64,000 nucleotides of DNA from Psammoneis japonica (lineage: Eukaryota), in the NCBI GenBank assembly GCA_008632985.1, contig QPGO01000042.1, positions 62,001 to 126,000 of the forward strand, given 5' to 3'. Position numbers and translations under genes: made by a program. The notes under the pieces are model-generated. The model was not told where the DNA came from and ran no database searches. It saw only the letters and a program-made list of their open reading frames with translations. Positions 1-64,000 of the stretch are shown piece after piece (positions within the stretch are counted from its first letter, which is position 1; the number at the start of each line of letters is the position of its first letter).

Positions 1-1537
1 GCCGCTCTTTCCTCTTTCCATGCTTGCGCTCCAAATAACTCTCTTCTAATCTCAGGCGTGATTTTCGGGTGGTAATGCTTCTTCACCACCAGACGAAGTG
101 CCTCTCTCGCCTCTTCTTTTAACTCGTTCTTGTATCGTTGAGCAAAGACCAAAAGGCATTGGTGCCACAAAACAGGCAAAGCTCGGTCGTCGTCCACAAA
201 ATCCGCAAAATGTCGAACCAAACTTCCAATTACTGGCGACGGCAACGAGTACTTCTTGTTCAAAAGCGTCTTTATGAAAATTGACGCCGCACCACTATAC
301 TCCAACTGTGCCAGCTTGTGAATGGCAACTGCAGAATGGTGGACAGGTATCGACACCCGTTGCAGCACAGAGGCGACAATAGCTGCTTCACGCAAGGTGC
401 AGTTTTCCTTACAGAGGGGCAGAAGAATACCTTTGAAGAATGCAGCGGGCTTGTACACAGCCTTCTTAAGTGCCATATAGTAGTGGTAATTGAGCTTTCG
501 GTTTGAAACAATATCTGCACGGACGCTGTCCAGCAACACCAAATTGTAGAACCGCTGAGCCATTTTCGGATTCAAATTTGAGGCAAAGATGCGCGTGGCA
601 GCAAACATCGCCTGTGGAGTCCACATGTCTGGCCGAGTCAAGTACAGGACTTCCTCCCAGTTACTCAAAGACGGGATTACTTTGAACGCCTTTGGCAGCT
701 TGCCAGAGGTGTAGCGGCTTAATATCTTGCCAATTTCGGTGTAGACCTACAATCCAAAGCGGCAACAGAAAACAAGTCAATGTCGCCATGCGGGAAACTT
801 TGGGGTATCATAGTCAAAGGCTTACCTCGATCACCTTTGGGGGTAGATCCACCCCGATCTCCTCGTTTTCAACAATATCTCCTCGCTGCCTTGCTTCGTT
901 CTCTTCGATCTTTTCGAGAATAATATCTGCAAGAGTGCGTCGTTCTTCTCCAGTATTCTGCATCATTGACGCTACGACCGCCTCCTCTTCTGCAGACAAT
1001 CCCGGCGCCCCTTCTACAACAGCGACATAACCCCCATCGCGGTGAATGACGCTATAGTGAAAAGCGCGGACAAAGCCAAAGGTCAGGTCTTTCATTCATT
1101 TTTGATTGCTTTCATTTCATGCTCCCCTATCTGTCCGAATGCACTTACTCATCATCATCGTCGTCGAAATTTACAGACCCTTCGTCTTGTTCTTCTTCCT
1201 CGTCACTGCTGTCCATGGTGGAAGCCTCTAGCTGCCGACGACGAGCGTCGTTGTCAGCAGCAGCCGCCGAGGCACGTCTTGCCGCTTGCGCTTCCTCCTC
1301 TTCAATCTCCAACTGTTGCTCCCGACTCAGCTCTAAAATCCTCCGAGAAGTTTTCTCATCGTACAAGTCTCCTTCGTTCTGTTGGTCCGTCAAGTGTTTG
1401 TATCGACGCTTCGCCCTTGTTCCCGCAACAGCAAACTTGCCTCGATCTTCGTCCTGTTGGATTTGCTGTCCAAGTGGGACATGACGAATAGACTGGCCCT
1501 CGAGAGCAGACGAACGGATTTTCTTTACTTTGGGCAT
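1..1537 (-). CDS. BYSL: Bystin / Enp1 (pre-40S assembly factor), 3' end runs off window
   Basis: ATG at 1537 (MPKVKK...RHVPLGQQI); introns ~1150-1052 and ~825-747; the last exon reads [34 protein letters not shown]...[14 protein letters not shown]...[17 protein letters not shown], typical of bystin. Confidence 0.95.
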
Positions 1538-1777
1538 GGCTTTAGGAAACTCACAAACCCTTCTTGTCTTCTTTCTCTCGCCACTGCAAAGAAAACGGCA
1601 AAGGGGACGAATCAAATGATAAAAGTTTGGTGGTTTGGGTGGTCGTGGTCTGTGGATGATGGTCGGCGGTGGCAGTTTGAGGATCACCCGCCCGCGCGAT
1701 GGGATTTCTGCCCGCGCGCGCGCGCGATAAAACCATCGGAACGTCTGTGCGGCCGGCGGGCCCGCGTCGTTCGCAAA

Positions 1778-2240
1778 AGTAGCTACTCTCTCTACTACTA
1801 GCTCTAGCTAGAGGGCTACCGTACTACATACGGTAGAGTAGAGGCACGCATTGACTTTTTCCTTTTTCCCACACTGCGGTATTCATAGCTACTACTACTC
1901 TCTAGTAGTAGGGCGTAGAGTAGAGTAGATAAAGAGGAACTTCTTGTTGCCACACAACGAGCAGTGAAGAATCCAGCTACCATACGAAGTAGCTACTAAC
2001 TACTAGTAGATAGCTCTAGCTAAAGCTAGAGCTAGCTAGTAGAGATAAAGTAGAGCAGAGGGCTACCGTAGGTAGGTAGCTCTACTCTAGAGTAGAGAGT
2101 TGTTCACTCATTATTTTAATGGCCCCATGTGCAGTGTACCATACCTGATGCCGACCGGTACGCTACTCCTCTCCCTCTAGGGCTATGACATAGGCTACCG
2201 TACAGTAGATACCTCCTAGTGTACTTCTCTACTACTGTAC
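1778..2240. repeat. TAG/CTA-rich low-complexity intergenic tract
   Basis: Dense ctag/tagt/ctac/tagag words (e.g. 'agctactaactactagtagatagctctagctaaagctagagctagctagtagag') with almost no TG/CA in the dense patches. Confidence 0.8.
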
Positions 2241-2513
2241 TTAGACTGTCTTGATAGTTTGGAGTGGATCATGTGGCATTGATGAAAAAGGCAGGCGGGT
2301 ACTAACAAAAAGGGTCGGTGCGCCGGTTGTCACCTGGCCATCGCCAGTTTGGTTTTGCGACGACAAAATTGAGAGAAGCATGGAGGTTCGTACTTGCTCA
2401 TGCAACTCCATGTGACATACGAGGCCCTCCAATGTAGACTGAAGGCTTCAAAGAGCGACACAAGTCTGAATTACAAAAAGCCAATCTACTTCGATACTAA
2501 CTGCGGTCCTATT

Positions 2514-3392
2514 TTACCAATCGCCTCCAGCAGCGGCATTGGGGTCCTCTCCACCTTCCCAACTAGTGCCATAAGCAGGATTAGCTGGGGCAGCTCCACC
2601 GGGAACAACCGGGGCCACAAGGGTGGATGGGTCAACAACACCTTCGGCCATGCCATCATCATAGACCGGAGGAGCGGCGGCGGCAGCTGCTGCAGCCGCG
2701 GCAGCTGCAGCGGCCTCATCAAGCTTTGCAGCCTGTTCTTCTTCACTCTTCCTGAGCTCTTCCACATCTCTGTGGAAGAATAGATCGACGGGAACATCCC
2801 AGTCGGTAGCACGGGAGACTGATCCACGCAACCTGAGGATCTCGCGTGCCAAGAGCCAGTAGAGCAAGCCAATGGAGAACTTTCCCTTGTTGTTGGCGGG
2901 GATAGCAACGTCGACGTACTGAAGAGGAGAGTCCGAGTCGCAGAAAGCAATAACAGGAACGTTCACGTAGGATGCCTCGCGAACAGCCTGAGAGTCAGTG
3001 CGTGGGTCCGTGACAACGAGCAGACGAGGCTCGCGGAACTGCTTGGTGATCTGGTTCGTAAAGGTACCTGGAGTGAATCGGCCGGCGATGGACTGCGCTC
3101 CGGTGTAGTGGGCAAACTTGAGAACGGCACGCATACCATAGGGGCGGGCACTGATGGCAATAACGTCCTCGGGATTCTCAATGGCGACAATCACACGAGC
3201 AGCCAAAACGAGTTTTTCCCACGTCTTTCCAATGTTGAGAATGTGCACACCATCGTTACGACGACGCCAGATGTACTCTTCCATGGCGGAATCACTGTTG
3301 CGGGTACCAGTGTGGACGCCCGCGGAGAGCATCATCTGAATATCCTCATCCTTGGGCTGGAGGATCGGGGGGAGATTAGCAAAGGAGGCCAT
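2514..3392 (-). CDS. RPSA: 40S ribosomal protein SA (uS2)
   Basis: Intact ORF from MASFANLPP; motifs [44 protein letters not shown]. Confidence 0.98.
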
Positions 3393-3672
3393 GGTCAACA
3401 CAATATCAAGCGAAAAAATGTGAGGGAAGGAGATCTCTCGACGCGTAGCACTTCGTACATTTTTTACGTAGCCGAGTTTAGTAAGGGCGGTAACTGTGAC
3501 CACCGGTGTCTTGGAAACTTAAAAACGGTATGTTCGGACAAACTGACTTTCAGATGACACCTGACACTGCGAACTTTGACGACTCCTCCTCCTCGCGATG
3601 ACGGTGAAAGGTGAAAGAATGCTTCGAGTGACGCACAAATCAGGAGACATTGACAAAGAGTAAATCCAAACA

Positions 3673-5927
3673 ATGAACTGTGTTTTGAACTTTGTGTCGA
3701 GAAGTTCCCGTCAGATAGGCTTGGTTTCTTCCTCGCTGCCTTCACGAACGAACCTTGCACGGTTCCTCTCGACGATAGATTATTCAAGAAGTAACAAGTT
3801 TGACCGAGACTCTATCAAGGGACCTCACGGCTCGTACTCGGAGGAATATAATGTATCCATCTCTGAACCCGAACGGTTTTGGTCAAGAGCAGCAGATTTG
3901 TTGTACTGGCACAAAAAGCCTCAAACGATACTTGACAATCAGAGGAGAACTCACACTTTCACCGTTGGTTTCCTGATGGAGTCATCAATACTTGTCACAA
4001 TTGTTTAGATGTACACGTACAGGACGGTAGAGGTGATCTCGACGCCTTGATTTTTGATTCGCCTCTCACTGGCGTCAAGGAGAAGTACACGTATAGTGAC
4101 CTTCTAGAACAAGTTTCAACTTTTGCGGGAGCTCTGCTAGATCTCGGAGTGGAACGTGGCGATCGCGTGGTTATTTACATGCCCATGATTCCCGAGGCTG
4201 TTATCGCCATGCTTGCATGTGCGAGAATCGGTGCTGTTCACTCTGTTGTATTTGGAGGATTCGCTTCGCCTGAGCTTGCCAAACGCATCACAGATTGTCA
4301 ACCAAAGATTGTCGTATCTGCTTCTGCAGGAATTCAACCAGGGGGGCGAATTGTTCCGTACAAGCCGCTCTTGATAAAGCTCTGGAGCTTGCGGATCACA
4401 GTGTGACAAAGTGTGTCATTGTTCAAAGGCCAAATCTTGAGAGCTGCGCGTTGGGTCCGGACGATGTAGACTACAACGACCTCATGGCCAATTCAGAGCC
4501 AGCAGCCACGGTACCACTATTGGCAAATCATACTCATTACGTGCTCTACACATCCGGGACCACGGGATTACCAAAGGGTGTTGTTCGTGATACAGGGTCA
4601 TGGGCAGTGGCATTGAAATGGTCAATGGGAGCTTTCTACAATACAAATCCGGGTGAAGTGTTCTTCACCGCAAGTGACATTGGCTGGGTTGTAGGACATT
4701 CATACATTGTATATGCGCCCCTTTTGAACGGGTGTACAACCATTCTGTACGAAGGAAAGCCTGTTGGCACGCCGGATGCAGGAGCGTTTTGGCGTGTTTG
4801 CAGTGAATACTCTGTCAAGACTTTGTTCGCAGCCCCAACAGCGTTTCGAGCCATGAAGCAAGCGGATCCAGATGCAGATCTTGCAAAAGAGTACGACTTG
4901 AGTAGCTTGGGACATTTGTTTCTTGCTGGAGAACATAGCGACCCCGACACTCTGCACTGGTGTGAAAAAGCTTTAGAGCGGCATGGCATTACTCCAATTG
5001 ATCATTGGTGGCAAACGGAATTAGGATTCCCTGGGGTAGGTTGCAAAATCTCCATGCTTTGTGGACTTTTCAACGAATATCGTTTTGCTCAGCTATTCGT
5101 GTTTTGCCTCGTTCTTGACTGTCCCGACAGGTTGGCAATTCCGTTGGCCTCGGACATGTTCCAATTCGGCATGGAGCTTGTGCTTTTCCTGTCCCTGGGT
5201 TTGACATTCATATTGTAGACGATGAGGGTAATCGACTTCCTCCAGAAACACTTGGAGATATGGTTATAAAGACGCCATTACCTCCCGGGTGCTTTCCAAC
5301 CTTGTACAACGACGACGAACGGTATGTCAAGGACTACATGACAAAATACCCAGGATACTATGACACCGGTGACGCGGCCTACATTGATAGTGACGGGTAC
5401 GTTCACATTATGGGAAGGACAGATGATATCATCAATACTGCTGGTCACCGTCTCAGCACCGGCACAATGGAGGAGGTACTAATGGATCATCCTGAAGTTG
5501 CAGATTGCGCCGTAGTTCGGATGAATGACGACCTCAAAGGCGAAATTCCCCTTGGATTCGTTGTGACCAATGCCGGTAGCACCGTCGATCATGATGTACT
5601 TCGAAAACAATTGATTAGTAGCGTTAGAGACTCTTTGGGACCAGTAGCTAGCTTCAAGAAGGTGGCGGTTGTGAAGGGCTTGCCGAAAACGCGTTCGGGG
5701 AAAATTCTTCGAGGCACAATGACAAAGGTATGTTGCGCTGGTGGTCTTTTGTTTTTCACCTTTTCCTTGACTTATCATTGGATCCGCTCTCCCCTTCTCT
5801 TCACTGCCATTCTAAGTAGATTGCAAACGGGGAGTTGTACCGTGTCACTCCCACCGTGGAAGATGCTTCTATTTTCGAATACCTGAAACCTGAGATTGAG
5901 AAGCTAGCGAGAAGCGAAGTCGAATGA
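3673..5927 (+). CDS. Propionyl-/acetyl-CoA synthetase (ACSS3/PrpE-like AMP-binding enzyme)
   Basis: YVLYTSGTTGLPKG AMP-binding motif, ASDIGWVVGHSY, DHWWQTE, GRTDDIINTAGHRLS, LPKTRSGKILR; introns ~5036-5130 and ~5728-5819; apparent frameshifts near 3945 and 4368. Confidence 0.9.
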
Positions 5928-6213
5928 TCGGTACTGGCTTTGACACACCTAGAGTAGAGGCCACAACCTCCACATTATAGACAAATGACTAGAATCGACT
6001 GGCACGAATGTTCGTACATTCACGATGACGAGCTTGGATAGATTCGCGATTGGTACAGAATGCACGTACATCCTACGTGCGTACATTTCCGACGTAGAAA
6101 ATGGCGGGAAATGCAACGGCTCGTTGCTCGCGACACCGAAACGGCAGAGGAACAAGTGTGTTCACATAATTTGTTCCATTGTGCTCACCAAGAGAAAGTT
6201 TGAAGAGGCCTCA

Positions 6214-7573
6214 ATGTTGATTTCTCCCTCAAAGACTCGCCATCGGGGCGCTCAACACGTTGTCGTCACCAAGGACGATTGGGATGAGTCGTCGACCGAT
6301 TCTTCCATGAACATGAGCAAACAAGATACCACCGGGAAACGCAAGTTATCGATCCGCATCGATTTGGCCGTTATTTTGATTGCGTTGTCCGCTTCTCTTG
6401 CAACATTGATCACGGCTCTCGGTGCCACATACGCTATTTCGCGGAGACACGATCCCCACACCTACTCAATCTCGGATGTAGTGGTAGGGAAAGATCCAAA
6501 GTCGATTCGATTGGCCAACAAAATCGAGCCAATGGCGTCTCCGTATAGTGATAATGACAGCGAGAATGAACAATGGCCAAAGGTTGCATGGCTCATGTCT
6601 TTTCCCAACAGGTGCGTGTTCGATGTGCTAACGAGATAATTTTGTCGAATACTACCTAGTCATTGTTGAACTCAATTGAGCGTATTGATCTTCTTCTTTC
6701 TACAGTGGTACTTCCTTCACAATTCATGTGACCCGAGAAGCATCAAACTCGACAACGGCAACAAACTACGGACTAGAAGGAGAAATCAAGGATCAACCAA
6801 GTGTACCAGCTATTGAGAGTAGCGAGAATGGACCCTATCTCGAGCGGATCCCAGATCGATTCACTCGCACTCCGAAGTATATTTTGACCAAGACACACTG
6901 TGGTGGGTTTTGCGCATCATGCTCACCTCTGAACTACATTGAGACCCCTCGATCTTTCCAGGTTTCTTGTCAAAGTGGCCGTCGTGCAGTCATGACAAAA
7001 GGCGGTCTCAAACTCAAGCGCGTCACCTATGATGCCGATCTTGTTGATCGCGCCGTACACATTATTCGGCATCCGCTTGACAATATTGTAGCCCGCTTTC
7101 ATCTGGAGTTTAATCGCTACAAGCGCATGGGCAACAAGATTTGGACCACCGAGCATCCCTACAACGTGACGGGATTTCAGCGTTGGTGCAGTTCGATTGA
7201 CAGCAAAAAGGAGCTGATGAATACGAGATGGGTTGACGAGTCTCTAGCCAAGTCCTTGAGAGGCGTCCCATGCCATGCCGAGTTCTTTCGCTACATCCAG
7301 TGGCACAACATGGCCATTACAATATCTCGCGATATGGGAATTCCCACACATACGATCCACTACAATGATTACCGAGACGACTTTGATGGCACTTTGAATC
7401 GATTGCTGAACTTTCTAGAGTTGCCACGGGTGAGTCAAGGGATACCGTTCTCCTCTGGTAAAGAGTACAAGCACTACTATACTCCCAAGCAACGTGAAGC
7501 TGTGGAAAGGCTCGTTATGGAGTTGGCTACAGCCGAAACCCGAAAGGAACTGCAGCGGTACAGCTTTTCTTAA
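6214..7573 (+). CDS. Type II membrane sulfotransferase-like (P-loop) protein
   Basis: N-terminal TM helix; WLMSFPN|SGTS (PAPS-binding-like) across intron ~6612-6705; LTKTH, HIIRHPLDNIVARF, LLNFLEL. Confidence 0.65.
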
Positions 7574-7614
7574 TTGCATTCTGCTTGTTCCTAATAATGT
7601 TAACTAAGCCACGT

Positions 7615-8414
7615 TTACCGCATTTTGTAGTATCCTTCCACGTGAGGCTCAACCGGAGCGTCCGGGTTTGGGCCGTGCTGCCTTACTTCCCCGTCGCCAT
7701 GGTACTTGAGCGGGCGAAAGTAGTGAGAAGTCCCCGACTTGGGGCGATGCCAGTGATCACACTGGGTCCTGTCCCTCTCGACTTTCGCCAAAACAGCCTG
7801 AGGCAAAAAGTTGTCCTGATACTGCGCATCGTCGCTCCTAATTTCCCGATAAATGGGAGTTTCGACAATGTAGTTCCAGCCTCGTTTCTTAGCAAAGTAG
7901 GCAGCGTCACTCGCGGATGTAAAGGTAAGCTGCGTTTGAATGTTGCTAGCCATCGGATCCGCCCCCGAGACCCATCCCATGAGGGGATTATCCCAGGTTT
8001 GAGATCCCTCTCCTTCATCCTGGAAGGAGATGATCCAGGTCTTTTCCACCGACTCTGGTCCCTGAACAACCTTGGAGTGTTCTTGACGAATATGAACAGT
8101 TCTCTCTTCTCCGTTTGGCTGCACAAGATCGCGGAAGGCGGCAGGGTCCAACGTGGCAATTTCTGCGGGGTTATCAGGCAACTTTGGGTCCGGTAGACCT
8201 TCTGTAGAGCCAAAAACCATCGCCGTATCGGTCTTGTCCATCTTTTCAATGTAGCGCTTCACCGGTGACTTTTCCTGCTCGAGAGCTGCCTCCGCTCTTC
8301 GGTTGTCATTACCTTATCCTCCTTTTCGCTTGAGAAGCGAGCAGCGGGTATGGTGCGCGTAGCGATAGCTGCACGGCGACTTAAGGAACGCAGTGCCGGA
8401 CGAAGAGACAACAT
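7615..8414 (-). CDS. NDUFS4: NADH:ubiquinone oxidoreductase subunit NDUFS4 (complex I 18 kDa)
   Basis: WDNPLMGWVSGADPM and LTFTSASDAAYFAKKRGWNY; mitochondrial-type presequence MLSLRPALRSLSRR from ATG 8414, joined only via a 1-nt frameshift near 8295. Confidence 0.88.
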
Positions 8415-8744
8415 GGCTACAATACAACGAGAACACCAGCTTCAATTGCAGCAACAGCAACAACACAACTTTGCTCTTCGCTCGTCGCTCGTCTTGTTTT
8501 TTTTTTGTGAAAGTGCCGCGACGCACTTCCAACTTGGAGTTCGCTGATGCGATTTTGAACCAATCAGAATCGTTGAAAGTTGAAAATGGTGGGAGTTGGG
8601 AGTCGGTAGGTCGAAGGGCGGACGGTACCTGCTGAAAAAAATCGCTAGTTATCACGCCGATACCCGCGATGCCACAATGTCGAAAGTCGAAAGCGCCTTT
8701 CCGCAAACTTGTTCAAAGTAGAGTGAGAGACTGAAAGTGTAAAT

Positions 8745-10259
8745 ATGTCGAGTGAACAACAAGATGGTGCTCAGAAAGCTGGGGCCGGTAGAGGCGCGGG
8801 TAGCGGTGGTAAATCGTTGGCGTTGATGCAGCAGCGACTTTTATCAACAGGTGGTGCTACACAGGAATCGGCGACGAATCCCGCAGCAACTCCTGCTGCT
8901 CCCGGAGCTACAGCAACGACAGATCCAGTAGCCCCAGCAATACAGCCGACGCAACCTCTCCCGTCAATGTGGCAGCTCCGCCAGGCGCCGGTCGTCCGAA
9001 AGGAAAGAACTTTGCCGCGATGGCTATGAGTGCAACCGGAAACACTCAGGCAGAAGCACCGGCTCCTCCAGCTACTGCTGCAGCAGCAGCACCGGTGGCT
9101 CCAGCCCCAGCTGCACCAGCAGCTGCATCAGCTGGAGGACGACCTAAAGGAAAGGATTTTGCAGCCATGGCGAACCGCATGGCACCTCCAGCAGCTCCAG
9201 CGCCGGTGGCACAAGCACCCGGAACAATGTCTCGTGCAGCTCAAATGCAAGCAGCAGCTCGGTAAGTTAATTTCAAACTGAAGAATATGAATTACCTTTT
9301 ACCCTGCTGAGTCTTACCCATGAGTGGTACGTATAATTGAAACATGACAGCAAAGCTGCAGGTCTTCCTCCCTTAGCGACACCAACCGCAACTTCCGTGA
9401 CAACAACCTTGCCACCCATTACGACGACAGTACCACCACCCGCACAAGCACCAGTGCCTCCACCGGCTCCTCCTGCGGTGGCGCAACCACCGCCAGTAGC
9501 TGCTACTGCTGCTACTGCTGCTGCTGCTGCTCCTCCTACTGTACAAGCACAACCACCAGTTGCCCCTCCTGTCGCTGCTCCCACTGCAGCATCCGTAGCC
9601 GCTTCCTTTGTGGTGCCACCACCCAACGTGCCTCCCGCTGCAGCTGCCATTGCTGCTGAAGCAAGACAGCAGCACCTTGCCAAGCTCAAACTCGAGGAAC
9701 TAGCCAAACAAAGGGTCAGTCCGTACCAGCATCACAAACACGAGCACCTGCGTCGGCTGGAGCACGTCGAGTGGTGCCACCCCCGGCTCCACCGCCACCC
9801 AAACCAACACCGACTCCCACCGCTGCCGAAGCACGATTGTCGGCACCGCCCACTCCGATTGTACACACTCCACCCATGATTGGACAGCGATTACAAGATC
9901 TCGTTGCGTCGATTGATCCATCGTACACGTTGGATCCTGAAGCAGAGGAACAGGTGCTGCATTTGGCGGATGATTTTCTGGACAAGCTGATACAGCAAAG
10001 CCTGAGGCTAGCAAAGCATTTGGGGAGAAAATCACTTGAGGTTCAAGACGTGCAATTGATGTTGGCAAAGCACTGGGGTATTGTCGTTCCTGGATTAGGA
10101 GCGCCAACGCTCAAGCCGTCAAAACCGGGAAGTCGTGTCGTTTCATCGGGTGGGAGCAAACGCAAAGCGTCGGAATCATCGTCGGGCAGTCGATCCAAGA
10201 AAGCCAACACGGGGACTACCGCGGCTGCCGCATCAACAGCCACCGGGTCCATAGTATAA
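8745..10259 (+). CDS. TAF12: TFIID subunit TAF12 with long Ala/Pro-rich N-terminal extension
   Basis: C-terminal histone fold LQDLVASIDPSYTLDPEAEEQVLHLADDF...LRLAKH...DVQLMLAKHWGIVVPG; intron ~9262-9350; frameshifts near 8960 and 9710. Confidence 0.85.
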
Positions 10260-10913
10260 AGTGTACTTATGTACTAGGAAGTGATATCACCGTATGGCTG
10301 GCTAGAGTAGTTTGTAGCGTACCGCATACTGTAACCTTACCGGCAACTGAAGAAACTAGGGGGAAGTGGGCTTAGTAGGTATGGCTCTATTGCTTTTGTG
10401 TTTACGTAGTACTCTATAAAGTGTGACACAGTACCGCTTCAGTTCTGAAATAAGAAAGGAATTAATCTTTATGGCTAGCACCTTAGAACATACCGTACCA
10501 GGTACCGCGTCAACAGAGTTCTTGAAGTTAGGGCATACCCATAGCGGCGCGAGTCGTCATTACCCTTACATACGTACTGATGAAGCAAGGCAACAGAGAC
10601 TGTATTATGGTGCAATGCTCTGTCACATACTAAACTTATGGCTACTCTTTACCCATAGCTTGTATCAAACAGAATCACAACAAGTGTATAAAGAAACCAG
10701 AAGACAACAAGCTGAGAAGAGTAGCGTATAATAATGAAAAAAACAAACGCTACTAAAACACTAAATTCAAATTAGCAAGAAGCGCCAAGCACTAACTGCA
10801 ATTTGCACAGGGTTCGAGCGGTCCCCTCCGCATTTCCCCAAAGGCAAGTCGAATAACCGGCAAGCCAAGTAAACATACCGATAATAGCCTTTCAGACCAG
10901 CAGCATAGACCCA

Positions 10914-11559
10914 TTAGAACTTTCCTTTCTTGCCCTTTGTCGACTTGTTAATAAGACTCTTGTGGATGTGCGGGATGACACCACCGCCAGCAATGGTAGC
11001 CTTGATGAGGGCGTCGAGTTCTTCGTCTCCACGAATCGCGAGCTGAAGATGCCTCGGTGTGATACGCTTGACCTTGAGATCTTTGCACGCGTTCCCGGCG
11101 AGCTCCAATACCTCAGCGGTGAGGTATTCGAGAATAGCCGACGTGTATACAGCAGCGGTGGCACCGACACGTTGGCTATGCTGTACGGATCCCTTGAGGA
11201 AACGATGCACACGACCGACGGGGAATTGCAATCCAGCCTTACTGGAGCGCGACTGCGGTGCTTTCTTCGTGATGGGGGCCTTACCGCCCTTGCCACCTTT
11301 TCCGCCCTTTCCTCCTTTGCCAGACTGAAAGTTGGGAGAGAGAAAGAGTAAGCAGAAGGAGTGAGTGGATCAAAGAGCATGGTGGTGAAGTGCATGGCCG
11401 CGCCCAAATATTCAAAACCGCGTCAAGGCTACTTCGAGAGAAGTAAGCTAAAAAAGTCTCACGGCGAAAAAGCACGACACATCCTTGACAACCACGCTTT
11501 GCAAACAACTCAACGCTCCGCTATCGTTTTAAACAATCACATAACGCCGTCGTCACCAT
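10914..11559 (-). CDS. H2A.Z: Histone H2A.Z
   Basis: Exon 11324-10914: [12 protein letters not shown]...[17 protein letters not shown]...RVGATAAVY...[41 protein letters not shown]. The start codon probably lies on an ATG-only first exon (candidate ATG|GTGACG at 11559, uncertain). Confidence 0.95.
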
Positions 11560-12342
11560 GAACAAACATCAAGCCGCGGAAAAGATTGGTGAAGGAGGTG
11601 ACAAGTTTATGCCGTCGACAGAGGCAAAACGAACGCGCGCTCACCATTTTCTCGTGTGTTGTGGGTTGGTTCGGATGGAGCTCGCGCAATTGTGTCGTTT
11701 TTTCAGACAAGAATATTCAAAACGAGACGGTTCAAATGCCTGGTACATTTCCTACGATGGGGTACCTACGGCAGATGCTTACCAAAAATCGAGTGGATTT
11801 CCAACGGCATGTTTCTGTGCACCTTGGTAATAAGCCTACATACAGTGTCTTATTACGGAGTCCCACGGACGCAGAAAAGCCGGCCCGAACCAGCGCGACT
11901 CTACTGTATGCGCGAAGTCATGCGCGATCGTCCTCCAATCTATGGCATACAGGATTTAGTGCTGTTTCCATTAATAAAATATATAAATAAATATATAAAG
12001 CATTTACGTTTTGGAATCTCGCCACAGTACGTTTTCTACGTAAGATTCTACTGAAAAAATTGAAATAAATATACTTTCAATGCTGAATAATTTCTATAGT
12101 ATACTCCTCAAGATCCGCCTGAAGATCTTTACCGGCAGTACTTTTGATTGGCTCTCGTTCTCTGTTTCTTCTTTTCTTCCTGCAAATCCATTCCACCTTT
12201 CCTCCCTCCCTTTCCTTTTGCTTCCACCCACTTCGTTGAGCAGCAGCAACGGTTGGATCTTTAATCGACTGTCGAAGCTTGGATCTACTGATTTGAGACA
12301 CGAGGCAAAGGAAAGTGTTACCGAACTGAAGTGCCGGACAAA

Positions 12343-15300
12343 ATGTCGGGAAACGGGTCTAGTTACCAGAAGAACGGAGGTGGGGAGTACAAACCGATTG
12401 AATCTACAGGTGAGAAAGCAGTGGGTCTTTTTGAACTCTTGCTGTCGATAAACACGATGAGGACGTGTTTATAGCTTCTGGGTATTCAACTTATGTGATC
12501 GAGTTTGCAATATGATCTCACAATTTTTCCTTTCTGTCTTCTCGGTTCTCACTGCAGAGTCATCCTTCAGCAATGGCGAAGGTCCGAAATTCAACTGGAA
12601 GAAGATCGGGATCGCAGCGATCTTGATTGCCGCGATTGGATGTGGTGTTTCATTCCTCACCAAACCAAAGATGTCCACGGAAGACATGTCAAAGGTGGCT
12701 GACGTTCCGGTGCGAAGAACGGAAAGCTCCGTCTCTTTGATGATAACGGTACGTTCGTTTGTATCTTTGTACTTATCGGGAATCTTTATTCGCAGCTACA
12801 TTTCTTAACCTTTGCCACTTGCCAAACTTTGTCATCAGGTCGTTATGTCATTGAGGATTTCGATGCCAAACCCACTTGGTCTGGTTTCCTTCCCGGAGTT
12901 GCTGGATACTACGGAAAGCCTGTTTGGTCTTTTTATGTGAACCGTGGACAGGGTATCGCGTCCTTTGGTGTCGAGTCCAAGGATTATCCCATCTACGAAT
13001 TCAACCCCGCCAATAAGGCTTACCAGGTTACCCCATTCACCGGTTTCCGTACTTTTGTGCGTGGTACTAGGACTCTGACTTCGTTTGAGGTAGAGCCATT
13101 CAGCCCATCCAGGTCGCGCAATCTCGATCTTGATTCCTCCACCACCGAAAAGCCAAAGCGTCTCATGTATGTTGGGCCCAACGAAATGGAGATCAAGGAG
13201 ATTGATGCCGCCAACGGTCTCACCACGTCGGTCAAGTACATTGTCTTGCCCGAGGAGGATTTCGCTGCCCTTGTCAGACGCACCAATTTCACCAACACTG
13301 GTACCTCCGACTTGACGCTTTCTCTCCTTGATGGGCTTGCCAAGATTGAGCCCGTCGGCGGAAAGCTCGACGGCAGCCTCAAGTTTATGGGACGTACCAT
13401 TGAGGGTTGGATGGGAGTCTACCACCCGGACTCTACCCTCAACATGCCCTTTTACAAAATGTCCACGGAACCTGGTGATACGGCTTCTGTCAAGGTTGAA
13501 CAAGCCGGCCACTATTGCCTATCCTTCATTGAAACGCCAGACTCCAAGGCGGACCTCTTGCCTATTGTGTTTGACACAAACAAGGTTTTCGGCGAAATGA
13601 CCTCCCTTGAAACTCCCTCGGGCTTTCATGCTTCAAGCGTGGCTGATATCTTGGACGGACATCAGTATGGCGACGCTACTACTTCTTCTGCATTTGCCGC
13701 TGTGGACAAGTTGGTCCTTGCGCCGGGTGAGTCCGTGACCATTGCTTCGTTTTATGGAAAGGCTGAACACATTGACGAGGTACCGGGTCTTGCTGATATC
13801 GTGACCGAGCCTGGATTCGTTGCCGAGAAGTTTCAGCGGGCTCGCACGCTCATCAACGAACTCACCAAGGGTGTTGAGACCAACACGGTCAATGAACTAT
13901 TCAATGGTGCCGTGAAGCAAATGTTCCTTGACAACAGTCTTCGTGGAGGTATGCCGACGATTCTTGGTAACGGAGATGATGATGCCAATTACGATGAAGA
14001 CAAACGCATCAAGGTTTTCCATACCTTTTCTCGTATTCATGGCGATCTCGAGCGTGATTACAATGCTTTCAGCATCGAACCTTCCTATTTCTCTCAGGTA
14101 AGAAACAAGAATGCGATACAATGATTTTTGTAAGAAATTCATGAGTCGTGTCTGATCCAAACGCTGCTGCAACTCTCTCTGATTTTTGCAGGGTCCTGGT
14201 AACTATCGCGATATCGCCCAGAATCGTCGCGACGACGTTACCTTCCAGCCTAGGGTCGGATCGTTCAACATTCAGATGTTTTTGTCTTACATCCAGGCGG
14301 ACGGGTACGAGCCTCTTACTGTTGAAGCCGTTGCGTACTTGATCAAGGATAAGAGTGTTATCAAACAGTTGGCATCCGAGTTGACTGCAGACGCCGAAAG
14401 CGCCAAGGGTGAGTGACTATGCTGGACCGAGAATCGGGTATTATCGTTTTCGTCTTACTCTTGGTGTTCAGAGTTCCTCACCCATTTTTGTGATCCCTTG
14501 CTCTATTTTATTTTGCAGTTCTTGGTGATGTGCTGTCGGGAGGACCTTTCCGTCCAGGACAGATGTTTGAGCTCGTTGAAATGCTCAATATTACCGTTGC
14601 TGTGGAGAAAGATGAGTTCATCAACACGCTTGTCGGAGCCTCGGAAGATAGATCCATGGCTGTATACGGTACAGGATACTGGGCCGATCATTGGGATTAC
14701 TACGTTGATCTTATTGAATCTTACACCACGATCTACCCAGACGGTGAAGAGGCACTCATGTACGACAACGAGCTTCGTTACTTCTTCTCCACGGCCACGG
14801 TGAAACCGAGATCCCAGAAGTATGTCCTCACACTCACCTTCACTGGAAAGGGAAAGCACGTTCTACAGCTAGACTCAACTTACTTTGATTCCGACAAGGC
14901 TGCTGAACAGGAGGCCTTCTTTGATCCAGAGACGGGTCTCACGTCTATTGACGCGAACTGGCAGCGCACCAGCGAAGGCGTAGCCTTCAAAAGTACACCC
15001 ATCGCCAAGCTCTTCTTGCTAGGGGCCATCAAATTTGCAATGCGTGATGCTTATGGCATGGGAATTGAGTACGAAGGCGGACGTCCAGGCTGGAACGACG
15101 CGATGAATGGTTTGCCTGGTATGGTGGGAAGTGGCATGCCGGAAACCTACGAGTTGTACCTCCTTTTGAAATACGTCAAGAAGGTCGTTAGTACATATCA
15201 ACGCTCGATTGTGATTCCGGCCGAGCTTCAAAAGATGCTGAAGGTGGTTGAGGGTGCATTGGACGATCTCGAAGAAAGCGGATTCGAGGAACCCGAGGAT

Positions 15301-16434
15301 CTTCCTCTTGATGTTCCCAAAGAGCTATTCTATTATTGGGACGTTGTGGCTGCTGCACGGGAGAATTACCGCAACGACGTGCAATACTACTTCTCGGGCA
15401 ACACCACGGAACTCAGTGCCAGCGAGGTGACATCTATGATTGATCGCTGGCTCGAACAAGTTGAAATCGGCATGGAGCGCGCCATGAAGATGGGCAGTCA
15501 AGGGTTTGGGGACGACGGCACATCTGGCGTGCCCCCGTCTTATTTTTCTTATGACATCACCAAGTACGAGCTGAATGAAGAAAAGAATGAAGTCGGTCTT
15601 CCGTGTGTGAACGCCCAAGCCATGCGAGTCGGTCGCTTCCCGTCGTTCCTCGAGGCGCCTGTGCGCTACATGAAGACAGTCACTGACGACAAGAAGAAGG
15701 TGAAAGATATGTATGAGAAGGTTCTGAAGTCTGGTCTTAGAGACGAAAAGCTCAAGATGTACACCCTGTCGGCTAGCTTAAAGGGCCAGAGCTATGACAT
15801 GGGCCGAATGATGGCCTTTTCTCCAGGTTGGCTTGAGAACGAGTCAATCTGGACCCACATGTCCTACAAGTACTATTTGGAGCTCATCCGCGGAAAGTTG
15901 TACGATGAATTCTTTTCGGAGATGAAGCACGGTGGTATTTTGCCGTTCATGGATCCTGATGTGTACGGCCGTTCTCTGATGGAGTGTTCTTCCTTCTTGG
16001 CTTCTTCTGCCTTCCCCAATCCAGAGATGCACGGCCGTGGCTTCCTTGCACGTTTGAGTGGTTCGACGGCAGAGTTCATGAGTATGTGGAAGCTTATGTT
16101 CATTGGACCTGAACCATTCTTCCTTGACGAGGATGGTGAACTCCAGATGCAGTTGGTTCCTGCTCTTCCTCTTTGGCTTTTCGACGACGGCGAGGCAGAG
16201 CCGATGTTAGACGACGACGACAATCTCACCATCGGATTCACGCTTTTTGCGAAGATTCCTGTAACGTACCACAACTCAAAGGGAACCCATTTGTATGGCG
16301 AACCTGCCTCTGGATACAAGGTGACGATGGCCGACGGCAAGGTTTTGGACATCAAGGGTCCCACGATCCCGACGGAAACGGCGAAGGAGATCCGCAAGTT
16401 GGTAAATGTTGAATCAATCGATGCGTTCTTCTAG
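12343..16434 (+). CDS. GH161-like beta-1,3-glucan phosphorylase with N-terminal membrane anchor
   Basis: FLPGVAG..GKPVWSFYVNRGQGIASFG, FSRIHGDLERDYNAF, GNYRDIAQNRR, QADGYEPL, GYWADHWDY, EGGRPGWNDAMNGLPG, AFSPGWLENESIW.HMSYKY, RLSGSTAEF. Introns ~12410-12557, 12749-12838, 14098-14191 and ~14409-14518; frameshift near 12710. Family assignment is from recalled motifs. Confidence 0.75.
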
Positions 16435-16627
16435 AGAGACTGTCTCGTTTTTTGTGACTGTTGGATTTTTTGGTGTTCATGCGATGACTCTACACAGCTT
16501 AAGTTTCACTCTATAGTATCTGTTGCGTCGTTATCGCTTACAAGTCAAAGTACCGGTACTGTGCGACAATCGGAATACGGTATCGCTACTTTTCATTATT
16601 CGTTGAACACATACGTACACGTTCCAG

Positions 16628-18028
16628 TTACGCTTCATCCATAGCTTCGGTGTTATTTCCGAACTCCATCAACATGCGATTCACTTCTTCTAGTTGTGCT
16701 GACACATTCTGCAGTTCTTGCCGAGCCTCGGAGTCGTCCCCCGCATCCATCTCTACCACTTGCTCCTGTAGACTCTCCTTCACAATCAGGAGCATTTCCT
16801 TTGCTCTCTCCCAGTATTGACACGCCACTGCTGTATCCGGTGGATCCAGTTCAACGAATGCACAGCCAAGAATATACCAGATTTCGACAACCTCGTCGTT
16901 CTCCGCAATCAAGCTCCCGAGAACTTGGATGGACGCTAGCACACATTGTTGACGTTGAGAATTAACACTGGTAGATTCATCTGATGTTTTGAGTAACGAC
17001 GCGCATTCAAGCAGTAATTTCGAAGTCTGGACACGGAATTCAAATCCGGGAGACTGTTCGCAGCATCGACCTCTATCAGCTCGTTGTCCCGTCCGTCGCT
17101 ACCTAGTCCAACTAACGCAGCAAGTGCCTCGCACCCAGTTTTGATTTTAGCATAAACGGCCAATATGTGATCCACAGCTTCCGTCCCTCGACTTTGTGAT
17201 AGTCGCAGGCTCGCTAAGGTCTGAAGAGCGTCAGTGAGGGGCTGACCGTCGGCAGGATCAGTGACCTTCAATGCAGATTGCAGGTGCGACTCACATTCTT
17301 CCTCAGCATTTTCTCCAAAACACAAGTCAGTCAGATACAACTCTGCGACGGAGCAGTAGGCACCGCAAAGCTGTTTCCTGTCGCGTTGCGCACCACCAGA
17401 AACAAAAAAAAATGAGGCTGCAAAAACCACGAAGCGAGTTCAAACCTGTTTAAAGCAACTCACTGAGTTTCAAATAATGCTTGCTCGTGAGTAGTTCCGT
17501 CATCCATTTTGTCATTTCCGTCGTTGCTACTCTTGCTACAAATTGATTCGCGGAGAGCGACACTTGACTCCAACTGCTGAATTCCCGGTTTTGTAAGCTG
17601 CCAGTGCCTCTTCATCCGAACTCAACTGACCAAAAAGAAGTGCAGACTGGCTCTAGACTCGTACAGCTCTATCTGGGCGAAATCAGCTGCATTTTCATCC
17701 AACGAGATGGAACTTAGAAGTTCAATCGCTCTGCCGAAATCTTGTCGCGCACCATCTGGATCTCCCATGGATACCTTTACTTCCCCCAGCTTTCCCAGGA
17801 CTTTTGCAAATTTCAATATTGTTTCTGATCGACTCTCACTATTGTCAAGCTTCAATCCAATTTCCCTTGAAGCATGTTCGCAGCAGTTTTATAAAGATTC
17901 GCAGCATTGGACAAGTCAAGCGACTCTAAAGAAGCGTCGGCTTCAAAGATTAATTCGTCCGGTGTGCTTTCCTTTTGATTCTTTTTTCTGCGCTCTTTTT
18001 TCTTTGTAGATTTCGACCTTTTCTTCAT
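16628..18028 (-). CDS. TPR protein, ACL4-like (assembly chaperone of RPL4)
   Basis: YCSVAELYLTDLCFGENAEEECE, ALQTLASLRLSQ, ENDEVVEIWYILGCA; fragmented by an intron and several frameshifts. Confidence 0.75.
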
Positions 18029-18484
18029 CGCGCTTGCAGTGGATGGATGGGATTCGATTAGCGAAATGTAGACTGATTGAAGGATATCAAGTTAGTTGCT
18101 GGTTGCTCCTACCAGTAGTAGTAGTAGAGTATAGACTACTTTGTTCGACGACACCTCTCAGACTCTCAGCATTCCATTCTCATGAGCCATGAGCATTCAC
18201 CATTCCCATCGCCATACCAAACGTACCCCACAAGCTCGTCCATCCGCTGGATTGAGCGAGCCTGGACGGTCTGACAGACGTCAAGGCAAATCTCGCATCG
18301 CATCGCATCGCTACTGTATCTCGCAACGAGCGAGCAAGACGAAGTAAAAGAAGTCCGACACAAAGGAAGAGGCAAGAGGTGTTTTGTGTGGTTTTGTGAG
18401 CTGTGGTGCGGACAAGTGACTGCTGCGGCGGAGGAAACTAGCCTGTGACGCACTATCTATAAAAGGGATTTTTCAATCGAAACC

Positions 18485-21400
18485 ATGAAGTCAAGAAAAA
18501 CTAAAATTTCATGTTCATCAGAAGGAACGTCAGAGATCAATGCACTTCAAGCATGGGTGCGGTCTTTGACGGAAGATGAGCTTGTGCGAGCTATGGAATT
18601 TCGTTTCAACGTCGACGATGACACAAATGGACTAAGCCACGAATATGAGATCCTCAGTCAAATGGTAGAGCTGCAACCACCCCCCAAAACCCCAGTCCAT
18701 CCACGGGCACTTGGCTTCAAACCTGCAACAAATCTGGGAGCAACCGACGGGAAAAATGAAGAAGAGAGAACGAGAAAAGATCGTTTTAGGCGCCCAAGAC
18801 TCTTTAAGTTCACCGAACGAGACAGCAAAAATTTTCCCGTAAGGACGGGGCGTTCAGGATCTGGAGTAAGACGAAACAGACTAAAAAATTCTCGTCGTGC
18901 TAGCAGTAGGTACGAAGTTTTGGCCAGAAAGTTCGTGACAAATTGGGGGGAGGTTTTAAGTGTGGGGTGTACAAGCGAGGAGCAAGACGCCGATGAATAT
19001 ATCTTGGATGGAACGGGTGTCAGACAGGGCAGTGATTTAAACTCATTGTACTGCACTTTCACAGCTTCAACCCATGGCAAGACCAAGTCGATACATCGGA
19101 TGCTGCAGGTAGCGTCTCGCGGAAAGTTTCTATCTCTCCCTTTAGACAAATCGAAAAGCGGCCATATAATAGCATTTTGTGCCCCATGGTTGGATCCCAT
19201 AAACGACTTTGTCTCGTTGCCGATGTACCTCGCCAGCCGCTTCGAGGTTGCCCTGTGGGAATCCTACCGAGTGCGCCAAAATGAGACCCATTTATCTCTC
19301 CGGGAAAACTCACCATTCAACAAACTTCCAAAAGAAACGATCCAACGTGCTCTTTGCAAAGCCGTTGTAGCCAGTCTCTCTAATGATATCCTTCGTGCCC
19401 CATCCTTAGCTCAACTACGAGATAGTATGTTGTGGAATCTTCTCGACACTCGTTTGAACAATCTGCTTTCTTACGAAGCGTCGGCGGCTCATTCTTTGGA
19501 TGAAATAAATATAACGCCGCTATTAGAAATAGGAACAAAGACAGCAGACCTTCGGAGGCTCATACAGAAGCATATGCAAGAATCATTGACTCTTGAGCTA
19601 CAGAGTGACTTGATTCGGAGTCTCGGGAACGAGAGACAGGCGTCAAACGGCGGTGAGGTCCCAGCGAGGAGGAGGAGGCCGAAGAAAAAGAAAAGAAATA
19701 GGCGGCGCAGTGTCCTCCCTGTCGTTCACGAAGAGAAGAAGACTTCCTGTGCGAGTAAGAGCACTGCGGAAGTGCGTGAAGGTGAGGAATCATCCGATGA
19801 TGGTATAGAAAACTTCTGTCGCGGAAGACAAGCTGTACCACCCACTTTGCCCTCCAAAAATCGAAACAGGAATACCATTACTGTGCTGATGCTACTCGAC
19901 GAGGTAGTTGATTCTGTTTTTGAACGTGTTGGCCTGAGTGTATCATCTGATGACTGCTCTGGCCGTGAAACGAGTTTAACGGGAGAGCGGGAAACGCGTG
20001 CTTTTCATGAAGGCGGGAGCTCTGTAGCAGTTTCAACTGAACGCGAAGTAGGTGTCCCGTTCGATTCTGGAGGAGAGAGGGATGATTTAAATGAAAGGAC
20101 TTCCCCTGCTATTGGCCAGGATGGTTATTGTGACGGGCCAACTTCTGGCGTACTTGACCCCACTTCACCGGTCGTTCAGCCCCGTCTATTCTCCGAGGAG
20201 GACGACGAAGTGTTGCAACGCAGATTACCCCACGAATACGGTTCCTATGATTCCGATTTGTTCGGATTCACGCCTTCCAACCTGTCCTTTGACTTCAACT
20301 TTCGTCGCTATCAGTATAGAGAGGAGTCTCTTTTCACCGATTTGTTCCTTAGCGCTGAGGACTCCGAGGATCCTGATGATATGCTTCTGGCGTCGTCCAC
20401 AGTGGCGAGCATTGCTTCCTCTAGCGGTATTGATGAGTATGATTCAGTGGAGGGGGAAGCGAATGATGACGTCGTCCCGGTGTCTGATACTCGGGGGAAA
20501 AGCTCACATCTACTTGTACGAGAATCCGATGACAAAGGCTCTGTCTCCGAAAGAAACATTGCATTGAACAATGACCTCGCTACTCTTAACAATGACGTGC
20601 ATCAGGATTTGTTAGTCGAGAAAGGAACCATCATACTCGAGTCCTCGGAAAAGATAGACGATACAGCATCTGAGAACGTACCCCAGTATGAAAGCCCCCC
20701 GCGATCACCGCCACTCAAACCGCCCAAGACTCCTCCACCACAATTGTCACCAATACTAGTATCTCTCGCCGACCTCAAGAATCTCCGGAGGCGCACTACG
20801 GCAGGCCATTCCGAAAGCCTTGGTTCTAGTACTCCGAAGGATCCTGCATCTAAGGCGTTCGTGGCAGGGAGCTTGCCAAGCTCGCCCATGACAACAGTAA
20901 ACAATGGGCTTACCCCAAGCTGGTCACGGGAGGACCTTCGGATTTCTTCGTCTACTGATGAGAAAAATTTACGAAGGAAAGGTCAGGGTGAGAAAAAGAG
21001 AAACGCTGCTGCAGCGTCGTTGAATGTTCGCTTGCCTGCTGGGTCTGATGAAGGGTTTCGCGATTTGAAGGGTCCTTCGAATTTTGAAAAACGTTCTCAC
21101 ACCAGCAAAGAAGAGAAATGGAACCACAACGATTCTTGCGTTCAAAGCGAAAGCCGTGAAGAGAGTCAAAACTGCAATTTGGGCTCAAAGGTGCAGAATA
21201 CGGACGAAACGGATAACATGACATCAATAAAGGATGGGTCTACGACAATTTCATCTGCTGTATCAGCGCATGATCCTGAAGACATTCCCTCACTGCGTGA
21301 AGAGCGAAACTCATTTAGAGACATGTGCCTCACTCTGGGGGCCGAAGTTGCAATGCTGAGGAACCTTCTCGCAGCCGAGAAAGGAACCAAGTTCTACCCA

Positions 21401-23032
21401 TCGGCAGATTATTCAGACGGGTATCCTGTTTACGGCCATTCGCCGCATAGTCCCGGTGTGCCTCCTTTGTTCCAAGGTATCCCTACCGGTATGACATCTA
21501 GTCGGACTGTTGCTGCACTGAGCGATGCAGGCATTCATAGGGGCGACCAGGAGTCTATCAATGTAAGCGAGGACGGTACGGATATTGTCGGCCCTCACGA
21601 CAACCCCGGCAATCTTAGAGCCGTGCACCTTCGTCGAATGGACTCGGCGACGTTCCCGGGTTCAGATGCGTCGCTTGAACATACCGTGTCAGCGGCAAGC
21701 GACTTTCGCACTTTGAACAGGGAAGCTTTTGGTTCTGTTCCTTCTCACGGACTCCATTCGCGACTGACGAAAGATATTATGAACTTCATTCATTCCACAA
21801 GTTTGCAGTTGAGGAAACAAAGCGGAAGACGGAGACTGGCAACCGAAAGATTGACACGTCTTATCAAAACCTTGTGGCCCAGAGCCCAACTGAAGCTTTA
21901 TGGAAGCCACGTGTCCGGAAACTGCTTGCCTTCCTCTGATTTAGATTTTGTTATTTGTCTTCCGGCAGTACACAAGAATGCCCCGGCGGTAGCTCCGGGC
22001 GTGCTTGAAGGGATGAATGCTATTAATGAAACGTCTCAGAAACTGCTTGCAAGGAAACTGAAGGGTGAATCGTGGATCGATCCCAATTCGATCAAAATTG
22101 TGGAGCGCACAGCGGTTCCTGTCATAAAGGTCTCGACGAAGGATTCTCGTTCCAGAATGCTTCAACTCGATATCAGCTTCGATGGACCAGAACATCGTGG
22201 CTTACCCGCTATTGAGTTGGTGAAGACAATGATGCAGGAGCTTCCAATGATCCGTCCTCTGCTACTTGTACTGAAACAATTTCTTCTTGACAGAGGTCTC
22301 TTGACGGCATTCACTGGAGGCCTGTCGTCACATTGCCTCTTTCTACTGATAGCGAGATACTTACAGGAACAGCCATCATCGTGGGGCGATTGCGGCTCGT
22401 TGCTCATGGGTTTTCTGGACTTCTACGGAAATTCCTTTGATCCAAGAGCTACTGGAGTCAGTGTAAGTCGACGACAGTATTTTTCCCGGTCGAATTGCGT
22501 GCCCTACCCCCCGGGCCCACAAATGTGGAACATGCCGCACACACCTCGTGGAATTCCGAGCCCCGGACCACCGATTGGTGATAGCGCTGACTTCCTTCGA
22601 CGGCATAGCTTCAGCGACAAGGCTGGGAACTCAGGAAAAGGCGAAAAAAGCTCAAAGCCCACAGCTGTGCCGCAGGGAATGCGACCACCGAGATTCCAGC
22701 CTCCTTCGAGTTCCACTAGAAAGGCCCCACACCATATATCTACTCACGAAGAGCAGGACCAACATGCGTCGTATGATCACGTCGGGAAACCATACACATA
22801 CGATCCGCTTTTTGTCGAGGACCCTCTAAGCCCCGGCAACAATGTTGGCAGAAATGCTTTCCGAATCTACCAGGTTCAACGAGCGTTTTCTGACGCGCAC
22901 CGTGCCTTGGTCGCCAGTCTCGAGTGGGACATATACTCTACCAACGACTTGCACGATGGAGTGGACTATCCATTGCTTAAGTGTCTCCTCCAAAGTGAAG
23001 ATGCTTTCTACGAGTTGGAAGATCCCAGGTAG
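18485..23032 (+). CDS. Non-canonical poly(A) polymerase / TRF4-PAPD5-like nucleotidyltransferase with long N-terminal low-complexity region
   Basis: Intact 1515-aa ORF; YGSHVSGNCLPSSDLDFV nucleotidyltransferase motif, VPVIK, LDISF, LKQFL..RGL...FTGGLSS, FLDFYG, VEDPLSPGNNVGRNAF (PAP-associated domain). Confidence 0.9.
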   Translation: MKSRKTKISCSSEGTSEINALQAWVRSLTEDELVRAMEFRFNVDDDTNGLSHEYEILSQMVELQPPPKTPVHPRALGFKPATNLGATDGKNEEERTRKDRFRRPRLFKFTERDSKNFPVRTGRSGSGVRRNRLKNSRRASSRYEVLARKFVTNWGEVLSVGCTSEEQDADEYILDGTGVRQGSDLNSLYCTFTASTHGKTKSIHRMLQVASRGKFLSLPLDKSKSGHIIAFCAPWLDPINDFVSLPMYLASRFEVALWESYRVRQNETHLSLRENSPFNKLPKETIQRALCKAVVASLSNDILRAPSLAQLRDSMLWNLLDTRLNNLLSYEASAAHSLDEINITPLLEIGTKTADLRRLIQKHMQESLTLELQSDLIRSLGNERQASNGGEVPARRRRPKKKKRNRRRSVLPVVHEEKKTSCASKSTAEVREGEESSDDGIENFCRGRQAVPPTLPSKNRNRNTITVLMLLDEVVDSVFERVGLSVSSDDCSGRETSLTGERETRAFHEGGSSVAVSTEREVGVPFDSGGERDDLNERTSPAIGQDGYCDGPTSGVLDPTSPVVQPRLFSEEDDEVLQRRLPHEYGSYDSDLFGFTPSNLSFDFNFRRYQYREESLFTDLFLSAEDSEDPDDMLLASSTVASIASSSGIDEYDSVEGEANDDVVPVSDTRGKSSHLLVRESDDKGSVSERNIALNNDLATLNNDVHQDLLVEKGTIILESSEKIDDTASENVPQYESPPRSPPLKPPKTPPPQLSPILVSLADLKNLRRRTTAGHSESLGSSTPKDPASKAFVAGSLPSSPMTTVNNGLTPSWSREDLRISSSTDEKNLRRKGQGEKKRNAAAASLNVRLPAGSDEGFRDLKGPSNFEKRSHTSKEEKWNHNDSCVQSESREESQNCNLGSKVQNTDETDNMTSIKDGSTTISSAVSAHDPEDIPSLREERNSFRDMCLTLGAEVAMLRNLLAAEKGTKFYPSADYSDGYPVYGHSPHSPGVPPLFQGIPTGMTSSRTVAALSDAGIHRGDQESINVSEDGTDIVGPHDNPGNLRAVHLRRMDSATFPGSDASLEHTVSAASDFRTLNREAFGSVPSHGLHSRLTKDIMNFIHSTSLQLRKQSGRRRLATERLTRLIKTLWPRAQLKLYGSHVSGNCLPSSDLDFVICLPAVHKNAPAVAPGVLEGMNAINETSQKLLARKLKGESWIDPNSIKIVERTAVPVIKVSTKDSRSRMLQLDISFDGPEHRGLPAIELVKTMMQELPMIRPLLLVLKQFLLDRGLLTAFTGGLSSHCLFLLIARYLQEQPSSWGDCGSLLMGFLDFYGNSFDPRATGVSVSRRQYFSRSNCVPYPPGPQMWNMPHTPRGIPSPGPPIGDSADFLRRHSFSDKAGNSGKGEKSSKPTAVPQGMRPPRFQPPSSSTRKAPHHISTHEEQDQHASYDHVGKPYTYDPLFVEDPLSPGNNVGRNAFRIYQVQRAFSDAHRALVASLEWDIYSTNDLHDGVDYPLLKCLLQSEDAFYELEDPR

Positions 23033-23106
23033 ACTCTTCTGACAAGTAGATTTACTTTTGTGTTCTAAGGTTAAGGTGCAATGCAGCCAATCTGCCAGGT
23101 GGTCTA

Positions 23107-24949
23107 TTACTTGAGAACTTTAAGCAACGCTTCAAATCCTGCATTGTGTTTCTCCCCACGTGACAATGTCCGAATTTTCTTCTTTTGCTTCCCGAGCTTC
23201 TTCTGCACTTCGCCTTGAACTGATTTGACCTGGAGAAGCGCTGTCAACACAAATGCTCCGCGACTAGTACTCCCTACGCCCATCAGGTTGTCACCAAATC
23301 GTCGTAAAAACTCACTGGCAAAAACTGACTCAGTTTCTTCTGAATCGGACAATAGTATACTTTTGATGGCTTTGTGGCCAACCGGGTCCTCAAATATTGA
23401 TAAGGTTCCTTCTTCTTCGTTGGCACCGTTCATCCCCTCTGTCTCACAAGCATCTAGCAAAGCATCTACAACTTCCCGGGAAGCAAACGAAGCATACACT
23501 TCACGCAGCACCCGCGAGCCTTCGATGGAGCGAGCAAGCTCGTTTGCGTGACGGACACACATGTCAATAAGAGGCTTTCTCATGTATTGAAGCAACTCCT
23601 GTCTCCTCGTTTCGGGATTCTTTTTGCTAGTCGGTACGCTTTCACCGGCTTCAATTACTTGTGGATTTGGCCCTAGCATTTCTCGTTCACACGGATCCAA
23701 ATACTTTTGTCGGGCTTCTTGCTTTGAAACCAAGAGCATAAGAAACAGCTTGGAGCCTGACTCATCAAGCGCAATATCCAAAAGAGATGACTTTTCATTT
23801 TCTTCTTCCTTGGGATTACTGAGAATTTCTGCAAAAACACTCTTGTTTACTGATACTGTATCGTCTGTGACCTGGACGATTCGAAGAACTGCCAGGTAAG
23901 CATCGCGATGCAAAAGGGATGATCTGGTGTACCCCTTCAAACTCTTCATTATTCGCTTTCGGTCTTTCGCTGTACCATACGAAGCGCATGCAACAACTAC
24001 ACGAGTTCCAGCTCGTGTCGACAGAAGATGGATTGAGTGATCCACAACATTAGGAGCGAGGGATCGAATTTCGTTCGGTGTCGCAACTGCAACGTACTCG
24101 GAGAATAGTTGCTGAAAGTAGACAAATCCGAAGAGACCTTTATCCATGCCTTTATTGATAATAGATAATACAAAGTCCATCGCCGAATCCTTCTTTTCGG
24201 GAAAGACTTCTAAATTGGATTCCAGCGTCGGATTGGAAGTTTTCAAGTCCGCAGAAGCGAAAAGTGTAAAGTGGGGCCCGTAGAACTCCTGTTTGAGAAG
24301 TGCCGTGGACTTTGAAGGGAAAGTAGAGAACAAGAGTTCCACTACTCGGGAGCCAACAGAATGAACAGCAAGTTTCGGGATGCTTCCCTTCAATGACTGC
24401 AGAACGCGATGTGAGCGATAATATCCAATGTGCCTTTGCACGATGCGTCGGGGCACTCACCTTGACGACGAGACGAACGCACTCCTCGTCGCGGTAACAG
24501 TACTTAATGATTTTCAACAAAAGAAAGTGAGCGTACTGTACTTTTGCCAGCTCTGCCAAATTGGCGGATGCGCACAACTCTTTCACTACCTCCTTTCTCT
24601 GATCCGTCGTTCCAAACTGTACTGCTGCTTGAACCACTCGACTCGCATCGTGCTGAAGAGCAATCTCGTTGACCTTTCCTCGAATAAGTGACATGAGCTC
24701 CTCCATGAGTTCACGAGTCTCTTCTGGAGTGTTGTTTTTCAGCCGAAGCTTGTTCCATATTTCCTTGCTTGCCATCACAGCATCCGCATGCTTTCGGTGC
24801 GACTGCCTCTCGTGCTTGAGAGCGCGTTTCTGACTCGTTGAAGATTGCGTATCATTTTTCAATTTCTTCTTTGACACAGGAGAGACCGATTTGCCCTCGA
24901 CTCCTTTGCGCTTGGCCGGAACACTCCTTTCTTTTTTTGCTTCGGCCAT
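23107..24949 (-). CDS. PUM3: Pumilio-repeat nucleolar protein PUF6/PUM3 (Puf-A, CPL domain)
   Basis: Basic N-terminus; LQHDASRVVQAAVQFG, YGTAKDRKRIMKSLK, VTDDTV, TSKKNPETRRQELL; one intron ~24460-24400. Confidence 0.9.
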
Positions 24950-25399
24950 CTTGAGATCGACTGTTGCTCCTTTTTTTTGTGCTTTTTAGTGTGTGGCTGT
25001 GTCGCTTGATTTGTGAGATTTGGGGGGTCGCGTTTGTTTCTTAGCGCGCGGGGGAAGCGGGAAGTCGCGCCGCATTCGAGCATTGACTGGTTCTCAGCTA
25101 CGGCACCCACTCGTACAGGACTCCTCGTACCTTACGACAGCGCATCCTGCCGCCGCCGCCTGGTGTCGCTTCAGTCATGCTTTCCAAGTCAGATTTTCTG
25201 TTTCTTCTTTGACCTTGTCTTCCCTTTTTCTTTCCCTTCCTTTTCTTTGTCATTTTTGCCCGCTGTGAGAGTTCCTTTTTTTTAGTGTGCCTCTCCTTGT
25301 CAAGAAATGACTCTCGCAGCTGAATTTCGTCGATGGCACTGTTTTTCCCTCAAAAAATGAAGCAGCAGAGGGAGTGTCCTTGCGACGTCGGTTTGACAG

Positions 25400-26480
25400 A
25401 CTTCACCCAGCTTGAAGGAATCATGCTTCAACCGAGGAAGTGGCTGCACATGTGTGGCTTTCTTGTGGATCTTGCTTGCCGTGCAGATCAAGCCCAAGCA
25501 ATTTTTTGCAATCCAAGAAAGATGTTGGACGCCACAAACTCGTGCACATGAAAACGTTGCTGACGAAAGCGCAGCTGCCCATCATCTGCAAATGTCAAAG
25601 AGTTCACATGTGGAAGAGCATCTGTGCTTTTTGCCCAAATCAAAACTGTCTCCGCCCCAAGCCACCCACATCACTTGGGGACACACCAAGGGCTGGGACA
25701 GAGTGTCGCAACAGCCGGCAGAAAGGGGTTGTTTTGCCGCAGTGTCAGCAGCACTGCCAAGGGCTGGCACACACATGAGCTTCCCAGCCCAAAGTTTTTG
25801 CAACAAGCAACCAAGCCTCAACTTGTTGAGCCATTGGCTGTCCCATGTTTTGCACACAACAGGCAACAGCACACACCTTTGTGCTGCAGCGCAACGTTGG
25901 TGGAGTCAGGACGGCTTTCAAGCTTGCCTCTGACATGGAGATCACTCTGGCATCATCAATGTGGACCTGAAAAAAGTGTCCATGATCATCATGGCCAAAG
26001 ACTCCAAACTGGGCTGCACTGCCCCACCCTCCTCCAACAAATGGCTGAAGTCACGCTGAGCTGCTGTGTGCTGCCACATGACTGTGTGATGCCACAGGGC
26101 ATTGTTGTTCTGGATGAGCCACACACAAGACTTGTCAGGGACCTGGTTTTAGCTGTGCAGTGCCATGCTGCATTGTTGATCTGGGCAAGCCTTTCAAGAC
26201 TTGTTGGGAACCTGTTTTTGACAGCTTGTTTTGCCCTGAGAGTTGCTGCATGGCTCTGCCAGCAGAGCGTTGATTGGATGACCCCAAGGACACCAAGCAT
26301 TCCCCCAGATGAGAGAGTGTGTTAAAATGGAGTTGATGACATAAACACATTCAGTCTGTGCATCTTCAGCACTGCACAGAAGAGATTTGTGGTGGGAGGT
26401 CAATGATGCTGGCAGCACTGTTTGAAGCCCAAAAAACCTGCCAAACTTGGCAGCCATGTGTGCACCAGAGGTGCCCAGGC
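25400..26480 (+). mobile_element. Possible relic of non-LTR retrotransposon 3' region (RNase H / Zn-knuckle)
   Basis: Only weak fragments (QLPIICKCQRVH, NVADESAAAH, CGPEKSVHDH, CWEPVFD), in an order resembling LINE RNase H-CCHC tails. Confidence 0.25.
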
Positions 26481-29299
26481 AGGGGGTGTGGCATGCTGCA
26501 AGCTGGGGACAGCTTTGGGAACAACACCAACCCATCAAGCCAGGCAGCAAGTGACATGGCATTTTTGACTGACATTGTCAGTTGTGCAACTCCACATGAT
26601 TTTTGGCAGTGCCATCAGAAGGAGGAGCAGTCACCACGCTTGTCCCAACAACCCAAGTTTCTGTGAATGAAAGAGTGCATGATGACCCCCCCCCCCCCTG
26701 TGCACCCAGCACTTGTGAGCACCTCCCAGGGATGCTTGGCTGTGGCTGGTGCTGTGGTGCCTTTTTGTGTTTTGGAGTTCCCACATGCCTTTGAGTGCCA
26801 TGTCAAGCTCAAGCACAGAAAAATTGGGCACTCTTCTTTTGGACACTCTTGGTGTGGTGAGAAGATGGCCAAGCTTGGGACCCCAGAGCCACATCATCAT
26901 TTGGGGATCATCAGAGGGTGCAATGTGGTGGTTTTCACTTTCCTTGATGCCCCAAAACAATGGTTGGTGTTTTTGTTGTTCTTTTGAATGCAACAAATGT
27001 CATCAAACATGCATTTAACAGTGCACTTTGTTTGTGTGTTTCTTCTGAAGTCTTGTCAATGTTTTTCATCAAAAAGCTTCAATCAAGAAATGCATCCAAT
27101 TTTTGTTTCAATTGGGGTTGGCACCTTTTTTGCAATGAATGGTTTAGTTTCTTTTTCATGGTCATCAACTGAGCTTGGTTTCAGCTTTGTCTTCCCCACT
27201 CACATGCATGTGTGTCCTTGCTTGTGTGCAGTCTACCTCAGGCACACACTTTCCCACTCTTGCTTCTTAAATTTTTCTTCATGCTTCCCACAGCCCGTCA
27301 GTCTGTGGTGTTTTCTGCATTTTTTCACATGCACAATTTTCTGCACACTTCATGACAGCACACCCTCTCCTCCCCAAACATCAAAAAGCATGAATGTGTG
27401 CTGTTGTGATTTACATGCATTCTGCGTGTTGTCGCAAATCTGCAACTCAACAACCTGCCATGGCGGTGAAAGACTTTGCCCCATGGGCCAATGACAGCAG
27501 CTCAATGCATCATGAGACCTGCTCCTGTCCTTCTGGTTGGTCAAGATGGGTTTTGATTGAGGTGTGTCTCTAAAGTTTTGTGGTTGCAAGAAGTGTGCTG
27601 TGACAAATCTGTCAAAGAACAATCACCCAGAATCTAGAATGACAAGCCAGCATGTCATTGCATGTGCACACATTGCAAACTTCTTTTCTGCACCATTGGT
27701 GCAATCATCATGCATGTCAGAGTTTTGCATCTAGAATCATTGCAAGTTGCCACAAATGACACAGTTCAAACAAGGCATGTGCAAAAAGAGGTTTGTTGGT
27801 TTTTGATGCTTCTCCAATTTTTTTGTGTCCAGATCCAGAAAGAATTCATCAGTGGCAGAGAGTGGTGGAGGCAACCGTTGGAGGTTGCCTGAGTTGTCAA
27901 GTTCATTTCTAAAGGCTTCCCTCCCAACAAGTCTCTCTGCTGTTTCTGGTCCATGCTCCAAATGTTTCATCAATGAACCATCCTTGGCACAGAAGGTGTG
28001 GGGCAAACACTTGACCCTCCTTGTGACTTGTCATTCGCACAGCTCTTTGTGCAGTGTGGCACACATGCAGGCAGTGCTTGTTCAAATGGCCATTCTGGCA
28101 AGGGCATTTTGTGGCACTTGAGATGTTTTTTTTTGCTTTCTTGTGTGCCATCTCAAGCATTTCAGTGTTTTTTTGGGGGGGTCAAAGGGGTGGAGGTGAG
28201 TGCTCAACATTGCACAGCAGTGCAAATGTTGCTCCGGAACAAGCAGTGCTGGATGCAAGGGTGAGTCTGTGTTGCCATTCCTTTTGGTCATGTTGGTTTA
28301 TCCATGTCACACTCTCACTGCATGTTCTGCACTTTTTGGCAATGAACAAGGTGGGTCAGAGCAACAGTGTGCTTCAAGAAAGATGACTGCAGCTGCTGTG
28401 ACAAGCTGGTGGGCACCAGAATTGGCAGCGGCAGCAGTGGACCCAACAGCAAGTCTGTGTCACTGTTTCTGTTGGTTGTGTTGGTTCATCTGCATTGCAT
28501 GTGCACTCACAATGTGTTCTGTGCATTTTGGCAATGAATTGCTTGAGTTCTGTGTCTGCTCACTTGTGTGGATCATTCTCTGGGGTGACTTGATGGGTGT
28601 CTCTCATCAAAAAGATGATTGGAGCTTGGAGGTTTTTTTTCTTGGCAGTGAGTGCCAACTCTTTGAGCTTGCCCATTTCATTTTTGGCCCCATTCCAAAT
28701 CTTGTGTTCCACCACTCTCTGCTTTGTTGGTGGTCGCATTGTGCAGTGAAACAGCTCTTGAGTTGCTCGCTTGTTGCACCAGTGGTGTTTTGGCTCCTGT
28801 TGTGGGCCAGTGTTCTTGCATCCTTACATTGCTAAAGCAAAGGTGTTTGGGTCATGCCTCAGGGCCTGCAGTGGTGAGTTTCAGTGCAGTCACCTGACCT
28901 CCATTGGTCAAATGCAAACAACAAAATAAAACAATGCAAATGCTTTTGATTTGCAGGTTTTGTGGGGATGGAGGGTGCACACACTCACAGGGAAAATGGG
29001 TGGCTGTTTCACAGTGAAACATGTTTTCCTCACAGGGGGGGGGTCAGACCCCCCACAGCATAAAAAATTTGTCTGATGGTCAACACATTGTCACCACATG
29101 CACAACACCAGTGTCCCATTGTGGCACTCATCTGTCACCCATGAAAAGGTCAAAAATCCCTGTGAGAAAGACACAACCTTGATCACTGCAACTCAGACTG
29201 TGATGATCATGTTGCAGCTGCCTTGCAGCATGGCTGGGACACAGGGCTTGAGTTGTGCACAGCAGATCTAGACATCTGGGCATCATGCAAGGCAACAAA

Positions 29300-30560
29300 G
29301 TCAGGCAGTGCTGAGCACCAGAGATGACACTTGCTTGTGTGAGCACACATGGATGAGACCTTGTGTGTGCCTCTTGTGACCCCACCCCTTTCACTTGTGA
29401 CCCAAAAGCAATCATGGATCATGTGTCTGCAAGTTGTGCACTTGAGAATGGAAGTGTCAAGGAGCTGGAGGAACACCTTGGTGTGCAGATCTGTGAGCAC
29501 AGCAGGCTGTTGGGCACAGATGGCAAGATGCACTGGGCAACATCTTCTGACTTGTGAGTCAATGGGGCATGAAACTGAGCTGATGATGAGTGCTGGAAGC
29601 TGCCTTGGAGTCAAAGCTCTGTGCATCTGAGCTCAGGACACTGACCTGAGTTGGATGGCTCACCTTGGTCAGACCAATCAGAGCAGGTTGATTGGCCACT
29701 TTCAAGCCTTGTGAGGTTGCTCTGCTGGACAGCAAAGCTTGGGAGGACTGACATTTTTGTGCCTGCATCAATGCTGGCATCTCACCTTGCAGCACCCCAA
29801 GTTCTTCAACACACCTTGCAGCACCCCAAGTTCTTCAACACACCTTGCAGCACACTGGTTCTTCAACACCCACCAGGTGAGGTGCTCCACATGTTGTTTG
29901 CCTGCTTGGGATCACACTCAAGCACAGTGTGTTTGACGAGACAATGCAAACCAACCAACCTTTGAGGAGAGGCAGGACCAGTGCATTTGCCAAGTGCGGC
30001 AGTGGGTTTGAATTTCACCTGGCGTGGAAGCACCAAATGTGCTGCACACACCAGAGATGCACACAGAGGCACACAGCACCATGCACTGTGCCAGCTGATG
30101 ACACACGCAAATGTGATCAGCATGTGTGGTGTGTCTGCATGAAAAGGGAAACAAGTCACATGTCTGTGGATTCAAACCCAAGATCTTGGTCATTCTTTGG
30201 TGACTTTGCTTTTGTGCGCACATTGCACATTCCACCCTGCAATGTGCTGCACTCTGTGAATCATGCTCAGTCTTGTGCTTTGTGAACACTGGTCATGCCA
30301 GATGATGTGTGTGGTGTGTGGGTCCCATGTGCTGGAGGTTCATTGTTTCATCACAATGTGCTTGACTGTTTTGAACTCCTCCAAATGGCAAGATGCTGTT
30401 GAGTTCTTCTCTGCATTTTACACCCAATTTTGTTGCACAATCAAGAGCTGTGCTGTGGGGCAGGTTGAAGCTCTGCAGCACAAGCTTGACTGGCATGCTT
30501 GGCATCCCTGTCAATGCACCCACAAACAATGTGTTTTGTGACAACAAAAACTGGGCCAGA
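29300..30560 (+). mobile_element. Decayed Ty1/copia (CoDi-like) pol: reverse transcriptase and RNase H relic
   Basis: Collinear motifs: HMDE at 29346 (=YVDD), DPKAIMD...GSVKELEEHLG, WATSSD, LCWTAKLGRTDI..ASMLASHLAAP, LHMLFACL, SKWQDAVE, VEALQHKL, GIPVNAPTNNVFCDN. Confidence 0.85.
29783..29868 (+). repeat. 29-bp tandem repeat, ~3 copies
   Basis: caccttgcagcaccccaagttcttcaaca x2 exact, plus a third diverged copy. Confidence 0.9.
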
Positions 30561-32264
30561 TCACAAGCAGCTGGCAAATTGTGCATGCTGCTTTCTTGGA
30601 TGTAAAAATTTGTTGGGTGCATCAAATGAGTTGATGCCTGCCTGGACAGAAGCTCCTGAAGAGTTGATTTGATGCATCTTTGTGAGTTGCATCCAAGTCC
30701 ATCTGAAAAGGAAGACAGGTTGAGCAGGTTTTTTTTTAATTGTCATTGTTTTCTTTTGCAATTTGAGGAAATGTGTCCCTCTGGTCATCCCCAGAATGGG
30801 GCAGCAATTGGGCTCCATTTTCATCTTGCCAAAGCCAGTGCATTGGCTCATGGGGACTGGACAAATGTGTGTGTGTGCTCACATGAAGGTGCAGTGCATG
30901 TGGTGTGTGTTGATTTCTCCAACCACATTTCATTGATGCCTCCATCTGTTGTGCCAACAGCTGTTCTGACCAGACTGGATGGGCCTGATGCTCTTGCAGC
31001 TGCAGAGCTTGTTGATTGCCATGCTGCATGAGCTGTTTGTTCCTTTGTCCATTTTCATTTTCAAAAACAATCACCCCCTGATGGCATTTTTTCTCACCAT
31101 GCATTGACCACATGAGGACAACTTTTGTGCTGACAATGCACTGCACTCACTGCAGCCATTCTAAGCTCATGTTTGCATTGAACAATGACAAGCTCTGTTT
31201 TCGAAGCAAGGCAATTGCTCCAACTTGGAAATCCTTTCAAGAACCAGCTCTCTGGCAAGTGAGCATGCTGGCAACATCTGCGCTGGATTGCTGAAAAAAT
31301 GGTGGAAAGATGTGGTGTGCACCACTGACCACTTGGTCAGGTTTTCAGCCTGACGCCACTGCAACAGAATCATGACTGCACAGGTGCTGGCTGCTCTTTT
31401 CACTCCATTGGCTTGGAGGGAACAATGTGTCACAAGGCATGCCGAGCCATCATCACAGCTGAGTTTGCAACAAACACCGGCCACCATTCCCTTTGCTGCT
31501 GCAGAATGATGATGGCTGCTGAGTGCCCAACAAAAGAGAGTCTGTTCTTCTGCAAGAAATTGCTGAGCCAGCTTTTGCTGTCTGCTTGCTTGAGCTGTCA
31601 TTCTGCACTGTTCCTCCTTCATCTGCATGCTGTTTGCTCTTGCTTGCAAAAAGTGTTTTGCTGCTGTGCTGCCAACTGAGGCAAATGAGTCACACACATT
31701 TCTGGGTTGCTTGTTCTTTGTGCGGCACAGATCAGAGACCAACAGGATGAGCAGTCTGTGCCTCCCCTCCTTGCTCACACAGGGTTTTTTCTCACGGGCT
31801 GCTTCCACGGGCTGTTGTGAAAGCAGCGCAGCACCCCGCAAGCACCCAGAACAACCTGCAGCAACCTTGCTCTTCCTCTTCATCAATGTCACATTGCACG
31901 TTGACAAGCAGAGAGCAAGTTTCACTTGCAGCCCATGCTGCCCTCGGAGCTCATTCTCTGGGTTCCCCACAGAAGCAAGCTCCTCATTGAGGTCTGGCTC
32001 TTTGTGGCTTGCACCACAACCAACCAGAGAGCTCTCCAGGGAAAGAACTGGCCATGAGAGAAGACAAGGTGTTGAGCAACAGAGGGCAATCATCAGGCAA
32101 TTGAGTTGCTTTCTGTTGTTGCATCCCAAGCCTTCAAACTCAAAATGCTTTGATGAAAAACATTGCTGCTGGCTCTCACAAATGTTCATTGGCCAACAAA
32201 GGTTCTTGCAAAAAAGCATCTGACAGAGCTGTTTGACAAGAACTTCTGGACATGCTGAGCAGTT

Positions 32265-35116
32265 GGACACTTGTCTTCAGAGTCTTTCAAGGGCAAGTCA
32301 CAACTCAGATTTTTTCAGGAAAGTCATCTCATTTTAAGATGTGCTTTCAAACCATTCACCAACCACTCTTTGTTTGCCACACCAATGGATTAGAGTGGAT
32401 TTTTTCACGCAGTTGAATGAAAGCAAAAAAAATTTGCCATGATGCAGGCATTGTCTCTTTGCCATTGTTGCAGAGGATGCACACTGATGAAACACTTCTC
32501 TTCTTTTGGAAATGACATTTGGAGCAGGGTGGTGTGTTTGAGAAACTCCAGCATTGAATCATGGGTGGGTGGGGGGCAAGTGGCAAAAAAATCCATGCAA
32601 GCTTCCATTTCTGCGTCAAAGCATGAGTGGCATGCATTGTTGTCCCTTGCATTGTCATGTGTTGCTCCCCACATTTCATGCAATCCCTTGGCATTGCATG
32701 CTCACCCATCATTTTCCATCTTTGCATTCACTCATTTGTCAGAATGGTGTTGCCATGCTGTGGCATTGCTTGTCACTCTGATTCAGACACCAACCAGCAC
32801 CAATGCTGGGGGAATTGTGAGGATGCACACCAACAACAAATCACTCTTGATTCTTGTTGAGGGGTGGCACAGATTTCTTGTCTGCAGTCCATTGCGCTTT
32901 AATTTGCCCAGTTGTTTGCTGCAGCACCTCAGTTGTGCACAATCACATGGGTTTTCAAGTGATGCTTGTGTTTGACCCCATTTTGATTTTGCCACTTGTT
33001 TGTTTTTGTTCTTTGTTCCAATTTTCTGGTTGCTGTGACAGACCCTCATTTTCATTTTCAACATTTTTGTTTCAAGCTGGTTGAGACCTTTGAGCAAGGA
33101 AATTCTCAGCAGCAACAGACTTGTTCTGAAATCATGATCACACCTGCTCCCAACAAAGAATCTGTTGCTGAATTGCTTTTGAAAACAGAGCATGAAGTCA
33201 ATGTTGTGAAAAAGGCAGCTCAATCATCATCCACTTCTTTGCCATTCTAAAGAGGTGACTTGGCACTGCCTTGGCTGGCTGCATTTTCTGGGAGGCTCTC
33301 CAGAACAAGAGCCACAGGCAGAAAGCAATTTCTGATGTCAGCAACAAGCTCTGTCATGAAACCCTCTCCAGCATCAGGAAGGACAACCTTGAAGCTGGAG
33401 CATCAACCAGGCAGTTGAAATGGTCAGCTCCAAGTCTTGGAGCTTGCTGCCACTGTCTGGATGGCATGTCCTGCCACCAAGACAGAAGCAAGCATGCCAG
33501 TGAGCTCTTCTGACAACATCAGAGGTTTGCAAACAAGCTTGTCCAGCTCCACAGGAGCCACCTGCAAAGGTTGACCACAAGAAGAAGTCCAAAAGGCTGA
33601 GCAAGAAGTCCAAGAGAAACCAGCCAAGAAGGGCTGGTGGAGTCTTGAAAGTGGTGGCAGCAATTCAAAAACTTTGTTGGGCACTGCTGGAGCCAACCAC
33701 AGGGGTGTCACTTTTTCCAATTCTGTGGTAGACACCAACCCTGTCTCTCTCTTCTGCCAGCCTCTCTTCAACTGATGGACACATGGGGGATTTGTCTCCA
33801 GAAAAACAGGGCTGGTGGACCAATTGTTTGGTTCAAAAAGGATCAGCTCCCATTTGGTTTTTTTCATTTGTTTTGCACTCAAACAGTCTCTTGTTTTCAC
33901 CATGCAACAATTGTTTCTCAAGCTGTGTCTCCATGAAGGGGCTGATGGAAAAATCAGCTCTGTCAATTTACACAAGTGCAACGCTGAAGGCAAACCAAGG
34001 GTGGCATGTGAGCTCATGTGTTGGAGACAGGCAGAGGTGGTTTTTGATGCATTCTGTGTGTGTGCCACTGTGTGCTCTGTTGCAACCAAGGAAATGTCCC
34101 ACTCAAAAGCACTTTTGTGTTCATTGTTCAAAGTGAGTGATTCCACAGTGAAAAAATCAAGTTTTCTGATGCACACAGTTGACCCACTGAGCCCAAGAAG
34201 CTTCCCTTTGTCTCCCCCCTTGCAGTGGCCCCAACAAACCCATTGCTTGCATCTGGGAGATCTTCCTGTTCCACAAAAAAGCAAACTTGCAGCAGAAAAG
34301 TTGCAAGAGGATTTTCTCACTGTCTTGGTTTTCTGGTCTTGCAATGGGCTGTGAGGGACACACCTTGTTTTGAAGGAACAAAAAACAGCATTGAAAGTGT
34401 TGCTGCTCTGCACATCACTGCATTCTCCAAGGTTCATGTGTGTCTCTGCAAAAACATGCACAGGATGTTGTGCTGTGAGGTGCACAAACAAAGAAACACT
34501 TTGAAAGAAGAAGCTTTGGCAGAGCTGCAAGCCCACATTTCTGTGCCCCAAGTCAGTCTTGCGCAACTCTGTTTTTGACCATGGCTGGCTCTGGCAGGTG
34601 TCCTTGTGTTGGCAGCAGCATCACTGCCCATTGTGCATGCTGACAAGCTGCAAAATGTTTGCTCTGTCTGACAAAAACTCCCAAGTTTCAAGTCCAAGCT
34701 TGAGCTCCAACACAAAAATGACACATGGGCTTGTTGATGGGAGCAGCACAGCTGCTGACAGGGGCAACCAAATGGCAGGCCATGGCTGCTCCTCCTGGGC
34801 CAAAGCTTTGCACATCACCCACCATTGATGTTTGCAGTGCCATCTGCGCCCATGGCAACTTCTCTTGATGGTGGGGGCGAGGCCATTTGCGAAGCTGTCA
34901 GATTGGCAGATTGCACAGCCCTGTTGTCACCACCAACTCAGATGGAAGAGCCTTCCAGATGGATCCCAAGAGAATTGCCATGCTCAGTTCCAACTTCACT
35001 GTTGAATCATGCGGACACTTGTCTCTTGTCTCCAGAGCAATTCAAGGGCATGTCACAGTTCAAATTTTTGCAGAAAAGTCATCTCATTTTGAGATGTGCT
35101 GTCAAACCATTCACCG
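32265..35116 (+). repeat. Dispersed ~100-bp direct repeat pair (~32265-32360 and ~35012-35116)
   Basis: Both read ggacacttgtct...ttcaagggca.gtcaca..tca.attttt..ag.aaagtcatctcatttt.agatgtgct.tcaaaccattcacc. Confidence 0.85.
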
Positions 35117-35756
35117 AACACTCAAGTTATCTTGCCATGTAGGTTCGCTGGCGACACCTCTCAACAACTTGTCATCAAAAGCTTTCTTAAGGCTTTGAAA
35201 CAAACAACATCCACCAACGCACACCACACTGTGGAGATTTTCTCGGGGATGGACATTTTGGTGACAGGAAACGTTTCTTTGACGACGCCTCCTCTGGTCC
35301 ACAATGCAGAGAGTGTGGGCCCTACTTAGGCCCCTCTGTTTCTTTCTCTAGAGGCTAGCTAGCGCTCACAATGTCAGACTGAAAGAATGTAACATATAAC
35401 ATTCCTCGCGCTCCTTGCACATAAAAAAGTTAAACGTCAACTTCTGGTTATAAATGTTAGCAAAGAAAGTTTGCTCGAACCTTGCCCTCAACTTCCATAA
35501 CCCACAGGGTCGTTGCGATAGCTTTGCCATAGTTGATGAAATGGGATGTTTCGTGATACGCTACAGGTCTTCCATGAGTCACAATCGCTCCAACGAAACC
35601 AGGGCGTAGCGAGCTTTCGACGTTGGATCGGGTACAACACAGTTTTTGAACCAGATGAACTGGGAGAGGCCAGCTCCTCAAGCTCCTTGCTCCCCACAAA
35701 TCGAAAGCCAAAATACTATCTTCTAACTTCAGCGCTGGAAACAACACTCAGAAAGA

Positions 35757-37063
35757 TCATCTGCTTGACTGCAATACTGGAGGTGAGTTGCCGCCATCGT
35801 TTTCCGTCACCTGAAGTTGCGACATTGTCAACCAAATAGAATTTTCGTCGTGATACTTCACAACTTTCTCCTCATCTTTCGTGAGCCACAAGTCACCCCA
35901 ATCCAACCCAGTGCGTTTGAGCTGCAATTCTGTGCTTTTGCAGAATTCAGGATCCCACTGAGCATGAAGTTTGCTTGTAAGCATTGGGGCTCTGAAAAAG
36001 GATGGTTTAGCTGCAACATGAATGCATTCTCGACCGAAAGACGAAGCTATTTGTCTAGGCAGGACTTTGTCAATTGGTTTCACAACGTAGCATCTCATGC
36101 GCTTTCCCTTCCATAGGATAGCTCCTACGTCGTTCCGAAGTGCGGCAAGCAGTTTCTCCAGTCCCTCCTTCGAAATCCAGTACGCGTATGCTCCCCAGAT
36201 TGGCTGGCCACCTGGTTTTTCGTGTGGTCCAGTAGATTTACCGGGTTTCTCTCCTGTCGCTTTTATCTTCTCCGTTCCTTCTTTTCCGTCAATCTCGATG
36301 TCAGCAGGGGTTGGGAATGGAAAGAACGAACTGATCTGGCGGTTTGCTGTTTCGTGCTTGCGCCGAGCAAATACGTCCAGAACCCATTTTATGTTTGGTA
36401 GAGAACCCAACCATCCATAGTAACGCAGATGACAGCTGCTCTTGTTTCGCACCTCCCACTCTTTACTTGCCGCTAACGTGGCCCAAAATCTCTCATAGCA
36501 TTCAGAACTAGAAGCGGGATCATCGGGATTCAGTAGCTTAATCGGAGCGCGGACGTTATCCTCCAGAATAAAGTCGAAACCTCCAGCCACACATTTCTTC
36601 ATTGCCAACAGATGCGCCAGTGTACAAGCAAGAAAGCACGACCACGGTTCACTGATTTCGCCTTCCTCCAGAGCTCAACGCTATAGTGCAATTTTACATC
36701 GAAGTCGCTGCCCTTTCTATTGGGAACAACAGACACGTCTTTCAGGCATTCAAAAAAACGATCGGGGTGATCTTGATACTCCTTCGTGCTTTGTCCTTGG
36801 ATGAGTGCGACCCATTCCTCGTGAGGCAACAAACCTGCACTGTTGACAATTCGAAAGAACTCCATTCTATTTCGCAATGAGCGTGATGGTATGCCCTCAC
36901 TAAAAACGGGAGATTCAAAATGACGAGCCAATTCAGGCTGAGAAAAGAGTTCCTCTATGTAAGACTGCCGTTCTGCGCCCATCGTAATCACCAGCGGCTT
37001 CAATCTTCGGGGTGAAGCTACCACATTGTCGTTCTCTACGACGGTCTCGACCTTTCGCATCAT
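35757..37063 (-). CDS. Glycosyltransferase family 25-like protein
   Basis: PLVITMGAERQ, FDFILEDNV, WGAYAYWISKEG, KPIDKVL; two ORFs joined by a frameshift near 36635. Confidence 0.55.
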
Positions 37064-37229
37064 AGCAAGTGACAACTGTGGTGGGCCTCGGGCACTAATC
37101 GAGAGGAGGAAAAGCGGAGGCGTGAAAAATGATCCAAAGGGGAAAAGAAAAGGTTTGCAACTTATTGCCAATAAGACGGCTGCCGCCATTTTGCTGCGCG
37201 CGGGTCGCGGTCGCGGGTTGCAGCATTAC

Positions 37230-40200
37230 CAGTGCGGACGAACTCCACATCCGCTCCATCCATCCATGCCATGCGATGCCATCCCGCAATCAATCAGAAT
37301 GTTCAGTGATGTCCCACTGCCTCAATGACCATGCTGCAACTCACAACGTGAATGACAGAGGAAAGGAAGGGGCCAGGGTGAGGCACAAAGACACGTGGCA
37401 GAGAGAGAAAGAGCAGTGTGCTCGCAGCAAGAGAGAGCAGCAGGAGGGAGAGCCCCCACAGGCACTCTGTCCCCTTTGTTGCTGACCTGCAATGCTGCCA
37501 GGGTGAGGAAGAAAATGGCAGAGGCAGCTGCAAGAAGAGCAGCAAAGAAGAAGAGAGAAATCTGGTGAAGAAGAAGAGGGGCTGCTCAGGAGCATGCTGA
37601 GGAGGATTTTGTGAGTGACAAAGATGCTTGGCGAGTGACGACTCTCTTGCTGTTGTGACAAGCACTTGTTTCTCTCTCTTTTGGCCCTGACATGAGTTCT
37701 GCACATGGCTTGTTGCTGTTCTTCCTGGATGCACTGGGCAAAAAAGCTACAAGAGTGTCAGAGAAGATGCTGACTCCAGCAAAAAGCTGAAAAGAAGAAA
37801 TGTCTGGACATCAGGCCTGACAGTGCAGATGGCATGGGCTTCCAAGAAGTTGTTCCCTGTGTTGTGGCTTTTGCCTCACCCATCAAAAAGAAAATTTTGC
37901 ATGGACAGAGCTGTGTTTTGCTTGTTTCTGGCTGTGAAAACTGCAAGGATGCACCCCCGCGGGAAGATGCCAGCTGAGTGCTTTGCTGTGCAAAAGACAG
38001 TGATGCCCGTCATGGCCATGCCAGGAAATGTGGTCATTGAGGATGCCGCTGACCCTGAAAGGCTCAAGGTTGCAGGCAATGCAGGCACAAGCAGGGAGGC
38101 AGCAGGGCACAAATGGGCAGTGGCAGAGAAGAGGATGGTCAGCAGAGGGCCCGGAGTGGCACCATGAGTTGGATGAGCACCAGAAAATGCAAGAGCACAA
38201 GAGACACATCAAGACAGGATGTCAAGATCACAGAAGACCATGCAGAGTGCTTGGGCCATGAAAAGGCATTTGAGATGACAGCAAGTGCAAAAAAGCCCAA
38301 GAACAAGAAGAGCACAAACAATGCATCATTTTGGACACAGGTCATCAACTTGAAAAAAATCAAGACCCACATGGCGACATTGACAAAATTTGTCAAGTGG
38401 CTTTGCCAGCATGACAGCCATGATGAGTGTGTGACAATGATGCAATGAACAAGCAAAAATTGGCACAACCAAAATGGTTTTTCTTTCCAACACAGCACAT
38501 GTCTTGTTGGCAAATGGGGAGCTCCCTTTCTTGCAAGAATTGCACACAGCATTTTTTGCAACAACACGTTCCAAATTGTGCCTTCTTGTGCTGAGCTCTT
38601 AAAAACATGCCATTTGAAACATGAGCCAACAGCAAAAAAGGCCATGCAATGTCTTGCACACCATTGCTCTGGGGTTGCTTTCAAACCATTAATGCCCTTG
38701 ACTCACTGGAGAGTTTTCAGTGCACCCATGTTGGCACACGTGTGCAGGAGGACACATGGCAGAGTTGCTGCCAGTGGTTTGAAGGGCTTGAGTGTGCAGA
38801 GCAGAAACTTCTGAAGTGACTTCTGATGTTGTTCTGGCCCAGATGGCAAATGGGTTTGCTTGAAAGAACCATCTGGGAGCACCAGCTGCAGTGCCCACAT
38901 GTGATGAGCATCTCCATTTTAAGCTCAATGGCTGCAACCACACTTGTGAATCAGACACCAAGAAAATGTGAAGCACTTTGCATGCTTGCCACATTTGGCC
39001 TGCCCCCTGCAAGAGAGTGCAGGATGGGGCACTGAGTCATGGGCAGGAGGACATGAAAAGCTTGTTCACCTGCAAGCAATGTGAGGTGCTGCACAGAGGT
39101 GCTGACAACTGGGCAACAAATGCTCACAAAACAAACCACACAATGACTTTTTGCACACCCTTTTTGAATCCCATTTTGTCTTTTTGTCCCTGGTGGCAAG
39201 AGGGTGAAAAAGTGAACTTTGGCAAGGGAGCACTCAATGCTTCATCAGGGAGGTTCTTGACAATGGGCCATCCAAAGAATGAAAGAAATGTTCAAGGGAG
39301 GAACAAGCAGCAGTGGAGTGAGAATTTTGCCTTTTTGTGCTGATCTGTTAAAAAAACACAATCTGAGACATGAGCTGACAGCAAGAGGGGCATGCACTGC
39401 CTTGTGCCATTGCTCTGGGACTTCAAGAAATCATTGATGCCCAATGTTGGAACACAGGAGGGCACAAGGAAGAGTTGCTGCCAGGAGGACACATGTGGAA
39501 GAGTTGCTGTTGCCAGTGGTCTGAAGAACTTGTGCGTGCAGAACAGAAACTTCTGAAGTGAGTTTTGATGTTGTTGTGGCCCATCTGGCCAATGGGCTTC
39601 CTTGAAAGGGCCCTCCTCTGGGAACAGCTGCTCAGCCTTTTCACACTGCTTTTGCTGCCCCCTGCTCATTTAAAGTTTGCCAGCACCACCCACATGTGAC
39701 AAGCATCTCCATTTTAAGCTCAGTGGCTGTAGCCACACCTGCCAGTCAGATGCCAGGAAAAGGTGAAGCAATTTGCATGCTTGCCACATGTGCCCTGTGA
39801 GAGTGCAGGGTGGGGTTCTGAGTCATGGGTTGCTGGGAAAACACGAAAAGCTTGTGCACCTGCAATCAACATGAGGTGCACAGAGGTGCTGACAACTGGG
39901 CAAAAAATGCTCACAAAAACAGCCACACAATGACTTTCTGCATGCCCTTGCCAAATCCTCTTTTGTCTTTTTGCCCCTGGTGAGAGGGTGAAAAAATGAA
40001 CTTTGGCAAGGGAGCACTCAAAGGCTTCATCAGGAGGGAGGTGACATTCTTGACAATGGGCTTGCCCATGAAATGAAAGAAATGTTCAAGGGAGGAGCAA
40101 GCAGCAGTGGACTGAGAAGAGCACATGCTCAAAATGGTCAAAGTTGGGTGATCACATTGAAGTGCTCCATTGCACCAATGAGTTTCAAAGTTGAAGCCAC

Positions 40201-42590
40201 ATGAAAGAAGAAACATTTTACAAACTTGTCGACACATTGCACAAGAGTGTCACTGTCAACCACACAACATCCAAGAACATGACTTGGGGGAAGTGCTCAA
40301 CATGTCATGCTGAGACATTGGTGTTGGCATGAGGGTGCAATTTCTTGGTGATGAGAGTTGTTCAAGTCTGTTGTGCAAACATGCATGAAATCCTCTGTTG
40401 CAAATTGGCAGAGAAAGTTGTCTTTTTGTTTTTGCATGTGTGGTGGGTGATTCTTCAGAACTGCACATCATCCTTCCAATTGGCACTTGGGCTGGACTGT
40501 CATGTTGTGGGTGCAGCTGACCAATGTGGCTGTGCTGTGCTAACACAACAAGCTTTTCGACATTCACAGTCCTGGCAATCACACCCCTTCTTCTTTGGAC
40601 ACTGTGAGAGGTGTGGGGCTGTTCAGGCTGTCTGCCCACAGCACCAGTCTTTGCTTTGTTGTGCTGAGGACAGTGGTGGGTTGCAGTGCCACTTTTTGGT
40701 TGGTTGGCGAGAATGAACACTCTGAGCAGTTTGATGCTCATTCCTGCAGCAGTGGTGCCAAAAAGCACAAACCCTGCAAGCAAAGCGGCTGCAGTCTGCC
40801 ACAACAACGCACTCACACAGTGATGTTTTTGCAGATGGGCAGCAGCCATTTGGCACAACTTTTGCTGGAGCCTTGACTGCTCTGTGGATCTTTGCTCTCT
40901 CACTGCTCATTGTGCAGCAGCTTTGCAAGGCTTTGTTGTTAACAATGAAATCTCAAAATCATTGGTGATGACAACTTTGAGTCTCTTGAGTTCAAGCAAC
41001 TTGTGGGCAGCCCCAGGCCCAATGGCAATCAGGGGCTCCTTTTCTTGTCCCTCCTCTTCTCATCAAGCAAACAAGGAGAAATGCACATTTCATGGAAATG
41101 ATGCCTTCTGCAGATTGTGAGTTGGGGCAATGTGCCCCCCCCCCCAACAATCTGGGGCACAACATGGAGGTGTGCTGGGTGAGGAGAGATGGAGAGATGG
41201 TGCACACAACCCCAATGATGAGAATGTGGATGCAGCAGCAGTTGGCACAGCTTGGCCATTTTAGAAAATGTGCAGCACCACAACTCTGTTTTTTGAGTGC
41301 CTGCCTTGCTTTGGCCACATTTGGGTTGAGTGGCACATTGCAGTGCACCCAACCAACAACAAGCTCTTGCTGGCTTGCCAGCTCCCTGCTCCTGTTGTGC
41401 ACAGCTGCATTTTGCTGATGCCCTTTTAACCCAGCCCACTTTTGACATCTGCTCATCAAGGCAGAGATGGGGCTTTTGAGATTTCTTGCTCTCAGCGCAA
41501 CAGCCTCCCCACTTCAAGAAAGTCCTCAAGATTGCCAGCCCCTGCCGCTAACTGCGTGCCTCTCAAGAGTTTTCTTGCCCTTGAGAAACCTGCAACACAC
41601 CACACTTTGGCTGATTTTTTCTTCTGCTGTTGATGTGCTCTTTGGCCAGTGTTTTCCACAAGCCATGCCTGCAAGCAAGTGCTGCTCTTCATGCATCACA
41701 ACCCTGTTGGCTGGTGCTCAGTCATCATTGCCTCCATGCTCATGGCTTCATTCTTGGAATGTTGAACATCACCAAACAGTGCATTGATTGAGTGCACCCC
41801 CTGCCTCTTGGCTGACAGCTGCCTGCCAACCTCTCTCTCTTTTTTGCACTTTGTGGCTTTCCCTGGACCCTGGACGCCAAGAGCCCCCCGCCTGCTTTTT
41901 CCACTGCAGTCAGCTTTGTTGAAAGCAACCACACTCTCAAACACATCTTCTTTCTTGAGTTTGTGCATGTTGGCAAAAAACACATCCAACAACCTGATGC
42001 AAAAGAGAAATGGGCTGGCACAGCTGTCACACACAAGGGAGGATTTTTTGTGTCTTGCGCCGCGGCACCCCTTGGGGCAGATTGCTGGTGAGAATGTGCA
42101 AGGTGCTGCAGATGATGTGGTGCATTCTTTTTGGACAGCTCTGCTGGATTGTTGTTGATGGATGTGCTTTGTTTGGGTCAGCAGGCTGCAGGTTGGCTCT
42201 TGCCGCAGAGCTCGCTTCTTGTGCACCCCTCCCACCCGTCTGTCAGCCCCGGCGGCTGCAGCTTGTTCTGTGGTGCCATGGCTCCTCCTGACCAGCACCA
42301 CTGCATGCCACGCATGATGCAGGAGACGTGCCTTCTAGAGATCCAGTGCTGTAAACCACTGTGGCACGTCATTGAGGTGATGGTGATCCTCTGAGACGGT
42401 GGCATGGAATCACAAGGGACATTCGATCTTCGGATGTGCCAGTCAAAACGTGCAGGAATGCGGAATTTCCAATGTTTCGGATGCATGCCGTGCACACACG
42501 CACGCACATTGAACATTCAAGCACTGGCACATCAAACATCAGCCATCAGCCATCAGCCATCATCAGCACATCAACACGACAACATTCAAC
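37230..42590. repeat. CpG- and TpA-depleted degenerate repeat block 2
   Basis: Same TG/CA-rich composition as block 1, no intact gene, contains a ~770-bp tandem duplication. Confidence 0.9.
38575..40117 (+). repeat. Diverged tandem duplication, unit ~750-790 bp
   Basis: Shared words, e.g. gcatctccattttaagctca (~38909/~39702), gcacagaggtgctgacaactgggcaa (~39091/~39878), gttcaagggagga.caagcagcagtgga (~39290/~40084). Confidence 0.9.
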
Positions 42591-42685
42591 CCTAGGGCAC
42601 TATACTGGCGTTAAGACCTCGGCTTCATATATCTTCTCGACTTTAAAGCGTCATTACGACAGTGAATTTCAGCTATTATAAAACG

Positions 42686-44251
42686 ATGCTTGGATCACTC
42701 CCTCTTGGCCATGCCATGGCAATTGCATTATCCCTACAAGCATCGCACCATCGAGGGAAAGATACCGTTTCTCTCAACCCTTGGGGATGTTCTCGTTCCA
42801 ACCACAATGCCAATATTCGACTTCACTCGCACTGCGCTGTAAGTCCACCGACATCTCCATTGAAGTTTGCCGCAGGATCGTTAGACTCGGATATTGAAGC
42901 AAGCACGCCGTCTCAAGAAGACAATCGCTTGGAGACTCTTTGCAAATTCTTGGAGGCGACACCAGAAGATCTACTGAGGCTTCAGCCCAGTTCGGACGGA
43001 GTTCGTGGTGTCTACTTAAACCGATCGGTAAAACAGGGCGAAGTCTTGCTACAATTGCCGTTGGATTCATGTCTTCAAGATGACGACCCTCCCGAGTGGA
43101 AGGATTCTACTCCAGATGATTCGGAGAATGCAGAAGCATCCAGTTATAGCAACCCGAGTGAGTGGGCAGCACGTTTAGCGTCGTCACTTATTGATTTACA
43201 GCTCCAAGTGAAGCAGAACGGCGAGGTAGGGAAAGGCCATGCATTGTGGCTATCAATGCTCCCTGATAGTGCCTTTCTCCGCGCATCTCTCCCCGTTCAC
43301 TGGACTGACGAGGTCGTCACAAGCGCGAGGTGCACTGCATTGGAACTTGCCATGGATAGCGCATACTTTGCCAGAGCAGAGGCTGTTGAGGATCTCATGA
43401 GTGGCCTCCACCGCTGTGAGCTCGCACGACACCTGAAACTCACCGACGAGAATTTACGAGGAATGTGTCAAAATGCTCTCGATTTGGTCCAGACGCGATC
43501 ATGTCGGGTCGAACCCAAAGATGGGGCTCTATGGGGACCTCCGCTTCGTATAATGGCACCCATATTTGATTTCATTAATCATGGGTCGAGCAACAATAAA
43601 GGGGAAGGAGCGGCCAATGCAGCCTTCGAGTGGGAGGAAGTCTCGGATTTGAATGGTCCCAGCCTCGTCGTCCGTGCCACTGTTGATTTGGCTGCCGACG
43701 AGGAGGTCCTTATTGATTACGGGGAATCCGCGCGCCCTGCATGGAGATGTCTTGCTTCGTATGGTTTCGTTCCAGAATACAAAGATGGCGAAGAAGAACA
43801 CGTCGCTGAATTCTTTTTGGATGGACACCGATACGAGGTAAGCGCAACTACCGTCCCCTGTGATTTGGTGGAACGGGTTTCTGCATCTCTTAGAGAAGAG
43901 AATACAAACGTGGGCGAGCTGGACGACGTTGACAGAATGCGGGATGGCTCGTTCGACAAGGAAGTAGCAAAACAAAACAACTATGAGAATGGGCCACCAC
44001 AACCTAGCACAGAGGACGCAGAAAACATGTTAAACCCTGCAGTGGCAGTCAAGATCGCAAAAAGGCTATCAGATGTTGCTTTCCAGCTTTTGCTTGACCC
44101 GGAAGACCTGGAGGGAGAAACCGATGACGACGCGACAACACTGCGTTCAACATGGTTGGCAGCATCTCTTCGGTGGTCCCAACATCGGATCTTGTTAGCA
44201 TGTGCGATGGGCCTTCGTGATTGGGTAACAACGGGATCCGATGACGGCTGA
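42686..44251 (+). CDS. SET-domain protein lysine methyltransferase (Rubisco LSMT-like), probably organelle-targeted
   Basis: GVRGVY, LVQTRS, MAPIFDFINHG, EVLIDYG, LASYGFVP. Confidence 0.85.
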   Translation: MLGSLPLGHAMAIALSLQASHHRGKDTVSLNPWGCSRSNHNANIRLHSHCAVSPPTSPLKFAAGSLDSDIEASTPSQEDNRLETLCKFLEATPEDLLRLQPSSDGVRGVYLNRSVKQGEVLLQLPLDSCLQDDDPPEWKDSTPDDSENAEASSYSNPSEWAARLASSLIDLQLQVKQNGEVGKGHALWLSMLPDSAFLRASLPVHWTDEVVTSARCTALELAMDSAYFARAEAVEDLMSGLHRCELARHLKLTDENLRGMCQNALDLVQTRSCRVEPKDGALWGPPLRIMAPIFDFINHGSSNNKGEGAANAAFEWEEVSDLNGPSLVVRATVDLAADEEVLIDYGESARPAWRCLASYGFVPEYKDGEEEHVAEFFLDGHRYEVSATTVPCDLVERVSASLREENTNVGELDDVDRMRDGSFDKEVAKQNNYENGPPQPSTEDAENMLNPAVAVKIAKRLSDVAFQLLLDPEDLEGETDDDATTLRSTWLAASLRWSQHRILLACAMGLRDWVTTGSDDG

Positions 44252-44528
44252 AACACAGCTTTCGAATGTTCATGAAAACGCAAAGAAGGATTTTGCAATG
44301 TATAATAATTGTCTTAGTAGTAGAGCAAGTCGGCATGAATAAAACTTGTCAAGCAATTTGAGCCGATTAGAAACGGTTTCATTTGACACTGGAGCGAGTT
44401 ACCTTTCCGCTCGCAGGGGTTTTAGAAATGAATACATCCATAGCAAAAGTATACCATGTTCAAAACATTCGCCAAAAGAACGCCAGACGGCCGCAAGAGC
44501 GACAAGATAGGCAATTGATATTCACGTT

Positions 44529-44972
44529 TCACGTCGATGATTTCTTCAACTGCACTGTAGAGAGCAGTGAGACTCCAACCAGTACCAAGGCAAAGCCTAG
44601 GAACCACAAAGGGGTGACTTTCTCGCTCCAAAGGAATACACCAAACATCGCAGATGTTGAAAAATTGGCAGCCGACGCCAGAGACGTTGCTGCCACACTA
44701 CCGCTCTCCTGCATACCCTCCAAGAAAGTTCCAACCATTATAATATTCAGTGACACCATCAGAATCAGACACAGCCCTCGCGGAAGCAAAGAAAACTTTT
44801 GACATATCGCCACAGCGTCTTGATCAAGCGATGTCTGGTTGCCGATGGTTTCTTGACACAAACGTTGAGCCGCGGCGACAAGAGGTGATTCTGGTGACAG
44901 TCCATATTTTGCTAGACAACTCGCACTCGCACCCAACATTCCACTCAAAACTGCAAGGCGTAGAACTTTCAT
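44529..44972 (-). CDS. Small DMT/EamA-like membrane protein (TMEM42-like)
   Basis: LAVLSGMLGASASCLAK...SVAATSLASAANF..SAMFG..LWSEKVTPLWFLGFALVLVGV. Confidence 0.7.
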   Translation of the reverse strand: MKVLRLAVLSGMLGASASCLAKYGLSPESPLVAAAQRLCQETIGNQTSLDQDAVAICQKFSLLPRGLCLILMVSLNIIMVGTFLEGMQESGSVAATSLASAANFSTSAMFGVFLWSEKVTPLWFLGFALVLVGVSLLSTVQLKKSST

Positions 44973-45089
44973 CTTTTCTTTCGGGAAAGCTAACAAAAAC
45001 TACGGTAAGACAGCACGCGGTAACATCACCAATAAAAATAAGCCAGGCAGTGGACCCAGTCCGAAACAATGAAGTCAGCAGGTAAAAAG

Positions 45090-47290
45090 GCAAGTGACGA
45101 GCGTCCGTCCGCCTGTGGGCATTCTCGTGATTGCTGCTTGCTGCGATCCCCAAAATCTCGCCTCGACTGAGGCTCTCTGCTGGCCGCTCCTCTCTTTCTT
45201 TGACCTGGTCTGTCAAAATTCCAATGCGTGCTGGTGTTGCCACCCAGACTTGACTTGGAGTTCTTTCATGCATGCATGATGAAGGATTTGCCCAAGGCTG
45301 CCCCCTTGGCCCTGCCTTTGCTGCCAGCCTGGTCTCATCAACATCCTGCAAGCTGCCTCAGCACCCCTGTCCTTCCTTCCTGCCTTGTTGGCATGCCTTG
45401 CCATTGTGGCCATGCCACCCTGCCTTGATGCCTGTGTTGACCATGCCTTCCAATGCCAGTGCAACCTTGGCTGTGACATTGCCCATCACCTTTCCTCCCA
45501 TGCTTTGCAGCTTTTCTCTTCTCTCTGTGCTGGGTCCTCTCCCCCCCACCCCCTCTGCCAAGCTCCCCACAAGCTGCGTCACGTGCTTTTTCTGCTTGTT
45601 TGCCTTGATGGCCTCCTCCATGCCTGTCTCTGCTGCACCCCCCCCCCCCCATCCTTCTCAACAGGAGGCTCTTTAACTCTTTGCTGAGTTTTCAAAAATT
45701 GTTGTGGCTGCTTGTTTCACTCCATCATTTTTCATCAAACCTGCGCCACACAACATTTTTGCAGGGCCACAGGTCTTTTCAATCAACTCATCTTCATGCT
45801 CCATTTCCCACTTTGGTGCTTGAATTGTCCCCAAGATGGGAATGGAAAATGGAAAAAAATGGCTCACAAGTTGGACAGCCCTGCATTGGCTTGCCCCCAA
45901 ACTTTTTACAACAGATGAAAGGCTCAAAAACTGGGTGAAAATGCCCCAATGGCTGTGCACTGCTGTTGATGGCAGCTGGATTTCAGTGCTCAAAACTTGG
46001 GAGAAGATGCCCCTGCTTGACAGCCATGTGTTGCAACTCCTGTGGCTGCAGCTGTTGAACCACAAACAAAGAGAGTGACTGGTGGATGTGCCAGTGTCAT
46101 CTTTTTCTCCATTGTTCTTTGCCCAATTGTCTGTGTCATGAACTTCCACAGCAAGAAACAATGGGTCATCAGGGTTGGGCAACAAGACTCAGTTGATGCA
46201 AAATGTGGTGCTTTTGTTGGGTGTTGGATGCACACACTGTCTTGTGTGCCACCATCTTTGCCTCTTTGCTCTCTTTGTGCAGAGCACAACCAGGCCAAAG
46301 ACCTTTTGCATGCTCATCAGCATCTGGCTGGTCAGCATCACAGCCTCCTTGTCCTTCGGCCCTTTGCTGCCAGGATCTCTTGCTCAACACCAGCTCTTTC
46401 AAAGTTGTGTTTCTCCAGCTTTTTGCAAAGGCCCACAACCCAGTGCTGGCTGTGCCTCCAGACATTTGGGCAAGTGCCGTCAGCACCTGTGGAGCACACA
46501 GCAGACAGGTGGTGAGCAAGAGGGAAAAAAGTGTGGCGCGCAACAGGTGGAGGGGCCAGTGTCTCCTCCCAACCACACACACAGTCATCAGGAAGCAAGG
46601 GTGCATGGAAGCAGGCACAAGAAGGGTGTGAAAGAGAGGCGGCTCTCAGTTTCAGATCCAGCCCCCAGCAGAGTCACTGACTCAGAGAAGAGCAGCCAGG
46701 CACAAGAGCTTCTGTGGTTGAGGGGGCACTTTTTCTTCTTGTCTGAAGCAAGCCAAGGCAATGTCAGCAGAGGAGGAACAAATGGGGACTCAAAAGGCAG
46801 GCATTTGGAGAGGGCCAATGGTCTGAAGGACAGGAGCAAAGAAAAAGCATTGTGGACGATTGCACACTGGAAAGGGGGCACGCTGCATTTGAGGCCTGGG
46901 GATGGAGAATCGCAGTGGCGGCTCTGTCTGTGCTGTAGTAGACTACAGTGCGATGATTTGTCCTTGGCCAAATGGCCGTCATCTCTGTGTGCTCTGCAGG
47001 GCATCGGTGTCTCTACTCAACTGTAGTGAGCAGAGCACACTGTACTGTCCAGCCAGCCACGCCGCGCCGCGCCATGCATTTTGCCCTTCGTCTGTCACTG
47101 CCACCACCAGAGGACGACGGACAAGCCCGCCGCGCCGCAAGAGCGAAAAGTAAGTAAGATGCCGGAGTGTGAGTCAGCACGCCACAACATGATGACACGG
47201 CAGCGTCGATGTCTTCATGATGTGAGTGCATTAGTTCTCTCTGAAGAGGTGAAGGCAGCGCGAGACGTAAACGAGAAAACGTGAACAAAG
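45090..47290. repeat. CpG- and TpA-depleted degenerate block 3
   Basis: Same composition; core 45240-46850 has very few CG or TA; origin not recognisable. Confidence 0.85.
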
Positions 47291-47373
47291 AGAAAGCGTG
47301 AACGAACCAGAAGAATCTTGCAAGGAAAGGTTCCTTTGGAGACAGCGATCAGGAGAAGAGCATCAGTTCACCT

Positions 47374-48498
47374 ATGCTGACCAACGCATTCGTTGTTATG
47401 ATCAGTGTTGCGTTTGTTTCAGGGACCAGAGCTTTTACTTCCGCGTTATTCAGAACGAAACATTTGCTATCGCATCGTTCTTTTATTGCGAACAAGAGAC
47501 TGCATTCGACTATGGAGGCTATTGACAGTGATGCAATTGCGCATTCTGCTGACAGAGACTACCCGACGGAAATGACGGACGATGAACGCTACCTTTTCGA
47601 CTTGAATGGATATCTAATCATTCGAAACGTTCTCACGCCTGACGAGGTGATAAAAGCGAACGAAGTCATTGACAAGCACCAAAAAGAAATGGTCGAGAGA
47701 TCCGATCAAACCCTGCGCAACACAGTCAAAGGCACATCATTCTCTGGAACGGGACCAGGAAGAAAAGACTTGGGAGGAGTCCTCGAGTGGGGAGCTGATT
47801 CTTCTGTATTCAAGTCTATATTAGCACATCCTCGGCTAGTCCCTGTTTTTAATGGGATACTCGGAGAAGGATACCGCATGGATCACCTTCCTTTCGTCAT
47901 TGCATCCGACCAAGGAGGGGAAGGATTCCATCTACACGGAGGAACCGTTGACTGCTCGACGGGAGAGTACAACCCTCACCTGGCATACACATGCCATAAC
48001 AAATTCATCCGCAGTGCGTTGTTGGGCTGCAATGTCATGCTCACTGATCACAACGAGGGTGACGGAGGATTTTGTGTCGTCCCGGGAAGCCACAAATCAA
48101 ACTTCAAGATGCCTGATGGCATGGTACATGGTGACAAATATAAAGAATTCATCCGTCAGCCATCAACAAAGGCTGGTGATGTGGTTCTCTTTTCGGAGGG
48201 AACAGTTCATGGGGCTATGGCTTGGACACCAGCTGATCGTCAGAGACGCTGTTGTCTTTACCGCTTCTCGCCAGCCACCAGTGTTTATGGCCGCTCGTAT
48301 TTTGGGCACGAAGGTGGAGGATGGCCAAAAGCAATGTACGAAGATTTGACTGAAGCTCAACTAGCTGTTCTCGAACCACCGTACGCGAATCGCTTGGATC
48401 GACCTAACATCAAGCCAGATGGCAGTGTGGTCGTTACCACCAGAAACAAGAGGAAGATGCAGCACGACCAAGAGGTGTTCGGCACGAAGTACTTTTGA
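47374..48498 (+). CDS. Phytanoyl-CoA dioxygenase (PhyH) family Fe(II)/2OG dioxygenase, likely plastid-targeted
   Basis: ERYLFDLNGYLIIRNVL, GGFCVVPGSHKSN, AGDVVLFSEGTVHG; signal peptide ending TRA-F. Confidence 0.85.
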   Translation: MLTNAFVVMISVAFVSGTRAFTSALFRTKHLLSHRSFIANKRLHSTMEAIDSDAIAHSADRDYPTEMTDDERYLFDLNGYLIIRNVLTPDEVIKANEVIDKHQKEMVERSDQTLRNTVKGTSFSGTGPGRKDLGGVLEWGADSSVFKSILAHPRLVPVFNGILGEGYRMDHLPFVIASDQGGEGFHLHGGTVDCSTGEYNPHLAYTCHNKFIRSALLGCNVMLTDHNEGDGGFCVVPGSHKSNFKMPDGMVHGDKYKEFIRQPSTKAGDVVLFSEGTVHGAMAWTPADRQRRCCLYRFSPATSVYGRSYFGHEGGGWPKAMYEDLTEAQLAVLEPPYANRLDRPNIKPDGSVVVTTRNKRKMQHDQEVFGTKYF

Positions 48499-48870
48499 GT
48501 AGTCATACAGTTAGCCCCGTTAATGAGAGTAGTCATTGAAATTTTTTATGGAGCCTCGAGAAGCGTATCGTAACTGAAATCCGGTCGGTCGCAGTGGTCC
48601 TTGCCACTTGCCACAGCACGCAGTTGACACAACCTTCGTGCAATGCGCTTGCAGTCACGCACGCGAGACACGTCAGACTTCTTAGTTTGGTTGACTCGCC
48701 ATGCATCATGCATGACTCATCCCTCATCCTCATCCCCTCACCCTCCGCGGCTCTCAAAATTGTCGTATTCTCATTGTGCAAGCTCATTCTTTCGTCGGAC
48801 TGAAGGAACAACAGACAAAACAACCATCGGCAAAGCAGTTTTAAGTAGAAGTTGCTGGCTGCTCACCGCC

Positions 48871-49971
48871 ATGACACTTCCACCACGTAAAGGCGTTCTT
48901 GGAATAATAACCATCCTCAGCTTGGCTTCGTTGTGCTCCTCGTTCGTTTCTCCCGCTCTTCCGCGTTTTCCCCTTGGCAAGTCTCGTTATGGTTCCGAGA
49001 AGCTTCAATGGCGCAGAGATAGGCATCTTGTGGAAAATTGTTCCATAGAAGAACCTAACACCGATCATGATCAATATGGAAAGAAATTACCCGCAGGTAA
49101 TCAAATCCAAGAAAGACGAGCCATGGTAGGATCAATATTCTCCGCGGCTACCATTGCTGTAGCTTCGAGCAAGGCCTCGGCATACGAAAAGACGTTTCCT
49201 GTCGATCTTGACTTCGAAAATGGTGATACATCTCGGGATTTGTCTGCCATTCGCACCGCAAAGATCAACCGAGAAAAGGAGCAGAACAAACAATCGATGG
49301 AATTTATTTCATCGTCCAACCCTCTGTTTTTCCGTGGCCCAAAAGATGTCCTGTCAAGTGTTTTGTGGGGTGGTGCGTTGTGGTTCTTGTCTGGATCACG
49401 ATCAAATCCACTCGTAACACCACTTGCTAATCTATTCTATGATGAGAGAGAGGAAGACTGGTTGAAGGACCGAAACGACAATTTATTCGGCTCTATTCCC
49501 ACGCAACTACTACTCGTGCTTTCAGTTGTATTTTTCTTCCTGGGTATTGCCGTGGATCGCACCGTTTTACTGGCGACTCAGGGTGACAGTAACGTATGCC
49601 TTCAATTAGCAGGTGTATCTCTCATCAGCGGCGGCGCATTGGAGTTGGGTCGGATCGCGTCAGGAGAGAAGAAGCAAACGCGAGAAGACTTTGACCGTGC
49701 CTCACAACTGGAAGAGGAATTTGCCGAGTTTGCGTCGAAGCGTCTCATTGCTGGAGGTAATTGTCATCGAAGTGAGGTTGTCAAAGCTTTTCGGCGATAC
49801 TTTGCCAAGTATAGACAAGCTGACAATGCCGAATACCCTTTGTCAGATCTTGAGATAGAGAGACTGGTTCGAAACTGGAATCGCGACGTGGGAAATGCAC
49901 CAATGAGCTCGGCCGGTTTCCTTACAGGAATTCAAATCAATGACCAGGCCGATGTGTTCGTGAGTCGCTGA
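48871..49971 (+). CDS. Hypothetical membrane protein, likely plastid-targeted
   Basis: Long ORF with normal composition; signal peptide ending CSS-FVSP; several hydrophobic segments. Confidence 0.7.
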   Translation: MTLPPRKGVLGIITILSLASLCSSFVSPALPRFPLGKSRYGSEKLQWRRDRHLVENCSIEEPNTDHDQYGKKLPAGNQIQERRAMVGSIFSAATIAVASSKASAYEKTFPVDLDFENGDTSRDLSAIRTAKINREKEQNKQSMEFISSSNPLFFRGPKDVLSSVLWGGALWFLSGSRSNPLVTPLANLFYDEREEDWLKDRNDNLFGSIPTQLLLVLSVVFFFLGIAVDRTVLLATQGDSNVCLQLAGVSLISGGALELGRIASGEKKQTREDFDRASQLEEEFAEFASKRLIAGGNCHRSEVVKAFRRYFAKYRQADNAEYPLSDLEIERLVRNWNRDVGNAPMSSAGFLTGIQINDQADVFVSR

Positions 49972-50139
49972 CTTCTTCCAACAACCACAAGATGCACTAC
50001 CGTGTTCCAAACAGTTCAAATGGCACGGGATAATCAAAGGCCGAAGGAGTCGTCATCGTGCGATGGAAGGGAAAGGCGCTCACTATGTATCCACAATAGG
50101 CAAGATCCCACTCTTAATGGTAAACGGTAGGGGCCCTCA

Positions 50140-50278
50140 ACTATAGCTAGCACTACAGTATGAAATACGTAACTCTTCTCTACTCTCTAGTAGTAGCTCT
50201 ACTCTCTCACTCTTCAGTTAGTAGTATCTCTCTAGCTCTAGTAGCTACGATCTACTCTAGTAGCTACTCTAGAGAGAA
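50140..50278. repeat. TAG/CTA-rich low-complexity intergenic tract
   Basis: 'tactctctagtagtagctctactctc...tctagctctagtagctacgatctactctagtagctactctagagag'. Confidence 0.8.
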
Positions 50279-50469
50279 GCGAAAGAGCGATTGTGTTTGC
50301 CTCGGGCATTTTGTTTGCCTCGGGCATTTTGTTTTACTTGTATGTGTGTATGCATGTCTGTAGCGTTTAATTTGAATCGATCGAAGAGATCAAAAATCAA
50401 AAAGCAACGATGCCGATTGCCGATGCACAATGATGGCGGAAGCGGGAAACTGAAAACATACCGCAGAGC

Positions 50470-51974
50470 ATGTCCCATAGCCAGAATGCATGTCGAGTTG
50501 CAGATTCCGACGCAGCATCGACATCAGTCACCCGAGCAGGTGAGATAGCTCAGTGTGCCTTACGCCACTACGAAAGTCTTCCTAACAGAGGCAAGCCACA
50601 GGCTCACGAGTGGACAGTCTACGCAGCAATCGTTGCTTCAATGAGCGATCCTCTCGTCGAGCCTTGGGTTGTGAGCTGTGCCACTGGTTCAAAATGCACC
50701 GCTATTCAAGAAACAGCGTGGACGGGTATGGTTCTTCATGACTCTCATGCAGAAGTCTTGGCTCGAAGAGGATTGCAGCGTGTTTTATGGGATGAAATTG
50801 TGAAAACGAATGGTGAGCGCGAAGTCGACAATAAGAAAAAGCTTTTGATTCTGACGGAAGCAACAAGTTTGTTACACGGCCAAACTTGGAGCTTCATTTA
50901 TACATAAGTGATTCGCCTTGTGGAGATGCTTCCATATACGATCTTGGGCAAGGAATGAAGTACAGCGGTGCCAAAGTCATTCTATCAAAGAAAACCGGTG
51001 TAGTGGCAGAAGATTGCGGCGGAAACAACCAATTGATTAATTTTGAATCGTCGTCTCATATCAGCAGTTCTAAAAGAAGAAAGAGTGACAAAAATGTTGT
51101 GCTGGCGAGAGAAGAGGTACAACTTGTCGGAGCACTGCGGACAAAGTCCGGTCGTTCAAATCTGGCGGACCGTCTTCGCTCCAAATCCATGTCTTGCTCC
51201 GACAAACTTGTTCGCTGGTCGGTTCTAGGTATACAAGGATCTTTGTTAGCTCACTTTATTCCCGATCCAATACGATTTTCCTCCGTCTGTGTCAGTCGTG
51301 ACCCTCGAGCGCGCACTGATGCTCAGCAGCTTGCTCTGCAACGTGCCATTCCAAATAGAGTCGATGCCGCCATTGCCGCTCTGACTGAACACTTGAAAGA
51401 ATCACATTCACTTCCGTTGTCTAGAAGCGGTTTCAAGATATTAGAGTGTTGCACAACAGCAGTTTATGTTGTCGAGGAAACATTCAGGCACGGGAAGGCG
51501 TTTGTCGATGCATGCGTCGATTCATCCAATGATTATGTGTCGCCAGAATCATTTCCGAGTGACGATATCATCGATAGAAAAGAAAGAAAGCGAAAGATGG
51601 AATCTAGAAACGCGCTCAGTAGCCCTCAGAAAAAGAAGCAGAGTTTCTCCCCGGGTGGTGTTTGTCTAAACTGGCAACAAAACTGTAAGGATGTTGAAAT
51701 TACGGTCGGCGCTCGGGGTACAACGCAAGGGAAGAAGCCAACCACCCTGACTGACTATCGTGCACATGCATCGAGACTTAGTCGTTGGAGCATGGCTTCA
51801 TTGGCACAGACATGCACAGGCGGTGGTTATCCTAGCTACAAAGAGATGAAGACAGCAGAGTCGCCTGCAGAAATAAAAGGAATCAGAGATATTCTACTGA
51901 ACGAAGCTGGCCCACTCGTTGGGTGGTTGTGTGATGTCGATGCTGGAGATTTCTCTCTTCCCTCCGCGACATGA
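50470..51974 (+). CDS. ADAT1: tRNA-specific adenosine deaminase 1 (ADAT1/Tad1)
   Basis: [37 protein letters not shown], no dsRBD; frameshift near 50870. Confidence 0.9.
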
Positions 51975-52337
51975 ATGCACGACAAATTTCCCGAAAAGTA
52001 AAGGCTTGTCGACTACAACTCTAAAACTTCTTCGATCGCTCATCTTGTGCAGTGTCTTACCCTCTCTTGGCACACTACTGAGTTTTCTCTTGGGATCGAT
52101 CACCAATAAAAACTACTCGGAGAACAAGGAGGTACCTGCTGCAGGTTATCGATTTATCCAAATGAGTCATCGGCATGCAGGGTTCCAGTCGACGCGGGTT
52201 TTCGACACCGAAAACATGTCAAAACACTTATCAGAATACCACCGCCCAACTACCTCATGCTCACTGCTTGTCGTAACAAGGATTTCTTGTCGCTGCAGTC
52301 AGCGTAACCAAACCACTTCGGATAGACTGCGAACGGT

Positions 52338-52605
52338 ATTACTCTATCTAGAGGAAGCATCAGGAAAAGTAGTTTTTTCCTTTAGTGTTTCAGTCTACTC
52401 TATTAGAGGAGGGTACAAGTAGAAGTAGGGCCCTGGGTAGGGAGGAATGCAGACCTCCCAAGCCTAGCTAGCCCTAGAGTAAGCTAATACTCTCTCTCTC
52501 TCTCTACGGTAGCTAGAGAGAGAGAGAGAGCCAACCACTGAGGATTATTTAGCCCAGTAGACAGACTCTAGAGACCTACTCTACTCTCTAGGGCCCTAGA
52601 GAGAG
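52338..52605. repeat. TAG/CTA-rich tract with (CT)n...(AG)n inverted repeat and a 20-bp palindrome
   Basis: ctctctctctctctctacggtagctagagagagagagag (~52490-52530); ctctctagggccctagagag (52584-52603). Confidence 0.8.
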
Positions 52606-52892
52606 GTTCCAGCTTCGATCGGTCGACGCTCCGACATCGCTGTGTTTGCATTGATGACGGACGGACACGCAGGTGCGCGCAGAGCGCGCTTAGCGCGATC
52701 CGCAGCGCCGCCACGACCACAGCACACGACACGCACGACGCACGACACAACATGACCAACCTTTCAAGAGTTCCATTGCTTTCGGCATCTTGTCAGCTCG
52801 AAGAAGATCGAACTGTGTTAATCGGAATACAAACTAATAGAGAGATCTTTAAGATTTCTTTCAAAGTGCGTGATTGAAAAAGTGGCGACAGA

Positions 52893-53978
52893 ATGGCTTC
52901 CGGTGGTGAACCCTCGTGGGCATGGCTCGGCCTGCTGAAATGGTCTCTTTCGTACACAGACGGAACGAGACCATCTGACGAGACGATGAAGCCGATGTCA
53001 GACGAGGATAAGGCATTTCTCGAGGCTGTCATGAAAGACGGGATCATCAATGAAGGGGAAAGAATGAAAACTATTTTAGCCGAGGTCACTGATGCATTGG
53101 ATGTCTTCAAGGCCAAGGCTGAAGGACGTGAGGCCGAGGAGACTTTGAATGAAGATGATATTACTGAACGTTTGGCAGAGCTGCGAGATATTGTCGAGCA
53201 GATTGATTTCGCTCGTGCTTTTGCAGCCATGCAAGGCCTGCCCTTTCTGATTGGATGCGCTGCTGAAAAGGACGCTGTTCCTCGAGCCGTTCGAGTTGCA
53301 TGCCTTGGAGTCCTTGCCACGATGTGTCAAAACAACCCACCCGTTCAGCTCGATCTCCTTAATCTAAACGCCATTCAGAAACTGGCAGGGATATACTTTG
53401 CTGAATTCCCTAAAGAACCTGTTGAAATAGAAGAATCAGATGGAAAGCTGCGAGAGCGTGTCGTTCAAGCCTTGAGCGCGTCAGTTCGCTCACACGCCAC
53501 CGCCGAAATAACATTTTGTCAGCGTCCGGAAGGCCGGAAAGTTATCGAGTCCGGTTTGGGTTTGTACGCAGAAAGTGAAACGCTCCCAGCTCCACCGTTG
53601 AGACTTCGAAAAAGAGCACTTTTCTTCCTTCGTGCTCTGTTGTCCTCCGATTCATCGAATGCTCAACGTGTTAGACTATTCACCGCTTGCGTTGAATACA
53701 TAGCCGATAACTATCTCGACAATGAAACAGAGCCCAGCTCAGAAGTCCGAGAAATGGCTCTTTCATTTCTAGACGCAATTCTCGAACAGAAGAAAAGTGT
53801 GAATGCCATCATAGACCGCAAGGATGCTATCGCGGCTCTTGGAGTTCGGCGAATCTCCGCACTTCGAGCCCTTCAAGGGGAGGAACGAGAGTTTGCGTCT
53901 GTTGAGCTTGAATCGTGGGAGAACCTTATGGTGGGTTTAGCAAGAGCTCAAAGAGACGAGGAAGTCCCACAGACGTAG
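52893..53978 (+). CDS. Hsp70 nucleotide exchange factor HspBP1/Fes1
   Basis: WLGLLKWSL...MSDEDKAFLEAVM, IVEQIDFARAF, MCQNNPPVQ, armadillo-like helices. Confidence 0.88.
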   Translation: MASGGEPSWAWLGLLKWSLSYTDGTRPSDETMKPMSDEDKAFLEAVMKDGIINEGERMKTILAEVTDALDVFKAKAEGREAEETLNEDDITERLAELRDIVEQIDFARAFAAMQGLPFLIGCAAEKDAVPRAVRVACLGVLATMCQNNPPVQLDLLNLNAIQKLAGIYFAEFPKEPVEIEESDGKLRERVVQALSASVRSHATAEITFCQRPEGRKVIESGLGLYAESETLPAPPLRLRKRALFFLRALLSSDSSNAQRVRLFTACVEYIADNYLDNETEPSSEVREMALSFLDAILEQKKSVNAIIDRKDAIAALGVRRISALRALQGEEREFASVELESWENLMVGLARAQRDEEVPQT

Positions 53979-54065
53979 CTACGCGACGCGACTTCGATTT
54001 GCACCGTTGACACAACTTTCCTTAGGCTGAAGGTAGAGAGAGGAATCGATAAACTAAGGCGACCA

Positions 54066-55195
54066 TTATTTTTTTAAGTAGTCCATCACATTATTCCTCC
54101 ATTCACTTTCAACTAGAATCTTGTTCCAAAAGAAGAAAATTGCAATGTGTGCCCCAAAGAGTATTGAGAACGACACAACAAACCAAGGTGTTCGTGGACT
54201 GAAAACCGGATAAAGGTGTACACCGAGGCGATCGAGAATCAACAAGTAAAATAGAACGTATAGAATTGCGTCAACAGCTGCAGCGTAGAAATCGCGAATT
54301 GTCAGGGCTCTTGCAGGGCTGGCAATGCAGCCATTGACTGTCGCGTAGAGAATGTTGAAGATATGTAACTGATTTAGACGAAAGGAGAGAAAGAAATCTC
54401 TGAATTTCTTCTTCGCCTCGGGTGTCTTCATTCCAAAGAAGTAAATAATGGGACCAACAAAAAAGTTCCACATTGTAAAAGTCACTGAAGCAGTTGCAAG
54501 CGCGGGAAATCTGGAATACTCCAAGATCGTCAACAAGGCACTGTTGGAAACAAAAGGCGCCAATGCACAAAGGCCATGTCGCAAAGCGATGATTGTCCAG
54601 CTTTGAACAGTGTAGGTAGCCCATGCCCTTGTCGAGTTTTGCCCATAATAGATGACCACCATCACTCCAGACATCCACAGAAAGCCAGCTGCATTGTACC
54701 ACCAAAGTGTCGTAAAAGGTTCAGGATACATTCCTTTTGAATCATCTGTCCAATCATACTGAGCCGGTGGCTCGTTACAAAGCCATGCTCCAACGAGCAA
54801 TACTGCGTAAACCAGCAAATAAATGAGGATCGTCGCGGCCAATGTCCATGGACCTACCCGAAGAGACTTTGGTACCTTCCGGACGATGTAAAGTGATTGG
54901 ATTGAGTGAATACGGCAATCGGATGAACATATAAGCTTTGCGAGACCTTCAACACACACACACACACGCGGGAGAAACGATGTCAATCTTCAGAAGTGAA
55001 CAAGACTGCGTGTCTGTGTCGAAGTGCCAAACTCACCCAATCAAAGTAACCGAGCAACGACCCATCCTTCATTAAAACCCATGGTTTATCAACATCAGTA
55101 AGATCACGAAGTTGTAAAGTGGCAAGGAGCTCTCGTTGCCGCTCATGCGTTTCCTCCTCGGTTTCGATTTTGCCTCCGTACTGTCCACTACTCAT
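54066..55195 (-). CDS. Hypothetical multi-pass membrane protein
   Basis: Two exons (donor after YFDW ~55037); multiple TM segments; ILDRLGVHLYPVFSPR. Confidence 0.7.
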
Positions 55196-55925
55196 CTTTC
55201 AAAGATAGACAACGTTTTCAAGGACATCAGGGCGCTTCCTCAATCCGCATCGCGACCCGAAAGTTATCATCCTTGAGATTTTCAGATTTCCTTTGATTTC
55301 ATAGTACAGGTAAGGTTATCCATTTCTTCATTGTTGATGAAAATATATGCATGATAATTCCTGCTTAATTTTTTTTAAATATATATACTATGAATACCTA
55401 AACTAATTCCTCAACGGACCACAACATGTGCCACAGCACGCAAGTCGTCACGACCATGACGCTTTGGCTTTCGCTGGCTATTCCGTGTGAAACACAGCAT
55501 GTTTCACATCACTGCGGTATGCTCGCTATGTACACAAAAGGATGATGAAGCAAGATGAATCTGTCGCCATGTGGCGACGCGATACTGTAATACAATGGCA
55601 CAACAAGATGGTAGGGCCCTACACATTTTTTGTGCGCCAAGGGAAGCAATACCATATCATTCATTGCCGTAAATTTGTTCACTATATCTTTAACATTCGA
55701 ACACGTATACGTAATTTTCAAGAAGCCTCAATCTTTTTCTTTCGCCACATTTTGATTCTGTTTGCCGTGATCTGTGATAAGGCGTATCGGTGTACCCGGT
55801 AGGGGCTATCGTGTGGTATGAAGTGTCCATTTCGATCCAGCAGCGTTATCGTGGAAAATCAATCGTAGATCAGAGAACAAAGCTGGATATTCACTTTTTT
55901 CCAGGAGCTCCGGAACAACAAGGCG

Positions 55926-57789
55926 ATGTGGTTGTGTAATTGCGTCTTGTCACTTTCGCTACTACGCCTTGGGGCAGCTTTCGAGACCGTTAACAATGAT
56001 CGCAACGAAGATTCTCTATCTGGACAGGACAATATAATTCTTCAGTCAGCTAGCGTTGCAAACATGCCACTGTCACCAGCGTGTTGGACACAAGCCCTAA
56101 ACGTGTTGTCGATGTCGTCGCAAGACACTGGTCTTTCGTTTGACAAGGAGAACACGTTGGGGGAAAGCATCTGTTCGAATTTGTCTCACCGGAACCAGCA
56201 GTTTCTTGCGTTTGAATTAACAAAGTGTCATATGGAGAGTGTGGGTAGGCCACTGATTGGAGATCTATCCTGTGAGAGTACGGAGATAGGTGACGACAAG
56301 TCCCTCAAGGAGTGCTTGAGCAGAATTAGCGATACAACTCTGAATGCATACACTCATTTCTTCACCTATGTCAATCAAGTTTGTTTGAGGCTTACGCAAG
56401 AGCTTGCAACAGCCCATCATTACGAAACAGCAGCCATACTTGCCGAATCATCTCATCGTGCCACAGAGAGCATGCTCAAACTAAAGTCGATGCAGAGTGA
56501 ACTCTTTCATGATTTTCAGCGGCAGCAAGAAGGATTGTTGCGTCAACAGCATGACAAACTGTCCGAAACTGCAGTTCTTGCCGAGAAGAGTATGGCTGGT
56601 ATCAGAGAGGAAAGGGCTGAAATTCTGAAGCAACAAGAACTGATGAGGCAGAAACAACTAGAGTTTGAAAATGGACAGGACAGGTTGTTCAGCTCTTTCA
56701 ACGACATGCTGTCTGGAGTGAGTCATTCTTTGCTTTTCATTTGAATCGCTTGATAATGTCGGATCGATTTTGCTAACCATTTGTCCGTTTCTTGTATACA
56801 TTTATGCTCAGGTATTGGATCGCACGTCTGAAAAGTTGAAGCCTTTTATAGCTTTGGAGTCGTTTGCGTCACGAGCCACGAGTAGGTTTGACTGGCTGAC
56901 GAACTTTTTGTTTCTAGTTGGAAAGCTGAACCTTGCATGGTTGCTGATTTCGGGGAAAGGGCGTGACTGTGGTCGTCGACTTATTTTCTTCGTTATCATC
57001 ATCGAAACAGTTGCCGAGCTCGTTCTGAAAAAGTTGTCGGTCGTAGGAGTGGTCGCAAGTTCTTCTGTTTCAGGCATGATACTGTCATTACGCACTTGGG
57101 CGTTTTACCTGGAATGTGGTATATACGTCCTTGCGTTCCTTCTATCATTGAGAAGAAGGCCCAAGAACTTTAATGCCGACACAAACGAAGACCTGATGAA
57201 AAACATGCACCTGGAGTTGATGGCTCGTCTAGAAGACCATACTTTGCAGCTGAGAAGAGAGCAAGCACAGCGAGAAGAGCAGTTGTTGCAGCGGGTAGTT
57301 CATACCATCCAGGACCCAGACCGTTTCTACCCGCCAATGCCGCCCAGAACATTCCCGCATCTTTCCCTTCCGTATGAAACGCGCTATGTCGCAGATGGAA
57401 GGTACGAACCACCGTATGATTTGCCAACAACTCCCAGGCAAATGCACAGAAACTCAGCTTCGCGTAGTAGCTACGATCACTGCTTGGAAACAATGCCACG
57501 AAATCGCTTCAACCAAGCAGCACTTACAATTCAAAGGCATGAAAATGTTGCGAACGTTCGGGAAAACATAGAACCAATGACAGGGGGTGACTCGGATCAG
57601 GACGTACATTTTCCTGGACACGATCATGGACGGTCGCTTTGTCCCCTTCCGTGCGTCACTCCGGCTGCTGATCATCAAAATCGTCATCAACAAAATGATG
57701 AAGCTGTTCACGAGCTTACAAAGCGTCCGGCAGGGGATATTTCCGTGAACGATGCAGTACCTGAAGCTAAGAAGCAGCGCGTTGGCTAA
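55926..57789 (+). CDS. GEX1: GEX1/KAR5/Brambleberry nuclear-envelope fusion protein
   Basis: Signal peptide; Cys-rich domain CWTQAL...CSNLS...LAFELTKCHMESVGR...C...CLSRIS....NAYTHFF..VNQVC; coiled coil; C-terminal TM helices; intron ~56718-56811. Confidence 0.85.
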
Positions 57790-57868
57790 TCTAAGCCTGT
57801 CCAGGAAGCAAAATGGGAAGTCTTACGAAAGAGGACTAAATCGAGAATGCCTCTACGGCTTTTTTCTG

Positions 57869-59416
57869 TTACTTAGCCTTGATAATCTCTTTTCCTCCCA
57901 TGTATGGCCTCAGCACCTCTGGCACCACAACACTTCCGTCCGGCATCTGGTAGTTCTCCAATACCGCCACCAGCGTTCGCCCCACTGCCAAACCACTGCC
58001 ATTAATTGTATGACAGAGCTGAGGTTTTGGTTTCTTTGCTTTCTTTTTTCCTCCTTTAGGAGCTGTTGGTAGAGGACGGTACCGCAGCGCCATTCTACGC
58101 GCTTGAAAGTCTCCAGTGTTGGAACAGGAGCTAATCTCACGAAACTCTCGAGCACCCGGGAGCCACACTTCCAAATCGTAGCAATGACGAGCACTGAATC
58201 CCACATCACCAGAGCAAAGTCGCACTTTACGATACGGAAGCTTAAGATTCTGCAGACAGGCTTCAGCATGTTGTGTCAATAACTCGTGTTCAGAGTCACT
58301 GGATTCAGGAGTGGTGATTTTAACCAACTCGACCTTACCAAACTGATGAGTTCTGATAAGACCCCGGGTATCACGACCATATGATCCTGCTTCAGCTCGG
58401 AAGCATGGAGTCCAGGCAACGTAGCAGAGCGGCAAGTCCGCTTCTTCCAGAACTGACTCCCGATGCATGTTAGTTACTGGGACTTCCGCAGTTGGAATCA
58501 AATAGGCGTCCTCGCCATTGCAGGTATGACTTTCGGGTGTAACTGCAAACAAATCCTCTTGAAACTTTGGAAGTTGGGATGTGCCCTCAAGTGAACTCCT
58601 TCCAACAACCAATGGCACCGACACTTCAGTGTACCCGTGTGTTGCCGTGTGCAAATCCATGAAGTACATGCCAAGAGCTCTCTCGAGTTGCGCGACTTGC
58701 CCGGAGAGCGCGACAAACCTTGTTCCCGACATTTTGACAGCAGCTTCCGCTTCATACCCATCTAATGCGGAAGCCACATCATCATGCCACTTCGCCTCAA
58801 AGTCTTCGGGCCAGCCCAATTCCTGTGGCAAATCAGATGCGCTTCCCCAAGTTGTGACTTCTTCGTTGTCTGACTCATCATCGCCATCCGGTACCACATC
58901 ATCCAACAGATTCGGAATCCCGGCTAGCATGAGATTCACTTCGCTTTCGATTTCACTTAGCTTCTCCTCAGCCTTTGCAGCTCCATCCGCTGCTTCACTG
59001 CTCCTGGCTTTGGCATCTTCGACTTCTTGTGGATCCGCGTTGTCTTTGTCTCTCATCAATTTTCCTACCAAGGCACTTGCTTCCTTTCTAGCGTTCAAAT
59101 ATCCATCTCTTTCCTGAATCAGTGCCACTCGTTTCTCTTGCATTTTAGCTATGTGCTCAGCGGACTCAATTGTGTCCTCTGAAGCTCGTCGTGACTTCAG
59201 GTGGGAGAGGACCATGTCAAGGTTGTTCGCGACGGTACGAACTTCCAAGGATTGGCCGGCCCTTGAAATTCTTCCGTTCACCACCACTTGCTCGTCTGTA
59301 GTAGAAGATGCTAGGCGCGTGGTAGCAAAAGACACTGTGGCACGACGAGTGCCAACAACGGAAAAGGCGCTTGCACCACGAGAAAGAGTGGCCACCGCGT
59401 AAGCGGCCGTACTCAT
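57869..59416 (-). CDS. Organellar seryl-tRNA synthetase
   Basis: [62 protein letters not shown]; presequence containing ASAF. Confidence 0.97.
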
Positions 59417-59761
59417 AATGAGTCGAAACTGCATGTACTGTAGATAGTCGAGAAAGCACTAAAGCCTTCTTCCACTTGAAATTCAGAGAAGTAGCAGGTA
59501 GTAGCAAAGACAACGGACCTACAAAACCAACATGCGTACCGGCATTGATAAAGCTCGCGATACTCTTCTACTTTTCTTTTCCACCGACCGACCACGCACA
59601 TCACTCAATCATCGAACATCGAATGCGCAAAGGTGACGCATGATGTGCCAGACCAATTTTGATCGTATTTTGACGTCATCCAAGACTCACTCCATTTTCT
59701 CTCTCTGTTTTCTCTCATACCGGTTGATCTAGAGTAGTCTAGCCCTACCTATACTTTTTAG

Positions 59762-60463
59762 AACAACAAGGTCAATGATGCCAAATTAAAACAAATTCAT
59801 TCTGCAGTATTACAAGAAATCTCCGGATTTGAAGCTTTCCAAGTAGGCCACATTATGAGGAATCAGAACAAAAGAGCCGATGAGCTCGCCAACCTAGCAA
59901 TGGATACAAAACATTCACATGGATTTGAAGAACTTGGAGAGAGCAAAGCGTTATATGAGGAGGCAAACGGAGACGAGGGTACTGTCCAAAAGGAACAACC
60001 CGAGCTAGAGGAGCTTCCATCGAATGCGGGGCCACTGCCATCCAATCAAACATACTTGCTTAGGGTAGATGGGGCTGCACGTGGTAACCCTGGGGAGGCG
60101 GGCGCTGGAATGGTTATTTACGATCCGAATGGCCGTGAAGTGTGGTTCGGGTGGAAATACATTGCGCGAGCTACTAACAATACTGCGGAATATTCAGCCT
60201 TAGTCCTTGGTTTACAATGCGCGAAATCTCTTGGAATCTCTCGACTCAACGTGGAAACTGACAGCATGCTTGTTGTGAGACAGGTCGAAGGAAGTTACAG
60301 AGTCAAGGACGCCAAATTGAAGCCTCTACATGCCGATGTTGTGGACGAAATGGAAGGGTTTGAATACGTAGAGATCAGTCACACTGTACGGGCTGATAAT
60401 GCGAGAGCCGATGAGCTTGCTAACCTAGCAGTCGACAATCGAGATTTCCATGGCTGGAAATAA
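59762..60463 (+). CDS. RNase HI (archaeal/plant-type) preceded by a half copy of the same domain
   Basis: VDGAARGNPGEAGAG, TNNTAEYSAL, VETDSMLVVRQV.G, NARADELAN; an upstream in-frame segment ends NKRADELANLAMD. Confidence 0.85.
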   Translation, partial: NNKVNDAKLKQIHSAVLQEISGFEAFQVGHIMRNQNKRADELANLAMDTKHSHGFEELGESKALYEEANGDEGTVQKEQPELEELPSNAGPLPSNQTYLLRVDGAARGNPGEAGAGMVIYDPNGREVWFGWKYIARATNNTAEYSALVLGLQCAKSLGISRLNVETDSMLVVRQVEGSYRVKDAKLKPLHADVVDEMEGFEYVEISHTVRADNARADELANLAVDNRDFHGWK

Positions 60464-60559
60464 CCTAATCTTATCGTGCCATATCCTCCACCTTCTTTTT
60501 CTCAAATCCTTTGTCTAGAGTGGCTATAATTATTGGATCCGACTACGGTAGACCTCTGC

Positions 60560-62519
60560 TTAGCCGCCTCCCCGACCCTTCATGTAAGAAACACCATTGC
60601 CAAGATTGCCAGACCTGCTACCCCCTTTTTGTGCATTTACTGCATCCATGGCATTCCCCATCATGTTACTCAGTGGCTTCTGACCGTCCATTCCTGGCAT
60701 CATGCCACTCTGATGAGCTGCCGGGTCCTGTGACCTAGGGTTAATCACAGTCTCGTCAATGGAAAGAATGACGCAAGATGCCTCAGTCGCCGCAGCTAGA
60801 GAATTACTCTTGTTATCACTCGGTTCCCACACACCGGCTTCAAAGGTGTCACAGATCCCACCGTTAGCAATGTCGACCCCGTACCACTTGCCGTTGTCAT
60901 CGTGAGAGTGCTTTCTACGGAGAGCCGAAAGAATGTCCGTTGCATCAAAACCGGCATTGTCACATAGCTGACGGGGCACAACCTCCAAAGCCTTGGCAAA
61001 TGCAGTAACAATGAGCTGCCCCTTTCCTTCGATAGTCAAGGCGTATTCTCGAAGGTACCGAGACACTTCCATCTCTACAGCCCCACCGCCAGCAACGACG
61101 GCGCGAGACTTGATGCACCGTTTCACAACCATGAGGGCGTCGTGAATGCTCCGTTCACTTTCGGCGATGAACTGTTCGCTGCCACCTCGGAGAACAATCG
61201 TGGAAGTGAGACTAGACGGGCACTCTGTAAATACATTGAATCGCTCGTCTCCCACTTGCTTCTCCTCGAACGATCCACAAGATCCCAGAACCCCGTCAAA
61301 AAGTCCATTCGTGGTAGTTTGGACACTGCCTCCTGTAGCTTTGGCGACCCGCTTCATGTCACCATCGTCGACTCGCCCGGCGCAAAACAGACCCCGATCC
61401 GCAAAGTACTGTGTTGCCAGATCACCGATGGGAAGCTTGCTCAGAACAATATTAGCTCCGCATGCCACGCATGCATCAAGCTTATCGTAAATGACTTGCC
61501 ACTCGGCATCAACAATACTTTGGTACTGCTCAGGATCTTCGATCCGCACTTCGGCGTTTTCTTTTTCACTCTTGAGCTCGAGTTCGACATTGAGCAAGAG
61601 AACCTTTGGGTTTACAAACTTCTTTGTCATTTGCTCAAAGCCCGCGTAGGAAAATGTCTTTTTGAAGGCAACACCCTTGACGAGAAAGGACTGCCTTACA
61701 TCTCCACCCGGAATCTGCTTGATCGCAATGAGACTCATCAAGTCATCCAGACTACCGGCTTCATCAAGGTCCTTGACGGCTTGTACAATCATGGGTGAGA
61801 ATAGATCTTGATGAGAGGCGATGAGCTTGGAGTTGAGTGCGGTGGAAGCACACTTGAGGAGCATATCGTCTTGCGCTCCATCCTTTCCATCAAAAGGAAC
61901 CGCTAGTTCTAAAACCTTTTCGACCGCCAACTTTCCTGCTGCTCGAACGTGTCTCATGATAACTTGCGGATGTACCCCTTCTTCTACAAACGGTTTTAGT
62001 TGCTTGAGCATCTCTCCTGCCAAAAGCACAACACTCGTGGTTCCGTCGCCCACTTCCGCGTCTTGACTCATGCTAATATCAACGAGTGTTTTGGCGGCAG
62101 GATGGGCGATCTCCAAAAGCTTCATGATTGTCGCCCCGTCATTGCTAATCGTCACCTGTCGTCCGTCAAAAACAAGCTTATCCATCCCACGAGGTCCCAG
62201 AGTGGTACGAACAGCATCAGCCACTGCTTGGCAGGCATTTATGTTGCTTACCAACTGCGCTTTACCCTGAGAAAGGAGTTTCAGAGCGACGCAAGAACAA
62301 AAACACCGACATGAGTTGTGAGAATGATCCAGAAAGATTTCAGTACTAAGCGACGTAGAAATCTACGTAAGACACGGCGCACCCAAGCGACGAGGGACGT
62401 GGGTGTAGTCTCCAACGATGACTTCATTTTCCTTTCTTGCAGCGAACGGATCTCACCTGAGAAGTATCGGTTCCTTCCCGAAGAAGGATGATACCGGGAC
62501 GCATTCCAAATTGATTCAT
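60560..62519 (-). CDS. CCT7: T-complex protein 1 subunit eta (CCT7)
   Basis: Exon 1 62519-62457 [21 protein letters not shown]; exon 2 from 62267 [12 protein letters not shown]...[10 protein letters not shown]...VGDGTTSV...[12 protein letters not shown]. Confidence 0.97.
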
Positions 62520-63014
62520 CGTGATCTTCCTCCCTGGCTTGTGCTCGCAACCGGTCGAGTTGCGGTGTGTGTTGATCACGAAAGTGAGATGATGAAAACT
62601 CAGTGAACTCTTCCGTCTGACAGACAGGCAGACAGACAGACGAGGAAATCTTTGCTTGTTTTGTCTCTCTGTCCGGATGAATCAGATTGGATATTCGGTG
62701 AACCAGCGATTCTGCGTAACATCGCACGTCGGAAGTCGGAAAACACTCTGGACTCGTCTTCGCATTCTGTGTGGCAATGACCGACACCATCATCGTGGTT
62801 GCGTCCACAGCTAGCACTGCAGCACCATATCTTGTTACTTAGTTCGAAAGTCCTGTTCCAGAGCGCCTACGAAAGGTTGTGTTGATAGGGATTGCTTTCA
62901 AAGCGCTTTCTGAAATTAGTCTAAGAAAAAGCCCGTAATTGTCGCCCTCGTTAGTTTTGCGAGCATTCTTCCTGATTTCTGCCGATTCAACACACACACA
63001 CACACACACAAATC

Positions 63015-64000
63015 ATGGACCCGGGCGCACCAGTGTTACCCAAGAAAAAGACGAGAGTGAAGAGGACACGTGCAACGAATCGATCAGAAAAGATCCTTCC
63101 GACCAGTGTGGTAATTTCTGCCGGGTCGGGGAACCAGAATGCCGTCGAGTTGGGTCTGTTGCTTTCGATTGCGGTCGTTGCTCTGTACGTCTTTGGGTTT
63201 ACTCAAGCAATTCGATCCTTGCCAGACATCACGACTCCCATCAATTGGGCGAATCATATGGGCGCCAATCTCAACTTAGCAAAGGACGAATGGAATTCTC
63301 AAGGACGTTCGGCAGTTGCAACTACGCACAATGACAACATTCCAGAGTCCAAGTGGTTGGTGTCGATTCGGGACGAGAAGAACAATTATGAAACCATTAT
63401 TCATCCAGGAGATAACAAGACGCCCATGTCCGTCCCAAAATTCTGGTCTCGGCCTGTACACAACAACGGACTCATGAGTCGCGAAACTGCCATGAAGATT
63501 GGAAGCTGTATCCAACCTGACGAGAACGGAAGTCAATCTCGCGGAGACAAGTGCCCAAAGCACCAACGTACCATTTATGTTGGAATCGCATCGTATCGTG
63601 ATTTTCAGTGCAGACAAACGGTGGAAAGCATTTTTACTCGCGCCAAGTACCCTGAACGAGTTCGTGTGGGTGTAGTAGATCAGATTGTTTCTGGAGAGGA
63701 TCCAGTTTGTAACGAGCCCATTCAACCGTGCGATAAGAACCCCGAACAAGCCTTGTGCAAATACAAGGACCAGGTGGATGTGTATCAGATGGAAGCGCAG
63801 TTGTCAGTCGGACCAGTCTTTGCACGTCATATTGGCTACAGACTCTACCGCGGGGAGTATTATGCCACTCAGAGTGATGCTCATGTCACGTACACTACCG
63901 ATTGGGATGTTGACATTATCGATCAGTTGGAGCGAACTGGGAACGAAATGGCTGTCCTTACAACATATTTGAGGTAACTTTTTATCAGTGTTGGAGTTGC
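63015..64000 (+). CDS. GT60-family GlcNAc transferase (Gnt1-like), type II membrane form, partial
   Basis: TM helix, then TIYVGIASYRD, RVGVVDQ, GPVFARH, LYRGEYYATQSDAH..WD, AVLTTYL; continues past an intron donor at ~63974. Confidence 0.85.

Follow-up and report, generated by a model that had tools for sequence, protein, structure and literature searches.

The locus described here, from the diatom Psammoneis japonica, raises the question of how non-coding DNA can come to lack both CG and TA almost completely when the genes next to it have kept a normal composition. We analyzed a stretch of 64,000 nt of contig QPGO01000042.1 (the window, meaning the whole of this stretch), for which the initial annotation had described three gene-free blocks almost free of CG and TA beside genes with normal levels of both dinucleotides. 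A 1-kb scan together with pooled counts bore out the depletion, and the normal levels were confirmed for the genes between the blocks and for the flanking intervals. The 16.3 kb of block DNA (~25.1-35.1, 37.2-42.6, and 45.1-46.9 kb; Table 1) contained 99 CG and 44 TA, compared to ~937 and ~636 expected from flank frequencies; these expectations set the 16,303 pooled bases against the remainder of the window (CG frequency 0.0575, TA frequency 0.0390), a reference that consists mostly of coding neighbors and is not the true ancestor of the blocks. The TA frequency in the pooled blocks was 0.0027, with an observed/expected (o/e) ratio of 0.04, and the CG o/e was ~0.05 in the block core. All full 1-kb intervals inside the blocks (26001-34001, 38001-41001, plus 46001) had a CG o/e of 0.02-0.20 and a TA o/e of 0.00-0.11, along with TG and CA o/e ratios of 1.5-2.5 and an unshifted GC content of 0.43-0.53, while the flanking intervals showed a CG o/e of ~0.9-1.1 and a TA o/e of ~0.4-0.8. 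When ranges that include the block edges were counted against base composition, 67 CG and 31 TA were found in 25290-35300 (572 and 678 predicted), 56 CG and 18 TA in 37200-42600 (333 and 341 predicted), and 48 CG and 12 TA in 45100-47300 (154 and 121 predicted). The previous spot count of 0 CG and 1 TA in 29101-29880 was correct, with 51 and 46 predicted from composition.

As a read-level check, the window was compared with Logan contigs of run X1 over positions 24501-44500, which comprise blocks 1 and 2. Run X1 was made from the one sample that contains the sequence; it may be among the data used for the assembly, and its library type is unrecorded. Of the words sampled from 26000-35000, a fraction of 0.89 was present in this run, and its contigs (up to 10.9 kb long) spanned all of 24501-44500 at a word depth of ~60-66, equal to that of the flanking genes, with 0-8 differences from the window per contig. 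No alternative CG/TA-rich version at comparable depth was seen in X1. Where the X1 contigs and the window differed by indels, these fell mostly in homopolymers or in a (CA)n run (microsatellite), suggesting that the two are separate reconstructions and not one consensus. A basecalling artefact, which had been put forward as one way of refuting the observation, is closed as an escape route for blocks 1 and 2, since the X1 contigs reproduce both. Coverage by run X2, which shares its sample with X1, was restricted to genic DNA and did not extend to the blocks; missing cover is no evidence, and silence of the blocks is therefore not claimed.

Table 1. Blocks, repeats, and neighboring genes, in positions of the window.
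Feature	Position	Strand	Remarks
Block 1, TA-free zone	25134..35127		CG-poor core narrower, ~25950-34846
Block 1, high-copy part	27169..29169		summed word depth 488-2,644 in X1 contigs vs ~60-65 elsewhere
Block 2, TA-free zone	37228..42592		CG-poor core ~37286-42203
Block 3, TA-free zone	45084..46935		CG-poor core ~45228-46856
Old tandem duplication in block 2	38574..40118	+	copies 38574-39324 and 39323-40118
99-bp repeat	32270..32368	+	partner 35025-35123 at block 1 right edge, 86% identity
Flanking gene, PUF / CPL domains	23107..24949	-	normal composition; left of block 1
ORFs between blocks 1 and 2	35757..37225 (35757-36674 + 36599-37225)	-	normal composition
SET-domain gene	42647..44251	+	normal composition; between blocks 2 and 3
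PhyH-family dioxygenase gene	47302..48498	+	normal composition; right of block 3

The description of the blocks as gene-free held as far as it was tested, with no Pfam or Rfam signal. A Pfam scan of 143 stop-to-stop ORFs of at least 70 aa from the blocks returned nothing better than E=0.0067, and no transposon or viral protein domain was detected among them; a Pfam scan of 17 long block ORFs gave zero matches, an Rfam scan of the blocks gave no match, and a tandem-repeat scan revealed nothing relevant. A 398-aa minus-strand ORF of block 1 had 0 homologues among 1.84 billion representatives, and a search for further copies of a 211-aa ORF from the high-copy part yielded 0 matches. Because TGA is the only stop in the blocks, long spurious ORFs arise. 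The 398-aa ORF and a 369-aa ORF on the same strand of block 1 were only mildly longer than ORFs in simulated sequence (P about 0-0.005); they had no Pfam match and were rejected as genes, being treated as a side product of the TGA-only stops. Comparison of the window with itself revealed only two repeat pairs and no similarity among the three blocks. The tandem copies in block 2 share 74% identity with gaps (114 mismatches, 61 of them transitions), and TA/TG as well as CA/CG are among the differences within the 99-bp pair. In the X1 contigs, the multi-copy signal was limited to ~27.2-29.2 kb, where many related contigs are 85-95% alike, and to small segments around 32 and 34 kb; elsewhere in block 1 and over almost the whole of block 2, word depth was that of single-copy DNA, with a slight rise at 41.8-42.5 kb. 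The blocks would thus represent non-coding relic DNA of the diatom nuclear genome, partly repetitive, whose origin can probably no longer be read. Unlike in Bigelowiella natans, a foreign origin is unproven here because no viral or transposon protein signature remains.

We then asked what kind of change could account for this composition. The combined CG and TA frequency of the blocks fell short of that in the rest of the window by 0.0877 (~0.088), which matches the surplus of TG and CA, 0.0892 (~0.089). When every CG and TA in the flanks was converted in silico and the result was compared with the blocks, the 12 other dinucleotides of the blocks were recovered within 0.80-1.27-fold, and the GC content after conversion was 0.469, compared to 0.484 observed. 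The block/simulation residuals were 1.27x for GC, 0.80x for GA, 0.85x for TC, and 0.80x for AT, and may simply reflect the composition of the non-coding ancestor. TG and CA were gained equally (1175/1105 in block 1, 575/522 in block 2, and 184/174 in block 3), indicating that both strands were affected; a runs test for strand runs gave z values of -0.4 to -1.6, the same as controls, with no tracts, and the largest TG/CA skew per 500 bp was 0.29. The frequency balance, the in silico conversion, and the equal gain of TG and CA all fit the earlier proposal of a second mutator that drives A:T->G:C changes at TpA on both strands. We infer the direction of change from the frequency balance and from copy-to-copy differences because no ancestor or less-mutated copy was obtained.

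The two losses did not share their borders. At 6/6 block edges the TA-free zone overshot the CG-poor zone by 60-800 bp, and the single edges drawn previously for each block were corrected, given that the TA-free and CG-poor borders differ; against the neighboring genes, the borders were sharp to within 60-800 bp at 6/6 edges. At the left margin of block 1 (25315-25912), 20 CG are retained and TA is zero, and TA in this block is confined to a single stray at 25283 and 28 occurrences between 26150 and 33969; two TA (42336 and 42352) lie near the right edge of block 2. A model of additive per-strand loss with 10 flank classes was fitted to each dinucleotide (likelihood-ratio statistics of 87 for TA and 29 for CG, 3 df), and the half-site exponents by flanking base were A 3.13, G 2.27, C 1.28, and T 0.11 for TA, as opposed to T 2.08, C 1.34, A 1.24, and G 0.73 for CG, so that TCG is the CG context with the heaviest loss. 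Since TA is lost in the order A > G > C >> T of the base 5' of TA, TTAA is spared (15 seen, 19 expected), and ATAT, GTAC, ATAC, and ATAG are eliminated (together 0 seen, 235 expected); survival was 0.09 for CTAG and 0 for ATAT and GTAC. The hints from tetranucleotide excess and from family variants conflict as to whether the change affects the base pair near the deciding flank or the more distant one. The wider TA zone at all edges, together with the unlike flank rules, suggests that two processes were at work.

Overall, we consider it probable that two context-specific transition processes, both of which end in TpG/CpA, rewrote non-coding relic blocks in place. The first would turn CpG into TpG/CpA by the expected decay of methylated cytosine, and DNMT5-type CG methylation of the blocks is plausible by analogy with other diatom DNA. 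CpG decay alone leaves TpA untouched, and a separate TpA-directed A:T->G:C process is therefore needed. This second process would turn TpA into TpG/CpA, with a signature like that of the TpA-restricted A:T->G:C hypermutation of silent viral DNA in B. natans. Both would affect individual sites, on one strand or the other, in domains sharply bounded by the neighboring genes; the TpA process would extend slightly beyond the CpG process and obey a separate one-neighbor flank rule, and over an extended time span the rewriting would have become almost fully saturated. With regard to the chemistry at TpA, our leading guess is that an enzyme deaminates the adenine of 5'-TA-3', leaving hypoxanthine that would be read as G. 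An identical sequence outcome would follow if the thymine in TpA were modified (5-hydroxymethyl- or 5-formyl-uracil, or a base-J type) and mispaired with G, giving T->C with no adenine deamination. TA is self-complementary, so that A->G and T->C on opposite strands look the same in sequence, and the 5hmU of dinoflagellates and the base J of trypanosomes both favor T before A, as this alternative would have it; we nevertheless regard it as improbable, since we know of no 5hmU, 5fU, or base-J-type modification in diatoms and no literature precedent was found for an at least 100-fold mutator of such kind. With two processes as the preferred reading, the initial interpretation stands in part. The CG/TA to TG/CA transitions remain, with as much frequency lost as gained. 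A repeat-targeted, RIP-like character is not supported: word depth is mostly single-copy, the blocks are unrelated to each other, and there is no transposon domain and no strand run. Polymerase eta fits poorly. The statement that no such pathway had been described is superseded by a 2026 preprint in which TpA-only A:T->G:C hypermutation was measured in B. natans (bioRxiv 10.64898/2026.01.13.699255).

A single deaminase system, for example of the TadA/ADAT2 type, could in principle deaminate both C in CpG and A in TpA. CG and TA losses occupy the same domains, and on chemical grounds both products would be 5'-TG-3' on the acted strand. In amphioxus, ADAT2 deaminates C and A in DNA and, in the available account, prefers 5'-TCG-3' for C (PMC10354150), in line with the heaviest loss here falling on TCG (exponent of 2.08 with T compared to 0.73 with G); the adenine preference given there for BjADAT2 is GAA, however, and not TA (PMC10354150). 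Furthermore, the borders differ, with the TA-free zone wider at 6/6 edges, the flank rules are opposite, in that a 5' T protects TA and sensitizes CG, and methylated DNA loses CpG without any special enzyme. The B. natans mutator also spared C, as 230/231 of the mutations reported were A/T->G/C (bioRxiv 10.64898/2026.01.13.699255). Taken together, these points make a single system unlikely. A broader and speculative form, to which we likewise assign little probability, posits an old defence module that diatoms (stramenopiles) and chlorarachniophytes (Rhizaria) have in common and that marks silent or foreign DNA and erases it through base editing; in the present diatom, one 5'-T-N deaminase, following the chromatin mark that also directs CG methylation, would edit C (TCG more than other CG) and A (TA except TTAA). 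If this were true, all palindromic pyrimidine-purine steps would be driven into TG/CA.

The two-process reading has the blocks changing in place, and differences between copies bear directly on this point. Between the tandem copies of block 2, CA<->TG double transitions occurred 10 times, compared to 1.19 expected (~8-fold; Poisson 5e-7), while other step classes occurred 1-3 times with 1.1-1.6 expected. This excess indicates that the change arose in place, after the duplication, although such double differences are blind to the ancestral step (CG or TA). TA/TG-or-CA differences in this pair numbered two. Of the differences that single X1 contigs show from the window within the blocks, 12 were listed (25 further ones exist besides); 5 of the 12 were CG<->TG/CA and 1 was TA<->TG; the remaining CG and TA jointly make up <1% of block dinucleotides, yet 6/12 of the listed differences fall on them. 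Judging from these differences, both processes appear to be ongoing in the blocks, and some residual CG and TA sites may be new mutations and not survivors. The same data speak against an ancestral or selected composition, according to which the blocks have always lacked CG and TA, for example by avoiding CG methylation and TA-reading factors, with no mutator involved. Such a view would account for the fact that no less-mutated relative was found by self-comparison or by the searches with the 398- and 211-aa ORFs, and that other copies of the high-copy part look TA-poor too, among the few loose ends and variants listed. It is very unlikely in light of the 8-fold excess of CA<->TG double transitions and the concentration of X1-window differences on CG<->TG/CA; in addition, survival by flank obeys simple additive per-strand kinetics, three unrelated sequences share one composition with sharp ends at gene borders, and neither a coding nor an RNA-family signal offers selection a target.

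Error-prone repair synthesis of the polymerase-eta type, which had been named as a candidate earlier, or ADAR-type DNA editing in R-loops of silent chromatin, would make A->G changes. Polymerase eta and ADAR both favor A after T, as needed here, and also A after A (WA; for ADAR, a 5' U is about equivalent to A). The blocks showed no depletion of AA or TT (AA o/e 1.27 vs 1.11 outside, TT 1.25 vs 1.17; observed/simulated 0.95 and 1.14, respectively), and neither AA/TT nor AT showed a depletion comparable to that of TA, so that the WA preference of these enzymes fits poorly; moreover, the near-immunity of TTAA is, to our knowledge, foreign to both. Although the 5' U preference of ADAR is also stated in the B. 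natans preprint (bioRxiv 10.64898/2026.01.13.699255), we consider this route highly improbable. Finally, that a long-read basecaller misread modified bases in the blocks as transitions would suit the homopolymer and (CA)n indels of a long-read assembly and the presence of the sequence in one sample only, but it is exceedingly unlikely given that contigs made from X1 alone, at a depth of ~60-66, match blocks 1 and 2 to within 0-8 differences per contig and that X1 contains no CG/TA-rich version at comparable depth.

To place the locus in a wider context, we used the ORF at 35757-36674, whose relatives (33-50% identity) occur in 29 metagenome loci. The 175 kb of diatom-like environmental DNA around these relatives contained no TA-free interval, and the process is thus not evidently general in diatoms; this sample is small and gene-centered, and as the loci are not syntenic they carry little weight. 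One of them (L020:501-2500) displayed depletion of CG only, with normal TA, which is the ordinary form of CpG decay. In our literature search, neither TpA hypermutation nor a simultaneous loss of CG and TA turned up for diatoms, and the sole report that we found of a TA-specific mutator of such kind is the 2026 B. natans preprint (bioRxiv 10.64898/2026.01.13.699255). If our reading is true, TpA-directed hypermutation would extend beyond one chlorarachniophyte to the diatoms, which are major ocean primary producers with genetic tools, and the window would represent the end state of the process, namely joint erasure of CG and TA with sharp gene borders. The flank rule (TTAA spared; ATAT, GTAC, ATAC, and ATAG gone), the spatial offset between TA and CG, and the signs of ongoing activity are testable handles that constrain the candidate enzyme and its dependence on CG methylation. 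The TGA-only blocks also call for caution in annotation, as they give long spurious ORFs and would mask a viral or transposon ancestry.

Among known systems, the very-short-patch repair bias proposed for E. coli, by which CTAG is depleted into CCAG/CTGG, resembles the present case in that a system tied to cytosine methylation turns TA words into CA/TG words; it differs in being bacterial, in acting on longer words, and in its modest depletion, while CTAG (survival 0.09) is not preferred here. By converting CpA to TpA, fungal RIP adds to TpA; it requires duplicated DNA and produces tracts with a strand bias, whereas TpA is destroyed here, in mostly single-copy DNA and with no strand runs. Both RIP and the TpCpG hypermutation known from basidiomycete transposons (PMC3318451) are similar to what we observed in that regional transitions wreck the coding capacity of non-genic DNA, and TCG is the CG context lost most here. 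DNMT5-dependent CG methylation of transposable elements has been described in a diatom (PMC9998398), and decay of 5mC would likewise yield CpG->TpG/CpA in gene-free DNA, with differences between data sets enriched at leftover CG; in contrast to such decay, TpA is affected here and the CG loss is extreme (core o/e ~0.05), with methylation presumed. The closest system is that of Mettrop et al., in whose B. natans mutation-accumulation lines two silent viral inserts acquired 231 de novo mutations, 230 of them A->G or T->C, with all GC-biased mutations on TpA according to the authors, at a rate of ~6e-7 per site per generation or ~1000x background (bioRxiv 10.64898/2026.01.13.699255). One of these targets is single-copy, and the B. 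natans genome contains 124 clusters that are TpA-poor and CpA+TpG-rich. In contrast to B. natans, where the rate was measured, the rate here is gauged from composition; the blocks are nearly saturated (TA frequency of 0.0027 compared to 0.033 for the NCLDV region of B. natans); CpG loss is near-total here, while the preprint, in its available text, has 0 occurrences of CpG; the TTAA-sparing flank rule is absent from its Results and Discussion; and the blocks retain no viral or transposon signature, their host being a diatom (stramenopile) and not a chlorarachniophyte (bioRxiv 10.64898/2026.01.13.699255). What the two have in common is a change of TpA into TpG/CpA on either strand, judged here from composition, that is confined to certain regions, acts on single-copy DNA, and gives rise to TpA-poor, CpA+TpG-rich clusters in which many of the affected sequences are unannotated (bioRxiv 10.64898/2026.01.13.699255).

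A 1-kb observed/expected (o/e) scan of the window confirmed that three blocks (see the table) are nearly devoid of both CG and TA. In windows 26001 to 34001, and likewise in windows 38001-41001 and 46001, the o/e ratio was 0.02-0.20 for CG and 0.00-0.11 for TA, compared to about 0.9-1.1 and about 0.4-0.8, respectively, in the flanking windows; TG and CA were approximately doubled in the blocks and GC remained near 0.48. Pooled, the blocks (16,303 bases) contained 99 CG and 44 TA, while about 937 and 636 would be present at the frequencies found in the rest of the window (0.0575 for CG and 0.0390 for TA). The spot count in the initial annotation for 29101-29880 proved exact on recount (0 CG and 1 TA, with 51 and 46 expected from base composition). 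Window 9001-10000 is unlike the three blocks, with GC of 0.568, TG o/e of 1.72, CG o/e of 0.67 and normal TA (0.59).

Positions of the blocks and of features in and around them (window coordinates)
Feature	Coordinates	Strand	Remarks
Block 1	25134-35127		TA-free zone
Block 2	37228-42592		TA-free zone
Block 3	45084-46935		TA-free zone
Tandem copies	38574-39324 and 39323-40118		old duplication inside block 2
SET-domain gene, lysine methyltransferase type	42647-44251	+	normal composition; between blocks 2 and 3
Adenosine-deaminase gene (A_deamin, PF02137)	50886-51974	+	4 kb from block 3

A basecalling artefact, which had been named as a possible refutation, is very unlikely for blocks 1 and 2, because contigs built from X1, one of two public sequencing runs from one sample, reproduce both at gene-like depth. 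X1 comes from the sole sample containing the sequence, and its library type is not on record; it contains 0.89 of the sampled 31-letter words from 26000-35000. Its Logan contigs, up to 10.9 kb long and each with 0-8 differences from the window, span all of 24501-44500 at a word depth of about 60-66, which is the depth of the neighbouring genes. Small indels between these contigs and the window lie mostly at homopolymer runs or a (CA)n run, so the two look unlike one shared consensus. Runs of 10-12 C occur at 26688-26699 (block 1) and 41135-41145 (block 2), and at 41134 the X1 contig is one C longer than the window, either because the run varies in length or because the assembly has the homopolymer wrong. 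Contigs of the second run, X2, match only the genic parts of 24501-44500 (24501-24990, 35436-37151 and 42580-44500), except for a 62-base partial match with 7 differences at 31873-31934; X2 may derive from transcripts, although the run type is not on record.

Four lines of evidence favour mutation in place over ancestral composition as the origin of the blocks. Relative to the rest of the window, CG+TA fell in frequency by 0.0877 and TG+CA rose by a matching amount (0.0892), and when every CG and TA in the flanks was converted in silico to TG/CA, the remaining dinucleotides came within 0.80-1.27-fold of those in the blocks. The tandem copies, which differ by 61 transitions and 53 transversions over 718 aligned columns, showed 10 CA/TG double transitions where the transition rate predicts 1.19 (Poisson 5e-7); such differences are what an ancestral CG or TA would leave if the two copies independently resolved it, one to TG and the other to CA. 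The remaining three step classes showed 1-3, with 1.1-1.6 expected. Among 12 differences listed for single X1 contigs against the window within the blocks (25 further differences lie beyond these), five were between CG and TG/CA and one between TA and TG, although CG and TA together make up less than 1% of block sequence. Finally, survival of TA and CG by flanking base fits a simple additive per-strand model, the outcome that mutation kinetics would give. The near-absence of TA from the tandem copies at about 7% transversion divergence suggests that its removal has been persistent rather than a single burst.

TG matches CA in abundance (1175/1105, 575/522 and 184/174 in blocks 1, 2 and 3, respectively), and the two are interleaved as in control DNA (runs-test z -0.4 to -1.6). 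This argues against tract-wise editing of a single RNA or DNA strand and against strand runs of the RIP type; numerous separate events, each at one site and on either strand, would fit.

It is possible that one dual-specificity deaminase causes both losses, but the edges and flank rules of TA and CG speak against this. The TA-free zone was wider than the CG-poor zone at 6/6 block edges, by about 60-800 bp; 20 CG remain in 25315-25912 where TA is 0, and CG is normal in 42204-42592 where only 2 TA are left. With expectations taken from the rest of the window, i.e., mostly coding neighbours, and with some residual sites possibly being new mutations, TTAA was essentially spared (15 seen, 19 expected), while ATAT, GTAC, ATAC/GTAT and ATAG/CTAT together were eliminated (0 seen, 235 expected). 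All 10 flank classes fit a per-strand model based on the 5' neighbour of TA, with loss exponents of 3.13 for A, 2.27 for G, 1.28 for C and 0.11 for T (LRT 87, 3 df). For CG the order was T (2.08) > C (1.34), A (1.24) > G (0.73) (LRT 29), TCG showing the greatest loss and GCGC the least; a 5' T is therefore protective for TA and sensitising for CG. The second, TpA-directed A:T to G:C process proposed in the initial annotation is supported.

The blocks are non-coding, mostly single-copy relics in which transposons are not recognisable. A Pfam search of their 143 stop-free ORFs of at least 70 aa gave no match better than E=0.0067, an Rfam search gave none, and protein searches gave none for the longest ORF (398 aa; 1.84 billion representative proteins) or for a 211-aa ORF in the repeated part of block 1. 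Long ORFs are expected here because TGA is the sole stop codon left, and the two longest were only mildly longer than in simulation. Comparison of the window with itself revealed no similarity among the three blocks; the only repeats were a pair of 99 bp and the old tandem duplication in block 2. Many related X1 contigs were found only at about 27.2-29.2 kb and for short pieces near 32 and 34 kb, where summed word depth reached 2,644; the remainder of block 1 and almost all of block 2 are at single-copy depth. The adjoining genes (PUF/CPL, an unnamed conserved ORF, SET and PhyH) have normal composition. At 24600-25130, the 5' end and upstream region of the PUF-type gene beside block 1, there are 2-5 TA per 200 bases compared to 5-10 further in, with CG normal or high, which may mean that the TA process spills over into the gene edge, or may simply be promoter composition. 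The best named relatives of the adenosine-deaminase gene are from the raphid pennate diatoms Seminavis, Cylindrotheca, Pseudo-nitzschia, Nitzschia and Amphora (36-39% identity), and relatives in several diatoms are named tRNA-specific adenosine deaminase 1 (ADAT1); its product looks like a housekeeping tRNA enzyme, and its closeness to the blocks is probably coincidence.

Overall, the blocks have undergone two context-specific transition losses, on both strands, site by site, in place and within bounded domains, and both are probably ongoing. The domains would be silent chromatin under CG methylation in which CG decays via 5mC deamination, with a separate TpA-directed mutator of the Bigelowiella natans kind probably acting over a slightly wider domain. 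Its chemistry might be deamination of the adenine in 5'-TA-3'; alternatively, TA may carry a modified thymine that mispairs, which would be indistinguishable in sequence because TA is its own complement. Polymerase eta, an earlier candidate, and ADAR prefer WA and fit poorly, since AA/TT were not depleted in the blocks by dinucleotide counts and simulation from the flanks. The "repeat-induced" framing is not supported for blocks that are mostly single-copy in X1, and fungal RIP does not match in three of its defining traits, since here TpA is removed, no duplication is required and strand runs are absent.

Methyl-cytosine decay would account for the CG part of the losses, and in the diatom Phaeodactylum the CG methylation of transposable elements is known to depend on DNMT5 (PMC9998398). 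Ordinary CG-only depletion, as opposed to the double loss, is seen in about 2 kb of an environmental diatom-like contig (L020:501-2500; CG o/e 0.11-0.22, TA normal at 0.67-0.85). Amphioxus ADAT2 acts on DNA as a deaminase of both C and A, with TCG and GAA as its preferred contexts (PMC10354150); the former echoes the CG flank rule and the latter has no echo in TA. In the literature we found no report of joint CG and TA loss or of a TpA-hypermutation signature in diatoms. The view that no pathway of the TpA kind had been described must be withdrawn, as TpA-only hypermutation has been reported once, in a lineage other than diatoms, providing one close precedent for the TA part. In the available text of that preprint (Mettrop et al., bioRxiv 10.64898/2026.01.13.699255), which has 0 mentions each of CpG and diatoms, 231/302 nuclear point mutations in B. 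natans mutation-accumulation lines fell in two integrated viral regions, 230/231 being A to G or T to C and all, as the authors state, on TpA, at about 6e-7 per site per generation (~1000x background). The larger of the two regions occurs as a single copy and is transcriptionally silent. Across the genome there are 124 TpA-poor, CpA+TpG-rich clusters, and an ADAT2-like adenine deaminase is proposed. The diatom case differs in that loss is near saturation and coupled with CpG erasure, the blocks carry no foreign signature, and a defined flank rule spares TTAA.

Follow-up and report, generated by a model that had tools for sequence, protein, structure and literature searches.

The window, that is, the whole 64,000-nucleotide stretch of DNA analysed here, carries genes on both strands. 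The flanks of the region described below are compact and intron-poor, with long unbroken ORFs encoding a CCT chaperonin subunit, a seryl-tRNA synthetase, a Cid1-type poly(A) polymerase and SET, PhyH and PUF/CPL proteins. The window also contains an ADAT1-like gene, at 50434–51974.

Between genes of normal composition (PUF/CPL, SET and PhyH) sit three islands in which the dinucleotides TA and CG are strongly depleted. Over the whole window the observed/expected (o/e) ratio of TA is 0.45; in 2-kb steps, it falls to 0.03–0.09 at 26–34 kb and at 38–42 kb, where the ratio for CG is 0.04–0.13 and those for TG and CA are 1.6–2.2. Counts in 500-bp steps resolve three islands with sharp edges. From these counts, the gaps between sites and the lists of sites at the edges, the TA-free zones (unstranded features) were placed at 25283–35128 (island 1), 37227–42593 (island 2) and 45083–46936 (island 3), with lengths of 9.8, 5.4 and 1.9 kb, respectively. 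Each encloses a CG-free zone, at 26054–34847, 37423–41875 and 45227–46857, respectively; at each of the six edges, the CG-free zone stops 79 to 771 bp short of the TA-free zone around it. The stretch from 25170 to 25912, for example, contains 22 CG but only one TA, and that from 42058 to 42590 contains 21 CG but only two TA.

Inside the islands, the o/e ratio is 0.04 for TA, 0.09 for CG and 1.89 for CpA. Per kb, the islands have 52.0 fewer CG and 36.4 fewer TA dinucleotides than the remainder of the window, together with 52.4 more TG and 38.8 more CA, at nearly the same base content (GC about 0.48 in the islands versus 0.49 in the rest). Gaps of at least 180 bp between successive sites number 32 for TA, 28 of them in the islands, and 29 for CG, all of them in the islands, versus 0–4 for each of five control dinucleotides. 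Stop codons are present in all frames, at about one per 38 codons, and no Pfam family was found in six frames of all three islands. This includes the long ORFs of island 1 (33424–34620 and 31167–32276, both on the minus strand), which are most readily explained as a by-product of the disappearance of TAA and TAG; a search with the first of them found no relative in the Atlas (low recognition of 842).

The Copia pol relic

Island 1, the 9.8-kb island, contains a segment at 29205–30572 on the plus strand which is identified by its homologies as what is left of a Ty1/Copia-type pol gene, 5'-truncated, frameshifted and dead, with parts of the RT thumb and of RNase H. The preliminary description of this DNA had recognized a Copia pol relic here, and this is borne out by the database searches. 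In a search of 1.84 billion representatives, made without a word index, 57 proteins match the translated relic at E<1e-3, none of them below 1e-10, with identities of 26–43%. The best match, among 5.8 billion proteins, is P0001, a protein of 654 aa that carries PF07727 (RVT_2), with an E value of 1.1e-9; the query for this match was the frame of 29225 read through, with X at stops. Another relative of the relic, P0006, scores 69.7 bits on RVT_2. In the DNA itself, RVT_2 was absent from six frames of 25401–35000 at E<=1, and no reverse transcriptase was found by Pfam in the three forward frames of 29223–30601 at E<=10. This is attributable to the poor sensitivity of the search on hypermutated and frameshifted sequence, rather than to an absence of homology.

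All 155 tblastn matches (E<=0.01) of 177 fetched relatives fall within 29100–30700. Searches with 11 relatives of 622–1865 aa and with all 177 gave no match to an integrase, gag or upstream RT around the relic, and self-comparison of the window, including in a purine/pyrimidine alphabet, revealed no LTR-like direct repeat or LTR pair. The relic is probably truncated and not a whole element.

The relic can be divided into several pieces, all on the plus strand. The palm part of the RT (29205–29369) is defined by collinear tblastn matches in the frame of 29346, and reads ADLDIW ... HMDE where the family has ADPDVW ... YVDD. The thumb/connection part (29399–29953), which is one frame off the palm part, was matched by tblastn with the first 59 relatives and by BLASTP to P0001 (70.9 bits); its motifs are DPKAIMD, YLG>HLG, GYRPELD>GH*PELD, LRW>LCW, ELGRxDI, PR>PQ and FAYL>FACL. 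Within it lies an insertion of three copies of a 29-bp unit (29783–29869; Tandem Repeats Finder, 93% matches), which disturbs the BLAST alignment to P0001. The RNase H pieces are collinear with, and downstream of, the RT pieces. A weak start of RNase H (30246–30299), with CFVNTGHA in place of the family's C[YF]VDADHA, has five low-scoring matches, weak alone and collinear with the RT piece. The next piece (30368–30487), matched by relatives in both BLASTP and tblastn, contains SKWQ, the STFGSEF region and LRYKL>LQHKL. The end of RNase H (30495–30572) has ten collinear tblastn matches, and the family sequence MMGIPxxGPT.VFCDNxS reads MLGIPVNAPTNNVFCDNKN here. The k-mer depth across the relic in run X1 is 65–83, like that of the flanking genes, and run X1 therefore contains no copy that is at least 90% alike.

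Codon-level record of the change

The preliminary description had further proposed, from six motif calls, that the Tyr and Arg codons of the relic record a directional change at TA and CG. The codons quoted for these calls are present in the sequence, namely CAC ATG GAT GAG at 29346, CAC at 29474, TGC at 29723, TGC at 29903, TGG at 30386 and CAG CAC at 30476. Site counts among the 172 relatives that are not Tyr-less themselves (five Tyr-less relatives, described below, were left out) confirm five of the six calls. For YVDD>HMDE, 149 of 157 relatives have the Tyr and 145 of 155 have the second Asp. At 29346–29357 the relic retains the position of the catalytic motif with its chemistry lost, so that the RT catalytic motif is indeed destroyed, as had been claimed; the Asp>Glu replacement lies outside the changes predicted by a TA/CG model. 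Tyr is likewise found in 164 of 168 relatives for YLG>HLG and in 136 of 155 for FAYL>FACL, and Arg in 150 of 169 for LRW>LCW; for LRYKL>LQHKL, Arg is found in 85 of 95 relatives and Tyr in 84 of 93. The sixth call, SKRQ>SKWQ, is plausible but undecidable, the variable residue of SKxQ being Arg in 45, Lys in 42 and Trp in 1 of 100 relatives. His and Cys are rare at these sites in the relatives (for example, 5 His in 157 at YVDD), so that the relatives do not as a rule already carry these residues.

A broader comparison used the columns in which at least four relatives are aligned and at least half of them agree, giving 170 consensus columns from 29205 to 30549 with 59 relatives. Tyr is retained in none of 13 such columns. 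The relic has CAC in seven of these and TGT in one; the other five are not simple replacements by His or Cys (TGA, TGG, GAG and, twice, CTT). Arg is retained in one of seven columns, as AGG, a codon without CG, and the six changed columns have TGA, TGC, CAA, TGG, CAG and TCA. Residues other than Tyr and Arg are retained in 92 of 150 columns. Tyr is replaced more often than the remainder (0/13 kept versus 93/157 for all other residues; Fisher p 1.8e-5).

A mismatch was scored as explained if some codon for the consensus residue could be converted to the present codon by TA>TG, TA>CA, CG>TG and CG>CA alone, including changes across codon borders. This accounts for 32 of the 77 mismatches. When labels were permuted among the mismatch columns, 9.5 mismatches were explained on average (sd 2.7), and the highest count in 2000 permutations was 19, short of the 32 observed. 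The inferred events are TA>TG (12), TA>CA (10), CG>TG (7) and CG>CA (6), with the two strands used about equally. Changes of the CG type include CGA>TGA, CGC>TGC, CGA>CAA, CCG>CTG and GCG>GTG. Beyond Tyr and Arg, the model accounts for Pro>Leu (CCG>CTG), Ala>Val (GCG>GTG), Lys>Glu after a T, Ile>Val (T/ATA>T/GTG, the stroke marking the codon border), Val>Ala (GTA>GCA) and Leu>Ser (TTA>TCA). The 45 mismatches outside the model represent ordinary decay. A mirror control (AT/GC to AC/GT) explained 9 of the 77 mismatches, with a permutation mean of 3.6 and 11 of 2000 permutations reaching 9. This control is also somewhat enriched, which means that a mild excess of transitions in general makes up one component of the signal. 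The direction of change, its dinucleotide specificity and its strand symmetry, first put forward from motifs, all hold when the relic is set against real relatives.

These relatives also refute, in practice, the idea that the sequence natively avoids CpG and UpA, through its composition or through selection, and was never mutated. Selection against CpG and UpA has been described in cytoplasmic RNA and in RNA viruses (the accessible part of PMC3829696). In this relic, however, the changes wreck the encoded protein (YVDD to HMDE, CGA to TGA, stops in all frames), and the relatives have Tyr and Arg at the changed sites. An o/e ratio of 0.04 is also far lower than the values known from viruses. 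The probability of native avoidance is accordingly negligible.

Tyr-less relatives, metagenome copies and a tandem duplicate

Five of the 177 fetched relatives are Tyr-less ORFs (P0011, P0019, P0027, P0028 and P0092). Over 18 conserved-Tyr columns in an alignment of the 177, they keep Tyr at 0/14, 1/11, 0/6, 1/6 and 1/13 sites, respectively, with 20 His and 20 Cys as replacements. Their other conserved columns are 74–86% retained, and Arg is kept at 10/14, 6/7, 0/1, 4/4 and 6/14 sites. In the remaining 172 relatives, the median retention of Tyr is 0.89 and the minimum is 0.45.

A scan of metagenome contigs with the clade alignment yielded 80 loci, with TA o/e ratios of 0.13–1.08 and CG o/e ratios of 0.03–1.06; the same contigs scanned with P0011 as the query gave no relative. 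Some loci are poor in TA only, such as L040 (TA/CG o/e 0.13/0.58) and L039 (0.16/0.77), and others are poor in CG only (L006, L007, L008 and L049; CG 0.03–0.08, TA 0.55–0.64). L039 and L040 are the same element, 99.87% identical, on contigs whose name prefixes differ, and are ~90% identical at the DNA level to L003, L027, L054, L031, L065 and L029. The ancestral state of a site in L040 was taken to be that on which at least two of these ~90%-identical relatives were unanimous. By this measure, 8 of 42 ancestral TA are retained in L040, 18 have become CA and 15 have become TG, while 64 of 74 ancestral CG are retained. Four control copies retain 21/24, 19/19, 18/19 and 18/22 TA. Transitions per base in L040 amount to 0.419 at TA, 0.057 at CG and 0.015 elsewhere, the rate at TA being ~28 times that at other bases; most of what looks like change at other dinucleotides is these TA events counted again through pairs that overlap them. 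Along L040, CA and TG follow one another without clear runs. L040 hints at less change after C (2/17), a pattern that the residual TA sites of the window do not share. In L039, the depletion has a sharp edge at about 2273, with 9 TA in the first 2272 bases versus 15 in the last 247. Among 39 loci with enough close relatives, heavy TA loss was also seen in L042 (25/44 kept) and in L051 and L053 (5/16 and 5/17 kept). L032, L050 and L052 have lost part of their TA, and the majority of the remaining tested loci keep >90%.

The TpA process can thus occur without the CpG process, and the losses of TA and CG are separable processes, not one. There is also evidence that the TA process is faster than CpG decay and reaches slightly further. 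The presence of the same signature on the relic and on several metagenome elements suggests that the process is probably more widespread.

The same loci bear on whether a dedicated mutator is needed at all. Ordinary heterochromatin bearing two symmetric and slowly mutagenic marks, 5mC at CpG plus a modified base (T or A, for example 5hmU) at TpA, could erode over long times, and the depletion would then be a passive by-product rather than a defence. Both targets are palindromic pyrimidine–purine steps that could be maintained on both strands, and the fate of each site looks random, as in L040 with its lack of clear runs; dinoflagellate 5hmU prefers TA and TC and occurs on repeats with 5mC (the accessible part of PMC11572971), and the relic is old, judging from its frameshifts and its 45 unexplained mismatches. 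Slow erosion is nevertheless unlikely in view of the Tyr-less relatives and L040, in which 80–100% of TA is lost with 74–86% of the other conserved columns kept and CG mostly kept. The ~28-fold excess of transitions per TA base in L040 (0.419 versus 0.015) argues in the same direction, as does the process in Bigelowiella natans considered below, which is described as episodic and ~1000 times the genome rate (accessible text of 10.64898/2026.01.13.699255).

Island 2 contains a tandem duplicate at 38574–40118 (plus strand; copies at 38574–39324 and 39323–40118), found by self-comparison, in which the identity rises in a purine/pyrimidine alphabet. At 12 dinucleotides one copy has TG where the other has CA, and the next commonest double difference occurs 4 times. 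This is what would be expected if an ancestral TA or CG had been resolved independently in each copy. If all the change had come after the duplication, roughly 32 such differences might be expected; the 12 observed are fewer, and the mutation process therefore probably spanned the duplication event. Self-BLAST of the window in the purine/pyrimidine alphabet found no unmutated copy, the rows past the top five being noise. A 99-bp repeat (32270–32368 and 35025–35123), considered as a mutated/unmutated pair, was rejected, since both of its copies lie within the TA-free zone.

In animals, APOBEC3 and ADAR editing of retroelements is a deaminase-driven hypermutation of RNA or single-stranded cDNA that takes place before integration and is strand-asymmetric, and hypermutated retroelement copies are known there. 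An enzyme resembling ADAR or APOBEC could likewise have deaminated the RNA or cDNA of the element, so that the copy arrived already mutated, and ADAR favours U before the edited A (as given in the accessible text of 10.64898/2026.01.13.699255). The likeness lies in a deaminase-driven hypermutation of retroelements, but the change in this DNA is symmetric and in place. The strands are hit equally (TA>TG 12 versus TA>CA 10 in the relic, and 15 versus 18 in L040), and in the tandem duplicate the two copies, once separate, went different ways at shared sites. In addition, the TA-free zones extend over 9.8, 5.4 and 1.9 kb, whereas the Copia homology is confined to 29100–30700. Editing before integration is, on this evidence, very improbable.

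A technical origin, in which modified bases were miscalled as transitions during sequencing or assembly, was also considered. Strand-specific miscalls of a symmetric mark would be expected to give TG or CA at random at each site. However, island 1 is reproduced by contigs assembled separately from run X1, at 60–66x, the same depth as the flanking genes, and one of them (record 5, covering 29007–29812) has 0 differences from the window. X1 may be the source sample, so this check is only partly independent; the same signature is, in addition, found in L039 and L040 and in proteins from other assemblies. An artefact of this kind can hardly be entertained. The X1 contigs differ from the window at 17 positions in all, five of which are TA/CG versus TG/CA; these are too few for use, and do not give the direction of change.

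Known systems and the proposed explanation

Our literature search found no paper on TpA loss in transposons, the nearest being a preprint on B. natans (10.64898/2026.01.13.699255). In the parts accessible, two diatom papers (PMC2806351 and 10.1101/2025.10.24.684338) make no mention of dinucleotide loss or hypermutation. According to the accessible text of the B. natans preprint, 231 of 302 new nuclear point mutations in mutation-accumulation lines fell in two integrated viral regions, and 230 of these 231 were A>G or T>C, all stated to be on TpA; the rate in the viral regions was ~1000 times the genome rate, and the process was episodic and occurred in only some lines (10.64898/2026.01.13.699255). 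TpA-poor coding sequences of B. natans were enriched in reverse transcriptase and DDE domains, and Mettrop et al. proposed an ADAT2-like DNA adenine deaminase and read the process as defence (10.64898/2026.01.13.699255). CpG, introns, diatoms and other species go unmentioned in the same text, which reports no C>T component (10.64898/2026.01.13.699255); the CpG half of the present pattern is therefore without precedent there.

The present islands resemble that system, as far as it is described in the accessible text, in the conversion of TpA to TpG or CpA according to strand (12 TA>TG and 10 TA>CA in the relic; 33 of 42 sites changed in L040) and in the confinement of the change to islands of foreign DNA (three in the window) with normal genes beside them. 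They differ in the target, which is a Copia relic here and integrated viral DNA there, and in the degree of saturation (a TA o/e ratio of 0.04 here, compared with a Rho of 0.45 in the NCLDV region of B. natans). A further difference is the added depletion of CpG in the window (o/e 0.09), over a slightly smaller zone, with CpG largely kept in L040 (64/74). The window, intron-poor and with long unbroken ORFs, is unlike the B. natans genome and probably does not come from that alga.

Repeat-induced point mutation (RIP), known from Neurospora and other fungi, is similar in that it is a transition hypermutation of both strands, by which transposons are irreversibly inactivated in sharply bounded islands. 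RIP changes C to T mostly at CpA, which creates TpA and lowers the GC content (accessible part of PMC2621366). In the islands, by contrast, TpA is destroyed (o/e 0.04), CpA stands at 1.89 and the GC content is the same, a composition that does not correspond to RIP. Moreover, the relic is at single-copy k-mer depth, and a dependence on repeats is not evident. The decay of methylated CpG in vertebrates, plants and basidiomycete transposons resembles the CpG half of the pattern, as it converts CpG to TpG or CpA on both strands of silenced DNA, and alone it is the pattern of the four CG-only-poor metagenome loci; it differs in leaving TpA untouched. In dinoflagellates, 5hmU is enriched on repeats together with 5mC, with a preference for TA and TC, and is tied to transposon silencing; no mutational outcome is reported in the accessible part of that study (PMC11572971). 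The window, which is compact and has genes on both strands, is not dinoflagellate-like.

Taken as a whole, the explanation that we consider probable is that two transition processes, one at TpA and one at CpG, have acted on a dead Copia fragment in an island of silenced foreign or repeat DNA. The relic would lie within such DNA throughout the 9.8-kb island, and in the three islands both strands of the DNA would have been altered in situ, almost to completion, by the two dinucleotide-specific processes, one converting TpA to TpG or CpA and the other CpG to TpG or CpA. The direction of the change, its dinucleotide specificity, the equal use of the strands and the sharp edges of the islands are shown by the comparisons above. 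The TpA process is probably of the same type as that in B. natans, a hypermutation aimed at foreign DNA. Two candidate chemistries at TpA would fit equally well, adenine deamination, as the authors of the B. natans study suggest, and a mutagenic modification of thymine, which should lead to the same T>C outcome. The CpG process may be the deamination of putatively methylated cytosine in the same silenced chromatin, with a slightly smaller spread. The outcome is irreversible inactivation, with every Tyr codon lost, CGA turned into a stop codon and YVDD turned into HMDE. From this pattern, we infer a function in genome defence, which would agree with the TpA hypermutation of foreign DNA described in the accessible text for B. 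natans (10.64898/2026.01.13.699255).

The first report of a TpA-specific mutator acting at the DNA level dates from 2026 and concerns a single alga and the viruses integrated in its genome (10.64898/2026.01.13.699255). New here are a retrotransposon target, a saturated end state, the nested and co-occurring loss of CpG and the separability of the two losses, as well as further cases in metagenomes and a screen for ORFs that are Tyr-less but otherwise conserved (5 of 177 in the current study). A more general reading, which is offered tentatively and is rather doubtful at present, is that TpA editing is no peculiarity of one chlorarachniophyte but a widespread defence of microbial eukaryotes, which would act early and rapidly on retrotransposons and viruses that have just been silenced, with CpG loss following or, in some lineages, accompanying it. 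Joint loss of CpG may then come about through one dual A/C deaminase or through a shared chromatin target. If this reading were true, both palindromic pyrimidine–purine steps would be erased from such DNA, and Tyr-less ORFs in public protein sets would serve as a marker for the hosts and the enzyme. The cases described here provide concrete material towards the identification of that enzyme and of its targeting signal.

Loss of TA and of CG in metagenome Copia loci

In four Copia copies from metagenomes (L006, L007, L008 and L049), CG is almost gone (observed/expected 0.03–0.08), while TA occurs at normal levels (0.55–0.64). They belong to the clade of L040, a metagenome locus that has lost most of its TA and kept most of its CG, and of which they are the mirror case. 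Together, these loci show that the TA and CG processes occur separately, whether between hosts or at distinct times.

Upstream of its TA-free part (positions 1–1500), L040 is strand-asymmetric in composition, with 56–67 TG against 34–39 CA per 500 bp, and CG is low (9–13 per 500 bp). The downstream TA-free part is symmetric.

Repeats and variation in island 1

In the sequencing run X1, possibly derived from the source sample, k-mer depth reaches 1600–2000 across window positions 27201–28000, compared with approximately 60 in the neighbouring sequence. This segment of hypermutated island 1 is therefore a member of a high-copy dispersed family. TA and CG are slightly commoner here than in the remainder of the island (seven TA and six CG in 850 bp). 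The X1 comparison listed no shared differences between this segment and the family sequence.

A 99-bp dispersed repeat has two copies (32270–32368 and 35025–35123), both within the TA-free zone of island 1. They are 86% identical, rising to 94% in a purine/pyrimidine alphabet. Independently built X1 contigs differ from window positions 24001–36000 at 17 single letters. Five of these (26986, 30217, 30745, 31281 and 34845) pair a TA or CG on one side with a TG or CA on the other, and may reflect alleles or strains that differ at the target dinucleotides.

Genes adjacent to the islands and ORFs within island 1

Between islands 1 and 2, two overlapping ORFs of 305 and 208 aa (35757–37225, minus strand) have normal composition and no Pfam family was found for them. 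This is an unannotated, intact gene flanked by two hypermutated islands.

Approximately 3.5 kb from island 3 is a plus-strand gene (50434–51974) of two overlapping ORFs, covering positions 1–62 and 61–205 of the adenosine-deaminase (editase) profile PF02137. As this is its sole domain, the gene is ADAT1-like. Its closeness to the island is probably a coincidence. The enzyme class to which it belongs has been discussed for TpA editing, the conversion of TA to TG or CA.

Within island 1, minus-strand ORFs of 398 aa (33424–34620) and 369 aa (31167–32276) both lack a detected Pfam family, and no Atlas relative was found for the former. Both are probably a side effect of composition, since TA-free DNA cannot hold TAA or TAG. 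Such stop-poor ORFs may be called as proteins by gene callers, as with the Tyr-less database entries among the Copia relatives.
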